DNA from: Gammaproteobacteria bacterium
Lineage (GTDB): Bacteria; Pseudomonadota; Gammaproteobacteria; Thiohalobacterales; Thiohalobacteraceae
Assembly: GCA_019911805.1 (NCBI GenBank)
Contig: JAIOJV010000052.1
Coordinates: 45,413-109,412, forward strand
Length of the DNA stretch: 64,000 nt
Reading direction: 5' to 3'
The notes under the pieces are model-generated. The model was not told where the DNA came from, ran no database searches, and worked only from the letters and a program-made list of their open reading frames with translations. Shown here piece by piece: positions 1 through 64,000 of the stretch (its first letter is position 1; every line of letters starts with the position of its first letter). A program made the position numbers and the translations under genes.

Positions 1-595
1 TAGAGGCACTGAGTTGCTCGATCATCTCAGGATAGGTCGCGGAGAATAATAACGTTTGCCGGTGGCTCGGCGTCGCAGCGACGATCTCAGCAATGTCATC
101 GTAAAAGCCCATGTCCAGCATACGATCTGCTTCATCCAGAATCAGCGTGCTGACCCTATCCAGTTTCAACGTCGCCTTGCGTAGATGCTTCATTACCCGC
201 CCAGGTGTGCCAACGATGATATGCGCGCCATGTTCCAATGAACCCACCTGCGGCCCGAACGGGGCGCCGCCGCATAAGGTGAGCACTTTGATATTGGGGA
301 TATGCGTCGCCAGACGCCGTATCTCCTTGCTCACCTGATCGGCGAGTTCCCGGGTCGGGCAAAGCACTACTGTCTGCACGTCAAACTCGCGCGCGTTAAG
401 CCGTGCCAGCAGTCCAATGCCAAACACTGCCGTCTTCCCGCTACCGGTCTCAGCCTGAGCGATCAGGTCATTGCCTTGCAGGACGACTGGTAAGGCCTGG
501 GCTTGAATTGGAGTCATGGACTGGTAGCCCATGGAATCGAGATTGGCGAGCAAAGCGGCGTCCAGACCCAGACTGGAAAAAGTGGTGCTTGTCAT
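1..595 (-). CDS. dbpA: DEAD-box ATP-dependent RNA helicase, DbpA-like, N-terminal ~198 codons (gene continues past window start)
   Basis: My own minus-strand translation from ATG 595-593: MTSTTFSSLGLDAALLANLDSMGYQSMTPIQAQALPVVLQGNDLIAQAETGSGKTAVF...TLILDEADRMLDMGF...QTLLFSAT. It has the Q motif, Walker A, DEAD box and SAT motif and aligns closely with my memory of E. coli DbpA. It is absent from the ORF track because it is open at the window edge. Confidence 0.85.
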   Translation of the reverse strand, partial: MTSTTFSSLGLDAALLANLDSMGYQSMTPIQAQALPVVLQGNDLIAQAETGSGKTAVFGIGLLARLNAREFDVQTVVLCPTRELADQVSKEIRRLATHIPNIKVLTLCGGAPFGPQVGSLEHGAHIIVGTPGRVMKHLRKATLKLDRVSTLILDEADRMLDMGFYDDIAEIVAATPSHRQTLLFSATYPEMIEQLSAS

Positions 596-809
596 AGTGC
601 ACGTACCTGAGGAGTACTCTGATCTGAATGGATAACGCACAGCACGATGTAACCAGGGAGCTTGGTGTCGCGACCAATCAGGATGCGACGCGGGATATTG
701 TCGGCCAGGTCGATCATGCCGTGTGTATACTCTGGTGCGGCACGGGATTAACCTACCCTACAAATCGCTTTCCACAGCTCGCGCTGTATTATTTAACTAT
801 TACAAAAGT

Positions 810-1667
810 CTATTCAATTTCCCGTGCGGCCAGTTCCCGCAAACGCCGCTCATTTTCCTGCTCCCGCGCGTCGTCGATTATCTGCATGACAGTTGCCACA
901 TCGGCGTCCACCGTACTGCGCTCGAAATGGCCGGTCAGCTTGCTGTCAGGCCGAAGCTTTCCACTGGTATATAGCGCCCAGATTTCTTTGCCGTAGTCGG
1001 TTTTCAATAGCGTCGGGGCATAGCTACCGAAATGTACTGTCATGTTGTCGACATCACGCTCCAGCATCATACCTGCGCTGTTATTGCCGGCCGCATTGAC
1101 TGCTTGTGGCAGATCGATAATGACCGGGCCGTGCTCATCAACCAAGACGTTGAACGGAGATAAATCGCCATGCACCAGGCCAGCGAAAAGCATACGTACG
1201 ATTTCTGCCATTATCACCTGGTGATACTCTCGCGCCTGTTGTTCGGATAACGTCACATGGTTGAGGCGCGGCGCAGCCTTGCCTTCGGCGTCCGTCACCA
1301 GTTCCATCAACAGGACGCCATCGACAAAGCCATAAGGTTGTGGCACGCGCACACCGGCAGTGGCCAAACGATAGAGCGCATCCACCTCGGCGCTGAGCCA
1401 GGCATCCTCCGACTTTTTTTGACCGTAGCGGCTGTGTTTACTCATGGCGCGAGCCTGGCGGGTATTTCTGACTTTACGGCCTTCCTGATATTGCACGGCT
1501 TGTTTGAAGCTGCGTTGATTCGCTTCTTTATATACCTTGGCGCAACGGATCGCAGAACCACAGCGGACCACATAGACCTGCGCTTCTTTGCCGCTCATTA
1601 ATTGGGAAAGGACTTCATCGATCAGGCCATCATCGACCAGTGGTTGTAATCTTTTCGGTACTTTCAT
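810..1667 (-). CDS. RIO1-family (PA4780-like) serine protein kinase
   Basis: ORF 810..1724; preferred start is ATG 1667 (MKVPKRLQPLVDDGLIDEV). RIO-type motifs: SGKEAQVYVV, catalytic LVHGDLSPFNVLV, IIDLPQAV. Confidence 0.8.
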   Translation of the reverse strand: MKVPKRLQPLVDDGLIDEVLSQLMSGKEAQVYVVRCGSAIRCAKVYKEANQRSFKQAVQYQEGRKVRNTRQARAMSKHSRYGQKKSEDAWLSAEVDALYRLATAGVRVPQPYGFVDGVLLMELVTDAEGKAAPRLNHVTLSEQQAREYHQVIMAEIVRMLFAGLVHGDLSPFNVLVDEHGPVIIDLPQAVNAAGNNSAGMMLERDVDNMTVHFGSYAPTLLKTDYGKEIWALYTSGKLRPDSKLTGHFERSTVDADVATVMQIIDDAREQENERRLRELAAREIE

Positions 1668-1771
1668 CGAACGATATCGTCTGTCTATTGCTTGGATTGA
1701 TGGGCATGATAATAACATTTTCATGTCCTGGTCTGCTGCAGTATGTGTCTTTTGTGACCTCTAGGGCCGGA

Positions 1772-2833
1772 TCACTGCCCTCCCACTTTCTCCCGAATGT
1801 TGAACTCACGGATGAATATGCCCCAGAATGCCATGAACAACGCCGCGATCAGCGGCCCGACCACGAAGCCGTTCATGCCAAACAGCACGAAGCCGCCCAG
1901 GGTCGAAAGCAACACGATATAGTCAGGTAGTTTAGTGTCGCGGCCGACCAGGATGGGACGCAGGATGTTATCGACCAGACCGATCACGCCGATGCCAAAG
2001 ACGACGAGCACCGAGCCCTGTATCCAGTCGCCTGCTGCGAACAGATAGATAGCTACCGGTACCCAGATCAGGCCAGCACCGACCACGGGAATCAATGATA
2101 GTAGGATCATCACTACACCCCACAACAATGCACCGGGGATGCCGAGCATCCAGAAGATTATCCCACCAAGCGTACCCTGCAGGGCTGCGACCATCAGGTT
2201 GCCCTTGACGGTGGCGCGAGTCACTTCGGCGAACTTGGCGAATAACAGACGCTCGCGTTCATCGCCCAGCGGCAGAGCGCGTACCAGCAAGTCGATAAGC
2301 TTGACGCCATCACGCAGTAAGAAAAACGCGACGTACAGCATCAAGCCGAGGCTCATAAAGAACTGCAGCGTATTCTGCCCCAACTCCACGGCGTTCTGCG
2401 CGATGAATCGACTGACAGAGACGGCACCGCCAGCGACCTGTTGCTTGAGATTGTCCAGGTCAACGCCCAGACGTTCAATCAGATTCTGCACCAGTGGAAA
2501 TCCCTTCTGTACCTGATCCAGATAGGCCCCCGGGTCCACCTCGCCACTCTGCAGGCGCTGATAAAGGCCGGCACCTTCCTGGAAGAACGATCCCAGGACA
2601 AACAGTACCGGGATGACCACGATGACCACGCAAACAGCCAGTGTCGTTAGCGCCGCCAGAGTGGGTCTAAGGCTCCAACGCTCCAGTAGCCGGTAGTACA
2701 GCGGATGAAACAGCACGCCAATGACGCTTGCCCAAAATACCGCACCGAAGAACGGCTTGAGCAGGTACAGGAACAGTACTGTTACCAGCGCCAGCATCAG
2801 GAAAAACGATCGTCGTTCCAGATTCTCTTGCAT
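1772..2833 (-). CDS. AI-2E family (PerM/UPF0118) transporter
   Basis: 353-aa polytopic membrane ORF. The C-terminal half (GIPGALLWGVVMILLSLIPVVGAGLIWVPVAIYL...ILRPILVG) is typical of the AI-2E family. Confidence 0.85.
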   Translation of the reverse strand: MQENLERRSFFLMLALVTVLFLYLLKPFFGAVFWASVIGVLFHPLYYRLLERWSLRPTLAALTTLAVCVVIVVIPVLFVLGSFFQEGAGLYQRLQSGEVDPGAYLDQVQKGFPLVQNLIERLGVDLDNLKQQVAGGAVSVSRFIAQNAVELGQNTLQFFMSLGLMLYVAFFLLRDGVKLIDLLVRALPLGDERERLLFAKFAEVTRATVKGNLMVAALQGTLGGIIFWMLGIPGALLWGVVMILLSLIPVVGAGLIWVPVAIYLFAAGDWIQGSVLVVFGIGVIGLVDNILRPILVGRDTKLPDYIVLLSTLGGFVLFGMNGFVVGPLIAALFMAFWGIFIREFNIREKVGGQ

Positions 2834-3394
2834 CGTTGTATCCTTTTGAGATGGCCGTGAATAAATGGCACGGTGAAGGCGGGAATCGACAGGGAGTTTA
2901 TAGGCCTGTGTCGATCAGATGCTTTACCCGTTTGTTTGGCAGCCAGGTACAGAATCTACAAAATCATCGACATTCGCCTCCAATTCGCATGAAAACGCAA
3001 CTGGTCACTTCCGACCTCGCAAATTTCGCCATGATCATCCTTGGCACACTGGGTTATGGACACGCCTCCTATGCCGCGCCGGCGACCATTTTTTCTCCGG
3101 TTCCGCCGACGATCAATGCAGGGATTTTCTGGGTGTCACGGGACCCGGCTCAGGTACCTTCACCTACGATTCGGTTCCCAGTAGCGATCGCAATTTCAAG
3201 ACACGGGAGGTGGGTCTGGCCACCTTTGGATGCCTGTTCTCGCGCATGGTCGATGCAGCAGTCAACGTGGTCGCGTCCGGCATTGTCACGCCTGCTGACG
3301 CCTCGCGTGTCGCGTCCGAGGAGGCCGACGTCGCCCTCGTGCTCCACGACTATCCGTGCGGAACAGTCGCGGTGCGGGTGAGGGTCGTCAGCCC

Positions 3395-4324
3395 ATGAGC
3401 GGCGGTCTGGCTGCACTCCTCGACGACGTCGCTGCACTCGCCCGACTGGCAGCGGCCAACGCGGATGACGTTGCAGCGGCGGCTGGACGCGCCAGTGTCA
3501 AGGCAGCGGGCGTGGTGGTCGATGACACCGCTGTCACTCCCCAATATGTCGCTGGGGTCAGCCCGAAGCGCGAACTGCCGATCATCAAGAAGATCGCCAT
3601 CGGCTCCCTGCGCAACAAGCTGCTCATCATCCTTCCCGTCATCCTGTTGCTCAGCCAGTTCCTGCCTGGGTTGCTGACACCACTGCTCATGCTGGGTGGT
3701 ACCTACCTCTGCTTCGAGGGTGCGGAGAAGGTGCTGGAGTTGATCCGTCGTCACGAACCGCAGAAGAAAACACCGGCGATCCTCAAGGGCCCCGAGGCGG
3801 AGGGCACCGTGGTGAAGGGGGCCATCCGGACGGACTTCATCCTCAGCGCCGAGATCATGGTCATCTCCCTGAACGAGGTTGCGGCCGAGGGTTTCCTGTC
3901 ACGCACCATCATCCTGATCATCGTGGCGCTCACGATCACGGCGCTGGTCTACGGTGTCGTGGCGCTCATCGTGAAGATGGACGATGCGGGCCTGGCGCTG
4001 GCTGGTCACGAATCCGAACGCACGCAGGTGGTGGGGAGAGCCATGGTGGCAGCGATGCCCGCGGTGCTTACTACCATTTCCACCATCGGCATCTTTGCCA
4101 TGCTGTGGGTGGGCGGACACATCATCCTCGTCGGCATGGCCGACCTCGGGCTCCACGCGCCGCATGACCTCGTACACCTCCTCGAAGACATCGTGGCACA
4201 CGTGGCGGACATGGGCGGTACCCTGGCCTGGCTCGTGAACACCCTGTGCTCCCTGATGTTCGGAGTCATCTGGGGTGTGGTGGTGGCAGCCGCCCTCCAC
4301 ACCCTCCCATGGCCCAGGAAGTAA
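3395..4324 (+). CDS. DUF808 (YedI-like) inner-membrane protein
   Basis: ORF 3356..4324; start ATG 3395 gives MSGGLAALLDDVAALARLAAANADDVAAAAGRASVKAAGVVVDDTAVTPQYV followed by several hydrophobic helices. This matches my memory of the DUF808 N-terminus. Confidence 0.75.
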   Translation: MSGGLAALLDDVAALARLAAANADDVAAAAGRASVKAAGVVVDDTAVTPQYVAGVSPKRELPIIKKIAIGSLRNKLLIILPVILLLSQFLPGLLTPLLMLGGTYLCFEGAEKVLELIRRHEPQKKTPAILKGPEAEGTVVKGAIRTDFILSAEIMVISLNEVAAEGFLSRTIILIIVALTITALVYGVVALIVKMDDAGLALAGHESERTQVVGRAMVAAMPAVLTTISTIGIFAMLWVGGHIILVGMADLGLHAPHDLVHLLEDIVAHVADMGGTLAWLVNTLCSLMFGVIWGVVVAAALHTLPWPRK

Positions 4325-4591
4325 CGTGCAGACACCCCGGCCGCGCACTCGTCCGGCGACACCACGCCGTAAGGGCCAACCCTGGGGGGCCGGTACTCTG
4401 AAGCTCATGACCCAACTGCTTCTCGACGCCACCGGTGGCGTCGGTGACAAGTTCGTACCCGAGGCGTTGAGTGCGGCTCTGGTGGAACCGGCCTCCGAGT
4501 TCTCACGCACCGGCTCGCGTTCGGACTCGCCGCAGACGCTGCAGCGGGACGCGATCCCGTGCCGGGCACGAGGCCGCAGGCGGTGACCCAT

Positions 4592-7500
4592 TCAGGGTGT
4601 GGCGAGCGACTCCGTCACGGCGGTGGGCAGCAGGCCGAACGCCGCGGAGGCGAGGTTGAGCGCGCTCGTCGGGCTCCCATCGGGGTTCCAGACGTCCGCT
4701 TCGGTGAAGGTGCCGTCGGCGGTGGTCGCCTCGGGCACCGGTGGCCGCAGGCGCTCCGCCGCGAGGCGGCCGGAACCGCCACGTGCGACCAGTGCCCGCG
4801 CCGCCGCGACGACGTCCGCGGGGTGATCGGGGAGCTCGTTCACGGACACCCCCAACCGGTCGGCGCACAACTGTCGACGGAAGGTGAGGATCTCCTGCGG
4901 CCGTCCCTCCTCGACACGATCATCGAACATCGTGACCGCGTAGGAGCTGTCGTAGGAGAGGCCGCGTCGCCAGAGATGCGTCGTACCGACCATCGCCCAC
5001 GCATCGTCCACGATCACGGTGGTGGTCGCCAGCTTGAGCGTGCGTCCCGGTCCCGCCGACGGTGAGAATACCGCCACCCGCGATTGCCGCGTCTGGGAGA
5101 CAAGACGATCCAGCGCCGCGCGTGTCAGCTGGTCGCGGATGCGCTGGAATGCCTTCGGCAGCCCGGTGTCGAAGAACACGGGTATACAGACGAGCACGCG
5201 CAACCCCGGACGCTGGCTCATGCGGGTGAAGAGCGCGTCGAGCAGGTGCACGCGATCATCCGCCTCGCCGAAGGCCAGATCGTCGAGCGCCGGCGTCTCG
5301 ATATAGATGAAGTCCTCGGCGCGTCCGATAGCACGGATCAGCGCCGTGGCGCCCTCGCGCGCGCCTCGCGCGGCGGCGAGGAAACGTCGGTCCAATGCGC
5401 GCGCAACCCGGTTGGCCGGATCGCCGATACCAGCGGGGATCGTTATGCCGATGCCGTCAAGCGCGGACCGGATGCTCTCCAGCCCTGCGCCGAACGGATA
5501 ACCACTGCCCCCCACCAGGGCCGCGAGCTCCGACAGGCCGACCTCGGCCTCCACGCCTGCCGCCACCGTGCGCAACCCCGCCGCCCACAGGCTGTCCGCG
5601 GTGGGCGCCGTGGGCACTGTGAGTTCGTTGTCCGTCACCGTGGTCACGAGGTCGACGGTGTTCGGGGCCAGGCGATCGCGCACGTACTCGGCGATCCCAC
5701 GCACGGCCGGGCCTTCCACCCGGGCACCGACGGCGACCACGTCGGGACCGGCCGGGCAGAGGGGGTGGCCGTCCTGATGCGGCGGTAGGCCGTGCCGGTC
5801 CCCCAGGGCGGGCCCGCCCCCCACCGTTGCACGAGAGGCGCCCGCCGCAGTCGCCGCTGCCACGAGTTCACGCCGCTCCAGCCCTGGATAGGGCTGGCCG
5901 GCCGCCCATGCGTCGGGCAGGGTGCGCGTCGTGCGGCGCACGGTAGCGCCGGTAGCCGCGAGCACGGCCTCACCATCGCCGGTGGGTTCACCCTTGAGAG
6001 CGGGGGCGGTGAGCCGGAGGGTGACGTTCGCGCTCGCCGCAGCAGCGAAGGTGTCCGCAGCACGCATGGCCGTCGTGATGGTCGTCGGGTCCACGAGCGA
6101 GGTGCTCCCGCCGCCGAGGGCGACCACATGCGTCCCGGACGCGATGTTCGCGCCGGCGCCGAGCGTGGCGATCTCGCGCCCCTCCTCACAGAGCAGGAAG
6201 GGGCCACTGGCGCTCGCGGCAGCGACCGCCGACCCGCCCACCGGTACCGGTCGGTTGAAGCGCTGGTCGGCAAAGTGGCGCCGGCCCTGCGCAGTCACCA
6301 CCAGCACGCTCGCGCCCATGGGCGTCTCGGGTGCGGCATCGCCATCGGGGAGCGCGGCCACGATGCGCGCGACGCCGTTCGCGTCCACCAACCCCGCACC
6401 ACCATCCAGGTGGTAGCGCGTACCGGTGGTGTGATCGAAACCCTGTGTCCAGCAACGCACCCAGGTACCGGCGGCCTCGCTGCCCACGTCAGCGGTGAAG
6501 AGTACGCGCTGACCGGCCACGGTACCGCCCACCTCGGCACCGCCGCCCACCAGTGCCTCGGCGGTCAGGGTGAGCGCGGTCGGCGCCGCGACATCGGGCA
6601 GCGTCCCGGTGACCGGGCCCCAGTCGAGCGTGAGCGCCGACGCCACCAGCCCCGCAGGGACAGCCGCGCCGCCGTCCTGCAGCCGCAGCGCCTCGAGGGC
6701 CGTTGCAGCCACAGCGTCCGGGGTGCGCAGCAGACCGGGGCGCGTGGCACGGTCCGCCAGAATGCGCGTGGACGCCCGCTCCTGGTCGGCGGCACGCGTG
6801 CGCACCGGCGCGGCCGCACCGCCGTCTGCATGGCGTGGCTGGCCGGTGAGGTGATGCTCGATGCTCACCACGGCCACGCGCGCGTGATCACGCCGGAGGA
6901 TCGGGTCGAGCGGACCGTCCGTGAAGAGCGACGCGCTGTCGCCGAAGCGTCCATCAGGCAGCACAGCGAGCCGTGGCAGTGGGAAATCATCCGGAGCATC
7001 AGTCGGTGCGGCACTGAACGAGAGGTCCACCGCTCCCGAATCGGTCCCATCGTGGAAACGCACACCACCCGTGCCGGCCACGCTGCCGCCCACGGTGACG
7101 CGGGCGAGCTCCTCCGTCGGCAGCGGTCCGCCAAACGGGTTCACGAGCTGTACGGTGAGCCGGTCCGCGTCCGCCGCCACCGGCACCGTCCGCGTATCCA
7201 CCCCTGCAGCGAACAGCTCCTCGAAGCCGTTGTCGGCATGCGTCGCCATGTACAGCCACCAGCAGGCTGCTGCTCCCGGGTCCACCGCGTGCCCCAGGCG
7301 GTCAAAGGCCCAGAGTCGCACTGCGGTGTTCGTGGGGAACTTGAGCAGGAACTGCGACTCACTTGCCGTCACGCCGGGCCGGAAGGGGTCGCGCATGGGC
7401 GCCGTACCGTTGCCGAGCGCACCGCCGGTGGAAGTGAGTCCCAGGTATTCGAGCCGCTTCGCGTCGGTGTCGACCGTGGCTGGATAAGGAAAGGGCAGTC

Positions 7501-7927
7501 GTCCGTCGAACCACGACACCCCAGCGACGGTATCCACTATTTCCAGTGCAAGCGTTCGCACCACAGACCGCGTTGCCCGGTCGGCGACCGTCGGATTACC
7601 GAGCGTCGGGATGGTACGCATGAGCGCACCGAGTCGCTCCGACGCCTGCGGCAGGAGCTCGTAAACGGCGATGAGGCGACCGTCGGTGAAGGCCAGTCCG
7701 TCCGGCCCGCGAAGGTGGGCCAGGCCGAGTGGACGCGGGTCGCTGGCCACATAGAAGGAGAGGATGCCGGCCGCCGGTGGCCGCCATTCCACCTCGCCGC
7801 CGAGCGTGAGCGGCACCGCCAGGTCGGCGTCGGGGACCGGCAGCTCCACCGAGTCAACGGAGAACCAGGGCCCGAGCACGGGGCTGTGCAGGCCCAGGCT
7901 GCGAGGGGAGGGTGTCAGGGTGATCAT
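4592..7927 (-). CDS. hypothetical 1111-aa protein, gene 4 of giant operon; C-terminal PLD-like lobe lacking His/Lys
   Basis: Uninterrupted 3.3-kb ORF with strongly G/C-biased third positions. The ATG at 7927 lies 5 nt after the stop of the upstream ORF, with a GGAG-like site upstream. The C-terminus (FIYIETPALDD...TTTVIVDDAWAMVGTTHLWRRGLS) resembles one PLD/HKD lobe. Confidence 0.8.
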   Translation of the reverse strand: MITLTPSPRSLGLHSPVLGPWFSVDSVELPVPDADLAVPLTLGGEVEWRPPAAGILSFYVASDPRPLGLAHLRGPDGLAFTDGRLIAVYELLPQASERLGALMRTIPTLGNPTVADRATRSVVRTLALEIVDTVAGVSWFDGRLPFPYPATVDTDAKRLEYLGLTSTGGALGNGTAPMRDPFRPGVTASESQFLLKFPTNTAVRLWAFDRLGHAVDPGAAACWWLYMATHADNGFEELFAAGVDTRTVPVAADADRLTVQLVNPFGGPLPTEELARVTVGGSVAGTGGVRFHDGTDSGAVDLSFSAAPTDAPDDFPLPRLAVLPDGRFGDSASLFTDGPLDPILRRDHARVAVVSIEHHLTGQPRHADGGAAAPVRTRAADQERASTRILADRATRPGLLRTPDAVAATALEALRLQDGGAAVPAGLVASALTLDWGPVTGTLPDVAAPTALTLTAEALVGGGAEVGGTVAGQRVLFTADVGSEAAGTWVRCWTQGFDHTTGTRYHLDGGAGLVDANGVARIVAALPDGDAAPETPMGASVLVVTAQGRRHFADQRFNRPVPVGGSAVAAASASGPFLLCEEGREIATLGAGANIASGTHVVALGGGSTSLVDPTTITTAMRAADTFAAAASANVTLRLTAPALKGEPTGDGEAVLAATGATVRRTTRTLPDAWAAGQPYPGLERRELVAAATAAGASRATVGGGPALGDRHGLPPHQDGHPLCPAGPDVVAVGARVEGPAVRGIAEYVRDRLAPNTVDLVTTVTDNELTVPTAPTADSLWAAGLRTVAAGVEAEVGLSELAALVGGSGYPFGAGLESIRSALDGIGITIPAGIGDPANRVARALDRRFLAAARGAREGATALIRAIGRAEDFIYIETPALDDLAFGEADDRVHLLDALFTRMSQRPGLRVLVCIPVFFDTGLPKAFQRIRDQLTRAALDRLVSQTRQSRVAVFSPSAGPGRTLKLATTTVIVDDAWAMVGTTHLWRRGLSYDSSYAVTMFDDRVEEGRPQEILTFRRQLCADRLGVSVNELPDHPADVVAAARALVARGGSGRLAAERLRPPVPEATTADGTFTEADVWNPDGSPTSALNLASAAFGLLPTAVTESLATP

Positions 7928-7932
7928 CGCCG

Positions 7933-10900
7933 TCAGCTCCGCGTCACGGTGGTGGACGGTGCGCTCAGACGACCGCCGGGATCCAGTGTCACGACACGCC
8001 AGCTCGTGCCGCTGGGCGGGTCATCACCCACGGCATCCACGAAGTGGAAGGTACGGGCCAGATCGGTGCCCGTGGATGCCGTCGGGTCGTCCGCGAGCAC
8101 GGTGCCAACGCGCGTCTCGCGACCACCCGGCAGACGTCGATAGACGTCGAAGCGGTAGCCGCCCATGGCGCCGCGCCGCAGCCGTTCGGGGTGTCGCCAG
8201 GTGATCGTGGCGGCGGTGCCGCTGACGACGAGCGCAAGGCCTGTGGGTGCGGCCGGTGGATCGGGCGGGATAAGCGCCGAGCTGACCGCACCACTGGCCG
8301 GGCTCCATTCGCCCGGCAGGGTGGTGCCCGGGGGCGGTGGTGCCTGCACCTCCACGCGCCATGTCATGCGCGTCCACGGTGGGAGCGAGCCGCCGGCAAA
8401 AGGATCCGTACCGGCATCCAGCAGCTCTATCTCCTGCGGTCCGTCGGTGGCCGGATCGGCGTCCAGCGCGGGTGCCGGTATGTCACCTTCGGCGACGATC
8501 GGCATGCGCAGCGGGTCCGAGTCCGCTACGCTCCGGCGCAGCCGCCAGCGCGCCGCCGGCTGTGGTCCACGGACGACCGTGGCCGTGAAGCGCGCCGCGC
8601 CCTCGTCGCTGAAGCCCTCGAGGTCGAGCAGTGGGCGCGGCGGCGGTCCGCCCGATGGCACGGCCACCGGGAGCAGTGTCGCGGCCGTGAAGTCGCTCTC
8701 CACGTTCTGCACGCTGAGCGCCACGACCTTGAAGAAGGCGAGCACGCGCAGTGAACCCGACAGGTCGTGCGCGTAACGCAGGGCGGTGCCCTGGAGCGGC
8801 GCATCGGTGAGGTTGCTGAACAGGTCGCGCGTGAAGACGGCTGCATGTGCAGGATCGCTCCAGACAGCACCCCGGTGAGCCGCGTCGGGCGCGGCGTCGA
8901 CCGCCGTGACGACCGCTGCGGCGGCGGCATCCCCGGCGCCAGCCCGCTCCGCTAGCGCCGAGCGCAGCCGCGTCTCGTCGCTGGTGTAGACGCGGTACCG
9001 GGCATTCGGCGCGCCGGTCCATGACAACACCACGCGTGCCCGACCCACGGCGTCCGGGCGTGCGCTGTAGCGGAGCGTCGGATCCATCACGAGTGCGGCG
9101 GGTGGGCGCGGATCCACCAGTACCTTGCGCTGCTCCTCGGACGGGTCGCCGTAGCCGTCGTCATCGAACCAGTGAGCGACGAGCCTCGCCTCCACGCTCC
9201 CGGTACGTGCGATCATGCCGGCCGGCGGTGTGATGGTGATGGGGAACTTCGCCGGATGCACTACTGGCAGATTCACCTCCTCGTTGACCGTCACGCCGCC
9301 CACCGTCCCCGAGACCCGGGCGCCCACCAGCGGTCGGCTGCCGGCGGCGAGGTCGTCGACGCGCGGCAGGATGAGCACGGCGCGCAGCGTGCCGAAGCGC
9401 GGCGTATCGTCGAGCGGCGAGTCGTCGGCCAGATCGTACTCCAGCGACAGCACCGGCGCAGGTGGCCGGGTGCGGGGTTTGGCGGCGACGGCGCGGGTGC
9501 CCCAGTCACTCCACCGGCCCCACCAGTCGGCCTGCGCGATCCGATACTCCACCGCATCCGGCGGCGCCGAATCGTCGGCGTAGCGGCCGCTGCCTGTCTC
9601 GGTGGCCCCGTCGGGAACCGTGGGCACGAGGGCGAGCGCACGTCCACTGTCCGGGTGCCGCGCGTTGAGGCTCACGATCGGGCCGGTGCCGCTGTCGTGG
9701 CGAGCGACGGCCAGCGTCGGTGCCGCCGTGAGCCCGGCGAGCGGCAGGGTGATCTCCCGCTGCGCGGCAGGTGGCAGTACCTCGGGCACCCAGGTGCCGA
9801 GCGCGTCGCCCGTCGGCAGCGCCTGGGTCGTGCCGGTGGCCCCCAGCTGCTCGGCGGGCAGGAGCGGCGTACCCACCAGCGGTGCCGATGGGCGCGCTGG
9901 TGGTGCCCCGCGGACGACGAACAGCGGCACGGTGAAGTCGTATACCGGCAGCCCGTCGGCCGACAGGTGCGGCACCGTAAAGGGCAGCGCCAGTACATTC
10001 GCTGGCGCGGTCATCGGGCCACCAGCGACCAGCAGCGATATCAACTGCGCGACATCGAGCTTCGCGTTGTCCACAGCCAGGAAGCCGCGGATGAAATAGA
10101 GCTCGAAGGGCTGTGGATCCGCGGGTGGCAGGTCCACGTCCATGAAGCCCAGCCAGCGCGCCATACCCGGATCCGCAGTACCGGCCAGCACCGCATCCAG
10201 GCTGTTGAGTTGTGCCGTGGCGACGGTGGCACCGCTGGTGACCCCTTCATCGAGGTCGACCGTGCTGCCGAGATCGTGCTGGCGCGTGGAGAGATCCTCG
10301 AGTAGCTGCTTGAGATGCGGTTCGAGCTCACGTGTGAGTGGCTCGACGCGCGTCCATTCGTCATTGTCGGTGGCGGGTGGTGCGAGCGCCGCGGAAGCGA
10401 CGGTGGGGTCGTCGTGCAGCCCCAGCCGCTGCGGTGCGCCGCGGCGCACCCGGTTCTCAGCGGTGTCGCGCGCGAACGGCAGGCCCCGGTAGCGGGGCGC
10501 CGACTCGTACGGCAGGGCGAGGAAACTGGTTGGCTTGAACTTCTCCACCGCGCGTACGTCGGCGGCTACCCAGGCCGCGGCACGCACCACCCCCTCCCCG
10601 GAGATCACCACGCCATCGATGTGCGAACCGGCCACGGTGTACGGCGACGCGGTGCGTTCGCCGATGAAGCGGCGCCCAGCCGTTGTGTCGACATAGGCCG
10701 CTACGACCAGCGCATCCTCCGTTCCATGCGTTTCCATTGGACGGTGGGTGAGGACCGGCGTCCGACGGTTCCGCCCACCCTGTACGCTCACCGCGATCGC
10801 GACCTCGCCGCTGTTGCGCAAGAGGTGGCCCGTGACCGGATTGTCCGGCGTCACGGTGAACGGGAGTGTGAGCACGCGTCCGTACGCATCCACCCAGGCG

Positions 10901-11097
10901 ATGCCGGTACGTGTGCCGCGCGCGACGAGGTCCTGCACGATCTCCTTCTCCACGCGATAGACGAGGAAAGGGCAGACCGGCAGCCCGAGCTGCGGCGCTA
11001 CGTACACCCGGAGATGGATGCCGTCGACAAGGTGGGGGTCGCCGGCACCGTCGATGCCGGAGGCACCCATGGCCCAGCGTGGAGGCAGTGCGCTCAT
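7933..11097 (-). CDS. hypothetical 1054-aa protein, gene 3 of giant operon; FN3-like C-terminal modules
   Basis: Uninterrupted ORF whose ATG (11097-11095) overlaps the upstream stop (11096-11094) as ATGA. The C-terminal 108 aa (PTGLALVVSGTAATITWRHP...GYRFDVYRR...SWRVVTLDPGGRLSAPS) look like a fibronectin type III fold. Confidence 0.8.
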   Translation of the reverse strand: MSALPPRWAMGASGIDGAGDPHLVDGIHLRVYVAPQLGLPVCPFLVYRVEKEIVQDLVARGTRTGIAWVDAYGRVLTLPFTVTPDNPVTGHLLRNSGEVAIAVSVQGGRNRRTPVLTHRPMETHGTEDALVVAAYVDTTAGRRFIGERTASPYTVAGSHIDGVVISGEGVVRAAAWVAADVRAVEKFKPTSFLALPYESAPRYRGLPFARDTAENRVRRGAPQRLGLHDDPTVASAALAPPATDNDEWTRVEPLTRELEPHLKQLLEDLSTRQHDLGSTVDLDEGVTSGATVATAQLNSLDAVLAGTADPGMARWLGFMDVDLPPADPQPFELYFIRGFLAVDNAKLDVAQLISLLVAGGPMTAPANVLALPFTVPHLSADGLPVYDFTVPLFVVRGAPPARPSAPLVGTPLLPAEQLGATGTTQALPTGDALGTWVPEVLPPAAQREITLPLAGLTAAPTLAVARHDSGTGPIVSLNARHPDSGRALALVPTVPDGATETGSGRYADDSAPPDAVEYRIAQADWWGRWSDWGTRAVAAKPRTRPPAPVLSLEYDLADDSPLDDTPRFGTLRAVLILPRVDDLAAGSRPLVGARVSGTVGGVTVNEEVNLPVVHPAKFPITITPPAGMIARTGSVEARLVAHWFDDDGYGDPSEEQRKVLVDPRPPAALVMDPTLRYSARPDAVGRARVVLSWTGAPNARYRVYTSDETRLRSALAERAGAGDAAAAAVVTAVDAAPDAAHRGAVWSDPAHAAVFTRDLFSNLTDAPLQGTALRYAHDLSGSLRVLAFFKVVALSVQNVESDFTAATLLPVAVPSGGPPPRPLLDLEGFSDEGAARFTATVVRGPQPAARWRLRRSVADSDPLRMPIVAEGDIPAPALDADPATDGPQEIELLDAGTDPFAGGSLPPWTRMTWRVEVQAPPPPGTTLPGEWSPASGAVSSALIPPDPPAAPTGLALVVSGTAATITWRHPERLRRGAMGGYRFDVYRRLPGGRETRVGTVLADDPTASTGTDLARTFHFVDAVGDDPPSGTSWRVVTLDPGGRLSAPSTTVTRS

Positions 11098-14000
11098 GTC
11101 CGCTCCTGCAGGACGACCAGCGGAATGGAGTTGATGCTGCGGGAAGCGATGCGCGTGCCGGCTGGTTCGGTGATGCGCAACTGCAGGCTGGCCTGCTCCG
11201 GTACCGCGATGCCGGGTGAGCAGGCGAGGAGCACGCGTGTCGCCGACTCGTTCGAGCGTACGGGCACGAGCGTGGAGGGAGCGGGGGACGCTATGCCCGG
11301 GATACTCGCGTCGAGGATGTCGAGGCGGGGCGGGTTGCTGACCGGATCGATCAGCCGTGGTGCGCGCAGCAGTGCCTCGTCACTATCGAGGAGCAGCCCT
11401 ACCAGCCGCCACTGTGTGTCAACCTCAGTGTCAACCTTAAGCCAGAGCGCCACCGACCGCGGGCCGCTGGCCGGCGCGAATGGATCGAGCCCGATGGCAG
11501 TGAGCGCCGCGTCCAACAGTTCATCGTCGGCGAGCTGCTCGTCGGACGGCGGCGCGCCGGTCACCAGCACGTCGAGCGGATAGAACGGATTGGGTGTCGT
11601 GAAGCCGAAGCCGGTGGCCTCAATGAGTTCAGTGACATCGGTGTAGCGTGAGGCGCGGAAGTGCGAGAGCCCGATGTCGATAGCCGCGCCACCAGCCGAA
11701 GGCACGGCCTGTACCACCAGATCGTAGCGTGCCCGTGGTGCGAGTTCGGCCGTCACCTGCAACGTTGCGCCATCCACCGGTGCATCCTCCAGGCACGGTG
11801 CGGCCACCGCCGCGCTGATGAGTCGCTGGTCGGCCAGGTTGCGCAGCTCGAACGGCAGTCCGCCCCATACGAATGGTTCCAGCAGGGGCAGGATCACTAC
11901 CGGGATGCCCGATGGCGGTGTAGGCGGTGGATCGGTGCGGCGCACGATCACCTGCAGCGCGTAGCCATAGCGGTCGAGCAGGTCCTCGATCCACTCCACC
12001 TCGAACCACACCAGTAGCGGATCGCCGCGCAGATGGGACGGCACTTCGGCCACCGGGTCGAAGCCCCGCAGGTAGCGTGCGAGTGCGCGTGGATCGAACC
12101 GTTGCTGCTTCGCGAAGTCCCGCAGCTCGGCGTCGGGAAGTGTGCCGACATCGGCCGTCCGGAAGTGGAAGCGAGGTGCGTGATCCGTGATCGTAACGCC
12201 GGACGGCGGGGCGTCGAAATCCAGCGTCGACGCCGACGGAGGGGTCTGGGTGGACTCCTCGCCCACCCATACCGCCGCGCGGTACCTGATCTGAACGGCA
12301 TAGCGCATGCCAGGGTCGAGCAACCTGTAGCGTTCGATGGGATTCTCGGTTTCGGTCGCGTTGTTCCACGCATCGCGCAGCTCGTCGCGCGCGGCATCGT
12401 CGTTGTCGGCAGCGACGATGGCGTCGTGCCGGATACCACAGATGCGCACCACGCCGATGTGGAAGTAGGGATAGGGCATCACCTGGAAGGCAGTCCACGG
12501 CCCCGCGATGCGCGGCCGGTAGCGCACGTAGGCACAGCCATGGCGCCCCTTCACCGACACGCTCAGGATTTCGCCGGGCCACGCCTGCGGCTTGCCCTGG
12601 CTCGTTCCAAATACGATCGGCAGTGGCAGCCGCGGCGGCGCCTTGCGATTCACCGTGGCCGACAGGCTGGCGGGCTGGAACAGCGACATGATCTGCGCCA
12701 CGATCTTCTCCTCACCGACGAACGTGTCGATGTCGTGGCAGAAGCTGATCAGGTGTCCCACGCCACGATTCATCTTGATCCGCACGGACAGGATGCCCGC
12801 ACCCCGCAGGGTGATCGCGTGCACCATGCCTGCCGGCCCCCGGGACGTCTCCTGTGCCACGACCCGACCATCGCCATCGAGACCGTACGCGGCAATCGTC
12901 GCAGCCTCGGTCGCGCCGAGTTGTAATGAGACACGATCGGTCTCCGTGGGCAGGGCCGCCTGGAGCGCACCATCGCTGAAGGTCAGCTCGTGGTTGCCGT
13001 CCGGTGCGTTAACGGGGAACTTGTCGGCCGCACCGAGCAGGCCACGCCCGGCGCTGAAGCGCACGTTGCCAATCCTGATCTCGCTGCCGCGGAAGCGCTC
13101 GTAGCGCTTGAGCTGCGCCATATCGAGGCAGCTCGTCTCGCGTCCGCCAATGTCCGGCACGGTGAGGCACACGGCGAGGAGTAATTCCGGCTCCGACACC
13201 TCGGGCACGAACGTGCCCTGGATACCCAGGCTCATCGCCGTGACCGAGGCCCGGGTGTACCGGGGCAATCGCCAGGCGTGCGTGAGCGCCACCGACTCGC
13301 CGGCCGGCGTGAAGGGGATCGGCAGCGCCCCACTCACCCCGGGTTCGAACCCGAAGCCGAAGATGGCGGCCAGCGCGCTGAGCGTCGTCACCGGGAAGCT
13401 GGGCGGCACGCCCTCCATGCCGGCTACGAAGAAGTCGGGCGGGTAGGGCGTGTGGCCGCTCGGCGGTGCCGTGAACTGCACGCGCCCCGGGGCGATCCGC
13501 TTACCGGTGCCGCCGAGCACACAGTAGTGCGTGGGTCGTGGCGCCGGATCGCAGACGCGGCCGAGATTGTCAGCCGGATCGGATGACAGCCCTTCACCAC
13601 CCTCGGTGTGCGCCCGTGACCAGGGCGCCGGATCCCAACGCAGCAGCGCCAGATCCCAGCCTTCGTGCGTGGATGCCGGCGTGCTGCCGTCCGCGGGTAC
13701 GGCGGGACGGAAGGAGGGCATCCACCAGACCGCCGGCCAGGTGTGCGTGTCGAGTGTGGACTCGCTGCCATCGGCCTCTATGCGCACGAGTTCCACTGCT
13801 TGCAATTCGTAGAGGTAGCGCACGCGATTCGTACCCGACCACTCCACCCCTCCCCAACCCTGGGTCGGTGAGGGTGCGAATCCGGTGGGTGTGGTCGGGA
13901 TGCTGGAACGCACGCGGTGAGCGAAACGCAGCACCGGCACCGTATCCGGCCACGCCGTCTGGGCGCTACCCAGCCCGACGAGCGCCTCCTGGCCCGCGCC

Positions 14001-17000
14001 GACCACGCGCGTGAATTTGTCGGCCAGGACCAGGCTGGTCACGAGCGGGTCGGCAGGCGGCGGTGCCAGTGCGGGGGTGGAGCCGACCGTGAAGTCGACG
14101 CAGCCCTTGATGCTGAAGAAGAAGAAATCCACCTTGCCGCAGAACTTGCCGACGAGCTGCGAACCGGTCTCGGTGATGAGCGCTTCGAGTTCGCCCGAGG
14201 CGCTGAGACTGACGATCACCAGGCGCAGCTCGCCAGACACGTACAGCCCGCCGGCGAGCACGAACGGCCGCGTGCCCATTCCCACCAGCACGGAGATGGA
14301 CGCCTTGAGGTAGATGGAGCTACCTCCCCATTTCACACTCAGGCCGGCGCCCATCCCGATCGAGAAGCCCTCGAAGTTGAGCGTGTCGCGTTTGCCGAGC
14401 TTCCGGAGGTGACGCTCCTCCACCATGAAGAACGCCGTCGCCCGAAGGTCGAGAATGTCGGGGAGTAGTTGCACCGTGACCGGACGATCGGGCCGGTCGT
14501 CGCCGCCGTCGGAGCCCACACGCACGTACCCGCCCTGCGTGCTCGTCTGCAGCGGGAAGTAGGCACCGACCGGCACCTGCAGCTTGAGGACGCGCGGGAT
14601 CTCGTAATCGGCGCTGATGGCGACGCCGATGGCCGTGGGATCGATGGAGACGATGCCCAGCAGTTGCAGCCCGCCCCCCGCGGGTGTACTGGAACGGTCT
14701 TCCTCGGCCGCACCAACCGGGGGCTTCACCAATACCGCCTCGATGGAGAAGACGACCGAGATATCGGGGAAGCCGATCGTGAGCATCCCCTTTGCGTTGA
14801 ACGTGAACGCGGCGTCGGGGAGCGTGCCGACCATCGCGCCGAAGCCCACTGCGAACTGGCTGGATTGCGGCTTGTACTTGGTGAGCGACGAACGCCTGTG
14901 CCAGCCGACCTCGCGGGCGTAGACGTCAACGGGATCCAGCCCGTCCAGGTTACGCGCTCCGTTGGCCACGAAGCGACCGGCAAATCCGAACAGGCCGAGA
15001 CCGGTATTGCCCAGCGGGATGCCGGTGGCGAACTGCACACCGCCCTCGATATGCACCATGCTCGGGTCGCGATAGGCGAAGCTGCCCCACGCCTTCAGCT
15101 TGGCCGGGATGATATCGAGCTCCAGGCTCGCCCCGAACCCGTCCGGCAGGATCATCAACTCGCCGCCGCCCTTCACCGCGGCCGGTACGTCGATCGAGGC
15201 CTTGATGCCGCGGATACCTACCGAGATCGACGGCGGCTCGACATCGGTATCGATCTCCAGCCGGATGGTCGTGCGCGAGATCTTCACCACGCCCAGATCA
15301 AGCGCGAACTCGATGTCCACCTCCACCCAGATCGAGCCCGCACCGACACGGATCGCGGTGATTCCCAGCAGCCTGCCGAGCGCGCCGGTGATGGACCACC
15401 GCCCGGGATCGGCGACCTCGAACTGGGCGTCCTCGAAGACGAAGCGTACCCGCTCGAGCAGTGGCTTCGTGGTGTCGTGTTCGTACTCCAGCCCCACGTT
15501 CTTGTAGCGGACCTTGATCGGTTCGCTGGTGGACACGCCCACTGCGCCGCCCAGGTTCGCGCTCACGCCGAATGACGCGGTGTAGTCCACGCCGAGGCGC
15601 ACCTTCATCCCGTCGCTGGCGTCGATCGCCCGCAGGCGTGCCTCTCCCTCCAGCTTCTCGACGATGACCTTGCCATCCTTGATGACGTGCTCGCCATCGA
15701 TCTCGAGCGCCGCCGCGGCCGCCGCGGCGGCGGTGAGGGCGGCGATGCGCACGCCGGCGCCGGCCGGATCATCGGTCGTGATGCTGCCCAGCAGCGCCGG
15801 GGCCAGCGCGAGGGTCACGGCCACCGTCTCGTCGACGCGGCTCGCGGCGTCCGGTTTCACGATGGCGAACAGTCCATCGGCATCGCCCATGGAGTCGAGC
15901 GAGAGCAGGAACGAGGTCTGTCCGCTGCGCTGGTCGGTGGTGAAGCGGGCGATGATGCGCCAGAGATCGGGACCGGTGCCCGGATTCGGATTGACCGGCG
16001 CGACGGTGCTGCCGCCCGACAGTCCCGGTACCTGTACGTCGGTGGACGCCCACTCGAGCGTGATCTGCGCCAGCGTGGGTATCCAGTCCACATCGTTCAC
16101 GATGCTCGGCGAATCCCAGGCTGCCTTCACCGCCAGCCGATAGGCCGGTTGCGGCATGCTCGGATCGTGCGGAGCCGTGGTCTCGGGGTCCTCGCCCGGC
16201 ACCAGGGCGCGCATGAGGTCGGCACCGCGGGTGGCGGACTCGCCGCTGTCCGGTACCGGCGGCGTGGTGGCGGGGTCGCTCAGAATCGCGTAGATGTCCA
16301 CGCCGCGCGCCGCGATCCGCTCCGGACGCGATTGCGTGTCGCCCCAACTGGCGCGCGTGGCATCGTCGTAGTCCACGAGGATGCGCCAGGCCTCGTCGAT
16401 CTCGTCGCGGATCGGGCCGGTAGGCGCGAAGTTCGTCGCGTTGGCGTAGGCCGCGCCGTCGGGGCCGGGCACCATCCCCTGCTCGCCGATGCCCTGGATG
16501 CGCGCCGCATCGACGCCCGCCGCGATGAGCATGTCGCGTCCCTTGGCAAAGCGCTCGTTGGCCAGGTCGCGATTGCGGGTCTCTGTGCTGATCCGGATGT
16601 CACAGCATCGACCGATCACGATGAACCGCGTGTCGCCCGGCAGGGAAGCTACCCAGGCGCTGATGTCGCCGGTGCCGGGAGGAGCGCCGATGAGCGCATC
16701 GTCGGGCGAATCCAGTTGTTCGCTAGTCCCGAGATAGCGCGGGTACGGTCTGGGTGGCCCGAATGGGAGTGCCTCGGATGCATGGATGCGTCGCCACGAC
16801 GTGGGGGTGTTGTCATTGAAGTTCATCCGGATAAACAGATGACGTAGCGGCGACATCGTGGGTGGCGGTGGCGTCGCCGGATCGGTGGGATCGGTGTTCT
16901 CGCCGATCGTCACCTCGGCCAGCGTGCCCTGCGGCACGCTGAGCACACCCCCGCTCAGCGTCGCCGGGGAGGAGGCGGCAATGCGTGCATCGGTGGCGTG

Positions 17001-18614
17001 GAACGCCATCAGGTTCCACGAATTCTCCACCGCCCGGATGGCCGCCGGCACGTTGCTCGTACCGACCACCTGCCGCACCTGACCGGTGCGGTGCCCCACG
17101 AAGAGCGGCCCCACGTCCACCACTTCGATGCGACAGCGGCGCACCTTCTCCTGCCGGTCGGTGAGCGTGACCGTGTGCGTCCCCTGCGCCCAGCCAGTGT
17201 CGAGGTCGAACGTCATCCCCGTACCGCTGCGCGTACTGCCGTCGCTCTCCCACCTCCAGCGCAGGCCGTCGCGATCCTCATCGGTCCACGCGTGTCCCGG
17301 CTCGGCAGGCGGCTGGATGGCCGAGAATTGCACGAAGTCGAGCGCTATGCCTGGCCCGCGCAGGAACACGACCTCATCGAACTCGTGCGAGAAGCCGGTG
17401 TTCGCGTAGCGCACGCGGATATGCGGCAGTAATGCGGTGGTGTCGGTGGAGCGCACGAAGGCGAAGGTGTGTTCGGTCGACACCATTTTGCCGTCGGCAT
17501 CCGGCTGGCGCTGGAACACCACCAGTGTGGGACCACCGGGCGCCATGGGTACGTCGAACCAGCCGGAGTCCGGGCCGAGCGCGAGCTGATGGTCGGGGCG
17601 AAAGAATGACGCGTCGGTGCTTGGCGTCGGGAAGCGCGCAATGATGCGCGCGGTGGGTCCCGTTTCCGCGTGCACGGTGACTGTGTGCGAGCGGCCGGCC
17701 CCGGAGAGCCCGCCCAGTTCCACGACGCGCCCCTCGATCTCCTGATAGAAGCGCAATGTGAGCGCACCGCTGAGCGGCACACCGAGCTCCAGCTGACCCT
17801 CCCCCTGGAACGATGTGGTCGGCTTCCATCCCACGAGCAGGTCGCGGACACCGAGGTTCACATCGCCGATGAACGGGATGTTGCGCGGCAGGAAGAGCGT
17901 CGCCTGCCGAACGGAGAGCCCCTCGAAGTCGGGCCCGTGCTCACGCGCCGTGATGTCGGTGGGGGTGTAGCTGCTGGTGAGGTCGAGCACCACCCGGTCG
18001 ACCGTGAGCCCGAAACCGCTCTCGTGTAACAGCAGGTGGGGCGGTGAGAAGCCCGTTTCGATCACCGTGCCGCTGGGTGTGGTCGGTACCAGCGGATCGG
18101 GGTCGGCAATGAGTCGCACCGAGGTGCCGGACACACCGCCCTCGATGCGCAGCACGCCGCGCGCATACAGCTTCACTCGACTGCCACCGCTCGGCGCCGG
18201 GCGCATGAAGGCGGGTGACGACGGTGATGCCGGAATGACTTCACCCGGCTTGCCGATCGGGATCACGACGGCAACACGGTCGAGCACCAGGTCGAGCAGC
18301 CAGCCGGTGGGTTCGCCCTCGAGGTCGGTGTCCGCGCCACCCGTCACTGCACGCACCCAACCCAGTTGGAACGGCACGCCCACGGTCAGCCCCGGGATCT
18401 CGATCGGGAAGCCGGGCCCGAGGACGAGCCCGATATCGGTGGCGGAACTCACCCGCCCTTCGTGTACGAAGAACGCACCTGATGTGCGCGTCGTCAGGTC
18501 GGCGATGTTGAGCAGTTCTATGAAGCGCTGGACCTCATCGGGTATGAAACCCTGTGCCCCGGGGGGTACCTCGGCAAGGAGATCGAGGAGGGTGGCACCA
18601 CGCACGAAGGCCAT
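11094..18614 (-). CDS. hypothetical giant protein (2506 aa from ATG 18614), gene 2 of giant operon; internal OmpA-like motif
   Basis: 7.5-kb uninterrupted ORF (track 11094..18671). The preferred start ATG 18614 (MAFVRGATLLDLL) is preceded by GGAGGA and lies 1 nt after the upstream stop (TGA-C-ATG). Third-position G/C bias is very strong. Confidence 0.8.
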   Translation of the reverse strand: MAFVRGATLLDLLAEVPPGAQGFIPDEVQRFIELLNIADLTTRTSGAFFVHEGRVSSATDIGLVLGPGFPIEIPGLTVGVPFQLGWVRAVTGGADTDLEGEPTGWLLDLVLDRVAVVIPIGKPGEVIPASPSSPAFMRPAPSGGSRVKLYARGVLRIEGGVSGTSVRLIADPDPLVPTTPSGTVIETGFSPPHLLLHESGFGLTVDRVVLDLTSSYTPTDITAREHGPDFEGLSVRQATLFLPRNIPFIGDVNLGVRDLLVGWKPTTSFQGEGQLELGVPLSGALTLRFYQEIEGRVVELGGLSGAGRSHTVTVHAETGPTARIIARFPTPSTDASFFRPDHQLALGPDSGWFDVPMAPGGPTLVVFQRQPDADGKMVSTEHTFAFVRSTDTTALLPHIRVRYANTGFSHEFDEVVFLRGPGIALDFVQFSAIQPPAEPGHAWTDEDRDGLRWRWESDGSTRSGTGMTFDLDTGWAQGTHTVTLTDRQEKVRRCRIEVVDVGPLFVGHRTGQVRQVVGTSNVPAAIRAVENSWNLMAFHATDARIAASSPATLSGGVLSVPQGTLAEVTIGENTDPTDPATPPPPTMSPLRHLFIRMNFNDNTPTSWRRIHASEALPFGPPRPYPRYLGTSEQLDSPDDALIGAPPGTGDISAWVASLPGDTRFIVIGRCCDIRISTETRNRDLANERFAKGRDMLIAAGVDAARIQGIGEQGMVPGPDGAAYANATNFAPTGPIRDEIDEAWRILVDYDDATRASWGDTQSRPERIAARGVDIYAILSDPATTPPVPDSGESATRGADLMRALVPGEDPETTAPHDPSMPQPAYRLAVKAAWDSPSIVNDVDWIPTLAQITLEWASTDVQVPGLSGGSTVAPVNPNPGTGPDLWRIIARFTTDQRSGQTSFLLSLDSMGDADGLFAIVKPDAASRVDETVAVTLALAPALLGSITTDDPAGAGVRIAALTAAAAAAAALEIDGEHVIKDGKVIVEKLEGEARLRAIDASDGMKVRLGVDYTASFGVSANLGGAVGVSTSEPIKVRYKNVGLEYEHDTTKPLLERVRFVFEDAQFEVADPGRWSITGALGRLLGITAIRVGAGSIWVEVDIEFALDLGVVKISRTTIRLEIDTDVEPPSISVGIRGIKASIDVPAAVKGGGELMILPDGFGASLELDIIPAKLKAWGSFAYRDPSMVHIEGGVQFATGIPLGNTGLGLFGFAGRFVANGARNLDGLDPVDVYAREVGWHRRSSLTKYKPQSSQFAVGFGAMVGTLPDAAFTFNAKGMLTIGFPDISVVFSIEAVLVKPPVGAAEEDRSSTPAGGGLQLLGIVSIDPTAIGVAISADYEIPRVLKLQVPVGAYFPLQTSTQGGYVRVGSDGGDDRPDRPVTVQLLPDILDLRATAFFMVEERHLRKLGKRDTLNFEGFSIGMGAGLSVKWGGSSIYLKASISVLVGMGTRPFVLAGGLYVSGELRLVIVSLSASGELEALITETGSQLVGKFCGKVDFFFFSIKGCVDFTVGSTPALAPPPADPLVTSLVLADKFTRVVGAGQEALVGLGSAQTAWPDTVPVLRFAHRVRSSIPTTPTGFAPSPTQGWGGVEWSGTNRVRYLYELQAVELVRIEADGSESTLDTHTWPAVWWMPSFRPAVPADGSTPASTHEGWDLALLRWDPAPWSRAHTEGGEGLSSDPADNLGRVCDPAPRPTHYCVLGGTGKRIAPGRVQFTAPPSGHTPYPPDFFVAGMEGVPPSFPVTTLSALAAIFGFGFEPGVSGALPIPFTPAGESVALTHAWRLPRYTRASVTAMSLGIQGTFVPEVSEPELLLAVCLTVPDIGGRETSCLDMAQLKRYERFRGSEIRIGNVRFSAGRGLLGAADKFPVNAPDGNHELTFSDGALQAALPTETDRVSLQLGATEAATIAAYGLDGDGRVVAQETSRGPAGMVHAITLRGAGILSVRIKMNRGVGHLISFCHDIDTFVGEEKIVAQIMSLFQPASLSATVNRKAPPRLPLPIVFGTSQGKPQAWPGEILSVSVKGRHGCAYVRYRPRIAGPWTAFQVMPYPYFHIGVVRICGIRHDAIVAADNDDAARDELRDAWNNATETENPIERYRLLDPGMRYAVQIRYRAAVWVGEESTQTPPSASTLDFDAPPSGVTITDHAPRFHFRTADVGTLPDAELRDFAKQQRFDPRALARYLRGFDPVAEVPSHLRGDPLLVWFEVEWIEDLLDRYGYALQVIVRRTDPPPTPPSGIPVVILPLLEPFVWGGLPFELRNLADQRLISAAVAAPCLEDAPVDGATLQVTAELAPRARYDLVVQAVPSAGGAAIDIGLSHFRASRYTDVTELIEATGFGFTTPNPFYPLDVLVTGAPPSDEQLADDELLDAALTAIGLDPFAPASGPRSVALWLKVDTEVDTQWRLVGLLLDSDEALLRAPRLIDPVSNPPRLDILDASIPGIASPAPSTLVPVRSNESATRVLLACSPGIAVPEQASLQLRITEPAGTRIASRSINSIPLVVLQERT

Positions 18615-18615
18615 G

Positions 18616-19479
18616 TCATTCCTCCCGACGCAGACGACCGCTGAGCGTGAGGGAGGTGCGTAACGTATCACGCAGCGCGGTACGGGTCGGGAGGGAGCGA
18701 CGGATGTCGGTCATCCTCAACCTGGCGACGTTGGTGGACGGCCAGAACTGTATGAGAGATGCAGCGACGGTTCCCTCGCCCAGGGTGGAGCGAGGCAGGT
18801 TGGGTCGAATACGTTCCGGAAATGTCACCAGGCCCGGTATCACCCGCCGCACGGGCGCGCTCGGAGCGACCGGGCTGATGATCGGAGCATCGATCGGCAC
18901 GTCCACCGGGGAGGGCGTCACCTCCTTGCGCTGCACGGAACTACCGGGTGCGAGAGGTGCCAGCATCCTTGCCACATACGCGAATGCAGTGGCCGCATCG
19001 TCGTCCGGTGCGTCGTGGTCTGTTCCCGGTGAGACCAGAATGTCGTGCTCGATACCTTTGGTAAGCGCATCGATGTTCGGCGTCTGCCCGCGCCCTGCAT
19101 TCCGGAAGGCGAGTAACGGCGCCAGTCCAGCAGCCTCGGCCGCCGCGTCAAGGGCGATCTGGCGCACGCGTTCGGAGAATGCTTCGTACTGGGCGCGTGC
19201 CGTGGTACTGGATTTCCCGCCCTCGGTATAGAGGAGTGCCAGTCCTACGCCGGAGGCGGATTCAGGAATACCGGATGGTACGAGGGTGCGATTCCATTCG
19301 AGCGCCGCAGTGCCGGCCTGTGGTCCCGGGGCATGGATCCATGATGATGCGGTGACATCCCCGAGCAGCGCACGCATCGCATCGCCATCGACGGCAAACC
19401 ATACCGGCCAGACGAGTGGCTCACGCAGTGCGATCGCGCCTCGCACCTGAACTCCGTTGAACTCCAGCGCCACTCGCAT
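18616..19479 (-). CDS. hypothetical 287-aa protein, gene 1 of giant operon
   Basis: ORF 18616..19512. ATG 19479 (MRVALEFNGVQVRG) is preceded by GGAGAG at 6-nt spacing. I recognise no domain. Confidence 0.65.
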   Translation of the reverse strand: MRVALEFNGVQVRGAIALREPLVWPVWFAVDGDAMRALLGDVTASSWIHAPGPQAGTAALEWNRTLVPSGIPESASGVGLALLYTEGGKSSTTARAQYEAFSERVRQIALDAAAEAAGLAPLLAFRNAGRGQTPNIDALTKGIEHDILVSPGTDHDAPDDDAATAFAYVARMLAPLAPGSSVQRKEVTPSPVDVPIDAPIISPVAPSAPVRRVIPGLVTFPERIRPNLPRSTLGEGTVAASLIQFWPSTNVARLRMTDIRRSLPTRTALRDTLRTSLTLSGRLRREE

Positions 19480-19568
19480 GGGCGACTCTCCATCCATTGG
19501 TGAATGCCACACTGTTCTGACAGTGCACTGCCGACATTTGAGTCCACTCCGTCGAGGCAGCGGTCAGC

Positions 19569-19597
19569 AGAGTACGTCGCTGCAACGCACTTTGCAA
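19569..19597 (-). promoter_or_regulatory. candidate sigma70-type promoter for the giant operon (TTGCAA-N17-TACTCT)
   Basis: Minus-strand TTGCAA (19597-19592), a 17-nt spacer and TACTCT (19574-19569), about 90 nt upstream of ATG 19479. This is a sequence match only. Confidence 0.25.
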
Positions 19598-19747
19598 TAG
19601 CGCGCCCACAGGATCGTGACGATACACACACACCGATTTCTGCGGCGCGAGAATCTGATGCACAGATCGATGGTGTACGGTCTGTTGAGCGCCGTGGCGC
19701 ATCGTGCTACAGCGCGAAACGATCGCACGGGGTAGATGTTCGCCACG

Positions 19748-20533
19748 TCAGAAGATCGCGCCGAGCAACTGCCAGCCACCCCAAGTCACGAGGCTCAGAC
19801 CCGCAACGCGTGCAACCGGCCATCCTTGCGGGGCGATCTTCTCGATCAGTACGAACGCCGCGATGGCGGCGACCCACAGCAGGTTCATCACGCCACCCAC
19901 AAACAACAGCGCCATCAATGCCCAGCAGCACCCCGTGCAAAAGGCGCCGTGGCGCAAGCCCATCAGCAGTGCGCCACGGTGACCGTCACGCCATTCGGTG
20001 AGCAGAAAGCCCAGCGGCGTGCGGCACTTGGACAGGCAGACGTTCTTGAGCCGGCTCCCTTGATAGGCTCCGGCCGTGATCAACAGCAACCCACCGGATA
20101 CCGGACTGGTAGCGACCATCATCGGCGAGAGCAAGGCGGCTTGGTGCAGACCCCACTGGGCCAGGGTCGCGATCAGGCTGAAGGCGCTCCACGCGAGCAC
20201 GTAACCGGCCAGAAAGATCGAGGTGGGCACAACGGCATTTCCCTGTGCCAAACGATCGCGTTGAACGGTCGTGAACGTGAGAATCATCGGCGAGGCGGAG
20301 GGCACCATCATGGCCACCATCATCACTGCCCACATCAGCGCCATCAGTGCGAACTCGACCGCCCCCCAAGGTTGCCAACGGGGCATGGCCATCGCCGATG
20401 TCGGCAGGGTGGACGACATGTGCAACGCCAGATATACGACGTATACCCAGGACAGCGCGGTGATGCCGACGAGTCCGGCCGCCACGACACGCCGGTCGCG
20501 TCGGTGGATCGCACCCAGGTCGACCGCCGGCAT
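19748..20533 (-). CDS. DUF2182 family predicted metal-binding integral membrane protein
   Basis: 261-aa multi-helix membrane ORF immediately downstream of a DUF1326 gene, which is the usual pairing. Assignment is from memory of the family. Confidence 0.6.
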   Translation of the reverse strand: MPAVDLGAIHRRDRRVVAAGLVGITALSWVYVVYLALHMSSTLPTSAMAMPRWQPWGAVEFALMALMWAVMMVAMMVPSASPMILTFTTVQRDRLAQGNAVVPTSIFLAGYVLAWSAFSLIATLAQWGLHQAALLSPMMVATSPVSGGLLLITAGAYQGSRLKNVCLSKCRTPLGFLLTEWRDGHRGALLMGLRHGAFCTGCCWALMALLFVGGVMNLLWVAAIAAFVLIEKIAPQGWPVARVAGLSLVTWGGWQLLGAIF

Positions 20534-20545
20534 GGACGAATGCGT

Positions 20546-21163
20546 CTAGGCGCTCTGATAAGTGAACGGAGAATGGAAGCCATTCCGGTTGCTGAACTTC
20601 CAGTCGAGGCCGTGATCCTGGTAACGTGCCTCCTTCGATCGTGACACAGCGATGGCGTAGCCGGGCGCGATACACAGCGGGTGATTGTCGATGGTCACCT
20701 CCGCCCCGCCCTGGCCTTCGATGCTCTCGATCGTGACTTCACCGATCTTCTCCATCCGCAAGCTGCGTTGTTTGCCTTTGGCCTCAAAGCTCATCTTGGC
20801 CGTCTTCACACCGATTACTTCCCCGATATGTGCGGCCAGCATGGCGGGGTGTCCCCCAGCCTGGCCGGCGAAGATGGTCGTCAAGGCGCTGCGCTGGGCT
20901 TCGCTGGCCTTCTCGTCCAGGTAGAGTGCGACGTTCCACTTCACCTCGGCCATGTGCCCGGGTGAGTGCACCGCAAGCGCGACGTTCAGCCCGTCGACCT
21001 TCACGGCGCCGAAGTTTCCCTGGTCGATGTGCCAGGCGACGAGTGCGGTGCATTCCCCCTCGCTGGGTGCACTGAGGAACACGCACGGACAGCCCACCTC
21101 ACAGTTGCAGGCTTCGAAGTAGTTGCCTTTCAGGCTCCAGTTAGTGGTGTCAGTCATGATCAA
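20546..21163 (-). CDS. DUF1326 domain protein
   Basis: The N-terminus NWSLKGNYFEACNCEVGCPCVFLSAP is the Cys-rich signature I associate with DUF1326. Confidence 0.65.
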   Translation of the reverse strand: MIMTDTTNWSLKGNYFEACNCEVGCPCVFLSAPSEGECTALVAWHIDQGNFGAVKVDGLNVALAVHSPGHMAEVKWNVALYLDEKASEAQRSALTTIFAGQAGGHPAMLAAHIGEVIGVKTAKMSFEAKGKQRSLRMEKIGEVTIESIEGQGGAEVTIDNHPLCIAPGYAIAVSRSKEARYQDHGLDWKFSNRNGFHSPFTYQSA

Positions 21164-21542
21164 CCTCCTGTATGGCGGGTCGAAGTGCCAGACTGCCGTC
21201 TGTGTCGCCCGACATCTGAGATTTTAGCAGACCGATGCGATTCGGTGGATCCGGCCCGCTGCAAGCGGGGTGCACAGGTGCTTCAATCAGTGTCGACAAT
21301 CAGTCTTTTCCAATCACGACTGTCCGGTTAAATGACTCGGCCCGAATCCAGAATCAAGCATTGGCGCGGGCTGTAAGCCGATTTTGTTTAGGTGCCGATG
21401 TGCACTGCGCCGGCGTGTGCTGCGGCCGGGGGGGGGTGTATTGTGCTGGCGACCGGCGCCCTCACGAGACATACCAGGGGGACGCTCCCGTAGAAGGACA
21501 GGCGCGCAGCGGCGCACCGGCGGCCACCCCTGACCGGCCAGA

Positions 21543-24500
21543 TCAAATCATCCTGCGATCCCGAAGCGTCTGCACCCACTTGTAGAAGATGGGGACCAGA
21601 AGCGTTCCGAGGAGGGTGGCCGCAACCATGCCGCTCAGCACCGGGACACCCAGGCTGACGCGGCTGCCGGCGCCCGCACCGGTGGCAAAGACCAGTGGCA
21701 GCACGCCAAGCACAAACGATAAGGCCGTCATCAGTACCGCCCTGAAACGCAGCACCGCCGCCTTGGTTGCGGCCTCTTCGGTACTCAGCCCGGATTTGCG
21801 CAGCTGCATGGCAAACTCGACAATCAGGATGGCCGTCTTGGTGGACAGTCCAATCAACAGGACCAGCCCGACCTGGGCGTATATGTTGTTCGCAAGGCCC
21901 GTCAGCCACAGTCCGGCCAGGGCGCCGAAAATGGCGATGGGGACGGCACCGATGACGGCAAAGGGCAGGGCCCAGCTCTCGTATTGTGCGACCAGAAACA
22001 GGTATACAAAAACAATTGCCAGCAGGAAGATCACCATCGCCAGATTGCCGGCCTGTATCTCCTGCAGGCTCTGCCCGGCCCAACTGTATTCGTAACCCTG
22101 CGGCAGATTCTCAGAAAGCGCTTCCATCGCCCTGATGGCATCACCACTGGCAAACCCCGCTGCCGGTTCTCCAGACACCGTCACGGAACGCTTGAGGTTG
22201 AAATGCGCGATATTGGCAGGCCCGAGCACGGGTTTCAGTGTGGCCAGTGTGGATAGCGGCACCATGTCGCCATCACGGTTGCGGACCGAGTAATATGCCA
22301 GATCCTCCGGCCCTTTCCGGAACTCTCCCTCGGCCTGCAGCTGCACCCGGTAGTTCCTGCCAAAATACGTAAAGTCATTCACATACAGCGAACCAAACTG
22401 GGTCTGCAGTGTGGAGAAGATATCGGATAGCTGAATACCCAGGGCCTTGGCCTTGTTCCGGTCTACTTCGAGCAGGTACTGGGGGATATTGGCACGGTAG
22501 GTACTGTAAACCCGGGACAACTCCTGCTGCTGATTGGCCTCGAAGATCAGCCCGTTCATTACCTGAACCAGCTCCGAAATGTCGCGCCCAAGATTGTCCT
22601 GCAAACGATAATCGAACCCTGCGGAGACACCCAGCCCGGGAATGGGTGGCGCATTGAACACCATGACCTGGGCCTCCGGAATCGTCCATAACCTTGAGTA
22701 CAATCGAGGCACAATTTCATCCAGGCCGAGGCCAGGCACTTCTCGTTCTGACCAGTCGCTGAGTACGATAATACCGAGACCGTTATTGGATCCGGCACCA
22801 TCCAGCAGAGAAAAACCGGAAACGGAAATAACGTCGGTGACGGCGGGGTCTTCCAGCACCATATCCGTCACTTTCTGGAGCACCACATCGGTTCGTTCCT
22901 GGGAAGCGGCAACCGGTAATTGCACATTCACGAACAGGAAGCCCTGATCCTCTGGGGGTACGAACGCCAGCGGCACAGCGTTGAACAGACCCGTGCTGAC
23001 TGCGAGCATGATCACCAGGGCTATCCCGACCAAGGCGCTCTTGCGAAGCAATCTTGTGAGGAGCCCGGAATAGCCTTTCGTGCCGACGGTTATCAACCGC
23101 TCGAGCGGTCGCAGCCAGCTGATCGATTGGCTGGCCCCACGGCCGAGCAACGACACACAGAGCGCCGGGCTGAGGGTGAGTGCATTGATGGACGAGATGA
23201 TGACCGCCACTGAAATCGTGACTGAGAACTGCTGATAGAGCTTCCCGGTGATCCCAGGCATGAATGCCACCGGTACGAACACCGCCAACAGCACCAGAGT
23301 GGTCGCGATGACGGGTCCGGTTACCTGCTCCATGGCCTTGGTGACGGCCTCCTGGATAGGCAGCTTCTCTTCTTGCGTTATCCGCTGCACGTTCTCGACA
23401 ACCACAATGGCATCATCGACAACGATTCCGATCGCGAGTACCAGGCCAAACAGTGTAATGATATTGATCGAATAACCCAGTGCCGCCATGACTGCGAAAG
23501 TACCAATCAGGGAAACCGGTATGGCAATGGCGGGAATGAGTGTTGCCCGTCCGCGTTGCAGAAACAGAAACACGACCAGGATGACCAGTGCGACGGCCTG
23601 GACAAGCGTAATGACTACTTCTCGGATTGACCGGCTGATGAACTCAGTAGAGTCAAAAAGTATGCTGTGCGTGACCCCGTCGGGAAAGCTCCGAGCGAAC
23701 TCTTCGACAGCCTCTTTTACCTGTCCGGCGACCTCCAGGGCGTTGGCATCGGGTAACTGATAGATGACCAGAAATGCAGTATCCTGATTATTCAGTTTGG
23801 CAGTCGAGGTATAGGATCGTGAGCCCAACTCGATCCGTCCGACGTCACTAAGGCGTAAAAATCCACCGTCCTGGTTTACCCGGATGATCGTCTGGGCGAA
23901 CTCGGCGGAGTCTGACAACTGCTCTTTACTCTGAATGCTGTAGACGAATTGCTGCCCCTCAGGAACGGGCGCCTGTCCCAGTTTGCCGGCCGCGACGATC
24001 TGGTTCTGTTCCCGTAACGCTGCGACCACTTCGGCCACAGTGACCCGCAGAGACGTCATGCGCCGGGGATCAAGCCAGACACGCATACTGTAGTCCTTGG
24101 CACCCATGACCTCGGCGGACGCAACGCCAGGTACCCGCCCCAGGGCTTCAACCAGATGACTGGAGGCATAATTACTCAGAAAGACAGCATCCAGGTCGGG
24201 GCGCTGTGATATGAGGTTGATGCCCATCAACATGTTGCCGGTCTGTTTGCTGACGGCAACGCCCTGTCGCCTGACCTCTTCCGGCAGGAAGGGTTCAGCC
24301 AGCGCAACCCGGTTCTGCACGTTGATCTGGGCAATATCGGTATCGGTGCCGCTTTCAAACGACAGCGTGATCATCGCCGAGCCATCATCGGAGGCCGACG
24401 ACTCGATATAAATCATGCCCTCGACACCGTTGAGCTGTTGTTCTATCGGGCGGATGACCGCCTCTTCGACGATCTGGGGACTCCCTCCGGGGAGCACTGC

Positions 24501-24641
24501 CATGACCCGGATCTTGGGCGGCGCCATGTCGGGATACATGTTGACGGGAAGCGTCTGCAATGCCAGCAGGCCGGCGAGGGTTATCACGATCGAAATAACG
24601 AACGCAAACCTGGGGCGCTGGATGAAGACGCGACTGATCAT
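21543..24641 (-). CDS. RND efflux transporter permease (HAE1/AcrB family)
   Basis: ORF 21543..24830. The true start is ATG 24641 (MISRVFIQRPRFAFVISIVITLAGLLAL, a typical AcrB-type N-terminus). The 63 upstream codons are a read-through of repeat R1. About 1032 aa with 12-TM RND architecture. Confidence 0.9.
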   Translation of the reverse strand: MISRVFIQRPRFAFVISIVITLAGLLALQTLPVNMYPDMAPPKIRVMAVLPGGSPQIVEEAVIRPIEQQLNGVEGMIYIESSASDDGSAMITLSFESGTDTDIAQINVQNRVALAEPFLPEEVRRQGVAVSKQTGNMLMGINLISQRPDLDAVFLSNYASSHLVEALGRVPGVASAEVMGAKDYSMRVWLDPRRMTSLRVTVAEVVAALREQNQIVAAGKLGQAPVPEGQQFVYSIQSKEQLSDSAEFAQTIIRVNQDGGFLRLSDVGRIELGSRSYTSTAKLNNQDTAFLVIYQLPDANALEVAGQVKEAVEEFARSFPDGVTHSILFDSTEFISRSIREVVITLVQAVALVILVVFLFLQRGRATLIPAIAIPVSLIGTFAVMAALGYSINIITLFGLVLAIGIVVDDAIVVVENVQRITQEEKLPIQEAVTKAMEQVTGPVIATTLVLLAVFVPVAFMPGITGKLYQQFSVTISVAVIISSINALTLSPALCVSLLGRGASQSISWLRPLERLITVGTKGYSGLLTRLLRKSALVGIALVIMLAVSTGLFNAVPLAFVPPEDQGFLFVNVQLPVAASQERTDVVLQKVTDMVLEDPAVTDVISVSGFSLLDGAGSNNGLGIIVLSDWSEREVPGLGLDEIVPRLYSRLWTIPEAQVMVFNAPPIPGLGVSAGFDYRLQDNLGRDISELVQVMNGLIFEANQQQELSRVYSTYRANIPQYLLEVDRNKAKALGIQLSDIFSTLQTQFGSLYVNDFTYFGRNYRVQLQAEGEFRKGPEDLAYYSVRNRDGDMVPLSTLATLKPVLGPANIAHFNLKRSVTVSGEPAAGFASGDAIRAMEALSENLPQGYEYSWAGQSLQEIQAGNLAMVIFLLAIVFVYLFLVAQYESWALPFAVIGAVPIAIFGALAGLWLTGLANNIYAQVGLVLLIGLSTKTAILIVEFAMQLRKSGLSTEEAATKAAVLRFRAVLMTALSFVLGVLPLVFATGAGAGSRVSLGVPVLSGMVAATLLGTLLVPIFYKWVQTLRDRRMI

Positions 24642-24657
24642 CCCGAAAGCCCTGGTT

Positions 24658-24788
24658 GCCACGGCAACACACGGAAGACGCTGAGATGAAGCAGCGTCGC
24701 AAGGCCCCGACGCAGTGCCTGGTAGGTGGCGAGGGCTGTTGTGTGAAGCATATGAACTTGTCCGTGTATTTCCGTGTGCTTCCGTGGC
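24658..24788. repeat. CACGGAA-heptad inverted-repeat element R1 (REP/MITE-like), between MFP and RND genes
   Basis: Left arm GCCACGGCAACACACGGAAGAC and right arm TCCGTGTATTTCCGTGTGCTTCCGTGGC. The core is shared with R2 and R9. Confidence 0.85.
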
Positions 24789-24807
24789 TGAAGAAAGTTT
24801 TTCAGGA

Positions 24808-26004
24808 TCATTGGTCAACCTCACCGCCAAGGGTGAGGTCGGTGAGTACTCCGGTATCCGGGTCTATCTGTTTCGGTACCGGATTGACGGTCACCCCGGA
24901 GCGGACTTTCTGCAGACCTTCGACAATTACGCGCTCGCCCACCTCCAGGCCGCTCTCGGTGGCCAGCATAGCGCCCTGACGCGAGCCGGTTTTGATGAAC
25001 CGTTGGATGACCTTCTGTTGGTCGTCTACGACGAGGACAAATTTACCTTCGATGGTCTCCTGTACGGCCGCTTGTGGCACCAGGACCTGAGGCTCACCGG
25101 CCCGCCCTTCGATATGCAGTGTGACATACAGCCCGGGCAACAGAACGGCATCCGGATTGGGGAACTCCGCCCGCATGGCGACGGTGCCGGTACTGGCATC
25201 GGTCTGCACATCGGCAAAGTTGGGTATACCGTTCTGGTTGTAATATTTACCGTCCGGCAGCGTCAGGCGAAGCGACAATTTGCTGACGATGCTCGCGCCA
25301 GAGCTGCTGCCTAAGCGGCGGAATGCGACGTAGTCGGACTCATTGAGCTGGAACTCCACATAGATCGGATCCGTTACCAGCACTTCCGCAATCGGTCCGC
25401 TGGCCGGGCCGACGACGGCACCGACATCGTAATTCAGCCTGCCGATCCAGCCGTCAAACGGTGCCTTGATCTCGGCGTATTCCCGATTGGTAGTGGCTTT
25501 CTGCACCGCGGCTTCTGCGCTCTCCAGGCGACCTGCCGCAGCATTGGAGCGATCCCTGAGCGTGTCCATATCCGCCTCGGACAGATACCCCTTGGCAGCG
25601 ACTTCTTCACCTCGGTTGAGGTTTTTCCGGGCGGATTCGGCCTCCGCCCTGGCGGCGGTCAGCTCTGCTTTGGCCTGCTGGAGATCTGCACGGACACGGG
25701 TATCTTCCAGCCTGACCAGAACCTGCCCTTCACGCACCCGGGATCCCTCCCGGAACAGAATCTCTCTGATCTCGGCTTCGATGCGCGGTGTGAGCCAGGC
25801 CCTGGCTGACGCTGCCGTTCTGGCGACAAAGTCGCGGGATGGGCGGACTTCAGAGCTTTCCAGGACCACAACGGAAACCGAGGGCGGTGTGGCCTGGGGC
25901 GGCTCAACAGGCTCTGAACACCCGGCACTGAGGCACAGAACCCCGATCATCACTAGCCGCTGGCGGATTTGTCTGGTCGAAGAATGATACGAGAGGCTGA
26001 ACAT
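24808..26004 (-). CDS. RND efflux periplasmic adaptor (membrane fusion protein)
   Basis: ORF 24808..26199; start ATG 26004 (MFSLSYHSSTRQIRQRLVMIGVLCLSAGC, with a lipobox-like LSAGC). It shows HlyD-type coiled-coil and beta-barrel sequence. Upstream codons translate repeat R2. Confidence 0.85.
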   Translation of the reverse strand: MFSLSYHSSTRQIRQRLVMIGVLCLSAGCSEPVEPPQATPPSVSVVVLESSEVRPSRDFVARTAASARAWLTPRIEAEIREILFREGSRVREGQVLVRLEDTRVRADLQQAKAELTAARAEAESARKNLNRGEEVAAKGYLSEADMDTLRDRSNAAAGRLESAEAAVQKATTNREYAEIKAPFDGWIGRLNYDVGAVVGPASGPIAEVLVTDPIYVEFQLNESDYVAFRRLGSSSGASIVSKLSLRLTLPDGKYYNQNGIPNFADVQTDASTGTVAMRAEFPNPDAVLLPGLYVTLHIEGRAGEPQVLVPQAAVQETIEGKFVLVVDDQQKVIQRFIKTGSRQGAMLATESGLEVGERVIVEGLQKVRSGVTVNPVPKQIDPDTGVLTDLTLGGEVDQ

Positions 26005-26037
26005 AGGTCTTCCCTGAATGATCCAAAAAACCATATT

Positions 26038-26158
26038 TGCCATGGAAGCACATGGAAGACACCGAGATGAAACAGTGTCGTAAGGCTCCGGCTCAGCACC
26101 TGGCGAGTGAGGAGACCGTTGTATGAAGCGTACGATCTTGCCCGTGTGCTTCCGTGGC
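26038..26158. repeat. inverted-repeat element R2 (same subfamily as R1 and R9)
   Basis: GCCATGGAAGCACATGGAAGAC...CCCGTGTGCTTCCGTGGC, with the core GAGATGAAACAGTGTCGTAAGGCTCCGGCTCAGCACCTGGCGAGTGAGG. Confidence 0.85.
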
Positions 26159-26294
26159 TGAAGTGAGTCTTTCAGGTTGATGGGCGGGCCGGATCTCACA
26201 CTGGATGCGTACAGCCTGTGCTCAGATTAACAGGCTGGTGAGAAACGTGCTCGGGGGCACACCGGCGCTTCAGCCCTGTCGGAAGGGCGGGGGA

Positions 26295-27569
26295 CTACGA
26301 ATCCAGGTCGTCGCCGGTGGCCTTATCCGCCGCCGCTGCCGTGGCCGCGATGGCGGCCCATTCGGCCTCTGCCAGCCGCTCCGGGTGCGGCGGTTGCGGG
26401 CCGACATAACGATCGCGGCCGGCCGCGAGCCCGAACAGGGCCTGCGCTATCGCGAGGCCCACCAGCAGCCACAGTGCCGACTCCCAACCGCCGCTGGTAT
26501 CCCGCAGGGCACCGACCAGGATCGGGGCGCTGGCGGCCAGCAGGTAGCCACCGGACTGGGCAAAGCCGGACAGGCTGGCGGCCTGCTGCGGGTCGCGGCT
26601 GCGCAGTACGATCAAGGTCATCGACAGACTGAATGCCGCACCCAATCCGATCCCGATCAAGCTGCTCCACAGCGAGCTCATCACCCCGGGCCAGACGGCC
26701 ATACCGGTAAACCCACTGGCGGTGATCAGCGCCAGGCCCATGGCCAGCAGGCGCTGATCGGCGAGGCGCACGGCCAGTAGCGGCGTGAGCAGGGCAGCCG
26801 GAACCCCGATGACGGTGAGCAGCGCGAGTTGGGCGCCGGCCGCCGCGGGTTTGAGGCCGGCGTCGGTCAGGATGCTCGGCAGCCAGGAGACGATCGCATA
26901 GAAGGCCGACGATTGCAGCCCGATATAGGCGGTGATCTGCCAGGTCAGAGGATCGCGCCAGAGTGCGGACGGTGCTGTGGTAGCGGGCTGCACGGCCTCC
27001 GCCGTGCGCAGGCGCGCCCGCCAGACCAGCGCGGCGACCAGTGCCGGGAGCGCCAGTACCCCCAGCGGCAGACGCCAGCTGGCGCCGGCCTCCACCCAGG
27101 TGGCCGTCAGAACGACCCCCACGCTGGCGCCACCGTTCATGGCGACCAGATAGAGACCGGTCATCAGGCCCACCTGGGTGGCGAAATAGTGCTTCACCAG
27201 TCCGGGCAGCAGGACATTGGCCAGGGCGGTGGCGCCGCCCAACAACAGTGTCCCGGCCAGCAACGCGGGGAGACCGGGCACGACCCGTAGCAGTCCGCCC
27301 AGCCCGATCAGGGCGGCGCAGTAGTACAACACGGTCTTGGTCCCGACGCGGCGGCTCAGCGCCGGCGCCAGCGGGGCGAGTGCACCGAAGCACAGTACGG
27401 GAAGGCCGGTCAGCAGTGCGGCCCCGGCCGCGGAGATCACATACTCCGCGCGGATCTGGTCCATCACCGGTGCCACGGCGACCAGTGTGGAGCGCATGTT
27501 GAATGCCAGCAGCAGCGTGGCGATCGCCAGCCACAGCCGCGGCTGCGACCGCAGCGTCTGCCGCCCCAT
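26295..27569 (-). CDS. MFS transporter, CynX/NimT-like
   Basis: 424-aa 12-TM ORF. The N-terminus LLLAFNMRSTLVAVAPVMDQIR resembles the CynX family. Confidence 0.7.
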   Translation of the reverse strand: MGRQTLRSQPRLWLAIATLLLAFNMRSTLVAVAPVMDQIRAEYVISAAGAALLTGLPVLCFGALAPLAPALSRRVGTKTVLYYCAALIGLGGLLRVVPGLPALLAGTLLLGGATALANVLLPGLVKHYFATQVGLMTGLYLVAMNGGASVGVVLTATWVEAGASWRLPLGVLALPALVAALVWRARLRTAEAVQPATTAPSALWRDPLTWQITAYIGLQSSAFYAIVSWLPSILTDAGLKPAAAGAQLALLTVIGVPAALLTPLLAVRLADQRLLAMGLALITASGFTGMAVWPGVMSSLWSSLIGIGLGAAFSLSMTLIVLRSRDPQQAASLSGFAQSGGYLLAASAPILVGALRDTSGGWESALWLLVGLAIAQALFGLAAGRDRYVGPQPPHPERLAEAEWAAIAATAAAADKATGDDLDS

Positions 27570-27575
27570 GCTGGC

Positions 27576-28412
27576 CTATTCCCGCAGCGCCTTGGCGTGA
27601 TACGCCAGATGGTCGCCGATGAAGCTGGCGATGAAATGATAGCTGTGGTCGTAGCCGTCCTGCATGCGCAGCTTGAGTTCTCCGCTGCGGGCGACGTAGA
27701 CCGCTTGCAGATCCTGCGGGAACAGCTGTCCGGCCAGGAACTCGTCGTCGGTCCCCTGATCGATCAATACGGGCACCGGCTCGTGTCCGGCCAGGATCAG
27801 TTCCGTGGCATCGTAGGCCTTCCACTGCGCCTGATCATCACCCAGATAGGCGCCAAAGCAGCCTTCGCCCCAGGGTGACTTCACCGGATGGCAGATCGGT
27901 GCAAAGGCGGATACCGAGCGATAGGCGTGCTTTTCCTTCAATGCACAGATCAACGCGCCGTGACCGCCCATGGAATGACCACTGATGGACTTGACACCGG
28001 GGAGCACGGGCAGGTTGGCCTCGATCAGGGCCGGGAGTTCCACGGTGACGTAGTCATACATTCGATAATGCGTCGCCCAGGGCGCCTGCGTGGCATTTAC
28101 GTAAAAGCCGGCGCCCTTGCCCAGGTCGTAGCGCTCCGGTACGTCGGGCACGTCATCGCCACGCGGACTGGTGTCCGGAAAGATCAATGCCAACCCGAGT
28201 TCCGCGGCATAGCGCTGCGCGCCGGCCTTGGTGCGGACATTGTCATCGGTGCAGGTCAGCCCCGACAACCAATAGACGGCTGGAACCTTTTCCGTGGCTG
28301 CCTGCGGCGGCAGATACACCGAAAAGGTCATCGTGCAATGGCAGCTCGTGGATTCATGCTGATAACGGTTCAGCCAGCCGCCGGATTCCTTGATGCTTTC
28401 GATCTGTTTCAT
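27576..28412 (-). CDS. fghA: S-formylglutathione hydrolase (esterase D)
   Basis: GGWLNRYQHES...FSVYLPP...VPAVYWLSGLTCTDDN...GHSMGGHGAL, with full-length similarity to FrmB/FghA. Confidence 0.9.
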   Translation of the reverse strand: MKQIESIKESGGWLNRYQHESTSCHCTMTFSVYLPPQAATEKVPAVYWLSGLTCTDDNVRTKAGAQRYAAELGLALIFPDTSPRGDDVPDVPERYDLGKGAGFYVNATQAPWATHYRMYDYVTVELPALIEANLPVLPGVKSISGHSMGGHGALICALKEKHAYRSVSAFAPICHPVKSPWGEGCFGAYLGDDQAQWKAYDATELILAGHEPVPVLIDQGTDDEFLAGQLFPQDLQAVYVARSGELKLRMQDGYDHSYHFIASFIGDHLAYHAKALRE

Positions 28413-28509
28413 GATGCGGTGCCCTGGAGTGAATCGATTGATGGTGAAATCATCGAGAGGATATCAGTAGTATGTCCACTGTTGTCCCGTAAACCCAAAA
28501 ATCCCATTT

Positions 28510-28582
28510 GCCTTGGAAGCACACGCAAGACATTAATGAACCTCTATGATCTCGTCTGTGTTTTTCCCTGTGTTTCCGTGGC
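28510..28582. repeat. short inverted-repeat element R3 between adhC and fghA
   Basis: GCCTTGGAAGCACACGCAAGAC...GTGTTTTTCCCTGTGTTTCCGTGGC, a degenerate minimal form of the family. Confidence 0.7.
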
Positions 28583-28636
28583 TGAAATGCGTGTCTGCAG
28601 GGTGAAAATAATGAGACGCAAGCAAGTGGGGGCGAC

Positions 28637-29746
28637 TCAGAAGATAATCACGCTGCGAATGCTCTCACCGCTGTGCATCAGCTCGAATGCGCGATTGATG
28701 TCCTCCAGCGGCATGGTGTGGGTGACCATCTTGTCCAGCTCGATCTCACCGCTCATGTAGCGGTCTACATATCCTGGCAGCTCCGTGCGGCCCTTGACGC
28801 CACCGAATGCGGAACCCTTCCAGGTGCGGCCCGTGACCAGTTGGAAAGGGCGGGTGCAAACCTCCTGGCCGCTGCCGGCGACGCCGATGACGGTGGATAC
28901 GCCCCAGCCCATATGCGTGCACTCCAGCGCCTCTCGCATCACCTGCACATTCCCGATGCACTCGAAGGAATAATCGACACCGCCGTTGGTCATGTCCACG
29001 ATGGCCTCCTTGACGCTGCCGCTCAGTTCCCTGGGATTGACGAAATCGGTCGCGCCCAGTGCCTTGGCCATGGCCCATTTGCCCGGATTGATATCCACGG
29101 CGATGATACGCCCCGCCTTGGCCATCACCGCCCCCTGGATACAGGACAGGCCGATACCGCCCAGACCGAACACCGCGACGGTGGAGCCGGGTTTCACCTT
29201 GGCCGTATTGAGCACCGCGCCGATGCCGGTGGTGACACCGCAACCGAGCAGACAGACCTTGTCCAACGGGGCCGCCTTGTTGATCTTCGCCAGCGCAATC
29301 TCCGGCACGACGGTGTACTCGGAAAACGTCGAGCAGCCCATGTAGTGATAGATGGGTTTACCGTTCATGGAAAACCGTCGTGTGCCATCGGGCATGTAGC
29401 CGGTCCAGACCGTCGCGGCGATGGATTGGCACAGATTGGTCTCGGTGGAATGGCAGTACACGCATTCGCCGCATTCCGGGATGTACAGGGGGATCACATG
29501 ATCGCCCGGCTGCAGCCCTTTCACGCCGGGGCCACATTCCACCACTTCACAACCACCCTCGTGGCCGAGTACGGCGGGAAACGCGCCCTCGGGGTCGTCA
29601 CCGGACAAGGTGAAGGCATCTGTATGACATACACCCGAGGCGATGACCTTGAGCAGCACCTCGCCGTCCTTCGGGCCTTCCACATCGATCATCTCGATGG
29701 ACAAGGGCTTTTTCGGTTCCCAGGCAACAGCGGCTTTCGATTTCAT
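28637..29746 (-). CDS. adhC: S-(hydroxymethyl)glutathione dehydrogenase / class III alcohol dehydrogenase
   Basis: [18 protein letters not shown]...[26 protein letters not shown]...GLGGIGLS, a canonical class III ADH. Confidence 0.9.
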
Positions 29747-29861
29747 CGGCGGGGTCCTTGTGAGTACAGCTTCGAACGGTGTGGTGCCGCAGCATCTGCG
29801 TACGTGATGGGGGGGTGAGCATTTTCCTGTGGAATCTTACCCCATAGGCGATGCGAGCGGA

Positions 29862-30131
29862 TCACGTCAGCAGCGTACCACGCTGTTCGAGTGCCGCTTC
29901 GAGCCTGGCCCTTTGTTGTGCGAAAGTACCATAGAAGAAGGCATCACCGATCACCGTGATGGGCGCGACCCGCACGCCATAACGGGACTTGGCCTCGTCC
30001 GCGACGCCCGGGTCGGTCACATCACGTTCCTCGTAGGCGATCTGCCGCTGCTGCAGCCACTGCTTGAGTGCCGCGCAATCGGGGCAGCCGGGCGCCGTGT
30101 AGAGGAGCACGGGTGGGGGTTTTACGTCCAT
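29862..30131 (-). CDS. glutaredoxin-family (NrdH-like) small redox protein
   Basis: 89 aa with a CPDC active-site motif in LLYTAPGCPDCAALKQWL and a thioredoxin-fold length. Confidence 0.6.
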   Translation of the reverse strand: MDVKPPPVLLYTAPGCPDCAALKQWLQQRQIAYEERDVTDPGVADEAKSRYGVRVAPITVIGDAFFYGTFAQQRARLEAALEQRGTLLT

Positions 30132-30173
30132 GTCGGGTGCCCCGGCGCATCGGGGTGATCGCCTTGACCGCGA

Positions 30174-30374
30174 TCACTGCACACTCGCGTCATACCCTTC
30201 TCCCTTGACTGCCGTCACCAGTGCCTGCGGATCGGCACTCCCCGTCACCACGGCCTGCGGTGGGTCGAGGCTGACGTCGGCCTGTTCCACACCCGGGACC
30301 TGCTGCAAGGCCTTATTCACGGCGGCTACACAATGGCCGCAGGTCATACCGGAGATCTTGAGGATCGTTTGCAT
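30174..30374 (-). CDS. copZ: heavy-metal-associated copper chaperone
   Basis: 66 aa with the GMTCGHC metal-binding motif. Confidence 0.85.
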   Translation of the reverse strand: MQTILKISGMTCGHCVAAVNKALQQVPGVEQADVSLDPPQAVVTGSADPQALVTAVKGEGYDASVQ

Positions 30375-30412
30375 CGCTGTCGCTCCTTTGTCTTTACTGC
30401 CATGTCGGTTCG

Positions 30413-32953
30413 TTACCGCGTGCCGTGGGCCGTGCGCACTTCGCTGGCCTGCTGGCCGCTGTGCAGGGGGGTGCCGTCGGAGGGTGTTTGCGTGCCGTAG
30501 GCGACCGCCCGCAGGCGCCTGAGGCGCAGACTGTTGCTGAGCACGAAGACACTGGACAGGCCCATCGCCACGCCGGCCACCATGGGATTCAAATGCCAGC
30601 CGGTCCAGGGATAGAACATACCGGTGGCCAATGGAATCAATAGAATATTATAGAAGAACGCCCAGAACAGATTGCCGCGGATCGTGCTCATGGTGCGCTG
30701 CGCGACCTGCAATGCGGTCACCACACCGGACAGATCACCGCGCGTCAACGTGACGTCCGCTGCCTCGATGGCGATATCGGTGCCGGAGCCGACGGCGATG
30801 CCGACTTCGGCCTGCGCCAGGGCTGGCGCATCGTTGATGCCGTCACCCACGAAGGCGACCTTGCGCCCTTGCTGCTGCAGCGCGATCACTGCGGTGGCCT
30901 TGCCTTCGGGCAGGACCTCCGCCTGCACCGTCTCGATCCCGGCGAGGGCGGCAATCGCGGCGGCTGTGCGACGATTGTCACCAGTGATCATGCCCACGTG
31001 CAGATTCCGCTGCTTGAGTGCAGCGATCACCGCTGCTGCTTCGCGTTTCAGGGGATCTGCCACGGCGAGTATGGCACGCAGCTGACCGTCCACCGCCAGA
31101 TACATGGGCGTCTTACCCTGATCGGATAGCGCGGTGACCCGCTCTGACACCGACTGCAGAGAAATGCCTTCACGGGTCATGAAGCGATCGGCGCCAAGCT
31201 GTACCTGGTGGCCATCCACACGGGCCTGGACACCGTAACCCGGTACGGCACTGAATTCAGTCACCGGCCACGATGGCACACCCTCCGTTTTGGCTGCCTG
31301 CACGATGGCGCGGGCGATCGGGTGCTCACTGCCCACTTCCACCGCCGCCGCAAACGCCAGTGCGGTGGCGCGGTCACCGTCCAGCGCCTCGAGATCGGTC
31401 AGGCGGGGACGGCCTTCGGTGAGGGTGCCGGTCTTGTCGAATACGACAGTATCCACGTGGGAGAGCGTCTCCAACGCCTCGCCCTTGCGATACAGCACGC
31501 CCAATTCGGCGGCCCGACCGCTGCCGACCATGATCGCCGCCGGTGTGGCCAGACCCATCGCGCAGGGGCAGGCCACGATCAGTACCGCCACGGCACTGAC
31601 CAGGGCCAGCGTGATCGCCGGCTCCGGACCGAATGACAGCCAGGCAAAGAAACTGATGAGGGCGATGACAATCACGATCGGCGTGAACACGTTCACCACC
31701 CGGTCGGCCAGGCCCTGGATCGGCAGTTTGGAGCCCTGGGCACGTTCGACCAGGCGAATGATCTGCGCCAGCACGGTCTGTGTGCCCACCTGAGTCGCCT
31801 TGATCTGCAATAGCCCGTGCTGATTCACCGTGCCACCGACCGCCTTGTCACCGACCCGCTTGAGAATCGGCACCGGCTCGCCCGTGAGCATGGATTCGTC
31901 GACATAGCTCTCGCCCTCGGTCACCTCGCCGTCGACCGGCAGACGCTCACCCGGGCGGACCACCACGACATCGCCCTGACGCACCTGTGCGATCGCCACC
32001 TCCTGCTCCTGACCTTCACGCAGTATCCGGGCGGTCTTGGCCTGCAGGCCGATCAGCTTTTTGATCGCTGCGGACGTGCGTCCCTTCGCCGTCTCCTCCA
32101 GGAATTTGCCGAACAGAATGACGGTGACGATGACCGCGGCCGACTCGAAATAGAGATGGCGGGCCTCCGTCGGAAACAGGCCGGGCCACAGCAGCACCAG
32201 CATGCTGAATAACCACGCGGCACCGGTGCCGGTCATGACCAGGCTGTTCATGTCGGGTGAGAGATGCCGGTAGGCGATCCAGCCCGGACGGAAAAACCGC
32301 CGCCCCGGCCCGAACAGCACTATGGTGGTCAGGATCGCCTGCACCCAGTCCCAGACCGCGATCGGTGCGAGTGCGCGCAGGCCCTGGTCGATCGCCGGGA
32401 TGAGCATTCCACCCATCGAGATCAGCATGACCGGTGCAGTCAGCGCGGTGGCCAGTCCGACATCACGCCGCATCGCCTGCCGTGTCGCGGCGCGCACCTC
32501 GGCCTCGCGTTCCTCCCCGGACCCATCCGGGCCGGCATCCAGCCGGTAGGTGGCATAGCCGGTCTCTTCGATGGCGGCGATCACTTCATCGGGACTCACG
32601 CTGGCGGGCAGATAGCGTACCGTCGCCCGTTCCGTGGTCAGATTGACACCGGCCTCGAGCACACCCGGCAACTTGTTGAGTGCCCGCTCCACGCGTGCCG
32701 TGCAGGAGGCGCAGGTCATGCCTTCGACCCCGACCTCGTATTCCGCCACGATCGGCGTGTACCCGGCGTCAGTCACGGCCTGCACGATGCGCCCCGGCTC
32801 CTGCACGGCCGGGTCGTAACTGATACTGGCGCGCTCGGTGGCAAGATTGACGCTCGCCTCAGTCACGCCGGGCAGCTTTGACAGGGCCCGCTCGACGCGC
32901 GCCGTACAGGAGGCGCAGGTCATCCCTTCAACACCCAACTGCAGTTGCTTCAT
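30413..32953 (-). CDS. copA: Cu(I)-translocating P1B-type ATPase
   Basis: Two N-terminal GMTCASC HMA domains; CPC in TM6 ([11 protein letters not shown]); DKTGTLT; GDGINDAP; YN...P and MGLSS motifs typical of the Cu(I) subgroup. Confidence 0.9.
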
Positions 32954-33007
32954 AACTGAGACCTCTTATGTGAATTCGGTCGGAACAGGGTGCTTCAAGG
33001 CCTGCAT

Positions 33008-33415
33008 TCAGGCCGCGTTGTCTGCCAGCGCCGCGAGAATCGGACACTCTTCGGTTGAACCGTGGCCGGAACAACGCCGGTCGAGCTTCGACAACCCACG
33101 TTTCATACGCTGCAGGTCACGGATACGCACATCGATATCGGCAATCTTGCTTTGGGTCAGCCGCTTCACCTCGGCCGCCGATTTGCCCGGGTCATCACTG
33201 AGCGACAGCAGTTCGGCGATCTCATCGAGTGAGAAACCCAGGGCCTGTGCGCGCCGGATGAAGCGCAGGCGCCGTACCGCATCTGCACGGAACAAACGGT
33301 AGCCGGATGCCGTACGCTCGGCTTCGGGCAACAACCCGCGCCGTTCGTAATAACGCAAGGTCTCCACCGCCACACCGGTTTGTCTGGCCAACTTGCCCAC
33401 GGTCAAGGTCTGCAT
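33008..33415 (-). CDS. cueR: MerR-family Cu(I)-responsive regulator (CueR/HmrR-like)
   Basis: The N-terminal HTH is VGKLARQTGVAVETLRYYERRGLL. The segment DPGKSAAEVKR has Ser where divalent-metal sensors have Cys, and the C-terminal loop is CSGHGSTEECP. I prefer ATG 33415 over GTG 33421. Confidence 0.75.
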   Translation of the reverse strand: MQTLTVGKLARQTGVAVETLRYYERRGLLPEAERTASGYRLFRADAVRRLRFIRRAQALGFSLDEIAELLSLSDDPGKSAAEVKRLTQSKIADIDVRIRDLQRMKRGLSKLDRRCSGHGSTEECPILAALADNAA

Positions 33416-33440
33416 GGTCACCCCTCATCGCGATGCAGGC

Positions 33441-33472
33441 ATTCTAAACCCTGTAGCCTACTATAGAGTCAA
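33441..33472 (-). promoter_or_regulatory. MerR-type long-spacer promoter with dyad operator upstream of cueR-copA-copZ
   Basis: The minus strand reads TTGACT-ctatagtaggctacagggtt-TAGAAT (19-20-nt spacer). The spacer holds the dyad ACTCTATAG-N4-CTACAGGGT, about 25 nt upstream of the cueR start. Confidence 0.55.
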
Positions 33473-33668
33473 GAGCTGTTCCTTGCACCCCGAGGGTATC
33501 CCAACCGTAAAATCCCACATTGGCTGCGCGGGTCAGGCCTGCCGTCCGGTCACCGACCTGCACCATGCGTGACTGCAGAGAGGAAAGCCAGCCACGGAAG
33601 CAGGCTCATTGCATAAAGCCCCAGGATCAACCCGCGGGTAATGGTCCCGGGTGTATACAATGAATTCT

Positions 33669-33697
33669 TTCCGTGTCGTTCCGTGGGTTCCGTGGCC
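33669..33697. repeat. solo right-arm copy of the heptad repeat (R4a)
   Basis: TTCCGTGTCGTTCCGTGGGTTCCGTGGCC with no matching left arm nearby. Confidence 0.6.
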
Positions 33698-33776
33698 AGA
33701 AATGGTTTAAGAAAATTCTGACGAGGCTGAAGCGATCGGCCCGAAGGCGGGGGAGGGGATAGATCTGACCCAGGAA

Positions 33777-33874
33777 CCACGAAGGACACGAAGGACACGA
33801 AGAAGAATCTGGCCAGTGTAAAATCAGCCAACATACACTTGGTGTTGCCTTCGTGTCCTTCGTGTCCTTCGTGG
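33777..33874. repeat. variant hairpin element R4b: perfect 26-bp inverted repeat with altered heptad (CACGAAGGA)
   Basis: CCACGAAGGACACGAAGGACACGAAG (33777-33802) and CTTCGTGTCCTTCGTGTCCTTCGTGG (33849-33874) are exact reverse complements separated by 46 nt. Confidence 0.85.
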
Positions 33875-33915
33875 TAAAAGTTTTAGCAAGCTGGGACGGG
33901 CCTGCGGATTCCCAT

Positions 33916-34299
33916 TCAGGCCCCGACCCGGCGCGCAGCACCAGTGCCTGGCGCCGCCGGAACCCGTGCCGACAGGGCCGACCCGGCCTCCGCCAGATGC
34001 AGCAGCGCAGAGGCTTCAGGGGGATTGAACTCGGCATAGGTCACGCCGACGTCGTGGCCCGATTGCCGCACCACCAGTGCTTCGATGGGGCGCACCCGAT
34101 GCGGTCGTTCGGGACCGCGCTCCACGTGCAGGACTGTCATCATCGAATGCGGCATCAGCTCGAGGCCGGCTGGCATGCGTACCCGCAGACCGCTGGCACT
34201 GACATCGAGAATGACGCCACGTTCCAACACGTTCTGACCCAGATCGACCAGCACTACGATCTCGGCATGTCTGCGGCTTCCCCAACGGTGTTCCATCAC
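33916..34299 (-). CDS. PilZ domain protein
   Basis: 127 aa with an RRxxxR-like SRRHAEI segment and ILDVSASGLRV (D.S..G), as in c-di-GMP-binding PilZ domains. Confidence 0.55.
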   Translation of the reverse strand: MMEHRWGSRRHAEIVVLVDLGQNVLERGVILDVSASGLRVRMPAGLELMPHSMMTVLHVERGPERPHRVRPIEALVVRQSGHDVGVTYAEFNPPEASALLHLAEAGSALSARVPAAPGTGAARRVGA

Positions 34300-34389
34300 G
34301 TATCCTCCTCGTCTTGATCTGACTATTGCAGAGTACGGACAGCCGGAATGTGATCGTGTTCAACCTTGCGCGGGCTCTTGCCGTGTTCC

Positions 34390-35394
34390 CTACGCAAACA
34401 ATGTCTCCACCGAGACGCCTTCATCTTCGAGGATCTCCCGTAATCGCTTCAGGGCCTCCAGCTGGATCTGACGCACGCGTTCACGCGTCAGGCCGATCTC
34501 CGCACCGATCTGCTCGAGGGTAGCGACCTTGCGGCCATTCAGGCCAAAGCGCCGCTCCAGCATGGTCCGCTGCCTGCTGTTCAACTGGCCGAGCCAGCCT
34601 TCCATCTGCTTGTGCAGATCATCGTCAGCAAGCAGCTCCAGCGGGTCGCTGCTGTTCTCGTCGGGGATGCAGTCGAACAGTGATTTGTCGGAATCATGAC
34701 CGTGAGTGTCGTCCACCGAGGCGGTCACCTCACGCAGCGCCAGCATCTGTCTGACCTCATCCTGCGGCTTGTTCAGGTGTGCCGCGATCTCCTCGATGCT
34801 CGGCTCAAAACCATGGTGTTGTGTCAGGGTCCGTTGGGCACGCAGACAGGTATTGATCGCCTTGGCGATGTGGACCGGCAGACGGATGGTGCGGGACTGG
34901 TTCATGATGGCCCGATCGATGTTCTGGCGTATCCACCACACGGCATAAGTGGAAAAGCGGAAACCGCGCTCGGGGTCGAATTTCTCGACGGCATGCATCA
35001 GACCGAGATTGCCTTCCTCGATCAGATCGAGGAAAGGGAGGCCGCGGTTCAGGTAGCGGCGGGCGACCTTGACGACCAGGCGCAGATTGCTTTCGATCAT
35101 GCGCCGGCGGGCGGACGCGTCGCCCTGCCGTACCAGCCGGCCGTAATGGACCTCTTCTGCGGCGCTCAGCAGGGGTGACGTGCCGACCTCGTTCAGGTAC
35201 AGACGGGTGGCGTCCCACTGGGCATCGACGGCAGGGACGCTGCCGGTGCGACGGTTTGTTGATGCCGTATTCCCGGTTTCACGCACCTCATCGTCGTCAA
35301 ACGGTGTGGCTGCGTTGCCGATCTCGAAGGCCGGGTGGGCCGCTGCTGCGCGGCCCCGGCGGGGGGCTGTAGTTGCGTGGGTGGTTGCTCTCAT
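34390..35394 (-). CDS. rpoS: RNA polymerase sigma factor RpoS
   Basis: [20 protein letters not shown]...[60 protein letters not shown]...[31 protein letters not shown]. This is near-collinear with E. coli RpoS as I remember it. Confidence 0.85.
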
Positions 35395-35621
35395 GCCGAC
35401 TCCCTTCGTTTGGGTATCCCGTTCGTCTGGCGGGGCTGTCGCAATTAAAGCGTCTTCGCGCGGATGGGAAAATCCGGGCGTCTACGTACGTATAAGTACG
35501 TAGTTCATCGCGGTGTATCCCGGGATACAAGGTCGAGGTGGCCCGGAGGGCGTCATGATCGTGGCGCACCACAGCGGCTATCCTGCCGGCGCAGTAGATC
35601 AGTCCCAAGTCCGTCAGGCTT

Positions 35622-36257
35622 TTAGGGGCGTGCGGGATCGGTGTCGAGCAGGCCCAGGGCCTGGCTCATGGTGGTCAGATCGACGGCCGAGCGGGCCGCC
35701 ATCTTCTGCATGATGTGCGTGCGGTGGGTCTCTACGGTGCGGTGGCTGATGCGAAGCACCCGGGCGATCTCCTTGCTGCTGTGCCCGGCGACCACCAGCG
35801 CGAGCACATCCCGTTCACGGTCCGTGAGCGAGGCATACCGCGACCGCAGCGCCTCGGACTCGTCGCGCTGCGCCTGCTGCCGGGCGGCGGTCGCCAGGGC
35901 GGCCCGGACGCGGTCGATCAGCAGCCCGCCCTCGACCGGCTTGGTCAGAAAATCCATTGCCCCGGCCTTGATCGCCGCCACACTGGTGGGGATGTCGCCA
36001 TGGGCGGTCAGGAAGATGATCGGCAGGTGGATGCCGCACCGGTTCAACTCCTGCTGCAGGGCCGGCCCGTTCATGCCCGGCATGCGCACGTCCAGGATCA
36101 GACAGGCCGGATGGACGATGTCCCTGCAGGCCGCCAGGAAGGCTTCACCGCCGGCGTAACGCTCCACACGGAAGCCCGAGACCTCCAGCAGCATGGACAG
36201 CGCATCGCGTACGGCGGTGTCGTCATCGACCAGATAGACGGTGGGTGTCGCGCTCAT
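35622..36257 (-). CDS. response regulator, REC + LuxR/FixJ-type HTH
   Basis: VYLVDDD...ILDVRMPGMNG...TAHGD (REC domain) followed by LTDRERDVLALVVAGHSSKEIARVLRISHRTVETHR. Confidence 0.85.
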   Translation of the reverse strand: MSATPTVYLVDDDTAVRDALSMLLEVSGFRVERYAGGEAFLAACRDIVHPACLILDVRMPGMNGPALQQELNRCGIHLPIIFLTAHGDIPTSVAAIKAGAMDFLTKPVEGGLLIDRVRAALATAARQQAQRDESEALRSRYASLTDRERDVLALVVAGHSSKEIARVLRISHRTVETHRTHIMQKMAARSAVDLTTMSQALGLLDTDPARP

Positions 36258-37750
36258 GATTCGTCCGCCGGCAGGATGAAGCTGAAGCGGGCACCGGTCC
36301 CGGGCGACTCGGCCCAGAGTCGCCCGCCCTGCGCCTCGATCAGGGTGCGGCTGAGAGCGAGTCCCATCCCCAGTCCATCGGATTTGGTGGTAAAGAAGGG
36401 GTCGAAGATCCGGCTCAGTACCGCTGGAGGGAGGCCGGGGCCGGTGTCCTCGATGGTGGTCTGCACCTGACCCTCGGCGTTGATGAGGGTATGGATGGTT
36501 ATCGTGGCATCACTGCCATCCTTTGTGCACAGGATATCGCCGGCGTTCTGCAGCAGGTTCATCACGACCTTCTCCGTCTGTACACGGCTGGCCCGCACAC
36601 GCGGCAGGTCCGTCGCCAGCATCAGCCGCAGAGGCTGGCCGTTGAGGCAGTCGATGGCCTCGCACTGCACCACGGCATCCCGGATGGTGGTATTGAGGTC
36701 CAGTGATTCGGTGGCGACTTCGCCGCGGTGGAGGAAGGCGAGCAGCTCGCGCATGACGTTGCCGGCGCGCTGGACCTGCCTGACGCTCTGCCCGAGGGCA
36801 TGCTGCACCTTGGCCATGTCTGCGCCATCGTGCAGCATCCGCAACGATGCCTCGGTATACGCGGCCACGGCGTTCAGCGGCTGGTTGAGTTCATGCGCGA
36901 TGGCCGCGGCGGTCTGGCTGGCCGTGTTCAGATGCATGAGGCGCTCCATCTCGCTGCGGCGCCGCTGCAGTTCCTTCTCTGCACGTTTCTGCTCGGTGAT
37001 GTCCAGCGCGATCACATAGAAACCCAGTACTCCGCCCTGTCGCCCGATATGTGGCAGGTAGCGCACATGCAGCTTTCGCTGCTCGCAGTTGACGCTGAAG
37101 GTGCGGTCGAATTCACGGGGTTCTCCGGCGAGCACTGCCTGGATATCGGAGTGGGTCGCGGCGTAGCTCTCGCCGAGGAATTCCTTCAGGGTCATGCCAT
37201 ACAATACCTCGGACGTCAGCCCGAACCATTCGGCATAACGCTGGTTGGTGTAGCGGAGGCGCTCCGACCGGTCGACATAGCTCAGCAGGCCGGGAAAACC
37301 GTTGGCCACTGCCTGCAGCCGTTCTTCGGCCTCGCGCTTTTCGGTACGCAGCCGCCGTTCGCGCAGGGCGCGCTCGATCACGGTCGGCAGGAGTTTCAGG
37401 TACTGGCGTTCGGTATCCTTGACCAGATAGTCGTGCGCACCCAGGCGCAGGCTCTCGACCGCCAGGCTGGCCCGGTCCGCGCCGGTCAGCATGATCACCG
37501 GCACCGGAATCTTGCCTGCGTCCGTGGCCAGGCCGACCAATACTTCGGTACCGCTCAGATCCGGTAGCTGGTAATCGAGCAGGATGCAGTCCGGCTGCAG
37601 CCGCCGCGCCAGCCGCAACCCCTCGCGGCCGGTGTCCGCCTCACTGAAGTGGTACTCGACGTCCGTCTGCAGTGTCAGCTCACGCCGGCAGGCCATGCGG
37701 TCGACCCGATCGTCCTCGATGATCAGCAGCTGGATGGGCGTTCCAGTCAT
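36254..37750 (-). CDS. hybrid REC-PAS-histidine kinase
   Basis: ORF 36254..37999. ATG 37750 (MTGTPIQLLIIEDDRVD) overlaps the upstream stop as ATGA. Domains are REC, then a PAS-like region, then an H-box (IAHELNQPLNA) and an HATPase_c (DTGPGLP...GMGLALSR). The stop overlaps the next gene as ATGA (36257-36254). Confidence 0.8.
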   Translation of the reverse strand: MTGTPIQLLIIEDDRVDRMACRRELTLQTDVEYHFSEADTGREGLRLARRLQPDCILLDYQLPDLSGTEVLVGLATDAGKIPVPVIMLTGADRASLAVESLRLGAHDYLVKDTERQYLKLLPTVIERALRERRLRTEKREAEERLQAVANGFPGLLSYVDRSERLRYTNQRYAEWFGLTSEVLYGMTLKEFLGESYAATHSDIQAVLAGEPREFDRTFSVNCEQRKLHVRYLPHIGRQGGVLGFYVIALDITEQKRAEKELQRRRSEMERLMHLNTASQTAAAIAHELNQPLNAVAAYTEASLRMLHDGADMAKVQHALGQSVRQVQRAGNVMRELLAFLHRGEVATESLDLNTTIRDAVVQCEAIDCLNGQPLRLMLATDLPRVRASRVQTEKVVMNLLQNAGDILCTKDGSDATITIHTLINAEGQVQTTIEDTGPGLPPAVLSRIFDPFFTTKSDGLGMGLALSRTLIEAQGGRLWAESPGTGARFSFILPADES

Positions 37751-38163
37751 TCGGGTAGTTCGCTCAGGGTCCAGTAGGTGTCGATGGAGCGGATGGTCTC
37801 GACGAACTGACGGTAGTCGACCGGCTTGCACATATAACCGGCCACGCCCAGATCGAAACTCTCTATCTTGTCGCGCTGCTCCTCGGACGTGGTCAGGACC
37901 ACCACCGGGATGCGCCTCAGCTCGGGGTCGTTCTTCGCGACCCGCAGGAACTCGATGCCGTTCATGATGGGCATGTTGAGGTCCAGCAGGATCAGGCACG
38001 GCCGCTCGATGTCCGCCGCCTTCAGCCTGTGCAGCGCCTGCTGGCCGTTCTCCGCGACGTCCAGACGGTTGGTGACGTGCAGCTCCTTGAGGGCGCGCTG
38101 CACGGTCATGACATCGACCTGATCATCCTCGATCAGCAGAATGGGGCGTGCGGTCTTTCTCAT
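37747..38163 (-). CDS. single-domain CheY-like response regulator
   Basis: PILLIEDDQVD...ILLDLNMPIMNG...VVVLTTS...YMCKP, 138 aa. Confidence 0.85.
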   Translation of the reverse strand: MRKTARPILLIEDDQVDVMTVQRALKELHVTNRLDVAENGQQALHRLKAADIERPCLILLDLNMPIMNGIEFLRVAKNDPELRRIPVVVLTTSEEQRDKIESFDLGVAGYMCKPVDYRQFVETIRSIDTYWTLSELPE

Positions 38164-40078
38164 CGTTCACTTCTCCGGTCGCTTGATGTGCATGTTCCAT
38201 GGGCAGAGTGAAAAAGAAAGTGCTGCCCGTGTCCGGCGTGGATTCCACCCAGACCCGCCCACCGAACAGGTCGACGATCTTCTTCACGATCGCCAGGCCG
38301 ACGCCGGTGCTCTCGACCCGGTCGCGCGGCTGCAGTGTCTGGAAGAGCTGGAATACCTTGTCGTACTGGGCGGGATCGATGCCCGGCCCATTGTCGGTGA
38401 TGTGGAATTTCCACATCCCGCCGGCGGCGGTGCAGCCGACGCGGATGTCGCCCTCCGGCTTGTCCAGATAGGTGATGGCGTTGGCGATCAGGTTCTGGAA
38501 CAGCTGCTGCATGCGCGTGGGTTCGGCCTCTACGGTCGGCAGCGGATTCTCGATGGTTACACGGATGTTCTCCGGCGGGTGGAGGGCATCCACGACGTCC
38601 TCCACCAGTTGCTGCAGGTGTACCGGTACGATGGTCTCGCGCACCCGCCCGATGCGTGAATACTCGAGGATGCCGTCGATCAGCCCATCCAGGCGGCGCA
38701 CCCGCTGTCTCAGGAGCCGGAGAAACTCCTGCCCCTGACCGTCGAGTTGCTCGGCGTAATCCGTCGACAGCCAGTCTGCGAGTGAGCCGATGCTGCGCAA
38801 CGGCGCCTTGAGGTCGTGTGATACGACATAGGCGAAGCTGGCCAGTTCCGTATTGACGGTCTTGAGGGCGACATTGGCCTTCTGCAGCTCCGCCGTGCGG
38901 GCCTGGACACGGTGTTCGAGCTCGGCGTTGAGATGGCGCAGTTCGGCCTCGGCAGCGCCGCGCGCCCGGTCGGCGCGCTCGAGACTGGCCGCCATCTCGT
39001 CGAAGGCCCGCGCGAGTGTACCGAACTCGCCGGGGCCGTGTCGCAGCCCGGTCCGGGCGCCGAGTTCGCCGCCGGCCAAGCGGTGCGACGCGGCGACCAG
39101 GGTGCGGACCTGGCGCAGCACGAACATGTCGGCGCCCAGCCAGGCCATGGCGATGGTCAGGGCCGCAGCCAGGGTCAGGATGATCACATTGCGCCACAGC
39201 AGACGGTCCGCATCACGATAGGCGATGGCCGTGGGGATGCCGACGGCCACATAGGCGTCCAGGTCGCGCTCTGTGTGCCGGATCGGCAGAAACCCATACA
39301 GGCGCTGCACGGCGCCGGTGTCGGTCAGTTCCGCGGTACCCTCGTGGGCGCGCGCGGCAACGTGGCGGAACAGCGGCGAATCCCGCATGTCCCGTCCCAG
39401 CCAGTCCTGCGGGTCGGGGTACCGGCTGAGGACAACGCCGGTGCGGTCCCAGAGCGTGAGCACGGAGCCCGCTGGCAGTTCGGTCTTCGCCTGGTATTCG
39501 TTGAGCCAGCCGAGATCCAATGCGACGAACAGGACGGCACGAATGCTGCCCGGTGCCGCGAAGACCGGCACGGCGAGATGCAACACGGCCTGGTTCGCTG
39601 CAAAGGCTGCGTGGTAGTCCCCGACGCTGAAGGTCTGGGTTTCGATCACCTGGCGAAAGAAACTCCACTGGCGCAGATCGTCCGGGCGCAGTATCGGTCG
39701 CACGCTGCAGAGGATCTCGCCGTCGGGCCGGATCAGGCCGGCATTGATGTAGCGCCCCTGCTCGGCGATCAGCGGGGCGAGATGGCTCGTACAAACGGTA
39801 GCATCGGCCGCGCGTACCGGTGGGAGTTCGGCAAGCGCCTGGAGGACATAGCGGGCGTTCTCGGTGAGCAGCGCCTGACTGTTGGCGATCATGTGGGCGG
39901 CGCGCAGCGCGTCGCTCTCCGCCGCCGCCGCCGCCGTGGCGCGTTGCTCGGTTGCCGTGTAGACCATCACGCCCAGGGCCGGCAGGGTCGCGAGTGTCAC
40001 CAGCAGGAACAGGCGTGCGCGCAGACGCAGACCGAAGAACGTTTCCCAGAAAGAGGTCGCTGAGATTTGCGGGCTCAC
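38123..40078 (-). CDS. membrane sensor histidine kinase (periplasmic Cache-like domain, HAMP, HisKA, HATPase_c)
   Basis: Two TM segments flank a ~270-aa periplasmic region. The rest is a HAMP-like linker, a coiled coil, an H-box (SFAYVVSHDLKAPLRSI), and N and G boxes (NLIANAITY, DNGPGID, GVGLAIVKK). Confidence 0.85.
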   Translation of the reverse strand: MSPQISATSFWETFFGLRLRARLFLLVTLATLPALGVMVYTATEQRATAAAAAESDALRAAHMIANSQALLTENARYVLQALAELPPVRAADATVCTSHLAPLIAEQGRYINAGLIRPDGEILCSVRPILRPDDLRQWSFFRQVIETQTFSVGDYHAAFAANQAVLHLAVPVFAAPGSIRAVLFVALDLGWLNEYQAKTELPAGSVLTLWDRTGVVLSRYPDPQDWLGRDMRDSPLFRHVAARAHEGTAELTDTGAVQRLYGFLPIRHTERDLDAYVAVGIPTAIAYRDADRLLWRNVIILTLAAALTIAMAWLGADMFVLRQVRTLVAASHRLAGGELGARTGLRHGPGEFGTLARAFDEMAASLERADRARGAAEAELRHLNAELEHRVQARTAELQKANVALKTVNTELASFAYVVSHDLKAPLRSIGSLADWLSTDYAEQLDGQGQEFLRLLRQRVRRLDGLIDGILEYSRIGRVRETIVPVHLQQLVEDVVDALHPPENIRVTIENPLPTVEAEPTRMQQLFQNLIANAITYLDKPEGDIRVGCTAAGGMWKFHITDNGPGIDPAQYDKVFQLFQTLQPRDRVESTGVGLAIVKKIVDLFGGRVWVESTPDTGSTFFFTLPMEHAHQATGEVNDEKDRTPHSADRG

Positions 40079-40362
40079 AGCGGGGGCGTTGCAACGGTTG
40101 CGGAGTCTGCCAGCGGCGGGGCCGGCGGCCGTGGGGCCGGACGATGCAATGACTCAGGACAGGTGAGATCTGGGTCTGCTGACAAGAGGCGCCCCCTGCT
40201 TACGTGGTATTTTCGTGACGGCTGTGTGCGCTGAACCCGTGCTTCCGGGGAGTATGCAAATCCGTGCTATCGCTCGCAACGTCCGCAAGCAGGAGCTTGG
40301 CTTTTGTCATGCATGCCCCTTCCCCAACCACGCCTGTTCGAGCATTTGACTCGGGCGATACA

Positions 40363-40525
40363 TTGATAGTGGCATGATCCACCCCTGAACCCGGTACCAG
40401 GGCCGCACTATCGGAACCCTTGTCGGAAATCCTGCGCCGGTCGCCCCGAACGCCCGGGTCCAAGATACCACGTGGTGTCGCGTGCAGGCCTCCGCTGGAG
40501 GCGGTTCTTGCCCACCACTACCCCC
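40363..40525 (+). repeat. diverged partial duplicate of the thrS leader plus first ~6 codons (start ATG changed to TTG)
   Basis: By eye it aligns with 42584-42716. Examples: CGCCCCGAACG-CCCGGGT..CCAAGATACCACGTGGTGTCGCGTGCAGG vs CGCCCCGAACGGCCCGGGTTTCCAGGACACCACGTGGCCCCGCGTACAGG, and CTGGAGGCGGTTCTTGCCCACCACTACCCC vs CTGGAGACGACCATGCCCACCATCACCC. Confidence 0.7.
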
Positions 40526-40569
40526 TGTAAATCCAGGATCATTATCCGGGCTTTACACCACGAGCTTTT

Positions 40570-40598
40570 TTCCGTGTTGTTCCGTGGATTCCCTGGCC
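40570..40598. repeat. solo right-arm copy of the heptad repeat (R5)
   Basis: TTCCGTGTTGTTCCGTGGATTCCCTGGCC. Confidence 0.6.
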
Positions 40599-40771
40599 AT
40601 ATTTCCAAGAACCTGGTTCAAGTAAGCGCCCTGCAGCTCGTACCCCTGCGTCAGAATGGTTGTCGGCACACTTGAAAGGCGTCGGGACCATCCATATATA
40701 TATTGATGATCCTGGAGTACGGGGGCCGCAGGGTCGCCGCCCTGAAGTACACAACACACAAGGAGACCGAC

Positions 40772-41419
40772 ATGAGTTTACGCATCAACGATACTGTGCC
40801 CGATTTCTCGGTTGATACCAGCCAGGGGAAGATCCGGTTTCACGACTGGATCGGTGACAGCTGGGCGATCCTGTTCAGCCACCCGAAGGATTTCACACCG
40901 GTGTGCACCACTGAATTCGGCGCTGTGGCGCAGTTGAACGATGAATGGAAGGCACGCAATACCAAGGTCATCGGTATCTCCGTCGACGGTGTCGAGGATC
41001 ACATGAAATGGATCGGCGACATCGAGAAATTCAGCGGTGCCGACGTCGATTTCCCGATCATTGCGGACGAAGACCTGAAGGTGTCGAAGCTCTATGGCAT
41101 GCTTCCAGCCGAGGCCTACCTGCCGGATGGCCGCACCCCGGCCGACAGCGCGACCGTGCGGTCGGTCTACATCATCGGGCCGGATAAGCAGCTGAAACTT
41201 TCCATGACCTACCCGATGAACGTGGGCCGCAATTTCGCCGAGATCCTGCGGGCACTGGACGGGCTGCAGACCGCGGCTAAGGAGAATGTCGCCACGCCGG
41301 CCGACTGGAACGTCGGCGAAGACGTGATCGTGCCGACGTCCGTTTCGACCGAGGATGCGAAGAAGAAGTACGGCAAGGTAAAGGAGATCTTTCCCTACCT
41401 GCGGACAGCGAAACTCTGA
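40772..41419 (+). CDS. 1-Cys peroxiredoxin (Prx6-like)
   Basis: ORF 40703..41419; ATG 40772 is preceded by AGGAGA. MSLRINDTVPDF...WAILFSHPKDFTPVCTTE is the peroxidatic-Cys motif. Confidence 0.85.
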   Translation: MSLRINDTVPDFSVDTSQGKIRFHDWIGDSWAILFSHPKDFTPVCTTEFGAVAQLNDEWKARNTKVIGISVDGVEDHMKWIGDIEKFSGADVDFPIIADEDLKVSKLYGMLPAEAYLPDGRTPADSATVRSVYIIGPDKQLKLSMTYPMNVGRNFAEILRALDGLQTAAKENVATPADWNVGEDVIVPTSVSTEDAKKKYGKVKEIFPYLRTAKL

Positions 41420-41442
41420 CGGGTGTCGTAGCGGCTATTGCA

Positions 41443-41466
41443 AAGCCCCGGGCGTTCCGGGGCTTT
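41443..41466. terminator. hairpin between convergent peroxiredoxin and PEP-CTERM genes
   Basis: AGCCCCGG-gcgtt-CCGGGGCT followed by TTGTCGTC. The U-tract is weak. Confidence 0.4.
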
Positions 41467-41596
41467 GTCGTCTGCGCCTGGCATGGGCGCACTTCATCGG
41501 TGCGCAGGGTTCAGTTCGTTCATACCCTGGAACGTCAACAACTTTGTACTGGCAGCTCGGATTATCACCGGCCAGAGGCTGTGACCCTCTCCGGTA

Positions 41597-42109
41597 CTAG
41601 TGACGTCTCTTTTTCCCAGCGACCCCGACCAGCCCCAACAGGCCGGAGCCCAGGAGCCAGACAGCCGCCGGTACCGGTATCGGGCTCACTTGGGTCGTCG
41701 CATCAACGGCCACGTCAGTTCCCGCCACGCCGAAGCTGAAAGCGGTGCGTACCGTGTACGTCGTATTGTTCACCAAGTCTGCTGAAAAGGAGACACTTGA
41801 CTGTCCGCCGCCGCTCAGGCCGGAGGCGATCGGGGAGCCAGCCGGGGATGAAACCCCCGCATACAACTCGATAGAGAAGGCACCCGCCTGAAAGATCCCG
41901 GTGCCCGATGGCACCAGACTGAAGCTGATGATCGCGTCGGCGGTATCCGCGACAGCGAAGAACGTGTAATAGTCATCGTAGCTGCCCGGCGTAAGCCCTA
42001 CCCGTGTGTCGGAAACGGGTGGTGGGAAGTTACCGAGACTCCCCAGCGATGCGGCATGGATGGACAGTGGGGCGAGTGAGCACACAACCGCGCAGATGTA
42101 TTTCCTCAT
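41597..42109 (-). CDS. PEP-CTERM sorting-domain secreted protein
   Basis: ATG 42109 gives MRKYICAVVCSLAPLSIHAA (signal peptide). The C-terminus VPVPAAVWLLGSGLLGLVGVAGKKRRH is a PEP-CTERM anchor. Confidence 0.7.
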   Translation of the reverse strand: MRKYICAVVCSLAPLSIHAASLGSLGNFPPPVSDTRVGLTPGSYDDYYTFFAVADTADAIISFSLVPSGTGIFQAGAFSIELYAGVSSPAGSPIASGLSGGGQSSVSFSADLVNNTTYTVRTAFSFGVAGTDVAVDATTQVSPIPVPAAVWLLGSGLLGLVGVAGKKRRH

Positions 42110-42525
42110 AGCCACCTTCCCCTCCAGAATAATTTTTTGGAATATGTTCGACTTGCCGACTGGTTGCCGGTCAGACGGTATAACGTCCCGCGCATACACA
42201 GCAAGTATTGTTCCGTTTCAGCCCAGGCGAGCGATAACATCTTGTTATCAGATGAATTTGATCCCTTTATCTGTCAGGCTCGGGGCGCGCTGACGGTTAT
42301 TCTATTAAGGTGATCTGTAAATGTTCTCGACAGGCCGATCGCCGATAGACCATTCTATCTCCTTGTTATCTCGAATGAATTCGCATGAGTATACGGTTTG
42401 GGTCGGTGGTAGGTATCCCGACAGTCTCCCGGCCATAGCGGACAGTGCAGTTTGGATGAAGACGCGCAAACGCCCTGCCTTCTAATTGAAGGACGGATTT
42501 TTGTGTGACAACAGCGCGCCGTGAT

Positions 42526-42555
42526 TTGACCCGCCCGACCACCGACGTGTAGTAT
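42526..42555 (+). promoter_or_regulatory. thrS: candidate sigma70 promoter of thrS (TTGACC-N18-TAGTAT)
   Basis: TTGACC 42526-42531 and TAGTAT 42550-42555. It would give a ~135-nt leader before ATG 42699. Confidence 0.35.
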
Positions 42556-42698
42556 CCGCGCTCCGATGATGCCCTGTAAGTGATTGATAGGGGCGCGATT
42601 CACCCTCTGATGAGGCGAATTCAGGGAACCCGCCCCGAACGGCCCGGGTTTCCAGGACACCACGTGGCCCCGCGTACAGGTCACCACTGGAGACGACC

Positions 42699-44630
42699 AT
42701 GCCCACCATCACCCTTCCCGACGGCAGTCAGCGCCAGTTCGATCAGCCGGTCAGCGTACAGGACGTGGCCGCCGCCATCGGCCCCGGGCTGGCCAAGGCC
42801 GCACTCGCCGGTCGGATCGACGGGCGCATGGTCGACACCTCCCATGTGATCGACCGGGATACGAGCCTGGCCATCGTCACCAGTAAGGACGAGGACGCCC
42901 TGGAGTTGCTGCGTCATGACGCCGCGCATGTGATGGCCCAGGCGGTGCAGGAGCTGTATCCGGGTACCCAGGTCACCATCGGCCCGGCCATCGAGCATGG
43001 CTTCTATTACGACTTTGCCCGCGACGAAGCCTTCACGCCCGAGGACCTGACCCGGATCGAGGCGCGCATGCACGAGATCGTCAAACGGGATCTGCCGATC
43101 CATCGCGAGGTCTGGGACCGGAGCGAGGCGATCAAGGTCTTCGGCGACCTCGGCGAGGCCTACAAGGTCGAGATCATCGAGGACCTCATCCCCGAGGGCG
43201 AGGCGGTCTCCGTCTATCGTCAGGGCGATTGGTTCGATATCTGCCGCGGCCCACATCTCCCCAGCACCGGCAAACTCGGCAAGGCCTTCAAGCTCATGAG
43301 TGTGGCCGGCGCCTACTGGCGCGGCGATTCCCGCAACGCCATGCTGCAGCGCATCTACGGCACGGCCTGGCGTACCCCGGCCGAGTTGCAGGACTATCTG
43401 TACCGTCTGGAAGAGGCCGAGAAGCGCGACCACCGCAAGCTCGCCAAACAGCTGCACCTGTTTCACATGCAGGAGGAGGCGCCGGGCATGGTGTTCTGGC
43501 ACCCCAACGGCTGGGTCATCTGGCAGGCGGTGGAACAGTACATGCGCGCCAAGCTGGACGCCCACGGTTATCAGGAGGTGCGTACGCCCCTGGTGGTGGA
43601 CCGCAGCCTGTGGGAGAAATCCGGCCACTGGGACTTCTACGGGGAGTACATGTTCACGACCCAATCGGAAAACCGCGACTACGCGGTCAAGCCGATGAAC
43701 TGCCCGTGCCATGTCCAGATCTTCAACCACGGCCTGCGCAGCTACCGCGACCTGCCACTGCGCATGGCCGAGTTCGGCTCCTGCCACCGCAACGAACCCT
43801 CCGGCGCGCTGCACGGCCTGTTGCGCGTGCGTGGCTTCACGCAGGACGATGCGCACATCTTCTGCACCGAGGAGCAGATGCAGGATGAGGCCGAGCGCTT
43901 CATCGAACTGGTGCTGGAGGTCTATCGGGACTTCGGCTTCGAGGACATCCTGTTCAAGCTCTCGACCCGCCCGGATAAACGCGTGGGTGGCGATGAGGTG
44001 TGGACCAAGGCGGAACACGCCCTGGAACGGGCCCTCAATGCCACGGGCCTGGACTGGGACCTGCAGCCGGGCGAGGGGGCCTTCTACGGGCCCAAGATCG
44101 AATTCTCCCTGAAGGACTGCCTCGGGCGGGTCTGGCAGTGCGGCACCCTGCAACTGGACTTCGTCATGCCCAGCCGGTTGGGGGCGGAATATGTGGCCGA
44201 GGACAACAGCCGCCGGGTGCCGGTGATGCTGCACCGGGCGGTCCTCGGCTCCCTGGAGCGCTTCATCGGTATCCTCATCGAACACCACGCAGGCATCATG
44301 CCGGCCTGGCTGGCCCCGGTGCAGGCGGTGGTCATGAGTATCACCGACCGTCAGAACGCGGCCGTCCTGGCGGTCGAGGAATCCTTGCGAAATCAGGGTA
44401 TCCGGGTGAAATCGGACTTGAGAAACGAGAAGATCGGCTTTAAAATCCGCGAGCACACGATTCAGCGCGTGCCCTACCTGTTGGTAGTCGGCGATCGCGA
44501 GGCTGAGTCGAATTCTGTGGCCGTGCGCACGCGAGCAGGCAAGGATCTGGGCGCGATGCCGGTGGAGACCGTCGTCGCGCGCCTGAACGCCGAGATCGCG
44601 AGCCGCGGCCGAACTGTTTTGGAGGGCTGA
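42699..44630 (+). CDS. thrS: threonine--tRNA ligase
   Basis: 643 aa. [24 protein letters not shown] (TGS domain), an editing domain, and class II core motifs ([24 protein letters not shown]). Confidence 0.95.
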
Positions 44631-44632
44631 GT

Positions 44633-45151
44633 ATCAGCGCTGGAAAAGAGAAATACCGGGTCAACGAGCGGATCACGGCCCGACAGGTACGCGTCATCGA
44701 TGTCGAAGGCGAACAGGCCGGCGTGATGACCATCGAGCAGGCCCTGGCGCTCGCGGAAGAGTCGGGCGTGGATCTCGTCGAGATCGCACCCCAGAGCGAG
44801 CCACCGGTCTGCCGCGTTATGGACTACGGCAAATTCCTGTTCGAGCAGAACAAGAAGCAGGCCGTCGCCCGCAAGAAGCAGAAGCAGGTGCAGGTGAAGG
44901 AAATCAAATTCCGTCCCGGCACCGACATAGGGGATTATCGGGTCAAGCTCCGCAACCTGATACGTTTCCTGGAAGAAGGGGACAGAGTGAAAGTGACGCT
45001 GCGGTTCCGCGGGCGCGAAATGGCGCATCAGGAACTGGGCACGGAACTTCTGGAACGGGTGAAGAAAGACCTCGAGGAACTCGGAGTCGTCGAGCAATTC
45101 CCCCGGATGGAAGGCCGCCAGATGGTCATGGTGATGTCCCCGAAGAAGTGA
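44633..45151 (+). CDS. infC: translation initiation factor IF-3 (probable non-AUG start)
   Basis: The reading frame is open and IF3-like upstream of the tracked GTG 44723: (I)[53 protein letters not shown] 44633 lies 6 nt after GGAGGG. IF3 genes classically start with AUU-type codons, so the exact start is inferred. Confidence 0.8.
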
Positions 45152-45242
45152 GCGGTCCGTCAGGCCAAAGTCGTCGCGCGCAGGTTGCGGGTGGCGCCCT
45201 GTACGGATGACTATTGATATGACGAATACGGAGTGCATTCCA

Positions 45243-45440
45243 ATGCCGAAGTTGAAAACCAACCGCGGCGCAGCCAAGCGTTTCCAGCGCACGGCGAGCG
45301 GCGGCTTCAAGCGCGCGCAGTCCCATCTGCGGCACATCCTCACCAAGAAGAGCAGCAAACGGAAACGTCAGCTGGGCAGCCCCGCCCAGGTGCACGAGTC
45401 CGATGTGGCGGCTGTCCGCCGCATGCTGCCGTACAGCTGA
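45243..45440 (+). CDS. rpmI: 50S ribosomal protein L35
   Basis: [36 protein letters not shown]; start at ATG 45243 inside ORF 45207..45440. Confidence 0.9.
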
Positions 45441-45451
45441 GGAGATAGCAT

Positions 45452-45808
45452 ATGGCACGCGTCAAGCGCGGCGTGATCGCACACGCCAGACATAAGAAGA
45501 TCCTGGACCAGGCCAAGGGCTACTATGGCGCCCGCCGCAAGGTCTATCGCATCGCCAAGCAGGCCGTCATCAAGGCCGGTCAATACGCCTATCGGGACCG
45601 TCGTCAGCGCAAGCGTCAGTTCCGTGCGTTGTGGATCGCCCGCATCAACGCCGCGGCCCGGGAGAACGGCCTGTCCTACAGCCGGCTGATCAACGGCCTG
45701 CGCAAGGCACACGTCGAGATCGACCGCAAGGTGCTCGCGGACATCGCGGTCTTCGACAAGGCCGCATTCGGCATCATCGCCGAGCAGGCCAAGGCCAGCC
45801 TGGGCTGA
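45452..45808 (+). CDS. rplT: 50S ribosomal protein L20
   Basis: [70 protein letters not shown]. Confidence 0.95.
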
Positions 45809-45850
45809 ACGACCACCGGCCGCGGCCGGCATGTCGTGATGATACGGAAA

Positions 45851-45882
45851 GGGGAGGGCTGACAAGGCCGTCCCCTTTTTGT
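45851..45882 (+). terminator. rho-independent terminator/attenuator after rplT
   Basis: GGGGAGGGC-tgacaag-GCCGTCCCC followed by TTTTTGTTT. Confidence 0.6.
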
Positions 45883-45887
45883 TTATT

Positions 45888-47172
<1,285 letters not shown>

Positions 47173-47191
47173 TCTTTAAAAACCCGTTTTA

Positions 47192-47220
47192 GCCACGGAA
47201 ACACCTGGAAGACTCTGATG
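47192..47220. repeat. truncated left-arm fragment (R7a)
   Basis: GCCACGGAAACACCTGGAAGACTCTGATG matches the left arm and core start of R1, R2 and R9. Confidence 0.6.
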
Positions 47221-47234
47221 GGGAATTTATTTTA

Positions 47235-47316
47235 GCCACGGAAGCACACGGAAATACACGGAAGCCGGGGATGCAGCGGGTTTTACATTCCGTGTATTTC
47301 CGTGTGTTTCCATGGC
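47235..47316. repeat. minimal hairpin element R7b between pheS and pheT
   Basis: GCCACGGAAGCACACGGAAATACACGGAAGCC-ggggatgcagcgggttttac-ATTCCGTGTATTTCCGTGTGTTTCCATGGC. Confidence 0.85.
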
Positions 47317-47344
47317 CAATCTTTTTATGACTTGCATCTGACTT

Positions 47345-49720
47345 ATGAAATTCAGCGAAAACTGGTTGCGTGAATGGGTCGACCCGCCGGTGTCGACTGA
47401 TGAGCTGGTCGTACAGTTGACCATGGCGGGCCTGGAGGTCGACGGTGTCGAGCTGGCCGCGCCCGAATTCAGCGATGTGGTGGTGGGCGAGGTGCTGGAG
47501 GTGCAGCCGCACCCGGACGCGGACAAACTGCGCGTCTGCCGCGTCGCTACGGGTGGTGAACCGCTGCAGATCGTCTGCGGTGCGCCCAACGTCAGGAGGG
47601 GCATGAAGGTGCCGACCGCGCTGGTCGGCGCGCGCCTGCCGGGCGATCTCAAGATCAAGCAGGCCAAGCTGCGCGGCGTCGTCTCCAGCGGCATGCTGTG
47701 TTCGGCCCGCGAACTCGGGCTTGCCGACGATCACCAGGGTCTGATGGTGCTGCCGGCCGGGGCGCCGGTGGGTCAGGATTTCCGTGCCTACCTCGGCCTC
47801 GACGACCGCATCATCGAGGTCGACCTGACGCCCAACCGCGGCGACTGCCTCGGGCTGGCGGGCATCGCCCGCGAGGTCGGCGTGCTCAACGGCTGCGCCG
47901 TCACGCCGCCGCAGATCAGCCGGGTAACGGCCGGCTGTGACGACCGCTTCGAGGTGCGCGTGGCGGTGCCCGAGGGCTGTCCGCGCTATCTCGGCCGCAT
48001 CATCCGCGGGTTCGACCCGGCGGCAGTCACACCGCTGTGGATGCAGGAACGCCTGCGCCGCGGCGGGCTGCGCAGCCTGGGCCCGGTGGTCGACGTCACC
48101 AATTACATCCTGCTGGAGCTCGGTCAGCCCATGCACGCCTTCGATCTGGCGCGGCTGGACGGGCATATCGAGGTGCGTTACGCACACAGCGGCGAGACGC
48201 TGCAACTGCTGGACGGCCACGAGTTGACGCTGGATGAGGAGACGCTGGTCATCGCCGATGCCGCCAAGGCCCTGGCCATCGCCGGCGTCATGGGCGGCGC
48301 GGACAGTGGCGTCGGCACAGACAGCCGCGATCTGTTCCTCGAATGTGCCTTCTTCAGCCCGGAGGTCCTGGCCGGGCGGGCGCGGCGCTACGGCCTGCAG
48401 ACCGATTCTTCCCACCGCTTCGAGCGCGGCGTCGATTTCGAACTACAGCACCGCGCCATGGAGCGGGCGACCGCGCTGCTGCTGGACCTGGTCGGCGGGA
48501 CTGCGGGTCCCATCATCGAGGTCTGCGCGCCGGAGCGGTTGCCGCGCCGCGACGTGATCCGGTTGCGGCGCGCCCGCATCCGGCGGCTGTTGGGCGTGGA
48601 ACTGGCCGATGCCGAGGTCGAGGCCATCCTGCTGCGGCTCGGCGCCAGGCTGAACGCGACCGCCGACGGCTGGGACGTGGAACCGCCGTCGTACCGCTTC
48701 GACATGGCCATCGAGGCCGATCTGATCGAGGACATCGGCCGCATTCACGGCTACGATCGGCTGCCCAGCCTCCGTCCGCGCGCGGCCCTGCGGGCGACGC
48801 CGCCCTCGGAGGCGCGGGTGAGCATCGGCCAGTGGCGCGAGATACTGGTGCAACGCGGCTATCAGGAAGCGATCACCTACAGTTTCGTCGATCCCCGGCT
48901 GCAGCAGCGGCTTGATCCCGGGCGACCGCCGGTGGCACTGGCCAATCCGATCTCGTCGGAGATGTCGGTCATGCGCACGACCCTGTGGGCGGGGCTGCTG
49001 CGGGCGGCGCAGCACAACCTGAACCGGCAGCAGGCGCGCGTCCGTCTCTTCGAGTATGGACTCAACTATATAATCCATGATGATGAATTAACGCAAGATT
49101 CATACATTGCAGGCTTGGCCTGTGGCAGTCGCCTGCCCGAGCAGTGGGGTGTCACGGCGACGCCGCTGGACTTCTTCGACGTCAAGGCCGACGTCGAGGC
49201 GTTGCTCGCGGCGGGCGGTGTGGGCGAGGCCTTCACCTTCCGGGCAGACTGCCATCCGAGCCTGCATCCCGGCTGCACGGCCAGGATCGAACGGGGCGCT
49301 GAGACCGTGGGCTGGCTGGGTACGCTGCACCCGGAACTCGCGGCCGAATTGGATGTCCCTGAGAACACGGTGGTATTCGAATTGGAGGCGCAGCGGGTCG
49401 CGGCCGGCGCCATTGCGCGTTTCCAGGAAATATCGCGTTTCCCGGCCATCCGGCGCGATCTCGCCTTCATCGTCGACGCGCAGGTTACGGCCAACGCGCT
49501 CAGTGCCGTGGCCCGTGCCGCCGCCGGGCCGTTGCTGCGGGACCTGGCGGTGTTCGATCTGTACCAGGGCCCAGGAGTAGAATCGGGACGAAAAAGCATC
49601 GCTTTGGGCTTGATTCTACAGGATTCGTCACGCACACTAGCGGAGCAGGATGTGGAGGCGGTTCTGGCTGACGTGCAGACCGCATTGAACGCATCATTTG
49701 GGGCAAATCTGAGGGAGTGA
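47345..49720 (+). CDS. pheT: phenylalanine--tRNA ligase beta subunit
   Basis: 791 aa. [22 protein letters not shown]..., with tRNA-binding, B3/4, B5 and anticodon-binding-like order. Confidence 0.95.
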
Positions 49721-49725
49721 ACCAT

Positions 49726-50025
49726 ATGGCGCTGACCAAGGCGGAATTGGCCGAAACCTTGTTCGAAGAGCTGGGTCTCAACAAGCGTGAGGCCAAGGAG
49801 CTCGTCGAGATGTTCTTCGAAGAGATCCGGCAGGCGCTGGAGTCCGGCAATCAGGTCAAGCTGTCGGGTTTCGGCAATTTCGATCTGCGCGACAAGAACC
49901 GCCGTCCGGGCCGCAACCCCAAGACGGGCGAAGAGATTCCGATCTCCGCGCGGCGCGTCGTCACTTTCCGGCCAGGTCAGAAACTCAAGTCCAGGGTAGA
50001 GGCATATGCTGGAAGCCAGCAATAA
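49726..50025 (+). CDS. ihfA: integration host factor alpha subunit
   Basis: [88 protein letters not shown] is near-identical in pattern to E. coli IhfA. I prefer ATG 49726 over GTG 49717. Confidence 0.9.
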
Positions 50026-50362
50026 CAGCGTCCTCCCGCTGATTCCCGGCAAACGCTACTTCACCATCGGTGAGGTGAGTGAACTGTGCGGTGTGAAGCC
50101 ACACGTCCTGCGCTACTGGGAACAGGAATTCCCACAGTTGAAGCCGGTGAAGCGTCGCGGTAACCGTCGCTACTACCAGCGGCACGACGTGATCATGATC
50201 CGTCAGATCCGCAGTCTGCTGTACGAGCAGGGCTTCACCATCGGCGGCGCGCGCCAGCGCCTGTCGGGTGAAGAGGCCAAGGACGACCTCACGCAAAGTC
50301 AGCAGATCATCCGCCAGATGCGTCTGGAACTCGAGGACCTCCTGCAGTTGCTGCGTCGCTGA
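50006..50362 (+). CDS. MerR-family transcriptional regulator (the small MerR commonly found after ihfA)
   Basis: [40 protein letters not shown] is a MerR-type HTH. It overlaps the ihfA end by 20 nt. Confidence 0.7.
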
Positions 50363-50449
50363 CCCACCGGTCGTTTCCACTGCGTCGGGATTCGGTTATG
50401 ATGGCGCCCCGCCCGCAAAGGGCGGTCAAAGCTTGATCACTGTATTTTT

Positions 50450-50646
<197 letters not shown>

Positions 50647-50660
50647 CCCCTCACCCTCGC

Positions 50661-50790
50661 GCCCCGACCAACTCCAAAAGCCGTTCTCACGAACGGCTTT
50701 TTTCGTTGCCCGGCGCGTTCGGATTCCCGGCCCTTCGGCATAGCCTCAGGGCGTTCGGGTCGCGCGAAGCGGTGCTTCGCGAAAGGCACG
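50661..50790 (+). repeat. tandem direct repeat, copy 2 (orphan tRNA 3' end plus second terminator hairpin)
   Basis: Identical to copy 1 except 2 mismatches (CCCAGTGCG vs CCCGGCGCG). The period is 144 nt. Confidence 0.9.
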
Positions 50791-51073
50791 GGTGGCCACG
50801 CCCGTGTAGGCGGGGACTATCCAGAAAAACGGTTCGGTCACGCCGCGGAAGATCATCACGCCTGAGCTCGGGGCGATCAGCGTAGTGATGTTTATGGTCT
50901 ATAACTCTCACTGTGCATGGGCATTCGCGGTCCGGGTGAGTAGCCACCATCCCGATGAGCGGAAGGTACCGGGCAATCTCTGTGTCAGGCATTTAATTTC
51001 ACATTTTGCTGGCCAGGCCGTGCCGCTTGGCAGGCAAGGAGTTTCAAACGGTCATCGTAGTAAAGGACCTACC

Positions 51074-51859
51074 ATGCTTAACATCGATTTAGCAACCCGA
51101 CGCGCACTCGTCACGGGTGCAAATTCCGGATTGGGTCGTGCCATCGCACTCAATCTTGCCGCCGCCGGTGCACGCGTGGCCGTGCACGCCCTGAATGATC
51201 CGGTCAGTACCGCAACCGTAATCGAACAGATTCAGCAGGCGGGCGGTGAGGCGGTGGCGGTCTATGGTGATGTCAGTCAGCCGGTACAGGTGGAGAAACT
51301 ATTTACCGACGTCGACGCGGCCTTCGGCGGGCTGGATATCCTGGTCAACAACGCCGGCCTGGATGGTATACGGGCGCTGTGCGTCGACAGCGACCTCGCA
51401 CACTGGCAGAAGGTGATCGACGTCGATTTGCGGGGCCCGTATGACTGTACCCGACACGCACTCAAGCGCATGTTGCCACAACAGCGTGGCGTGATCCTGA
51501 ACATTACCTCGGTGCACGAATTCATCCCCTGGGCCGGCTACAGTGCCTACACCAGTGCCAAAGCGGCACTGTCGATGTTCACCAAGACCGTGGCACAGGA
51601 AGTGGCCACCCAGGGTGTGCGCGTACTGGCGATCGCACCCGGTGCCATTCGTACGCCGATCAACGCCGATGTGTGGAACAACCCGGATGGTCTGCGTGAC
51701 CTCGATCAGAAAATCGCCATGGCCCGACCAGGGGAACCGGATGAAATCGGCCGCGTTGCGGCATTTCTGGCGAGTGATCTTGCCAGCTATATCACCGGTA
51801 CCACGCTGGCGGTCGACGGCGGTATGTTGATCTATCCCGACTTCAGTCACGGCGGCTGA
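51074..51859 (+). CDS. SDR-family oxidoreductase
   Basis: ATG 51074 follows AAAGGA. ALVTGANSGLGRAIAL (TGxxxGxG), NNAG, and Y..SK (YSAYTSAKAA). Confidence 0.8.
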   Translation: MLNIDLATRRALVTGANSGLGRAIALNLAAAGARVAVHALNDPVSTATVIEQIQQAGGEAVAVYGDVSQPVQVEKLFTDVDAAFGGLDILVNNAGLDGIRALCVDSDLAHWQKVIDVDLRGPYDCTRHALKRMLPQQRGVILNITSVHEFIPWAGYSAYTSAKAALSMFTKTVAQEVATQGVRVLAIAPGAIRTPINADVWNNPDGLRDLDQKIAMARPGEPDEIGRVAAFLASDLASYITGTTLAVDGGMLIYPDFSHGG

Positions 51860-52163
51860 GGTAGAGGCCGGCACCATCATGGTCGGCCGCGACGCGGGGG
51901 CTGGTACGCTGGCGCGCACGCCTGTATCCAGTGGTCTGTGCGTCTTGGAGGTGACTGATCCCTCGTTGATACCGCCTGTTCCCACCGTCAATCCCTCGCC
52001 CGTCAGCAGGCCTGAGACGCTGTGCGTGGCCGGCTGTGTGGCGATGCCGGCTAGCCGGGCGAGCGTCACAAAGGGAGCTATGGGATTTTATCGCTGCGGT
52101 AATCCGGTCCGGTTACCCCGGCACGGCCGGTTTCCCGACAAGAATGAGCCAAGTTGAACTACT

Positions 52164-53195
52164 GTGGAAATGATCAGATTCCGCTGGGTGATGCTGTCGA
52201 TCCTGCTGGTGGTGGCGGTGGCCGGTGGGTACGCGTTCTGGCGGTATGAACAGGCCTATCCGAGCACATCCGATGCCTATGTAACCGCGCACGTGGTGCG
52301 CATCGGGCCGCAGATCGAAGGGCGGGTCATCAAGTTGCCGGTCCGGGATCACCAGCACGTGACCCAGGGTGCGTTGCTGCTGGAGATCGATGCACAGCCT
52401 TACCGCATCGCCGTGCAGCAGGCGCAGGCGGAACTGGCGCTCGCCCGGCAGCAGCAGCTGGCCGCCACGGCGGCGCTGGCGGCCGCCAGCGCGACGATCA
52501 GCCAGCAGCAGGCACGCTTGGACGATGCGCGGCACGCCTATACGCGCGCTACCCGCCTGCTGGCAACGCAGGCTGTGTCGCAGGCGCAGGTGGATTCCGA
52601 TCACGACAGACTGCGTGCGACCGAGGCCGAGTTGCACGCCGCCCAGGCCGGTTATCAGCAGTCCCTGCACCAACAGGGCGAGGCTGGTGCGCGTATCGGA
52701 GTCGCCCAGGCGGCGCTCGACCAGGCGCGCCTGAATCTGTCGTATACCGTCATCACCGCACCGGCGTCGGGCACCCTGGGGGAGATCCCGATCCGGCCCG
52801 GCGATATTGTACAAGTGGGCCAACAGCTGTTTCCCCTGGTGGAGGATCGGGTTTTCTGGGTCGAGGCCAATTACAAGGAAACCGATCTCGAGCGCATAAG
52901 GCCGGGGCAGCCTGCGACGATCCGTATGGATATGTATCCGGACGCAGCGTTTCAGGGTGTCGTCGAGTCACTGAGTCCGGCAAGCGGTGTGGCGTTTTCC
53001 CTGCTGCCACCCGAGAACGCCACCGGCAACTGGGTCAAGGTGACCCAGCGGTTTCCGGTCCGCGTGCGGATCATTGGTGGCGGCAGTGACTCACCGCTGC
53101 GCATCGGTGCCAGCTGTGCCGTGACGATCGATACCACCCGAACCGTGCAGAATCCCGGGTTGTCTGCGCCACAGCCGCCGCCGGCCGGACGTTGA
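52164..53195 (+). CDS. HlyD/EmrA-type membrane fusion protein of an MFS efflux pump
   Basis: An N-terminal TM anchor, then DAYVTAHVVRIGPQIEGRVIKLPVRDHQHVTQGALLLEID and a long coiled coil. It is followed by an EmrB-like gene. Confidence 0.8.
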   Translation: MEMIRFRWVMLSILLVVAVAGGYAFWRYEQAYPSTSDAYVTAHVVRIGPQIEGRVIKLPVRDHQHVTQGALLLEIDAQPYRIAVQQAQAELALARQQQLAATAALAAASATISQQQARLDDARHAYTRATRLLATQAVSQAQVDSDHDRLRATEAELHAAQAGYQQSLHQQGEAGARIGVAQAALDQARLNLSYTVITAPASGTLGEIPIRPGDIVQVGQQLFPLVEDRVFWVEANYKETDLERIRPGQPATIRMDMYPDAAFQGVVESLSPASGVAFSLLPPENATGNWVKVTQRFPVRVRIIGGGSDSPLRIGASCAVTIDTTRTVQNPGLSAPQPPPAGR

Positions 53196-53222
53196 TATGC
53201 CGCCCGGCATGGCAGAAGCCCG

Positions 53223-54764
53223 ATGAGCATCGCCGCGCCACCGTCGTCCGCGGGTGCCGGTGCGCCCCGCTGGCTGCTGAGTATTGCGGTGATGCTGTCC
53301 ACGGTGATGGTCATCCTGGATATGACCATCGTCAACGTGGCCCTGCCGCACATGATGGGGTCACTCGGCGCGACCGCCGACCAGATCACCTGGGTACTGA
53401 CGGGCTATATCGTCATGGAGGCCATCGTCATCCCGCTGAGCGGCTTCCTTGCGACCTGGCTGGGACGCCGCCGGCTGATGCTGATCAGTATTGCCGGTTT
53501 CGTCCTGACCTCCGCCTTGTGCGGCCAGGCGGACTCGCTCCCCGAGATGGTGGTGTTTCGTTTGCTGCAAGGCGGGTTCGGTGCCGCGGTGATCCCCCTG
53601 TCCCAGTCCATCATGGTCGACAGTTTCCCGGGTGAAGAGCGCGGCAAGGCCATGGCATTGTGGGGTGTCGGCATCATGCTCGGGCCGATCCTGGGGCCGA
53701 CGTTGGGTGGCTATATCACGGAGCAACTCGACTGGCGCTGGGTGTTTTATATCAATGTGCCGGTCGGTATCGTCAACCTGCTGCTGATCGCCCGCCTGGT
53801 CAGGCCGGAGGCTGCGCGCAGCGTACGGGTCGACTGGATCGGGATGCTGCTGCTGGCACTGGGGATCGGCGCTTTGCAGACACTGCTCGATCGCGGCAAT
53901 CAGGAGAACTGGCTGCACTCGGGCCTGATCGTGATGCTGGTCGGTGTGAGCGTGGCCGGGCTGGTGGCCTTTGTGCTGCGCAGCTGGTCGCGCAGTGACA
54001 GCGTGCTGCAACTCAGTCTGCTGAAAGATCGCAACCTGGCGCTGGCCTCACTGATGATGGCGGTGTTCGGTATGGGACTGTTCGGTACGATCGCACTGCA
54101 GCCCCTCATGCTCGAAGGTCTGTTCGATTACCCGGCGCAGACCACCGGTCTGGTGATGGCGCCGCGCGGCCTGGCATCGGCGCTCGGCATGTTCCTGGTG
54201 TCGCGCCTGATCAACCGGCTGGGCGCGCCGCGACTGATACTGGCCGGGCTGGTGCTGGCTGCCAGCGGCACCGGGTTGATGACCTACTACAATCTCGGCC
54301 TGTCCGTCGGCTGGTTCGTCTGGCCGAGCGTGGTGCAGGGGCTGGGTATGGGGATGATTTTCGTACCGCTGTCGACGCTGGTGTACGCGAGCCTGCCGCC
54401 TGCGGCCACCGATCAGGCGTCGGCCATTTTCAACCTGGCGCGTACGGTCGGCGGCTCCATGGGGATATCCATCGCCGTGACGGTATTTACGCGCATGTCG
54501 CAGGTCAACTGGAATCGCCTCGGTGGCGACATCAACCCGTATAATCCCGCCTTGCAGCAGTGGCTGACCACCAGGCAGCTTGATCTGACTGATCCCTTGA
54601 CCCCCCAACTGCTCGCCCAAGAACTTGAACGTCAGGCCAGCATGATCGGTTTCATAGATGCCTTCTGGATCGTGGCTTTGAGTTTCGTGATGCTGGCACC
54701 GCTGTTGCTGCTGTTTCGCACAAAACCGGATGCAGCCGACAGCGGCCCACCTGTATCAGGTTGA
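53223..54764 (+). CDS. DHA2-family MFS efflux transporter (EmrB/QacA-like, 14 TM)
   Basis: MVILDMTIVNVALPHMMGSLGA...GFLATWLGRRR are typical DHA2 motifs. 513 aa. Confidence 0.85.
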   Translation: MSIAAPPSSAGAGAPRWLLSIAVMLSTVMVILDMTIVNVALPHMMGSLGATADQITWVLTGYIVMEAIVIPLSGFLATWLGRRRLMLISIAGFVLTSALCGQADSLPEMVVFRLLQGGFGAAVIPLSQSIMVDSFPGEERGKAMALWGVGIMLGPILGPTLGGYITEQLDWRWVFYINVPVGIVNLLLIARLVRPEAARSVRVDWIGMLLLALGIGALQTLLDRGNQENWLHSGLIVMLVGVSVAGLVAFVLRSWSRSDSVLQLSLLKDRNLALASLMMAVFGMGLFGTIALQPLMLEGLFDYPAQTTGLVMAPRGLASALGMFLVSRLINRLGAPRLILAGLVLAASGTGLMTYYNLGLSVGWFVWPSVVQGLGMGMIFVPLSTLVYASLPPAATDQASAIFNLARTVGGSMGISIAVTVFTRMSQVNWNRLGGDINPYNPALQQWLTTRQLDLTDPLTPQLLAQELERQASMIGFIDAFWIVALSFVMLAPLLLLFRTKPDAADSGPPVSG

Positions 54765-54813
54765 ATCCGGGTAGGTACACAGGGATAACGCTGACAGGGG
54801 AGGCCGAAGGATA

Positions 54814-56709
54814 ATGTCTGATCTGGCCGCAACCACCACCGGATCGCCACCAGCGGATGGGATGGTACTGCTGCCCACCCTCGGTGTGGTGTTCGGTGAT
54901 ATCGGAACCAGTCCACTCTATGCCTTGCGCGAGAGCTTCAATGGCGTCGGCGCACCGCCGCTGGACCGGCCGGACGTACTGGGCATCCTGTCGCTGATAT
55001 TGTGGGCGCTGATACTGGTGATATCGGTCAAATACCTGGTGTTCGTGCTACGCGCGGACAATCAGGGGGAAGGTGGCATCATTGCCCTGGTGGCGCTGCT
55101 CAACCCCTGGCACGCCAGGCCAGGCGCGGCGCGGCATCTGTTGATGCTCATGGGACTGTTCGGGGCCTGCCTGCTCTATGGGGACGGGACCATAACCCCG
55201 GCCATTTCGGTGCTGAGCGCCGTCGAAGGCCTGCAGGTGATCGCGCCGGGGCTGGATGTCTTCGTGATACCGCTCACCATTGTCATACTGGTTGCATTGT
55301 TCAGTGTGCAGCGCAGCGGCAGCGACCGGATCGGGCGGCTGTTCGGCCCGGTGATGCTGGTGTGGTTCGTGGTGCTGGGGTTGCTGGGGGTGCGCGGCAT
55401 CCTCATGGAGCCGGCCGTCCTTGCCGCGTTCAACCCCTACTATGCAGTGACGTTCTTCGCGAGCAACGGTCTGACCGGGTATTTTACCTTGGGCGCGGTC
55501 TTCCTGGTCGTTACGGGCGGCGAGGCACTGTATGCCAGTCTGGGACATTTCGGCGTGTCACCGATCCGGCGCGCCTGGTTCATGATCGTGTTTCCGGCGC
55601 TGCTGTTGAACTATCTGGGCCAGGCCGCGCTGCTGATCGCTCAACCGGCTGCAATCAGCTCGCCGTTCTTCCATCTGGCACCGGGCTGGGCGGCCATGCC
55701 GCTGGTGGCGCTGGCCACCATGGCGACTGTCATCGCCTCGCAGGCGGTCATCAGCGGGACCTTTTCGCTCACCCGGCAGGCCGTCCAGCTCGGCCAACTG
55801 CCCCGTATGCGGGTGATTTACACCCAGGCGGAAGAATCCGGTCAGGTCTATCTACCCTTGGTGAACTGGCTATTGATGGTGGCCTGCGTGGCGTTGGTGC
55901 TGGGTTTCGGCAGCTCCGCGGCGCTGGCCTCGGCCTATGGCGTGGCCGTGTCGCTGGATATGGTCGTGACTACACTGCTGGCGGTGAGTGTGGCATGGCG
56001 TTTCGGCTGGCACCCGTTGCTGGCGGTGGGGGCCGGGGCGCTGTTCATCGTTATCGACAGTGCCTTCCTCGGCGCCAATCTGAGCAAGATACCCGACGGT
56101 GGCTGGTATGCCTTGCTGGTCGCGGGGGTGATGTTTCTGCTGATGTGGAGTTGGCGGGCAGGCCGGGCCCTGCTGGCGGCCCGGCTGTCGCAACGGGCCG
56201 TCTCGCAGGACGCATTCCTCCAGCAGATCGAGATCAATCCCCCCTATCGCGTGCCGGGTACCGCCGTGGTGCTGACCGGACAGTACGGTCAGTATGTGCC
56301 GGCCGCGCTGGTGCACCACCTGGCCTGCACACATGTGTTGCATGAGCAGGTCATTTTTCTTACCGTGGCCACCGCCGACCGTCCCCATGTAGCCGCCACC
56401 GACCGTCTGGATTTCGAAAACCTGGGGCAGGGCGTGGTGCGGATGCGCGTCCAGTACGGTTTCTCGCAGCCACCGAACATCCCGGTAGCGTTGAAACTCG
56501 GTGAGCACATCGGTATTCCCATCGATACCGACGCCGTACTCTACATCCTGGGACGCGAGACCCTGCTCGCCCGGCGCGATCTACCCGGGCTGCCGTACTG
56601 GCAGGAACTGATCTTTGTCTGGCTCGCGCGCAATGCTGCACGGGCCACGGCATATTACCGCCTGCCCGAGGAACGGGTCCTGGAGATCGGTCTGCAGGTG
56701 GGGCTATAA
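54814..56709 (+). CDS. kup: KUP-family potassium uptake protein
   Basis: LGVVFGDIGTSPLYALRE...NQGEGGIIAL...TGGEALYASLGHFG are KUP signatures. 631 aa. Confidence 0.9.
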   Translation: MSDLAATTTGSPPADGMVLLPTLGVVFGDIGTSPLYALRESFNGVGAPPLDRPDVLGILSLILWALILVISVKYLVFVLRADNQGEGGIIALVALLNPWHARPGAARHLLMLMGLFGACLLYGDGTITPAISVLSAVEGLQVIAPGLDVFVIPLTIVILVALFSVQRSGSDRIGRLFGPVMLVWFVVLGLLGVRGILMEPAVLAAFNPYYAVTFFASNGLTGYFTLGAVFLVVTGGEALYASLGHFGVSPIRRAWFMIVFPALLLNYLGQAALLIAQPAAISSPFFHLAPGWAAMPLVALATMATVIASQAVISGTFSLTRQAVQLGQLPRMRVIYTQAEESGQVYLPLVNWLLMVACVALVLGFGSSAALASAYGVAVSLDMVVTTLLAVSVAWRFGWHPLLAVGAGALFIVIDSAFLGANLSKIPDGGWYALLVAGVMFLLMWSWRAGRALLAARLSQRAVSQDAFLQQIEINPPYRVPGTAVVLTGQYGQYVPAALVHHLACTHVLHEQVIFLTVATADRPHVAATDRLDFENLGQGVVRMRVQYGFSQPPNIPVALKLGEHIGIPIDTDAVLYILGRETLLARRDLPGLPYWQELIFVWLARNAARATAYYRLPEERVLEIGLQVGL

Positions 56710-57034
56710 CCGGACATAACGGATGGCATCACGTACAAGAAGGTTGCACCCCGCGATCATTCAGGAGTCGGCGTCCTGGCCAATAACCTGATCCGGAAGT
56801 GGTGATCGGACACCCGCCTTCACGGGAAAGAGATGACCGAGTAGATCATTTGGCGTGTCGACTTCTATAATGTGCGCTTGTCACCCATGCTGCCGCGGTA
56901 TTGGTCCGAAGGGCTTCGGCAATCGTCAAGTTTCACCGAAGCTTGCCGCTGCTCCGGTTTCCAGACGTCGCGACAGCACCGCCGGCATGCAACATCGCCC
57001 GGATTGTATAAACGGATCAGGAAAGTCTGTGGAC

Positions 57035-57745
57035 ATGAATGTTGCTTCTCGGATGATCGCCTTGGGTCTGTTGGCTACACTGTCCGGCTGCGCCAACCGA
57101 CCGCCGTACGAAGACATCAGCGATCCGCTCGAACCCGTCAACCGGGCCGTCGATACCTTCAACGACAAGTTCGATCGCGCGCTGTTGAAGCCGACGGCCC
57201 AGGTCTACGAAAAGGCGGTGCCGCCGCTGGCGCGCAGCAGTGTGACCAACTTCTTCAGTAACCTCCGCGAGCCCATCGTGATCGTGAACAACCTGCTGCA
57301 GGGCAAGCCGCGGCAGGGGGTGGCGGATACGGGACGGTTGCTGGTAAACACGACTCTCGGTGTGTTCGGGCTGTTCGATCCGGCGACGCAGATGGGGCTG
57401 GAGAAGCACCATGAGGATTTTGGCCAGACCCTCGGGCGCTGGGGGGTGGGTGAAGGCTGGTATCTGGTGCTGCCCATCCTCGGACCGAGCACCGTGCGCG
57501 ACGGTGTCGGTATGGTGGTCGATTATCAGATCGATCCGCTGGCGCAGCACGATGAGGTGCGTGAGCGCAACTCCCTGGCCGCGTTGAGCGTGGTCGATAC
57601 CCGTGCGCGCCTGCTGAGCGCCACCAGGCTCCGTGACACGGCGGCCCTGGACCCCTACCTGTTCACCCGCGAGGCCTACCGGCAACACCGCTGGGACCGC
57701 ATCTACGACGGCCACCCACCGCCGCCCAGCTTCGACTACGAGTAA
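57035..57745 (+). CDS. mlaA: MlaA/VacJ-family outer-membrane lipoprotein
   Basis: ATG 57035 gives MNVASRMIALGLLATLSGC (lipobox). DPLEPVNRAVDTFNDKFDRALLKP...FFSNLREP match the VacJ family. Confidence 0.8.
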   Translation: MNVASRMIALGLLATLSGCANRPPYEDISDPLEPVNRAVDTFNDKFDRALLKPTAQVYEKAVPPLARSSVTNFFSNLREPIVIVNNLLQGKPRQGVADTGRLLVNTTLGVFGLFDPATQMGLEKHHEDFGQTLGRWGVGEGWYLVLPILGPSTVRDGVGMVVDYQIDPLAQHDEVRERNSLAALSVVDTRARLLSATRLRDTAALDPYLFTREAYRQHRWDRIYDGHPPPPSFDYE

Positions 57746-57929
57746 TCCCGCTACGGTACGCGCTTGAGTCCCCGGTCTGACCGGGGCGGGCCGCGGCCTG
57801 CCTCGAGCGGGGCGGCGGTTTGGACGAGGCACTGACACTGCCGCCCATTTTTGGGATAATCCGTCTTTCCGCGTGCTTCAGCGCCTGGCCCCAGAAGCGG
57901 GGCGACACCCCGGTAAGAACCTGCACTCC

Positions 57930-59012
57930 ATGACGAATCAATACGCTACCGACGACCTCCGCATCCTCAGCATCAAGGAGGTCACCTCGCCGGCAGAGCT
58001 GCACCAGGCATTGCCGGTCACCGAGGCCGCCGCTCGCACCACGGTGGCGACGCGCCACGCCATCCACGACGTCCTGACCGGCCACGACGATCGCCTGCTG
58101 GTGATCATCGGCCCCTGTTCCATCCATGACCCGGCAGCGGCACTGGAGTATGCACGCCGCCTGCGGGCGCTGCGCGAGCGCCTGGGCGAGGACCTGTTGA
58201 TCGTCATGCGCGTCTATTTCGAGAAGCCGCGCACCACCGTCGGCTGGAAGGGGTTGATCAACGACCCGAAGCTGGATGGCAGTTTCCGTATCAATGAAGG
58301 TCTGCGCATCGCCCGCAAGCTGCTGCTCGACCTGAACGAACTGGGTGTGCCGGCAGCGACCGAGTTCCTTGACCTGGTCAGCCCGCAGTATGTCGCCGAC
58401 CTGGTGAGCTGGGGTGCTATCGGCGCGCGCACCACCGAGAGCCAGGTGCACCGTGAACTCGCCTCCGGGCTGTCCTGTCCGGTGGGCTTCAAGAACAGCA
58501 CCGACGGTACATTCAAGGTCGCCATCGACGCGATCCGCTCCGCCTCCCACCCGCACCACTTCCTGTCGCTGACCAAGGACGGCCGGTCGGCGATCTTCTC
58601 GACCGCCGGTAACGAGGATTGTCATATCATCCTGCGTGGCGGCAAGCAGCCGAATTACGACACCGCCAGCGTGGCCCGGGCGATCGCGGACCTGCAGACC
58701 GCCGGTCTGCAGCTGCGCCTGATGGTCGACTTCAGCCATGCCAACAGCCTCAAGGATCATCAGCGCCAGATCGAGGTCGGCCGCGACGTGGCCGCGCAGA
58801 TCGCTGCCGGCAACCGTGCCCTGATCGGGGCGATGATCGAGAGTCACTTGCAGGCCGGTCGCCAGGACGTCATACCGCAGCAGGCACTGACCTACGGCCA
58901 GAGTATCACCGACGCTTGCCTCGGCTGGGATGACAGCGTCACCGTGCTGGAAATGCTGGCGGAGGCCGTACGCACGCGGCGCGGCGTACCGGACAGCAAG
59001 GTCGCGTCCTGA
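57930..59012 (+). CDS. 3-deoxy-7-phosphoheptulonate (DAHP) synthase, class I (AroF/G/H type)
   Basis: ATG 57930 (MTNQYATDDLRI). LLVIIGPCSIHD...MRVYFEKPRTTVGWKGLINDP...GARTTESQVHRELASGLS.PVGFKN. I cannot tell the isozyme. Confidence 0.9.
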   Translation: MTNQYATDDLRILSIKEVTSPAELHQALPVTEAAARTTVATRHAIHDVLTGHDDRLLVIIGPCSIHDPAAALEYARRLRALRERLGEDLLIVMRVYFEKPRTTVGWKGLINDPKLDGSFRINEGLRIARKLLLDLNELGVPAATEFLDLVSPQYVADLVSWGAIGARTTESQVHRELASGLSCPVGFKNSTDGTFKVAIDAIRSASHPHHFLSLTKDGRSAIFSTAGNEDCHIILRGGKQPNYDTASVARAIADLQTAGLQLRLMVDFSHANSLKDHQRQIEVGRDVAAQIAAGNRALIGAMIESHLQAGRQDVIPQQALTYGQSITDACLGWDDSVTVLEMLAEAVRTRRGVPDSKVAS

Positions 59013-59381
59013 TCGCCCCGATCACGAACTGGCGCCGTGGCGCAGGGTAGTGGATTGCCTCTTAGGTTTTAGACTGTAGATACTGTCTCCACGTCAAGCT
59101 CCACAATGCGGGGATGGGTCGGTGTGCGGGGTGACGGAACCGGCCTTGGTGCAGGCCTGCCGACCGGGCCACACCCTTCCGCCTCCGGCTGTCGCAAGTC
59201 GGCTTCACGGCGTGGCCCGGTCGGCAGCCGGATGCCGTGGGTTTACCCCCTGACAGATTCGCCTCCGGCATGGGGCTCAGGGCCCAGCACCACCGGGGCA
59301 TCCCTGCAACTACAACTGCGCCAGCCCATGCGTTCTTGAGGTACAATCTGCGGCTTTATCACACCGGGCAGTACTGAGCAT

Positions 59382-60480
59382 ATGTTGGAAATCAATCCCG
59401 TCCTCCACACCATCGAAGACCTCAAAGGCCGCGCCGAGAGCCTGAGGGGGTATCTTTGACTACGAAGGCAAGCGCGAACACCTGGAAGAGGTAAAGCGCG
59501 AGCTGGAACAGCCCAACGTCTGGGATGATCCCGAGCGCGCCCAGGGACTCGGGCGCGAGCGTGCGCGCCTGGAAGAGATCGTCCTGACCCTGGGCGACAT
59601 GAACGATAACCTCGAGGATGCCGCGGAGCTGGTGGAGATGGCCGGCGCGGAGGACGACGAGTCGACGCTGGAATCCGTGCGTGTCGATCTCGCCGCCCTG
59701 GAGAAGCAGATTGCCGCACTCGAATTCCGCCGCATGTTCTCCGGTGAGATGGATCCCAATAACGCCTTCGTCGACATCCAGGCCGGTTCCGGCGGCACCG
59801 AGGCGCAGGACTGGGCGGAGATGCTGCTGCGCATGTACCTGCGCTGGGCCGAACGCCACGGCTTCAAGACCGAGATCATCGAGGCCTCTGCGGGTGAGGT
59901 CGCCGGCATCAAGAGCGCCACCGTGAAAATCGATGGTGCCTACGCCTTCGGTTGGCTGCGCACCGAGACCGGCGTACACCGGCTGGTGCGCAAGTCGCCG
60001 TTCGATTCCGGCCACCGCCGCCACACTTCGTTCACCTCCGTGTTCGTCTCACCGGAAGTCGATGACAGTTTCGAAGTGGAGATCAATCCGGCGGATCTCA
60101 AGGTCGACACCTACCGCGCCAGTGGCGCCGGTGGTCAGCACGTCAACCGTACCGAGTCGGCAATCCGCATCACGCACGTCCCCAGCGGCATCGTGGTGGC
60201 CTGCCAGAGCGACCGGTCGCAACACAAGAACCGCTCCACCGCCATGAAGCAACTGGCGGCGAAACTCTACGAAATGGAGATGCAGAAGCGCCGCGCCGAT
60301 CAGCAGATCGTGGAGGAAAACAAATCCGACATCGGCTGGGGCAGGCAGATCCGCTCCTACGTGCTCGATCAGTCGCGGATCAAGGATCTGCGCACCGGCG
60401 TGGAGGTCGGCAACACCCAGGCCGTGCTCGACGGCGACCTGGACGACTTCATCGAGGCCAGTCTGAAGAGTGGACTTTGA
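59382..60480 (+). CDS. prfB: peptide chain release factor 2, requires programmed +1 frameshift: join(59382..59456,59458..60480)
   Basis: Frame 0 reads [25 protein letters not shown] then TGA (59457-59459). The +1 frame continues [29 protein letters not shown]... into tracked ORF 59599..60480, which contains SPF and GGQ ([11 protein letters not shown]). Total length is 365 aa, as in RF2. Confidence 0.9.
59444..59460 (+). promoter_or_regulatory. prfB: prfB +1 frameshift cassette
   Basis: GAGGGGG-TAT-CTT-TGA-C: a Shine-Dalgarno-like GGGGG sits 3 nt before the slippery CUU, followed by UGA-C. This matches my memory of the E. coli cassette AGGGGGUAUCUUUGAC. Confidence 0.9.
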
Positions 60481-60705
60481 GAGTGAGGCGTGAGGAGTGA
60501 GGCGAAAAGATATTGGCCACGGAAGCACACGGAAATACACGGAAATATCTATAAGGCTAGGGGCTCGCACGCTTGCAACGTTTGCACCACTGCCCAAGCC
60601 GGCTCCAGGGGCTACGGTCGTCCACGCTATGATTTTGGAATAATTTTTCCGTGTTGTTCCGTGTGCTTCCGTGGCCAATAAAGGTTTTACTCCTCACTCC
60701 TCACC
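60481..60705. repeat. composite element R8 filling the prfB-lysS spacer (inverted copy of R6)
   Basis: It starts at the first base after the prfB stop and ends 10 nt before the lysS ATG: GAGTGAGGCGTGAGGAGTGAGGCG...GGCCACGGAAGCACACGGAAATACACGGAAAT...core...TTTTTCCGTGTTGTTCCGTGTGCTTCCGTGGCC...CTCCTCACTCCTCACC. Confidence 0.85.
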
Positions 60706-60715
60706 AGAGAAAACC

Positions 60716-62218
60716 ATGAACGACAGTGAAGACAAGCAACAGGACGAGCATCGGCTGATCGCTGAGCGCCGCGAGAAGCTCCGGCTGCTGCGTGCCGCGG
60801 GCATCGCCTTTCCGAACGATTTCCGCCGTGACGCCCTGGCCGGCGAGCTGCATGCCGAGTATGGCGACCAGTCCACCGAGTCCTTGGACGCCGGGGCGCG
60901 CCGCGTACGCGTGGCCGGGCGCATGATGGCCAAGCGCATCATGGGCAAGGTCAGCTTCACGCACATCCAGGATATGTCCGGGCGTATCCAGCTGTTCCTG
61001 GGCCGCGACAGCCTGCCGGATGGTGTTTATCAGCAGTTCAAGGGCTGGGATATCGGCGATATCGTTGGCGCCGAGGGTGTGTTGTTCAAGACCCGCACCG
61101 GCGAACTCAGCGTCAAGGTGGAGCAGATCCGCCTGCTGACCAAATCACTGCGGCCGCTGCCGGAGAAATTCCATGGCCTGGCGGATCAGGAGACGCGCTA
61201 TCGGCAGCGTTATCTCGATCTCATCATGAACGAGGCCTCGCGCAGCATCTTCCGGCTGCGCACCCGGATCATCCAGTACATCCGTACGTTCCTCGACGAA
61301 CGTGGCTTTCTGGAGGTCGAGACGCCGATGATGCAGCCGATCCCCGGCGGCGCCACGGCGCGGCCATTCATCACCCATCACAATGCCTTGGACATGCAAC
61401 TCTTTCTGCGCATCGCGCCGGAGCTGTATCTCAAGCGCCTGGTGGTCGGGGGCTTCGAGAAGGTCTACGAAATCAACCGCAGCTTCCGCAACGAAGGTCT
61501 GTCGACGCGCCACAACCCCGAGTTCACCATGCTGGAGTTCTATCAGGCCTATGCGGACTACCATGACCTGATGGACCTCACCGAAACCCTGCTGCGCAGC
61601 ATGGCACAGGCGCTGTTGGGCACCACGACCATCGCCTATCAGGGCGAGGACTACGATCTCGGCCGGCCGTTCGCGCGTATGACGATCAAGGAATCCATCC
61701 TGCATTTCAATCCGGACATCGTCGCCGCCGAGCTCGACGACCTCGAGGCCGCACGACGCATCGCCGTACACGCAGGCGTCGTGCTCAAGCCAGGCTATGG
61801 TCTGGGCAAGCTGCAGGTCGAGATCTTCGAGAAGACGGTCGAGCACCGCCTGGCGCAGCCGACCTTCATCACCGCCTATCCGACCGAGGTCTCACCGCTG
61901 GCCCGCCGCAACGACCACGACCCGTTCGTCACCGATCGGTTCGAGTTCTTCGTCGGCGGCCGTGAGATCGCCAACGGCTTCTCCGAACTGAACGACGCCG
62001 AGGACCAGGCCGAGCGCTTCCGCCGCCAGGTGGAGGACAAGGAGGCCGGCGACGAAGAGGCCATGCACTTCGACGCCGATTACATCTGCGCCCTGGAGCA
62101 CGGTATGCCGCCGACCGCGGGCGAGGGCATCGGCATCGACCGCCTGGTCATGCTGTTCACCGACGCGCCGTCGATCCGCGACGTGTTACTGTTCCCGCAT
62201 CTGCGGCCACTGGCATGA
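60716..62218 (+). CDS. lysS: lysine--tRNA ligase (class II)
   Basis: ATG 60716 ([22 protein letters not shown]). [37 protein letters not shown] and GIGIDRLVM motifs. Confidence 0.95.
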
Positions 62219-62397
62219 TATATTAATCTTTATTATCATGTATTTATTTAGTATATCGGTGGTAGTATCTATATTCAGTCGGGAATATGACACGGTGTAA
62301 CGAGCGGGTAAATGTATTCAGGAATGCATTTAGGTAAGATTCAGGAGTTTTCACTGCCGTCCCAATTGCCTTTACCCTAAAAATAAAACGCATTTCA

Positions 62398-62530
62398 GCC
62401 ACGGAAGCACACGGAAAAACACCGCAATGAAATCGCATCACGAAGCCCTGCCGCAACACCTGGCGGGTGACGTGAGCTGTTGTGTAGAGCCATATGATCT
62501 TGCCCGTGTTTTTCCGTGTGCTTCCGTGGC
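62398..62530. repeat. inverted-repeat element R9 (same subfamily as R1 and R2)
   Basis: GCCACGGAAGCACACGGAAAAACACC...CCCGTGTTTTTCCGTGTGCTTCCGTGGC, flanked by TTCA/TGAA. Confidence 0.85.
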
Positions 62531-62668
62531 TGAAATGAGTTTTTGGGGTTTATGGGACAGTAGTGAGAAGTTTTGATATGGGGTTTTGATATAAACCGGG
62601 GGTGCCTCCGATAACGCACCAAACCGCCGCTGCAGGGACGCGGGCGTTGTTCTCCATCTGTCCAATGG

Positions 62669-64000
62669 ATGCTGCCGCCTGTGAACCACCCCGACGACAA
62701 GGTCTCTTCGGCCGCTTACCTGCGGGAACTCGAGCTGGAACTGAGTCATCGCGAGTATGAGATCGAACTGCTCAAGGAGACTGCCCAGGCGGTCGGCAAC
62801 CAGCTCGACCTCGATCGCGTGTTGCAGCTGATCGCCGACCGGGCGCGCAGGCTCATTCAGGCCGAGACGCTGCTCATCCCGGTGCTGGACGAGGGCGCTC
62901 AAAACTACACCTACCGGGCCGGTGCGGGCCGCCATGCCGACGAGATCGTGGGACAGTCCCTGCCGCTGGAGTTCGGGGTGTGCGGCTGGGTGTGGCGCCA
63001 CAACCGGCCCTGGTGGCGCGGGATGCTGGACGAACTCGACGCGACCGAGCGCAACCGCTGGGAACGCGAGGCGGGGACCCTGATCCTGGTACCGTTGCGA
63101 GGCAAGGCGCAGTTCCTCGGGGGACTCGCCGGCATCGACAAGGTCGGTGGGGGTGACTTCACACGCCGTGACCTGAATCTGCTGTCACTGTTCGCCTCGC
63201 AGGTCAGTATCGCGGTGGAGAATGCCATCGCCTATGCGGAACTCGCCAAGGCCAAGGCCAAGGCGGAGGCTTATCAGCACGAGCTGAGCCAGCTGAATCG
63301 TACCCTCACCCACATCAACTCCGAGCTGGAATACCTCACCCTGCATGACCAGCTGACGGGGCTGCCGAACCGCTCGCTGGTACAAGACCGGCTGCAGCAG
63401 GCACTGTTCGCGGCCGAGCGCGATCACCACAGCATCGCTGTGATGGTCATCGATCTGGACAGCTTCAAGGAGGTCAACGACACGCTGGGTCACGCGGCCG
63501 GCGACCAGCTGCTGCAGCAGGTCGCCACCCGCTTAACCGCCGACCTGCGGCATACGGATACGGTCGGGCGTATGGGTGGCGACGAGTTCGCGCTGGTGCT
63601 GCCTCACATTGATGCCGCCAACGCGACCCAGGTCGCCCGTACTCTGCTGACGGCGCTGGAGGCCGACTTCGAGATCGAAGGTACACGGTTCTCGGTGTCT
63701 GCCAGCATCGGTGTGGCACTCTTCCCGGAGCACGGGCGGGACGTGGCGGCGCTGCTCAAGGGGGCGGATATCGCCATGTACTCGGCGAAGCAGATGCATT
63801 TCGGCTATGCACTGTTCGAGGCGGCCACGACGTTGCCACCGACCGGGCGGCTGAGCCTGTCCGGAGATCTGCGCCAGGCCCTGGCCGGCCAGGAATTCGA
63901 GCTGTACTACCAACCCAAGGTCGATCTGGAACGTGGGCAGATCTACGGGGTGGAGGCGCTGGCACGCTGGACGCACCCGCAGCGCGGTGCCGTCGCGCCG
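62669..64000 (+). CDS. GAF-GGDEF-EAL signalling protein, 5' 444 codons (continues past window end)
   Basis: My own translation from ATG 62669: MLPPVNHPDDKVSSAAYLRELELELSHREYEIELLKETAQAVGNQLDLDRVLQLIADRARRL... (GAF-like), HDQLTGLPNRSL...GRMGGDEFALVL (GGDEF), then EFELYYQPKVDLERGQIYGVEALARW (start of EAL). It is open at the window edge, so it is absent from the ORF track. Confidence 0.85.
   Translation, partial: MLPPVNHPDDKVSSAAYLRELELELSHREYEIELLKETAQAVGNQLDLDRVLQLIADRARRLIQAETLLIPVLDEGAQNYTYRAGAGRHADEIVGQSLPLEFGVCGWVWRHNRPWWRGMLDELDATERNRWEREAGTLILVPLRGKAQFLGGLAGIDKVGGGDFTRRDLNLLSLFASQVSIAVENAIAYAELAKAKAKAEAYQHELSQLNRTLTHINSELEYLTLHDQLTGLPNRSLVQDRLQQALFAAERDHHSIAVMVIDLDSFKEVNDTLGHAAGDQLLQQVATRLTADLRHTDTVGRMGGDEFALVLPHIDAANATQVARTLLTALEADFEIEGTRFSVSASIGVALFPEHGRDVAALLKGADIAMYSAKQMHFGYALFEAATTLPPTGRLSLSGDLRQALAGQEFELYYQPKVDLERGQIYGVEALARWTHPQRGAVAP

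Follow-up and report, generated by a model that had tools for sequence, protein, structure and literature searches.

The window, the whole 64,000-nucleotide stretch of DNA that was analysed, contains four minus-strand open reading frames (ORFs). All of them appear in the ORF listing at the coordinates that an earlier reading of the sequence alone had assigned to them.

18616-19479, minus strand: g1, 287 aa, an ORF with a possible extension to GTG 19512
11094-18614, minus strand: g2, 2506 aa, giant core subunit with end-to-end homology to DUF6603-type giant proteins
7933-11097, minus strand: g3, 1054 aa, the obligate partner of g2, with an N-terminal ~430 aa of unknown type followed by FN3/Ig-like modules
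4592-7927, minus strand: g4, 1111 aa, a PLD fold with two lobes and large beta-rich additions, in 83% of cassettes
19480..19747, minus strand: upstream intergenic region of 268 bp, the presumed cassette promoter region, at the edge of a GC-rich island (GC step)

Read from the sequence, the junctions are as tight as had been described: GGGAGGAA-TGA-C-ATG between g1 and g2, an ATGA overlap between g2 and g3, and TGA-CGGCG-ATG between g3 and g4. ATG 18614 is supported as the start of g2 because an N-terminal motif is common to its homologues. Neither a sigma-70 consensus nor a terminator was found in the 268-bp intergenic region. GC3 is 0.82-0.83 in g2-g4 and 0.69 in g1, while dN/dS against the orthologues in loci L009-L011 is 0.09-0.18 for g2-g4 (0.13-0.18 for g2) and 0.19-0.28 for g1. 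Together with full-length homologues of g2, g3, and g4, these values bear out the claim that the ORFs are truly coding, and all four are established as real, tightly coupled genes under purifying selection (dN/dS 0.09-0.28).

The proposal of a conserved four-gene unit did not hold. The core is instead the pair g2-g3, with g2 immediately preceding g3 in 54 of the 55 loci that could be evaluated, joined by g4 as the next gene in 45 of 54. Gene neighbourhoods establish that g2, g3, and g4 are inherited together in at least eight bacterial phyla, but g1 is confined to the closest clade. The most distant branch has the same triad and coupled junctions at a g2 identity of just 20-27%. Nine loci, and also Paracoccus plasmid pAMI4, carry g2 and g3 without g4, which is missing from about 17% of cassettes and is in this sense dispensable. 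Homologues of g1 occur solely in L009-L012 and the identical contigs L001-L003. The protein consists of a conserved N-terminal domain of ~130 aa, a variable Pro-rich linker, and a conserved basic C-terminus of ~60 aa, has no Pfam or PDB match, and is a lineage-specific accessory add-on. It is unrelated to the ORF of ~250 aa that lies upstream in L007.

A survey of 185,579 species genomes yielded only 68 loci with the cassette. About half of its carriers belong to the Actinomycetota or Chloroflexota, monoderms without an outer membrane; cultured carriers include Paracoccus aminophilus JCM 7686, Sphingobium lactosutens, Derxia gummosa, Planotetraspora, and Ornithinimicrobium. The 148 flanking ORFs fall into 95 Pfam families, none present in more than 2 loci; among these ORFs there is no conserved neighbour and no co-travelling lysis, secretion, immunity, or lipid-metabolism gene, and no phage links of the cassette were found. 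The cassette stands alone, since its flanks share no recurrent families, it forms an island of high GC, and the cassettes most similar to it (84-89% identity) come from another phylum, in Gemmatimonadales MAGs where the flanking DNA is unrelated. It is a horizontally transferred, mobile, and self-contained unit. The DUF1326/DUF2182 pair, which the sequence-only reading had suggested could share the transcription unit, never accompanies the cassette at other loci and is part of a neighbouring CusA/CusB/CopA-type copper cluster.

Profile searches gave no assignment of the four proteins to a described system, as had been anticipated. No match was obtained in Pfam, NCBIfam, or PHROGs (E<=1-10) other than one NCBIfam match at E 0.26, nor in PADLOC (E<=0.01), and signatures of Tc toxins, RHS proteins, contractile injection systems (CIS), and defence systems are established as absent from all four. 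Motif searches agreed that there is no Walker A and no YD/RHS repeat, and also returned no DExD, lipobox, or LPXTG; NTPase, helicase, and nuclease motifs were absent by Pfam and motif search. The statement that the proteins lack HxK needs one correction: g3 has H261-L-K (HLKQLLED), although this is not conserved in its family. None of the four proteins has a signal peptide, and no Sec, Tat, or lipoprotein signal was seen in any subunit of any lineage examined; the N-terminal twin-arginine motif is absent, with RR matches at internal positions only (g3 974, g4 685). Consistent with the reported lack of transmembrane helices, no 19-residue window reaches a Kyte-Doolittle value of 1.8, the highest (1.58-1.79) being predicted beta-strands and one Ala-rich helix. 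We found no mention of DUF6603 in the literature searched.

The giant subunit g2 has only 30 homologue clusters, and its invariant columns reach from residue 147 to 2460. Three features stand out:

16335..16697, minus strand: g2 OmpA_C-type peptidoglycan-binding domain, residues ~640-760, from profile, model, and motif
15702..15842, minus strand: two Ala-rich hydrophobic helices of g2, residues ~925-971, between the peptidoglycan-binding domain and the beta core
14022..15692, minus strand: giant amphipathic beta-meander of g2, residues ~975-1531, about 30 strands of 10-18 residues

The OmpA-like signature noticed earlier is established at the family level: the profile of residues ~640-760 matches the OprF C-terminal domain in the PDB at E 1.3e-8, and also OmpA, Pal, RmpM, and YiaD. 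Pfam OmpA is present in the g2 relative P0023, the peptidoglycan-binding motif GRxxD...N..L[AS]..R is kept in both monoderm and diderm members, and the modelled secondary structure is beta-alpha-beta-alpha-beta. The helices that follow (segment residues 288-303 and 311-330 in AF2; Kyte-Doolittle 1.58 at residue 952) share the consensus LALAPALL..GI..DD.AGA.VR..AL.AA.AA.AAL. By conservation profile, the beta-meander is the most conserved part of g2. Its strands alternate hydrophobic and polar residues, AF2 gives pLDDT 80-90 over residues 1140-1520, and Pfam DUF6603 lies at the aligned position in P0023/P0024. Amphipathic beta-strands are also found in ordinary soluble beta-sandwiches. Foldseek returned weak matches of the core to LptD, SlpA, ushers, and ApoB100 (beta-belt, E 6e-4). 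Barrel, belt, and sandwich are indistinguishable, since the AF2 model, which covers about half of g2, is only moderately confident (pLDDT 65, pTM 0.40) and its similarity to known structures is low (TM <= 0.28). The invariant C1492/C1505 pair lies on a predicted hairpin and is compatible with a disulfide, and relatives of g2 carry PKD and Big_5 domains according to Pfam.

The two partner proteins contribute the following features:

7948..8610, minus strand: two C-terminal FN3-like modules of g3, residues ~830-1050, with a WSxWS-like 'GEWSPAS' motif
6833..6910, minus strand: degenerate first 'HKD' motif of g4, residues 340-365, R-D-[H/F/Q]348-x-R350-V...E357..L360-x-G362
4838..5356, minus strand: second PLD lobe of g4, residues 858-1030, with [AS]-[ST]-T in place of HxK

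For g3, 49 homologue clusters and 888 representatives at E<=1e-3, nearly all full length, were recovered from 1.84 billion proteins. Pfam found nothing beyond marginal Ig domains in 30 members of the family; the proposed FN3-like signature is upheld by the family profile, which matches PDB FN3 domains of the IL-21 receptor (E 0.007) and neogenin (E 0.2). In g4, the sequence-only reading had seen a single PLD-like lobe without catalytic residues; the likeness and the absence of HxK stand, but there are two lobes. The AF2 model (pLDDT 85.5, pTM 0.90) confidently indicates a two-lobed PLD fold, with Foldseek matches to human PLD2/PLD1, plant PLD alpha, Streptomyces PLD, PssA, and PLD3/4 (E 4e-11 to 1e-7, 450-500 aligned columns), the best of which are lipid-acting PLDs. 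The degenerate 'HKD' motif was read from an alignment of 26 family members, and lobe 2 has the invariant segment G981-[TS]-[TA]-H984-L-x-R987-[RK]-G989. Both HxK motifs are lost, and a conserved non-canonical His/Arg pocket is found instead.

The presence of an OmpA-type domain, of FN3/Ig modules, and of a PLD fold without HxK would fit a largely non-enzymatic, envelope-anchored multi-subunit assembly. The reading that we tentatively prefer, from sequence and models, is that g2-g3-g4 may build an ATP-independent, toxin-complex-like assembly that acts on an envelope, needs no NTP, and would sit at a cell envelope and not in the cytoplasm. It is favoured by the motif and Pfam/NCBIfam searches, which revealed neither an energy source nor cytoplasmic enzymology. 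In this scheme g2 would bind peptidoglycan through its OmpA-type domain, its ~550-residue amphipathic beta-sheet (barrel or belt, the DUF6603 region) would engage or perforate a lipid membrane, and it would bear variable Ig-like decorations. g3 could serve as an FN3-rich scaffold or adhesion arm, and g4, probably a two-lobed phospholipase D descendant that lost canonical HxK and kept a strictly conserved His/Arg pocket, would be expected to bind the phosphodiester head-group of a wall polymer or phospholipid, or might cleave such a group through a non-canonical reaction. Of the specific mechanisms, a Tc-toxin-like one would be the most likely, since export signals are missing from all the proteins: cytoplasmic synthesis would be followed by release of the complex, through lysis or along a non-classical route, and the complex would then attach to another cell's envelope and damage it. 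Several observations speak against this reading. Conservation extends over the whole length of the proteins, and the variable toxin tips that mark polymorphic toxins are missing; the cassette is not accompanied by lysis, secretion, or immunity genes; and g4 lacks canonical catalytic residues and can be dispensed with.

A less probable alternative is that the cassette serves anti-phage defence or abortive infection at the envelope: a peptidoglycan-anchored g2, like ZorB, the peptidoglycan anchor of Zorya, would sense or block envelope damage caused by phage, and g4 would be a PLD-fold effector or sensor. Sporadic, HGT-driven spread as a stand-alone cassette is consistent with this, and PLD folds and OmpA-type anchors each occur in known defence systems. 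Conflict-type genes adjoin two loci (WYL, Hcp-like, and CHAT in L079; caspase-TPR in L080) and matches to JetD, AbiEi, or mad genes occur in single flanking ORFs, but the neighbours seen in L079 recur at no other locus, and each matching defence model hit just 1 of the 148 flanking ORFs, with none recurring. The lack of PADLOC matches and of NTPase, helicase, or nuclease motifs also argues against defence, and three FN3-, PKD-, and Ig-rich proteins would be unusual for cytoplasmic immunity.

We consider it somewhat more doubtful still that the cassette encodes a component of the producer's own envelope, with g2 as a giant peptidoglycan-tethered membrane beta-barrel (like OmpA, OprF, or Deinococcus SlpA) and its partners g3 and g4 at the surface or in the periplasm. 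The OmpA_C domain, helices, and large beta region mirror the anchor-stalk-barrel order of SlpA, Foldseek matches include SlpA/SDBC, LptD, and ushers, and RefSeq labels the Paracoccus homologue 'outer membrane protein'. These structural matches are weak, however, export signals are missing throughout, and the monoderm half of the carriers has no outer membrane to house a barrel. A core envelope role is disfavoured because the cassette is so rare and its flanks vary. Quite improbable is a complex that coats lipid or particles inside the cell and plays no part outside it, with the beta-belt of g2 enclosing a hydrophobic body in the manner of ApoB100 and g4 binding the head-groups of phospholipids: the ApoB100 matches, strongly amphipathic strands, missing export signals, and PLD fold lacking catalytic residues would suit it, but the cytoplasm offers the peptidoglycan-binding domain no ligand, cytoplasmic proteins do not typically carry FN3, PKD, and Ig modules or conserved Cys pairs, and lipid-metabolism genes are not linked.

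Set against known systems, the cassette matches none described and is a candidate for a system of a categorically new kind. Zorya (ZorA/ZorB) is likewise a sporadically distributed multi-gene cassette with one subunit (here g2) carrying an OmpA-type peptidoglycan-binding domain, but our cassette lacks MotA/MotB-like transmembrane subunits, ZorC/ZorD-type helicase or nuclease, and a PADLOC match. With the PLD superfamily (PLD1/2, plant PLD alpha, Streptomyces PLD, PssA), g4 shares both lobes (Foldseek probability 1.0), a recognisable 'IYIETP' strand, and the 'G-[ST]-x-[N->H]-x-x-R' segment; it differs in replacing the HxK pairs by [H/F/Q]-x-R (lobe 1) and [AS]-[ST]-T (lobe 2), in an invariant His where the PLD motif has Asn, in about 600 extra beta-rich residues, and in having no Pfam PLDc match at E<=10.

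Like the OmpA/OprF/Pal anchors, g2 has an OmpA_C domain with the conserved D/N/L/R motif, and it follows SlpA/OmpM-type tethers in its order of anchor, helices, and many long antiparallel strands. Unlike them, it has no signal peptide, occurs in monoderms, is always paired with g3, reaches TM-scores of at most 0.28, and has two further regions of unknown fold, one of 640 aa at the N-terminus and one of ~1000 aa at the C-terminus. The DUF6603 (PF20248) giant proteins, whose function is unknown, include the distant full-length g2 homologues P0023-P0025, which pass the threshold over a region aligned to g2 ~1000-1220 and have the same three-gene arrangement, whereas the window's g2 and its close relatives miss the model even at E<=10.

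Tc (ABC) toxins (TcA/TcB/TcC; Photorhabdus, Yersinia) are encoded by three very large coupled genes, an 'A' subunit of ~2500 aa and two partners of ~1000 aa. They lack signal peptides and an NTPase, bear Ig-like decorations, and have spread patchily by HGT. The cassette differs in lacking VRP1, neuraminidase-like, and TcA-TcB-binding domains and RHS/YD repeats (Pfam E<=10; RHS/YD also by motif search), in having no Tc structure among its PDB sequence or fold matches, in a beta-rich g2 core in place of an alpha-helical channel, and in pairing g2 with a protein rich in FN3 and another of PLD fold where the toxins have an RHS cocoon. It nevertheless shares with these toxins the three gene size classes, the tight coupling, the absence of signal peptides and NTPase, the Ig-like decorations, and the patchy spread by HGT.

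The reading of this locus from its sequence alone had placed four tightly coupled genes on the minus strand, and all four ORFs were found at exactly the positions it had given:

18616-19479, minus strand: g1, 287 aa
11094-18614, minus strand: g2, 2506 aa
7933-11097, minus strand: g3, 1054 aa
4592-7927, minus strand: g4, 1111 aa

The junctions, read directly, are likewise as described there, with g1 and g2 separated as GGGAGGAA-TGA-C-ATG, g2 and g3 overlapping as ATGA, and g3 and g4 joined as TGA-CGGCG-ATG. The genes g2-g4 have a GC3 of 0.82-0.83, and g1 has one of 0.69. Comparison with orthologues sharing 62-89% identity gives dN/dS values of 0.09-0.18 (g2-g4) and 0.19-0.28 (g1), which shows that all four are genuine genes under constraint and did not arise by chance as open frames in GC-rich DNA. 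ATG 18614 as the start of g2 is backed by an N-terminus conserved across phyla, M-x-[KR]-R-G-[IV]-[ST]-L-L-D-L. From Actinomycetota to Proteobacteria, the stretch [KR]-R-G-[IV]-[ST]-L-L-D-L within residues 1-12 (nt 18579-18614) is almost invariant, and it could represent a targeting or docking signal not recognised so far. Antisense ORFs produced by simple ORF calling in high-GC loci (cluster C2) were left out as artefacts, and a single-linkage cluster that joined g2 and g3 also proved to be an ORF-calling artefact, the two proteins having no internal homology. A 230-aa minus-strand ORF (3899-4591) begins directly past the g4 stop (TGA-ATG). Opposite it on the plus strand are 3356-4324 and 4326-4586. 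It is probably spurious because it has no Pfam match and overlaps a DUF808 gene that is well supported on the plus strand; public gene calls have an 86-aa plus-strand ORF in its place.

A motif search of the four proteins confirmed that Walker A and YD/RHS motifs are missing, and no convincing transmembrane helix was found, again as first read. The statement that HxK is absent holds for g4 but not for g3, which has one, though it is unconserved in the family. Lipobox, LPXTG and N-terminal twin-arginine motifs were likewise not found in the motif search, RR occurring solely at internal positions (g3 974 and g4 685). By sequence reading, hydropathy and motif search the N-termini are hydrophilic and conserved, with no hydrophobic N-terminal window and no Sec- or Tat-type signal. 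Searches of Pfam, NCBIfam and PHROGs at E<=1-10 gave no match for g1-g4 apart from one NCBIfam match at E 0.26, and PADLOC (PADLOC-DB v2, E<=0.01) gave 0 families for all four proteins, so that these family searches, like the initial reading, place the genes in no described system. A Pfam scan of 30 g3 and 26 g4 family members produced marginal Ig matches only, and in additional g2 relatives Pfam recognised PKD, OmpA, DUF6603 and Big_5 and nothing further. A search of one literature library found no paper on DUF6603, PF20248 or the accessions of these proteins.

A g3 profile scan of one genome per species, covering 185,579 species, returned 68 loci in Gemmatimonadota, Myxococcota, Chloroflexota, Actinomycetota, Acidobacteriota, Bacteroidota, and Alpha- and Betaproteobacteria. 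Across these loci the order of g2, g3 and g4 is largely kept: g2 lies directly upstream of g3 in 54 of the 55 evaluable loci, and g4 directly downstream of g3 in 45 of 54. The sole exception to the first arrangement is a Burkholderiales MAG (L066, 3488-10001), where a stretch of ~6.5 kb with a ~1420-aa ORF on the opposite strand stands between a g2 fragment and g3 and may be an insertion that broke the cassette. Missing from 17% of cassettes, g4 is not replaced by anything in the g2+g3-only form, which occurs at nine loci and on plasmid pAMI4 of Paracoccus aminophilus JCM 7686. Even the most distant branch, annotated DUF6603 and with g2 at 20-27% identity, retains three coupled genes, the second protein being a remote g3 homologue (hhalign E 7.5e-22) and the third a remote g4 homologue (E 2.6e-65). 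Detection of g1 is confined to the closest clade (loci L009-L012) and the identical contigs L001-L003, and outside this clade g2 is the first gene. The conserved four-gene unit proposed at the outset thus contracts to three genes; given g2-g3 adjacency, the usual presence of g4 and the clade-limited g1, it is g2 and g3 that form the core of the system, to which g4 is usually added, while g1 belongs to one lineage.

The family is rare, with 30 g2 clusters (90% identity) among 5.8 billion and 888 g3 representatives, nearly all full length, among 1.84 billion. Seven assembled contigs carry identical copies of the window locus with the same flanks. Cultured carriers are Paracoccus aminophilus (pAMI4), Sphingobium lactosutens, Derxia gummosa, Methylibium rhizosphaerae, Planotetraspora, Ornithinimicrobium, Pseudactinotalea and Sandarakinorhabdus. 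In P. aminophilus JCM 7686 the two-gene form (L077, 430-11440) resides on the 438-kb mobilizable megaplasmid pAMI4 (NC_022049.1), where one gene carries the annotation 'outer membrane protein' (WP_020952543.1) and the other that of a 'hypothetical protein' (WP_020952542.1). In its vicinity are a Phd/VapC toxin-antitoxin pair and a gene with a CHAP domain.

In the window the cassette (4400-19200) is a compositional island, with GC of 0.65-0.75 versus 0.51-0.66 in the flanks. Its nearest relatives are in Gemmatimonadales MAGs, at 84-89% protein identity and with unrelated flanks, a pattern that suggests, at the level of sequence comparison, a fairly recent inter-phylum transfer of the cassette or a taxonomic mis-assignment of the source MAG, named Gammaproteobacteria by NCBI. 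No tRNA gene, meaningful flanking repeat or integrase was found at the cassette, the phage and IMG/VR collections held no matches to its proteins, and plasmids gave one match only. A scan for sigma-70 promoters and terminators found nothing. The flanks are unconserved across loci: 148 neighbouring ORFs fall into 95 Pfam families, each in no more than two loci. The defence models that matched these ORFs (JetD, AbiEi, mad3/8, BrxL-like, regulators) did so in 1 of 148 each. Downstream of g2+g3 in a Candidatus Nanopelagicales MAG (L079, 13186-19186 and 1-1356) are an Hcp-like tube protein, three ~450-aa proteins and a CHAT protease, with WYL regulators upstream; these neighbours recur at no other locus and look like a separate conflict system in this actinobacterium.

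The co-directional DUF1326/DUF2182 pair upstream of g1, which the sequence-only reading had tied to the operon, was rejected as a part of the system, as it is never found beside the cassette elsewhere and belongs to a CusA/CusB/CopA-type cluster:

19748-32953, minus strand: copper/metal-homeostasis cluster, directly upstream of the cassette

This cluster contains PpoB2/DUF2182, DUF1326, an AcrB/CusA-type RND pump (1095 aa), an HlyD/CusB-type adaptor and a P-type ATPase with two HMA domains, and it accounts for the pair. What survives of the sequence-only reading as a whole is the observation itself, its weak signatures and the unassignability, but not the four-gene core or the upstream DUF link.

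Of those weak signatures, the OmpA-like and PLD-like ones turned out to be real, and the FN3-like one probably is. Homology of g2 to its relatives extends over its whole length. A family profile identifies residues ~640-760 as a putative OmpA_C-type peptidoglycan-binding domain, matching the OprF C-domain at E 1.3e-8, OmpA at 1e-5 and Pal at 4e-4, as well as RmpM; the g2 sequence of the window, taken singly, falls under the Pfam thresholds. In OmpA_C domains a conserved Asp and Arg contact the peptide stem of peptidoglycan. The motif GR(C)CD ... N-x-x-L-[AS]-x-x-R is kept in 18 diverse members, in monoderm and diderm carriers alike, with L684 and R688 invariant. Relatives carry PKD domains ahead of the OmpA_C-type domain and Big_5 past ~1940, both at indel-rich positions.

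Modelling covered about half of g2 at moderate confidence (AF2, residues 640-1839, pLDDT 65, pTM 0.40, with pLDDT 80-90 across 1140-1520). The predicted order is an OmpA-like beta-alpha-beta unit, two Ala-rich helices (927-969) and then ~30 antiparallel strands of 10-18 residues each, in which hydrophobic and polar residues alternate strictly. The strand region is the best-conserved part of g2 and equals the DUF6603 region of relatives. It holds two near-invariant motifs, GIPLGxTGLGIFGFxGxFVSNGxR at 1196-1222 (nt 14949-15029) and GxFCGxVxFFFFSxxGCV at 1484-1512 (nt 14079-14165), and the invariant Cys pair of the latter could form a hairpin disulfide. Foldseek gave weak matches for the segment (E 1e-5 to 1e-3, TM <= 0.28) to the giant beta-barrels LptD, Deinococcus SlpA/SDBC, FimD/PapC, SprA and BtuB and to the ApoB100 beta-belt; against viral models it gave weak porin and tail-fibre-like matches, none better. 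The window g2 has no match to DUF6603 (PF20248) at E<=10. Two distant full-length relatives score above its threshold, P0023 with 40.7 bits and P0024 with 36.9 bits; both share homology with g2 (E 2e-56 and 2e-48), and g2 is tied to DUF6603 by transitive homology only.

In g3, ~430 conserved N-terminal residues precede FN3-like modules that bear WSxWS-like motifs. Its profile matches solved FN3 domains weakly (IL-21 receptor, E 0.007; neogenin, E 0.2), and Pfam fn3 had no match in 30 members. The AF2 model of g4, a confident one (pLDDT 85.5, pTM 0.90), has the two-lobed PLD alpha/beta fold, with PLD2 heading the Foldseek matches at E 3.8e-11 and probability 1.0. PLD1, plant PLD alpha, Streptomyces PLD and PssA follow, all two-lobed and lipid-acting, with 450-500 aligned columns; target TM across many PLDs is 0.42-0.51. 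No g4 match to Pfam PLDc was obtained at E<=10. The HxK(x)4D(x)6G[ST]xN catalytic motifs are gone from all 26 members, both HxK pairs being lost: the alignment has R-D-[H/F/Q]-x-R in lobe 1 and [AS]-[ST]-T in lobe 2, and the motif Asn is His984 throughout. The most conserved motif of the protein, G-[TS]-[TA]-H984-L-x-R-[RK]-G, occupies the canonical GSxN position. Finally, g1 is conserved in its N-terminal domain, varies in a Pro-rich linker and ends in a basic C-terminus; it has no relatives outside the closest clade. A g1 fused to other genes or hidden in other lineages was rejected, since the g1-clade HMM gives low-complexity matches only, and an alternative upstream ORF at locus L007 is unrelated to it.

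The g2-g3-g4 trio is giant and co-inherited, has no NTPase and no export signals, and has a stand-alone distribution driven by horizontal transfer. Its proteins bring together a putative peptidoglycan-binding domain, Ig, PKD and FN3-like modules, a predicted long amphipathic beta-sheet and a PLD fold whose pocket is remodelled yet conserved. We propose that its products would form a complex working at an envelope, in which wall binding and the engagement or perforation of a membrane would fall to g2, g3 could serve as a scaffold or adhesion arm, and g4 might act on a phosphodiester head-group, by binding or by non-canonical cleavage. A Tc-like route, from cytoplasmic synthesis through release to action on another cell, is favoured because signals and any energy source are missing, and we hold it tentatively; against it, no immunity, lysis or secretion partner gene was found with the cassette, and g4 is dispensable in 17% of cassettes. 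An envelope-level anti-phage system seems rather unlikely. That the complex is a structural tether or pore in the envelope of its own producer is less probable still, and an intracellular lipid or particle coat very improbable. The remaining probability belongs to something outside all of these readings.

In its fullest and more doubtful form, the favoured envelope-acting complex would make the triad a new class of nanomachine, in which a signal-less ~2500-residue protein brings a ~30-strand beta-barrel or belt to a membrane with neither BAM nor ATP and fixes it to peptidoglycan, in partnership with an arm rich in FN3 and a lipid-head-group binder made over from a PLD fold, as a weapon or envelope-breaching device spread by horizontal transfer through monoderm and diderm phyla. 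Each cassette comprises ~4,700 conserved, purifying-selected residues without functional annotation, co-inherited as a unit across Gemmatimonadota, Actinomycetota, Chloroflexota, Myxococcota, Bacteroidota and Proteobacteria. Action at an envelope, if true, would bring a new architecture to the few giant toxin or envelope machines that work independently of NTP, assign a function to DUF6603 and offer a case of a PLD fold rebuilt round a different pocket, and the cultured carriers make the question directly testable.

Compared with known systems, the trio shares size classes, gene coupling and lack of signals with Tc toxins, but it lacks the TcA VRP1, neuraminidase-like and TcB-binding domains (no Pfam or NCBIfam match, and OmpA domains only in the g2 PDB profile search) and the RHS/YD cocoon, g3 being FN3-like and g4 of PLD fold, with no YD motif. 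Unlike contractile injection systems, T6SS and phage tails, it has no PHROGs match and no recurrent sheath, tube, baseplate or spike gene in its flanks, the Hcp-like gene standing beside one locus only. With respect to defence systems, no subunit matches PADLOC and no defence model recurs in flanking ORFs. In contrast to classical outer-membrane proteins, the cassette proteins have no signal peptide and are found in monoderms too, and g4 has the same fold as PLD enzymes but not their catalytic motif. The g2-g3-g4 cassette, for which any function is hypothetical and which is assignable to no described kind, is a categorically new candidate system.

What the first reader, a model, noticed from the sequence alone, without database searches (positions are those of the whole stretch)
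24658..62530. Dispersed REP/MITE-like family built from CACGGAA heptads, at least 11 copies, several inside operons
Intergenic copies share terminal inverted arms, each made of three CACGGAA units. The left arm is (TTCA)GCCACGGAAGCACACGGAAATACACGGAA and the right arm is TTCCGTGTATTTCCGTGTGCTTCCGTGGC(TGAA). The forms are as follows. A ~120-135-bp subfamily with a common core: 24658-24788, 26038-26158, 62398-62530. Minimal ~75-82-bp hairpins: 28510-28582, 47235-47316. Composite ~225-250-bp forms: 45888-46136, 60481-60705. A sequence-variant hairpin: 33777-33874. Solo arms or fragments: 33669-33697, 40570-40598, 47192-47220. No transposase is present in the window. All copies are intergenic. Five lie between genes that are normally co-transcribed (MFP|RND, adhC|fghA, rplT|pheS, pheS|pheT, prfB|lysS). 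They should therefore be transcribed as long stem-loops and could affect mRNA stability, processing or attenuation. They also create false N-terminal ORF extensions, giving recurring peptides such as ATEAHGNTR and YFRVLPWLK in the ORF track.
Basis: seen in the sequence. Interest (0 to 1): 0.6.

Follow-up and report, generated by a model that had tools for sequence, protein, structure and literature searches.

The report
Gene-less copies of GxxExxY hairpin cassette
The window holds a real, very abundant family of intergenic hairpin repeats; in other bacteria the same repeat-built arms enclose a small, unstudied nuclease-type gene (GxxExxY), so these copies look like gene-less hitchhikers of a selfish cassette for which I found no published description.

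Summary
All eleven listed copies are at the stated places, far above chance, and a relaxed scan finds no others. Arms are two or three CACGGAA words spaced 10 bp apart, in inverted orientation around variable cores.

The family is not REP/RAYT-like. The arms have no GTAG and are not self-palindromic, and no transposase recurs beside them.

The same arms occur in many Gamma- and Betaproteobacteria. In ten independent contexts heptad arrays flank a roughly 120-aa GxxExxY gene (PF13366/TIGR04256), and in nine of these they form inverted arms. This gene has a Cas4-like PD-(D/E)XK fold with intact catalytic residues. It always points the same way as both neighbouring genes.

The window's elements are therefore gene-less relatives of this cassette. 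They share its arms but have no detectable similarity to its interior. The closest published architecture is the ORF-bearing intervening sequence of 23S rRNA: the Coxiella one has a stem with tandem heptamers and is excised by RNase III.

- **Shown:** the family itself, arms shared with the cassette, contigs of RNA-labelled runs spanning two spacers, about 100 or more copies, and rearrangements between relatives.
- **Inferred:** mobilisation by the nuclease and RNase III processing.

The parts
24642..24806 (.). Copy of the ~127-nt-core subfamily. It fills the spacer between the MFP stop (24808) and the RND start (about 24641), both on the minus strand. Arms are at 24658-24686 and 24760-24788.
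   Evidence: Fold -59.4 kcal/mol, z -2.55.
26021..26176 (.). Degenerate copy of the same subfamily (CATGGAA units). It lies about 17 nt upstream of the MFP start and downstream of an MFS gene (stop 26295).
   Evidence: Fold z -5.26.
28510..28582 (.). Short, eroded hairpin copy between the adhC-like gene (stop 28637) and the fghA-like esterase gene (start 28412), both on the minus strand.
   Evidence: (D1/D2). Fold z -3.64.
33669..33697 (-). Solo arm of three TTCCGTG units with 10- and 9-bp phase. No partner arm is present.
33777..33874 (.). Hairpin of a sister family with arms of CACGAAGGA x3 at 9-bp phase. The family is itself multi-copy in this organism.
   Evidence: 4 hits against 0.06 expected. 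Fold -61.1 kcal/mol, z -11. A related CACGAAA arm type brackets a GxxExxY gene in L222.
40570..40598 (-). Solo arm of three units in the divergent spacer between the histidine-kinase gene and the peroxiredoxin gene.
   Evidence: gene table.
45888..46136 (.). Composite copy between rplT (with its terminator-like hairpin) and pheS. Parts are the shell (GTGAGGC)2 at 45888-45901, the inner CACGGAA element at 45912-46073, a (GGGTTT)4 run at about 46082-46105, and the shell (GCCTCAC-type)4 at 46107-46136.
   Evidence: Fold -115.8 kcal/mol, z -6.1. The GGGTTT copy number varies between strains. Contigs of RNA-labelled runs span it.
47192..47220 (+). Solo, partly eroded left arm. It is part of a ~43-nt segment that is absent from the orthologous spacer of the ~90%-identical relative L049.
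47235..47316 (.). Minimal 78-82-nt hairpin between pheS and pheT, with three units per arm. It is conserved at the same site in L049. Its core type (…GGGGATGCAGCGGGTTTTACA…) is itself multi-copy.
   Evidence: Fold -53.2 kcal/mol, z -10.4. Other copies of the core appear as joints.
60481..60705 (.). Second composite copy, filling the prfB | lysS spacer. The shell is the same as at 45888. The inner element (60516-60675) is 92% identical to the one at 45912-46073 but inverted relative to the shell.
   Evidence: (I1, D5). Fold -119.2 kcal/mol, z -10.9.
62380..62548 (.). Best-preserved copy of the ~127-nt-core subfamily, between lysS and a GGDEF-EAL gene. The inverted repeat includes the outer AAAACGCATTTCAGC / GCTGAAATGAGTTTT.
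   Evidence: (I3). Fold -84.4 kcal/mol, z -10.6.

Best explanation
The CACGGAA elements are gene-less, non-autonomous members of a class of compact hairpin cassettes. The full form of the cassette is [inverted arrays of a phased heptad] - [one GxxExxY PD-(D/E)XK nuclease-fold gene of about 120 aa] - [inverted arrays].

**Shown:**
1. The window family is real, strictly intergenic and amplified to the order of 100 or more copies in this organism.
2. Heptad arrays of the same kind flank GxxExxY genes in unrelated gene neighbourhoods of many bacteria, as inverted arms in nine of ten contexts. The gene is always co-oriented with the host genes on both sides.
3. The heptad words are conserved. The spacers between them are not, and they do not covary between the two arms.
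4. Related genomes differ by rearrangements of these units.
5. Contigs of RNA-labelled runs span the two pheS spacers.

**Inferred:**
- The phased heptads are protein-recognition words on one face of the DNA helix. Candidate binders are the GxxExxY protein or a host factor.
- Units spread or are maintained at the DNA level through that recognition. Possible routes are nuclease-stimulated copying into new sites and arm-to-arm recombination.
- Gene-less copies are carried along in trans, as MITEs are.
- Copies in transcribed spacers are tolerated because the long perfect stem is removed or cut by RNase III. This is how the architecturally equivalent 23S rRNA intervening sequences are handled.
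- In the full cassettes, host read-through transcription would express the promoterless nuclease gene.
For: **Reality and abundance**
- In four DNA metagenomes, the summed depth on the arms is 165-320 times the organism's single-copy depth. The junction contigs listed are at about single-copy depth.

**Distribution**
- 91 of these loci hold at least one paired element. In total there are 284 arms and 109 pairs, including the window's, mostly 48-190 nt long.

**Link to GxxExxY**
- Two of the three largest elements contain a GxxExxY ORF. These are L059 (PF13366, E 4e-40; TIGR04256, E 1e-40) and L041 (59% identical to it).
- Homologues were fetched through the protein alone, not through the arms. 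They show heptad arrays on both sides in all ten independent contexts, and in inverted orientation in nine.
- The arm words seen are CACGGAA (10- or 9-bp phase), CACAGAC/CACGGAC and CACGAAA.
- All ten genes are co-oriented with both neighbours. Chance of this is about 0.001 if orientation were random.

**The protein**
- E15, D65, E75-x-K77 and Q89 are invariant or nearly so.
- The AlphaFold model has pLDDT 96. Its best PDB match is the Cas4 protein SSO0001, followed by lambda exonuclease and MGME1, with tRNA-splicing endonuclease and the Hjc resolvase weaker.

**Words, not pairing**
- Heptad positions are at least 96% conserved. The spacer positions match between the two arms of an element no better than in shuffles.
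- RNAalifold supports only the arms, with a covariation term of -0.7.

**Turnover**
- The inner element is inverted between the two composites.
- The rplT|pheS core is replaced and enlarged in L049, and the window has an extra 43-nt half-arm at pheS|pheT.
- The order of hairpin and cassette is swapped between L041 and L206.
- The number of heptads per arm ranges from 2 to 8.

**Late insertions**
- None of 80 pheS loci from relatives at 63-76% amino-acid identity has arms in the spacers flanking pheS.
- The median pheS|pheT spacer there is about 25-30 nt, against 172 nt in the window.

**Transcription:** contigs of RNA-labelled runs, including the metatranscriptome X25, tile both pheS spacers. 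In X25 the core of the rplT|pheS element is at a depth like that of the flanking genes.

**Published parallel:** the Coxiella 23S IVS has a 28-bp terminal stem, 2-3 tandem GACAGAT heptamers, an ORF in the loop and RNase III excision (PMC4990558).
Against: - No GxxExxY gene lies in the window, nor in about 150 kb from its closest relatives. The rest of the genome could not be searched.
- The cores of the gene-less elements have no detectable similarity to the interiors of the ORF-bearing units. Only the arms link the two, so the nuclease gene could be one of several cargoes rather than the driver.
- No empty site was found among strains of at least 99% identity or in eight DNA metagenomes. The exact ends and any target-site duplication therefore remain undefined.
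- The flanking GC dinucleotide is palindromic and uninformative.
- A Cas4-like mini-nuclease is not a known transposase.
- Rho-independent-terminator-like A/T-run flanks leave room for a host function.
- One cassette, L226, has its arrays in direct rather than inverted orientation.
- The RNA evidence comes from assembled contigs only. DNA contamination cannot be excluded.
Confidence: 0.7

Rival explanations
1. Classical MITEs: the arms are terminal inverted repeats of an insertion sequence whose DDE-type or other known transposase lies elsewhere in the genome. On this view the GxxExxY gene is only a passenger, picked up between two arms.
For: - The elements have terminal inverted repeats, are small, are multi-copy and have many unrelated cores sharing only the arms.
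- The cores are unrelated to the GxxExxY gene interior.
- Two unrelated small ORF families sit in heptad-stem hairpins: S23p in rRNA IVSs and GxxExxY here. This would fit a vehicle-plus-cargo arrangement.
Against: - No transposase-like family recurs next to, or between, arms in 825 kb from 120 loci.
- There are no hits in 72,556 plasmids.
- The only ORF found between arms is GxxExxY. It fits snugly between them in ten contexts and always in one orientation relative to the host genes.
- No clear target-site duplication was found.
Confidence: 0.13
2. REP/REPIN elements mobilised by a RAYT (an IS200/IS605-like Y1 transposase).
For: - The elements are intergenic and abundant.
- They form inverted doublets that fold into hairpins.
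- They occur in operon spacers.
Against: - The arms are direct arrays of a heptad, not short imperfect palindromes.
- There is no GTAG or GTRG at their ends.
- No Y1-type ORF was seen near about 280 arms.
Confidence: 0.04
3. Host-selected functional elements, namely mobile bidirectional terminators, mRNA stabilisers or processing sites, or arrays of binding sites for a nucleoid or regulatory protein. On this view they are kept for their effect on operon expression rather than as selfish DNA.
For: - A-run and T-run flanks surround a strong stem.
- Copies at rplT|pheS and pheS|pheT are retained in a relative of about 90% identity.
- All sites are unchanged among strains.
- The 10-bp phasing suits cooperative protein binding.
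- Contigs of RNA-labelled runs span the two pheS spacers.
Against: - The elements are absent from the same spacers in 80 more distant relatives.
- There is no orientation bias relative to transcription.
- The cores are highly variable, with solo and eroded arms.
- The neighbouring genes are unrelated in function.
- The same arms carry a selfish-looking gene elsewhere. Exaptation of individual copies is not excluded.
Confidence: 0.1

Closest known systems
ORF-bearing intervening sequences (IVS) of 23S rRNA (Coxiella burnetii, Leptospira; PMC4990558)
   Same: - A compact unit bounded by terminal inverted repeats that form a stem of about 28 bp.
- In Coxiella the stem region contains 2-3 tandem heptamers, and their number varies between strains.
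- A single small ORF lies in the loop, in the sense orientation of the host transcript.
- Gene-less forms exist.
- The unit is regarded as a selfish element of unknown mobility.
- It is excised from the RNA by RNase III.
   Different: - The elements here lie in spacers between protein-coding genes, not in 23S helices 25 or 45. No rRNA is present in any locus examined.
- The ORF of the full-length relatives is a GxxExxY PD-(D/E)XK protein, not the four-helix-bundle S23p.
- The family is amplified to about 100 or more mostly gene-less copies.
- RNase III cleavage was not tested.
MITEs (miniature inverted-repeat transposable elements), for example the Correia elements of Neisseria
   Same: - Small, non-coding, multi-copy and bounded by terminal inverted repeats.
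- Found in intergenic and operon-internal spacers.
- Transcribed as long hairpins.
- Subfamilies share only their ends.
   Different: - No cognate transposase is known.
- The partner gene is a roughly 120-aa nuclease-fold protein.
- The arms are arrays of a phased heptad.
- No target-site duplication could be defined.
- There is no sequence or Rfam similarity to described families.
REP / BIME / REPIN elements with RAYT transposases
   Same: Abundant extragenic palindromic units, often as inverted doublets, associated with one small dedicated gene that is flanked by the repeats.
   Different: - No GTAG signature is present.
- The arm units are direct heptad arrays, not palindromes.
- The associated gene is PD-(D/E)XK (Cas4-like), not an HUH/Y1 transposase.
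Cas4 / RecB-family PD-(D/E)XK nucleases (SSO0001, PDB 4ic1)
   Same: This is the best structural match of the GxxExxY model, and the catalytic D...ExK core is conserved.
   Different: - GxxExxY is only the minimal core, about 120 aa against about 200 aa.
- The match is modest (TM 0.6 over the query, 22% identity).
- There is no CRISPR context.
- The activity is untested.

Membership tests
REP/REPIN-RAYT | The unit is a 20-40-nt imperfect palindrome with a conserved GTAG/GTRG at its 5' end. | tested here: not met
   The arm consensus is GCCACGGAAGCACACGGAAaaACACGGAA. It is a direct array of heptads with no GTAG and no internal palindrome.
REP/REPIN-RAYT | A RAYT (Y1 transposase, PF01797) gene is flanked by the repeats. 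| tested here: inconclusive
   None was found among ORFs near or between about 280 arms in 120 loci. The window's own genome could not be searched.
MITE | Terminal inverted repeats, small size, no coding capacity and many copies. | tested here: met
   The core ORF-like frames are not conserved.
MITE | A target-site duplication flanks each copy. | tested here: inconclusive
   Only a GC dinucleotide is shared by both flanks, in 85 of 107 elements. Because GC is palindromic, it may instead be part of the inverted repeat. No empty site was recovered.
MITE | An autonomous partner has the same ends and encodes a transposase. | tested here: not met
   The same ends enclose only a GxxExxY gene. This is not a known transposase family, and its function is listed as unknown (PMC3424549).
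23S rRNA intervening sequence (IVS) | The unit is inserted in helix 25 or 45 of the 23S rRNA gene. | tested here: not met
   All window copies lie between protein-coding genes. No rRNA signature was found in any of the fetched loci. The only RNA gene in the window is one tRNA.
23S rRNA intervening sequence (IVS) | A long terminal stem, built in part of tandem heptamers, with an optional small ORF in the loop. | tested here: met
   The stems are shown. The heptad arrays are shown. ORF-bearing relatives are shown.
23S rRNA intervening sequence (IVS) | The unit is excised from the transcript by RNase III. | not testable with these tools
   Only assembled contigs of RNA-labelled runs were available. 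They show presence across the elements, not transcript ends.
GxxExxY heptad-hairpin cassette (class named here and in earlier notes of this scan; I found no publication) | Inverted arrays of a 7-nt word at 9-10-bp phase, identical in kind to those bracketing GxxExxY genes. | tested here: met
   The window arms match the arms of L041, L059, L205, L206, L207 and L227 (CACGGAA). The variant at 33777 resembles the arms of L222 (CACGAAA).
GxxExxY heptad-hairpin cassette (class named here and in earlier notes of this scan; I found no publication) | A GxxExxY gene is present in the same genome to act in trans. | not tested
   No such gene is in the window.
Known Rfam RNA families | A match to a curated covariance model. 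| tested here: not met
   At gathering threshold the only match is a tRNA. At permissive E-values the only matches on an element are generic long-hairpin (miRNA-precursor) hits far below threshold.

The most novel reading that the evidence does not exclude
GxxExxY mini-nucleases (27,136 clusters at 50% identity in public data) are the mobility or maintenance enzymes of a very widespread class of heptad-array hairpin elements. That class would also include the rRNA intervening sequences. The enzyme would recognise the phased heptads, on duplex DNA or on an extruded cruciform. It would then drive copying of both full cassettes and gene-less hairpins into transcribed spacers, where RNase III makes them harmless. 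On this reading the window's organism is a case of runaway amplification of the gene-less form.
Probability: 0.35. Interest if true: 0.85.

Novelty: new variant of a known kind. Interest (0 to 1): 0.68.

Why it matters
If this reading is right, four things follow.

1. A named but functionally blank protein family would gain a testable role. GxxExxY/PF13366 has 27,136 clusters at 50% identity.
2. The unexplained origin and mobility of rRNA intervening sequences would be tied to a general class of element that also colonises ordinary operons.
3. Genome annotation would benefit. These hairpins create false N-terminal extensions, break assemblies and fill operon spacers.
4. Transcripts of essential operons (pheST, prfB-lysS, efflux pumps) would carry 30-bp perfect RNA duplexes. 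These are likely to change mRNA processing and stability.

Culturable carriers make bench tests possible. They are Chromobacterium aquaticum, Vogesella species and Thiohalobacter thiocyanaticus.

Tried and rejected
I could not make a genome-wide count or search this genome for GxxExxY, RAYT or S23p.

**Searches that found nothing**
- Rfam has no family for these elements.
- The 169-nt element has no match in 72,556 plasmid records.
- Literature searches for the heptad sequence, GxxExxY/PF13366/TIGR04256 and PF05635 found no description of these elements. One further search call failed on a format error.
- The GxxExxY protein has no sequence match in the PDB, PHROGs or PADLOC.

**Hypotheses rejected**
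- A conserved small ORF in the 127-nt core (MKQxRKAPAQHLAGEE…): the frame and the ATG are lost in the Thiohalobacterales members.
- A conserved RNA structure in the core: there is no supported covariation.
- Cores as internal-deletion derivatives of the GxxExxY gene: no similarity above shuffled controls.
- Copy-specific extension of the inverted repeat into the flanks, which would point to insertion at palindrome centres. The signal is only marginal in an ungapped test: 0.38 against 0.34.
- A recurrent neighbouring protein family: the recurrent neighbours are only generic families, namely TctC, ABC transporter, histidine kinase, GGDEF and PCMT.

**Searches for empty sites and for the gene**
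- No empty site appeared in near-identical strains or in eight DNA metagenomes.
- In the organism's best DNA run (X1), no gene body like that of L041 was seen at 80% or more nucleotide identity. A 39-nt piece of the conserved motif appeared in three other runs.
- A look-up of the Chromobacterium homologue P0122 found no record.

Full report

Yes. The two-unit word CACGGAANNNCACGGAA, with up to 1 mismatch, occurs 20 times in the window against 0.03 expected from shuffles. The single heptad occurs 19 and 23 times on the two strands against about 4 expected per strand.

A relaxed scan (9-11 bp phase, up to 3 mismatches) adds no convincing copy, so the catalogue of eleven is complete. None lies in the first 24.6 kb.

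Copies with both arms fold into long hairpins well below shuffled controls. The range runs from -26.6 kcal/mol (z -3.6) for the eroded copy at 28510 to -119 kcal/mol (z -10.9) for the composite at 60481.

The gene contexts are as stated. Pfam confirms AcrB-type RND | HlyD-type MFP, Zn-ADH | esterase and prfB | lysS | GGDEF-EAL. The gene table confirms rplT | pheS | pheT. Eight of the nine loci lie between co-directional genes and one lies in a divergent spacer. Four ORFs begin inside elements, which explains the recurring false peptides.

**2.

An information profile over 214 element ends from 107 elements shows the following:
- The heptads are invariant (96-100% per position).
- A near-invariant GC lies just outside the first heptad.
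- The spacers between heptads are poorly conserved.
- A weak A-run on the left and T-run on the right lie 11-16 nt outside.

In the window's lineage the inverted repeat extends through this outer part. An example is AAAACGCATTTCAGC…GCTGAAATGAGTTTT at 62385/62543 (I3).

The two composite copies are nested structures. A CACGGAA element sits inside a second hairpin shell of (GTGAGGN)n / (NCCTCAC)n, and these arrays occur only at those two places in the window. The copy at 45888 also has a (GGGTTT)4 run whose copy number differs between strains.

The shells of the two composites are in direct orientation to each other (D5). The inner elements, arms included, are inverted (I1: 168 nt, 92%). So the inner unit either flipped or was inserted independently in both orientations.

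The CACGAAGGA hairpin at 33777 is a sister family with its own copies elsewhere in the genome.

**3. Abundance, host and transcription**

The organism is an uncultured gammaproteobacterium:
- Near-identical contigs occur in several ENA and JGI metagenomes.
- The sequence is present in biofilm, wastewater, landfill, sludge and soil metagenomes.
- The closest named record is a MAG labelled 'uncultured Gammaproteobacteria'. It is about 89-90% identical over thrS-pheT.

In four DNA runs, the summed depth on the arms is 165-250 times the single-copy depth of the flanking genes. It is 255-320 times when laid at 80% likeness. The junction contigs listed have the organism's own depth. This suggests on the order of 100 or more elements in this genome. 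It is an estimate, not a count.

In RNA-labelled runs, one of them a declared metatranscriptome (X25), contigs tile the rplT|pheS spacer. In X25 the core is at a depth like that of the flanking genes (9 against 13-16). Contigs also run from pheS into the next element and from it into pheT. This supports co-transcription, although the evidence is from contigs and DNA carry-over cannot be excluded.

**4. Distribution and evolutionary behaviour**

About 9 such hits are expected by chance on my own estimate, but 91 of the 120 loci hold at least one paired element. In total, including the window, there are 284 arms and 109 pairs, mostly 48-190 nt.

Carriers include:
- Thiohalobacterales, Ectothiorhodospiraceae, Chromatiaceae and Burkholderiales MAGs.
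- Isolates of Vogesella, Chromobacterium and Thiohalobacter.
- A few bins labelled with other phyla. I did not verify those labels.

The cores are very diverse. One 127-nt subfamily, to which three window copies belong, is shared with Thiohalobacterales MAGs. Its core has no supported covarying structure, no conserved reading frame and no orientation bias relative to neighbouring genes (about 8 sense against 6 antisense).

The insertions are not ancient parts of the pheST operon:
- None of 80 pheS loci from relatives at 63-76% amino-acid identity carries arms in the spacers flanking pheS.
- The median pheS|pheT spacer there is about 25-30 nt, against 172 nt here.

They are also not recent:
- The relative at about 90% identity has elements at both sites.
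- No strain or metagenome examined showed an empty site.

Turnover is nevertheless visible:
- The rplT|pheS core is different and longer in the relative, with another palindrome nested in it.
- The window has an extra 43-nt half-arm segment at pheS|pheT.
- Heptad number ranges from 2 to 8 per arm.

**5. What are the arms for?**

First, no protein family recurs next to the elements. The recurrent neighbours are generic families (TctC, ABC transporter, histidine kinase, GGDEF, PCMT), and there is no transposase.

Second, I looked for ORFs enclosed by an arm pair. Two of the three largest elements contain one, and it is the same family in both. L059 (Chromobacterium aquaticum) has a 123-aa ORF matching PF13366 PDDEXK_3 (E 4e-40) and TIGR04256 'GxxExxY protein' (E 1e-40). 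L041 (a betaproteobacterial MAG) has a homologue 59% identical to it. In both, the ORF fills the space between the arms almost exactly.

I then reversed the test. I fetched homologues through the protein alone and read their flanks. This gave ten independent gene neighbourhoods:

| Locus | Flanking genes |
|---|---|
| L041 / L206 | histidine kinase \| response regulator |
| L059 | hexapeptide transferase \| GFO-type oxidoreductase |
| L205 | accB \| accC (Thiohalobacter thiocyanaticus) |
| L207 | unnamed gene \| FAD oxidoreductase |
| L208-214 | pyridine-nucleotide oxidoreductase \| AAA_14 |
| L215 | uvrB \| marR |
| L216-221 | lplA-type \| radical SAM |
| L222-225 | gatB \| radC |
| L226 | parB \| repB |
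| L227-228 | epimerase \| epimerase |

In nine of the ten the gene lies between inverted heptad arrays. In L226 arrays of the same kind are in direct orientation.

The words are CACGGAA at 10-bp phase, CACGGAA at 9-bp phase (L205), CACAGAC/CACGGAC (Desulfobacterales-type) and CACGAAA (L222, resembling the window's variant at 33777).

In all ten contexts the gene points the same way as both neighbours. The chance of that is about 1 in 1000 if orientation were random. This suggests expression by host read-through.

In the 120 loci there are 2 gene-bearing units against about 100 gene-less paired ones.

**6. The protein**

GxxExxY is listed with unknown function in the PD-(D/E)XK survey (PMC3424549). 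I found no paper that links it to repeats.

The alignment keeps E15, the GxxExxY motif, D65, E75-x-K77 and Q89 invariant or nearly so. The AlphaFold model is confident (pLDDT 96). Its best PDB matches are the Cas4 protein SSO0001 (E 1e-4, TM 0.6 over the query), then alkaline and lambda exonucleases and MGME1. tRNA-splicing endonucleases and the Hjc resolvase match more weakly.

The family is very large: 27,136 clusters at 50% identity with E up to 1e-3, and 10,098 with E up to 1e-10. It matches no phage family and no defence model.

**7. Mechanism: shown and inferred**

*Shown:*
- The arms are conserved as words, not as base pairs. The spacer positions between heptads match between the two arms of an element no more often than between arms of different elements (position 7: 0.41 against 0.34 in shuffles).
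- The units rearrange at the DNA level. Examples are the inversion in the composites and the swapped order of hairpin and cassette within the same spacer in L041 and L206.

*Inferred:*
- Heptads repeated once per helical turn are binding words for an oligomeric protein. The enclosed nuclease is the obvious candidate.
- Gene-less copies use that protein in trans.
- In transcripts the perfect stem of about 30 bp is a substrate for RNase III. This is how the architecturally equivalent 23S rRNA intervening sequences are removed. The Coxiella IVS has a 28-bp terminal stem, 2-3 tandem GACAGAT heptamers that vary between strains, an ORF in the loop, and proven RNase III excision (PMC4990558).

*Main weaknesses:*
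- No GxxExxY gene is known in this genome.
- The cores are unrelated to the gene interior, so the gene could be cargo rather than driver.
- The ends and any target-site duplication are undefined.

**8. Comparison and verdict**

The elements behave like MITEs, but they lack a known transposase partner and a definable target-site duplication.

They are not REP/REPIN. There is no GTAG, the units are not palindromic, and no RAYT was seen.

They share the defining architecture of ORF-bearing rRNA intervening sequences but fail the defining location. No locus holds rRNA.

No Rfam family and no plasmid record matches.

Earlier notes of this scan describe the same gene-in-heptad-hairpin unit in other genomes. 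I read them only after reaching the link independently. They are AI notes and I do not count them as evidence.

I file the finding as a new variant of known kinds (MITE-like, IVS-like). This window adds:
- an example of strong amplification of the gene-less form;
- nesting of two arm types;
- inversion of an inner unit;
- contig-level RNA evidence of transcription through the elements.

Noticed in passing
window 41626-42509: One metagenomic strain (L124, 99.4% identical elsewhere) lacks about 884 bp here. This is the region of the 200-aa ORF with no Pfam hit upstream of thrS. It is a presence/absence polymorphism next to the duplicated thrS-leader-like segment noted by another reader.
   Followed up: no
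window 46082-46105: A (GGGTTT)n run inside the rplT|pheS composite varies by one unit between strains (L122, and a contig of the RNA-labelled run X26).
   Followed up: partly
L049 4560-4640 (rplT|pheS spacer of the ~90%-identical relative): A different, unrelated palindromic element (GATTTATTCGTCATTGCGAGCGAAGCG… with its inverted partner) is nested inside the core of the CACGGAA element. This is a second family of small palindromic inserts in this lineage.
   Followed up: no
L205 1430-1900 (Thiohalobacter thiocyanaticus QZMU01000001.1): A GxxExxY cassette sits between accB and accC, in the sense orientation. Its arms are CACGGAA units at 9-bp instead of 10-bp phase.
   Followed up: partly
L041 289-399 versus L206 2034-2142: The same gene-less hairpin lies upstream of the GxxExxY cassette in one genome and downstream of it in a related genome. 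Both are within the same histidine-kinase | response-regulator spacer.
   Followed up: partly
Proteins P0235, P0238, P0241 and others: Many representatives of the GxxExxY family are 250-290 aa long with two matched stretches. These may be tandem fusions, or two adjacent genes called as one.
   Followed up: no
window 50511-50790: A 144-bp tandem duplication (98% identical) lies directly after tRNA-Pro (50450-50523). It was already listed by another reader and is unrelated to the CACGGAA family.
   Followed up: no
window 32625-32940: A 112-nt direct repeat (76% identical, 204 bp apart) lies inside the 5' part of the P-type ATPase gene. It fits the two HMA domains found by Pfam.
   Followed up: no
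window 1-24600: No CACGGAA arm occurs in the first 24.6 kb, which includes the high-GC giant-protein operon. All eleven copies lie in 24.6-62.5 kb.
   Followed up: no
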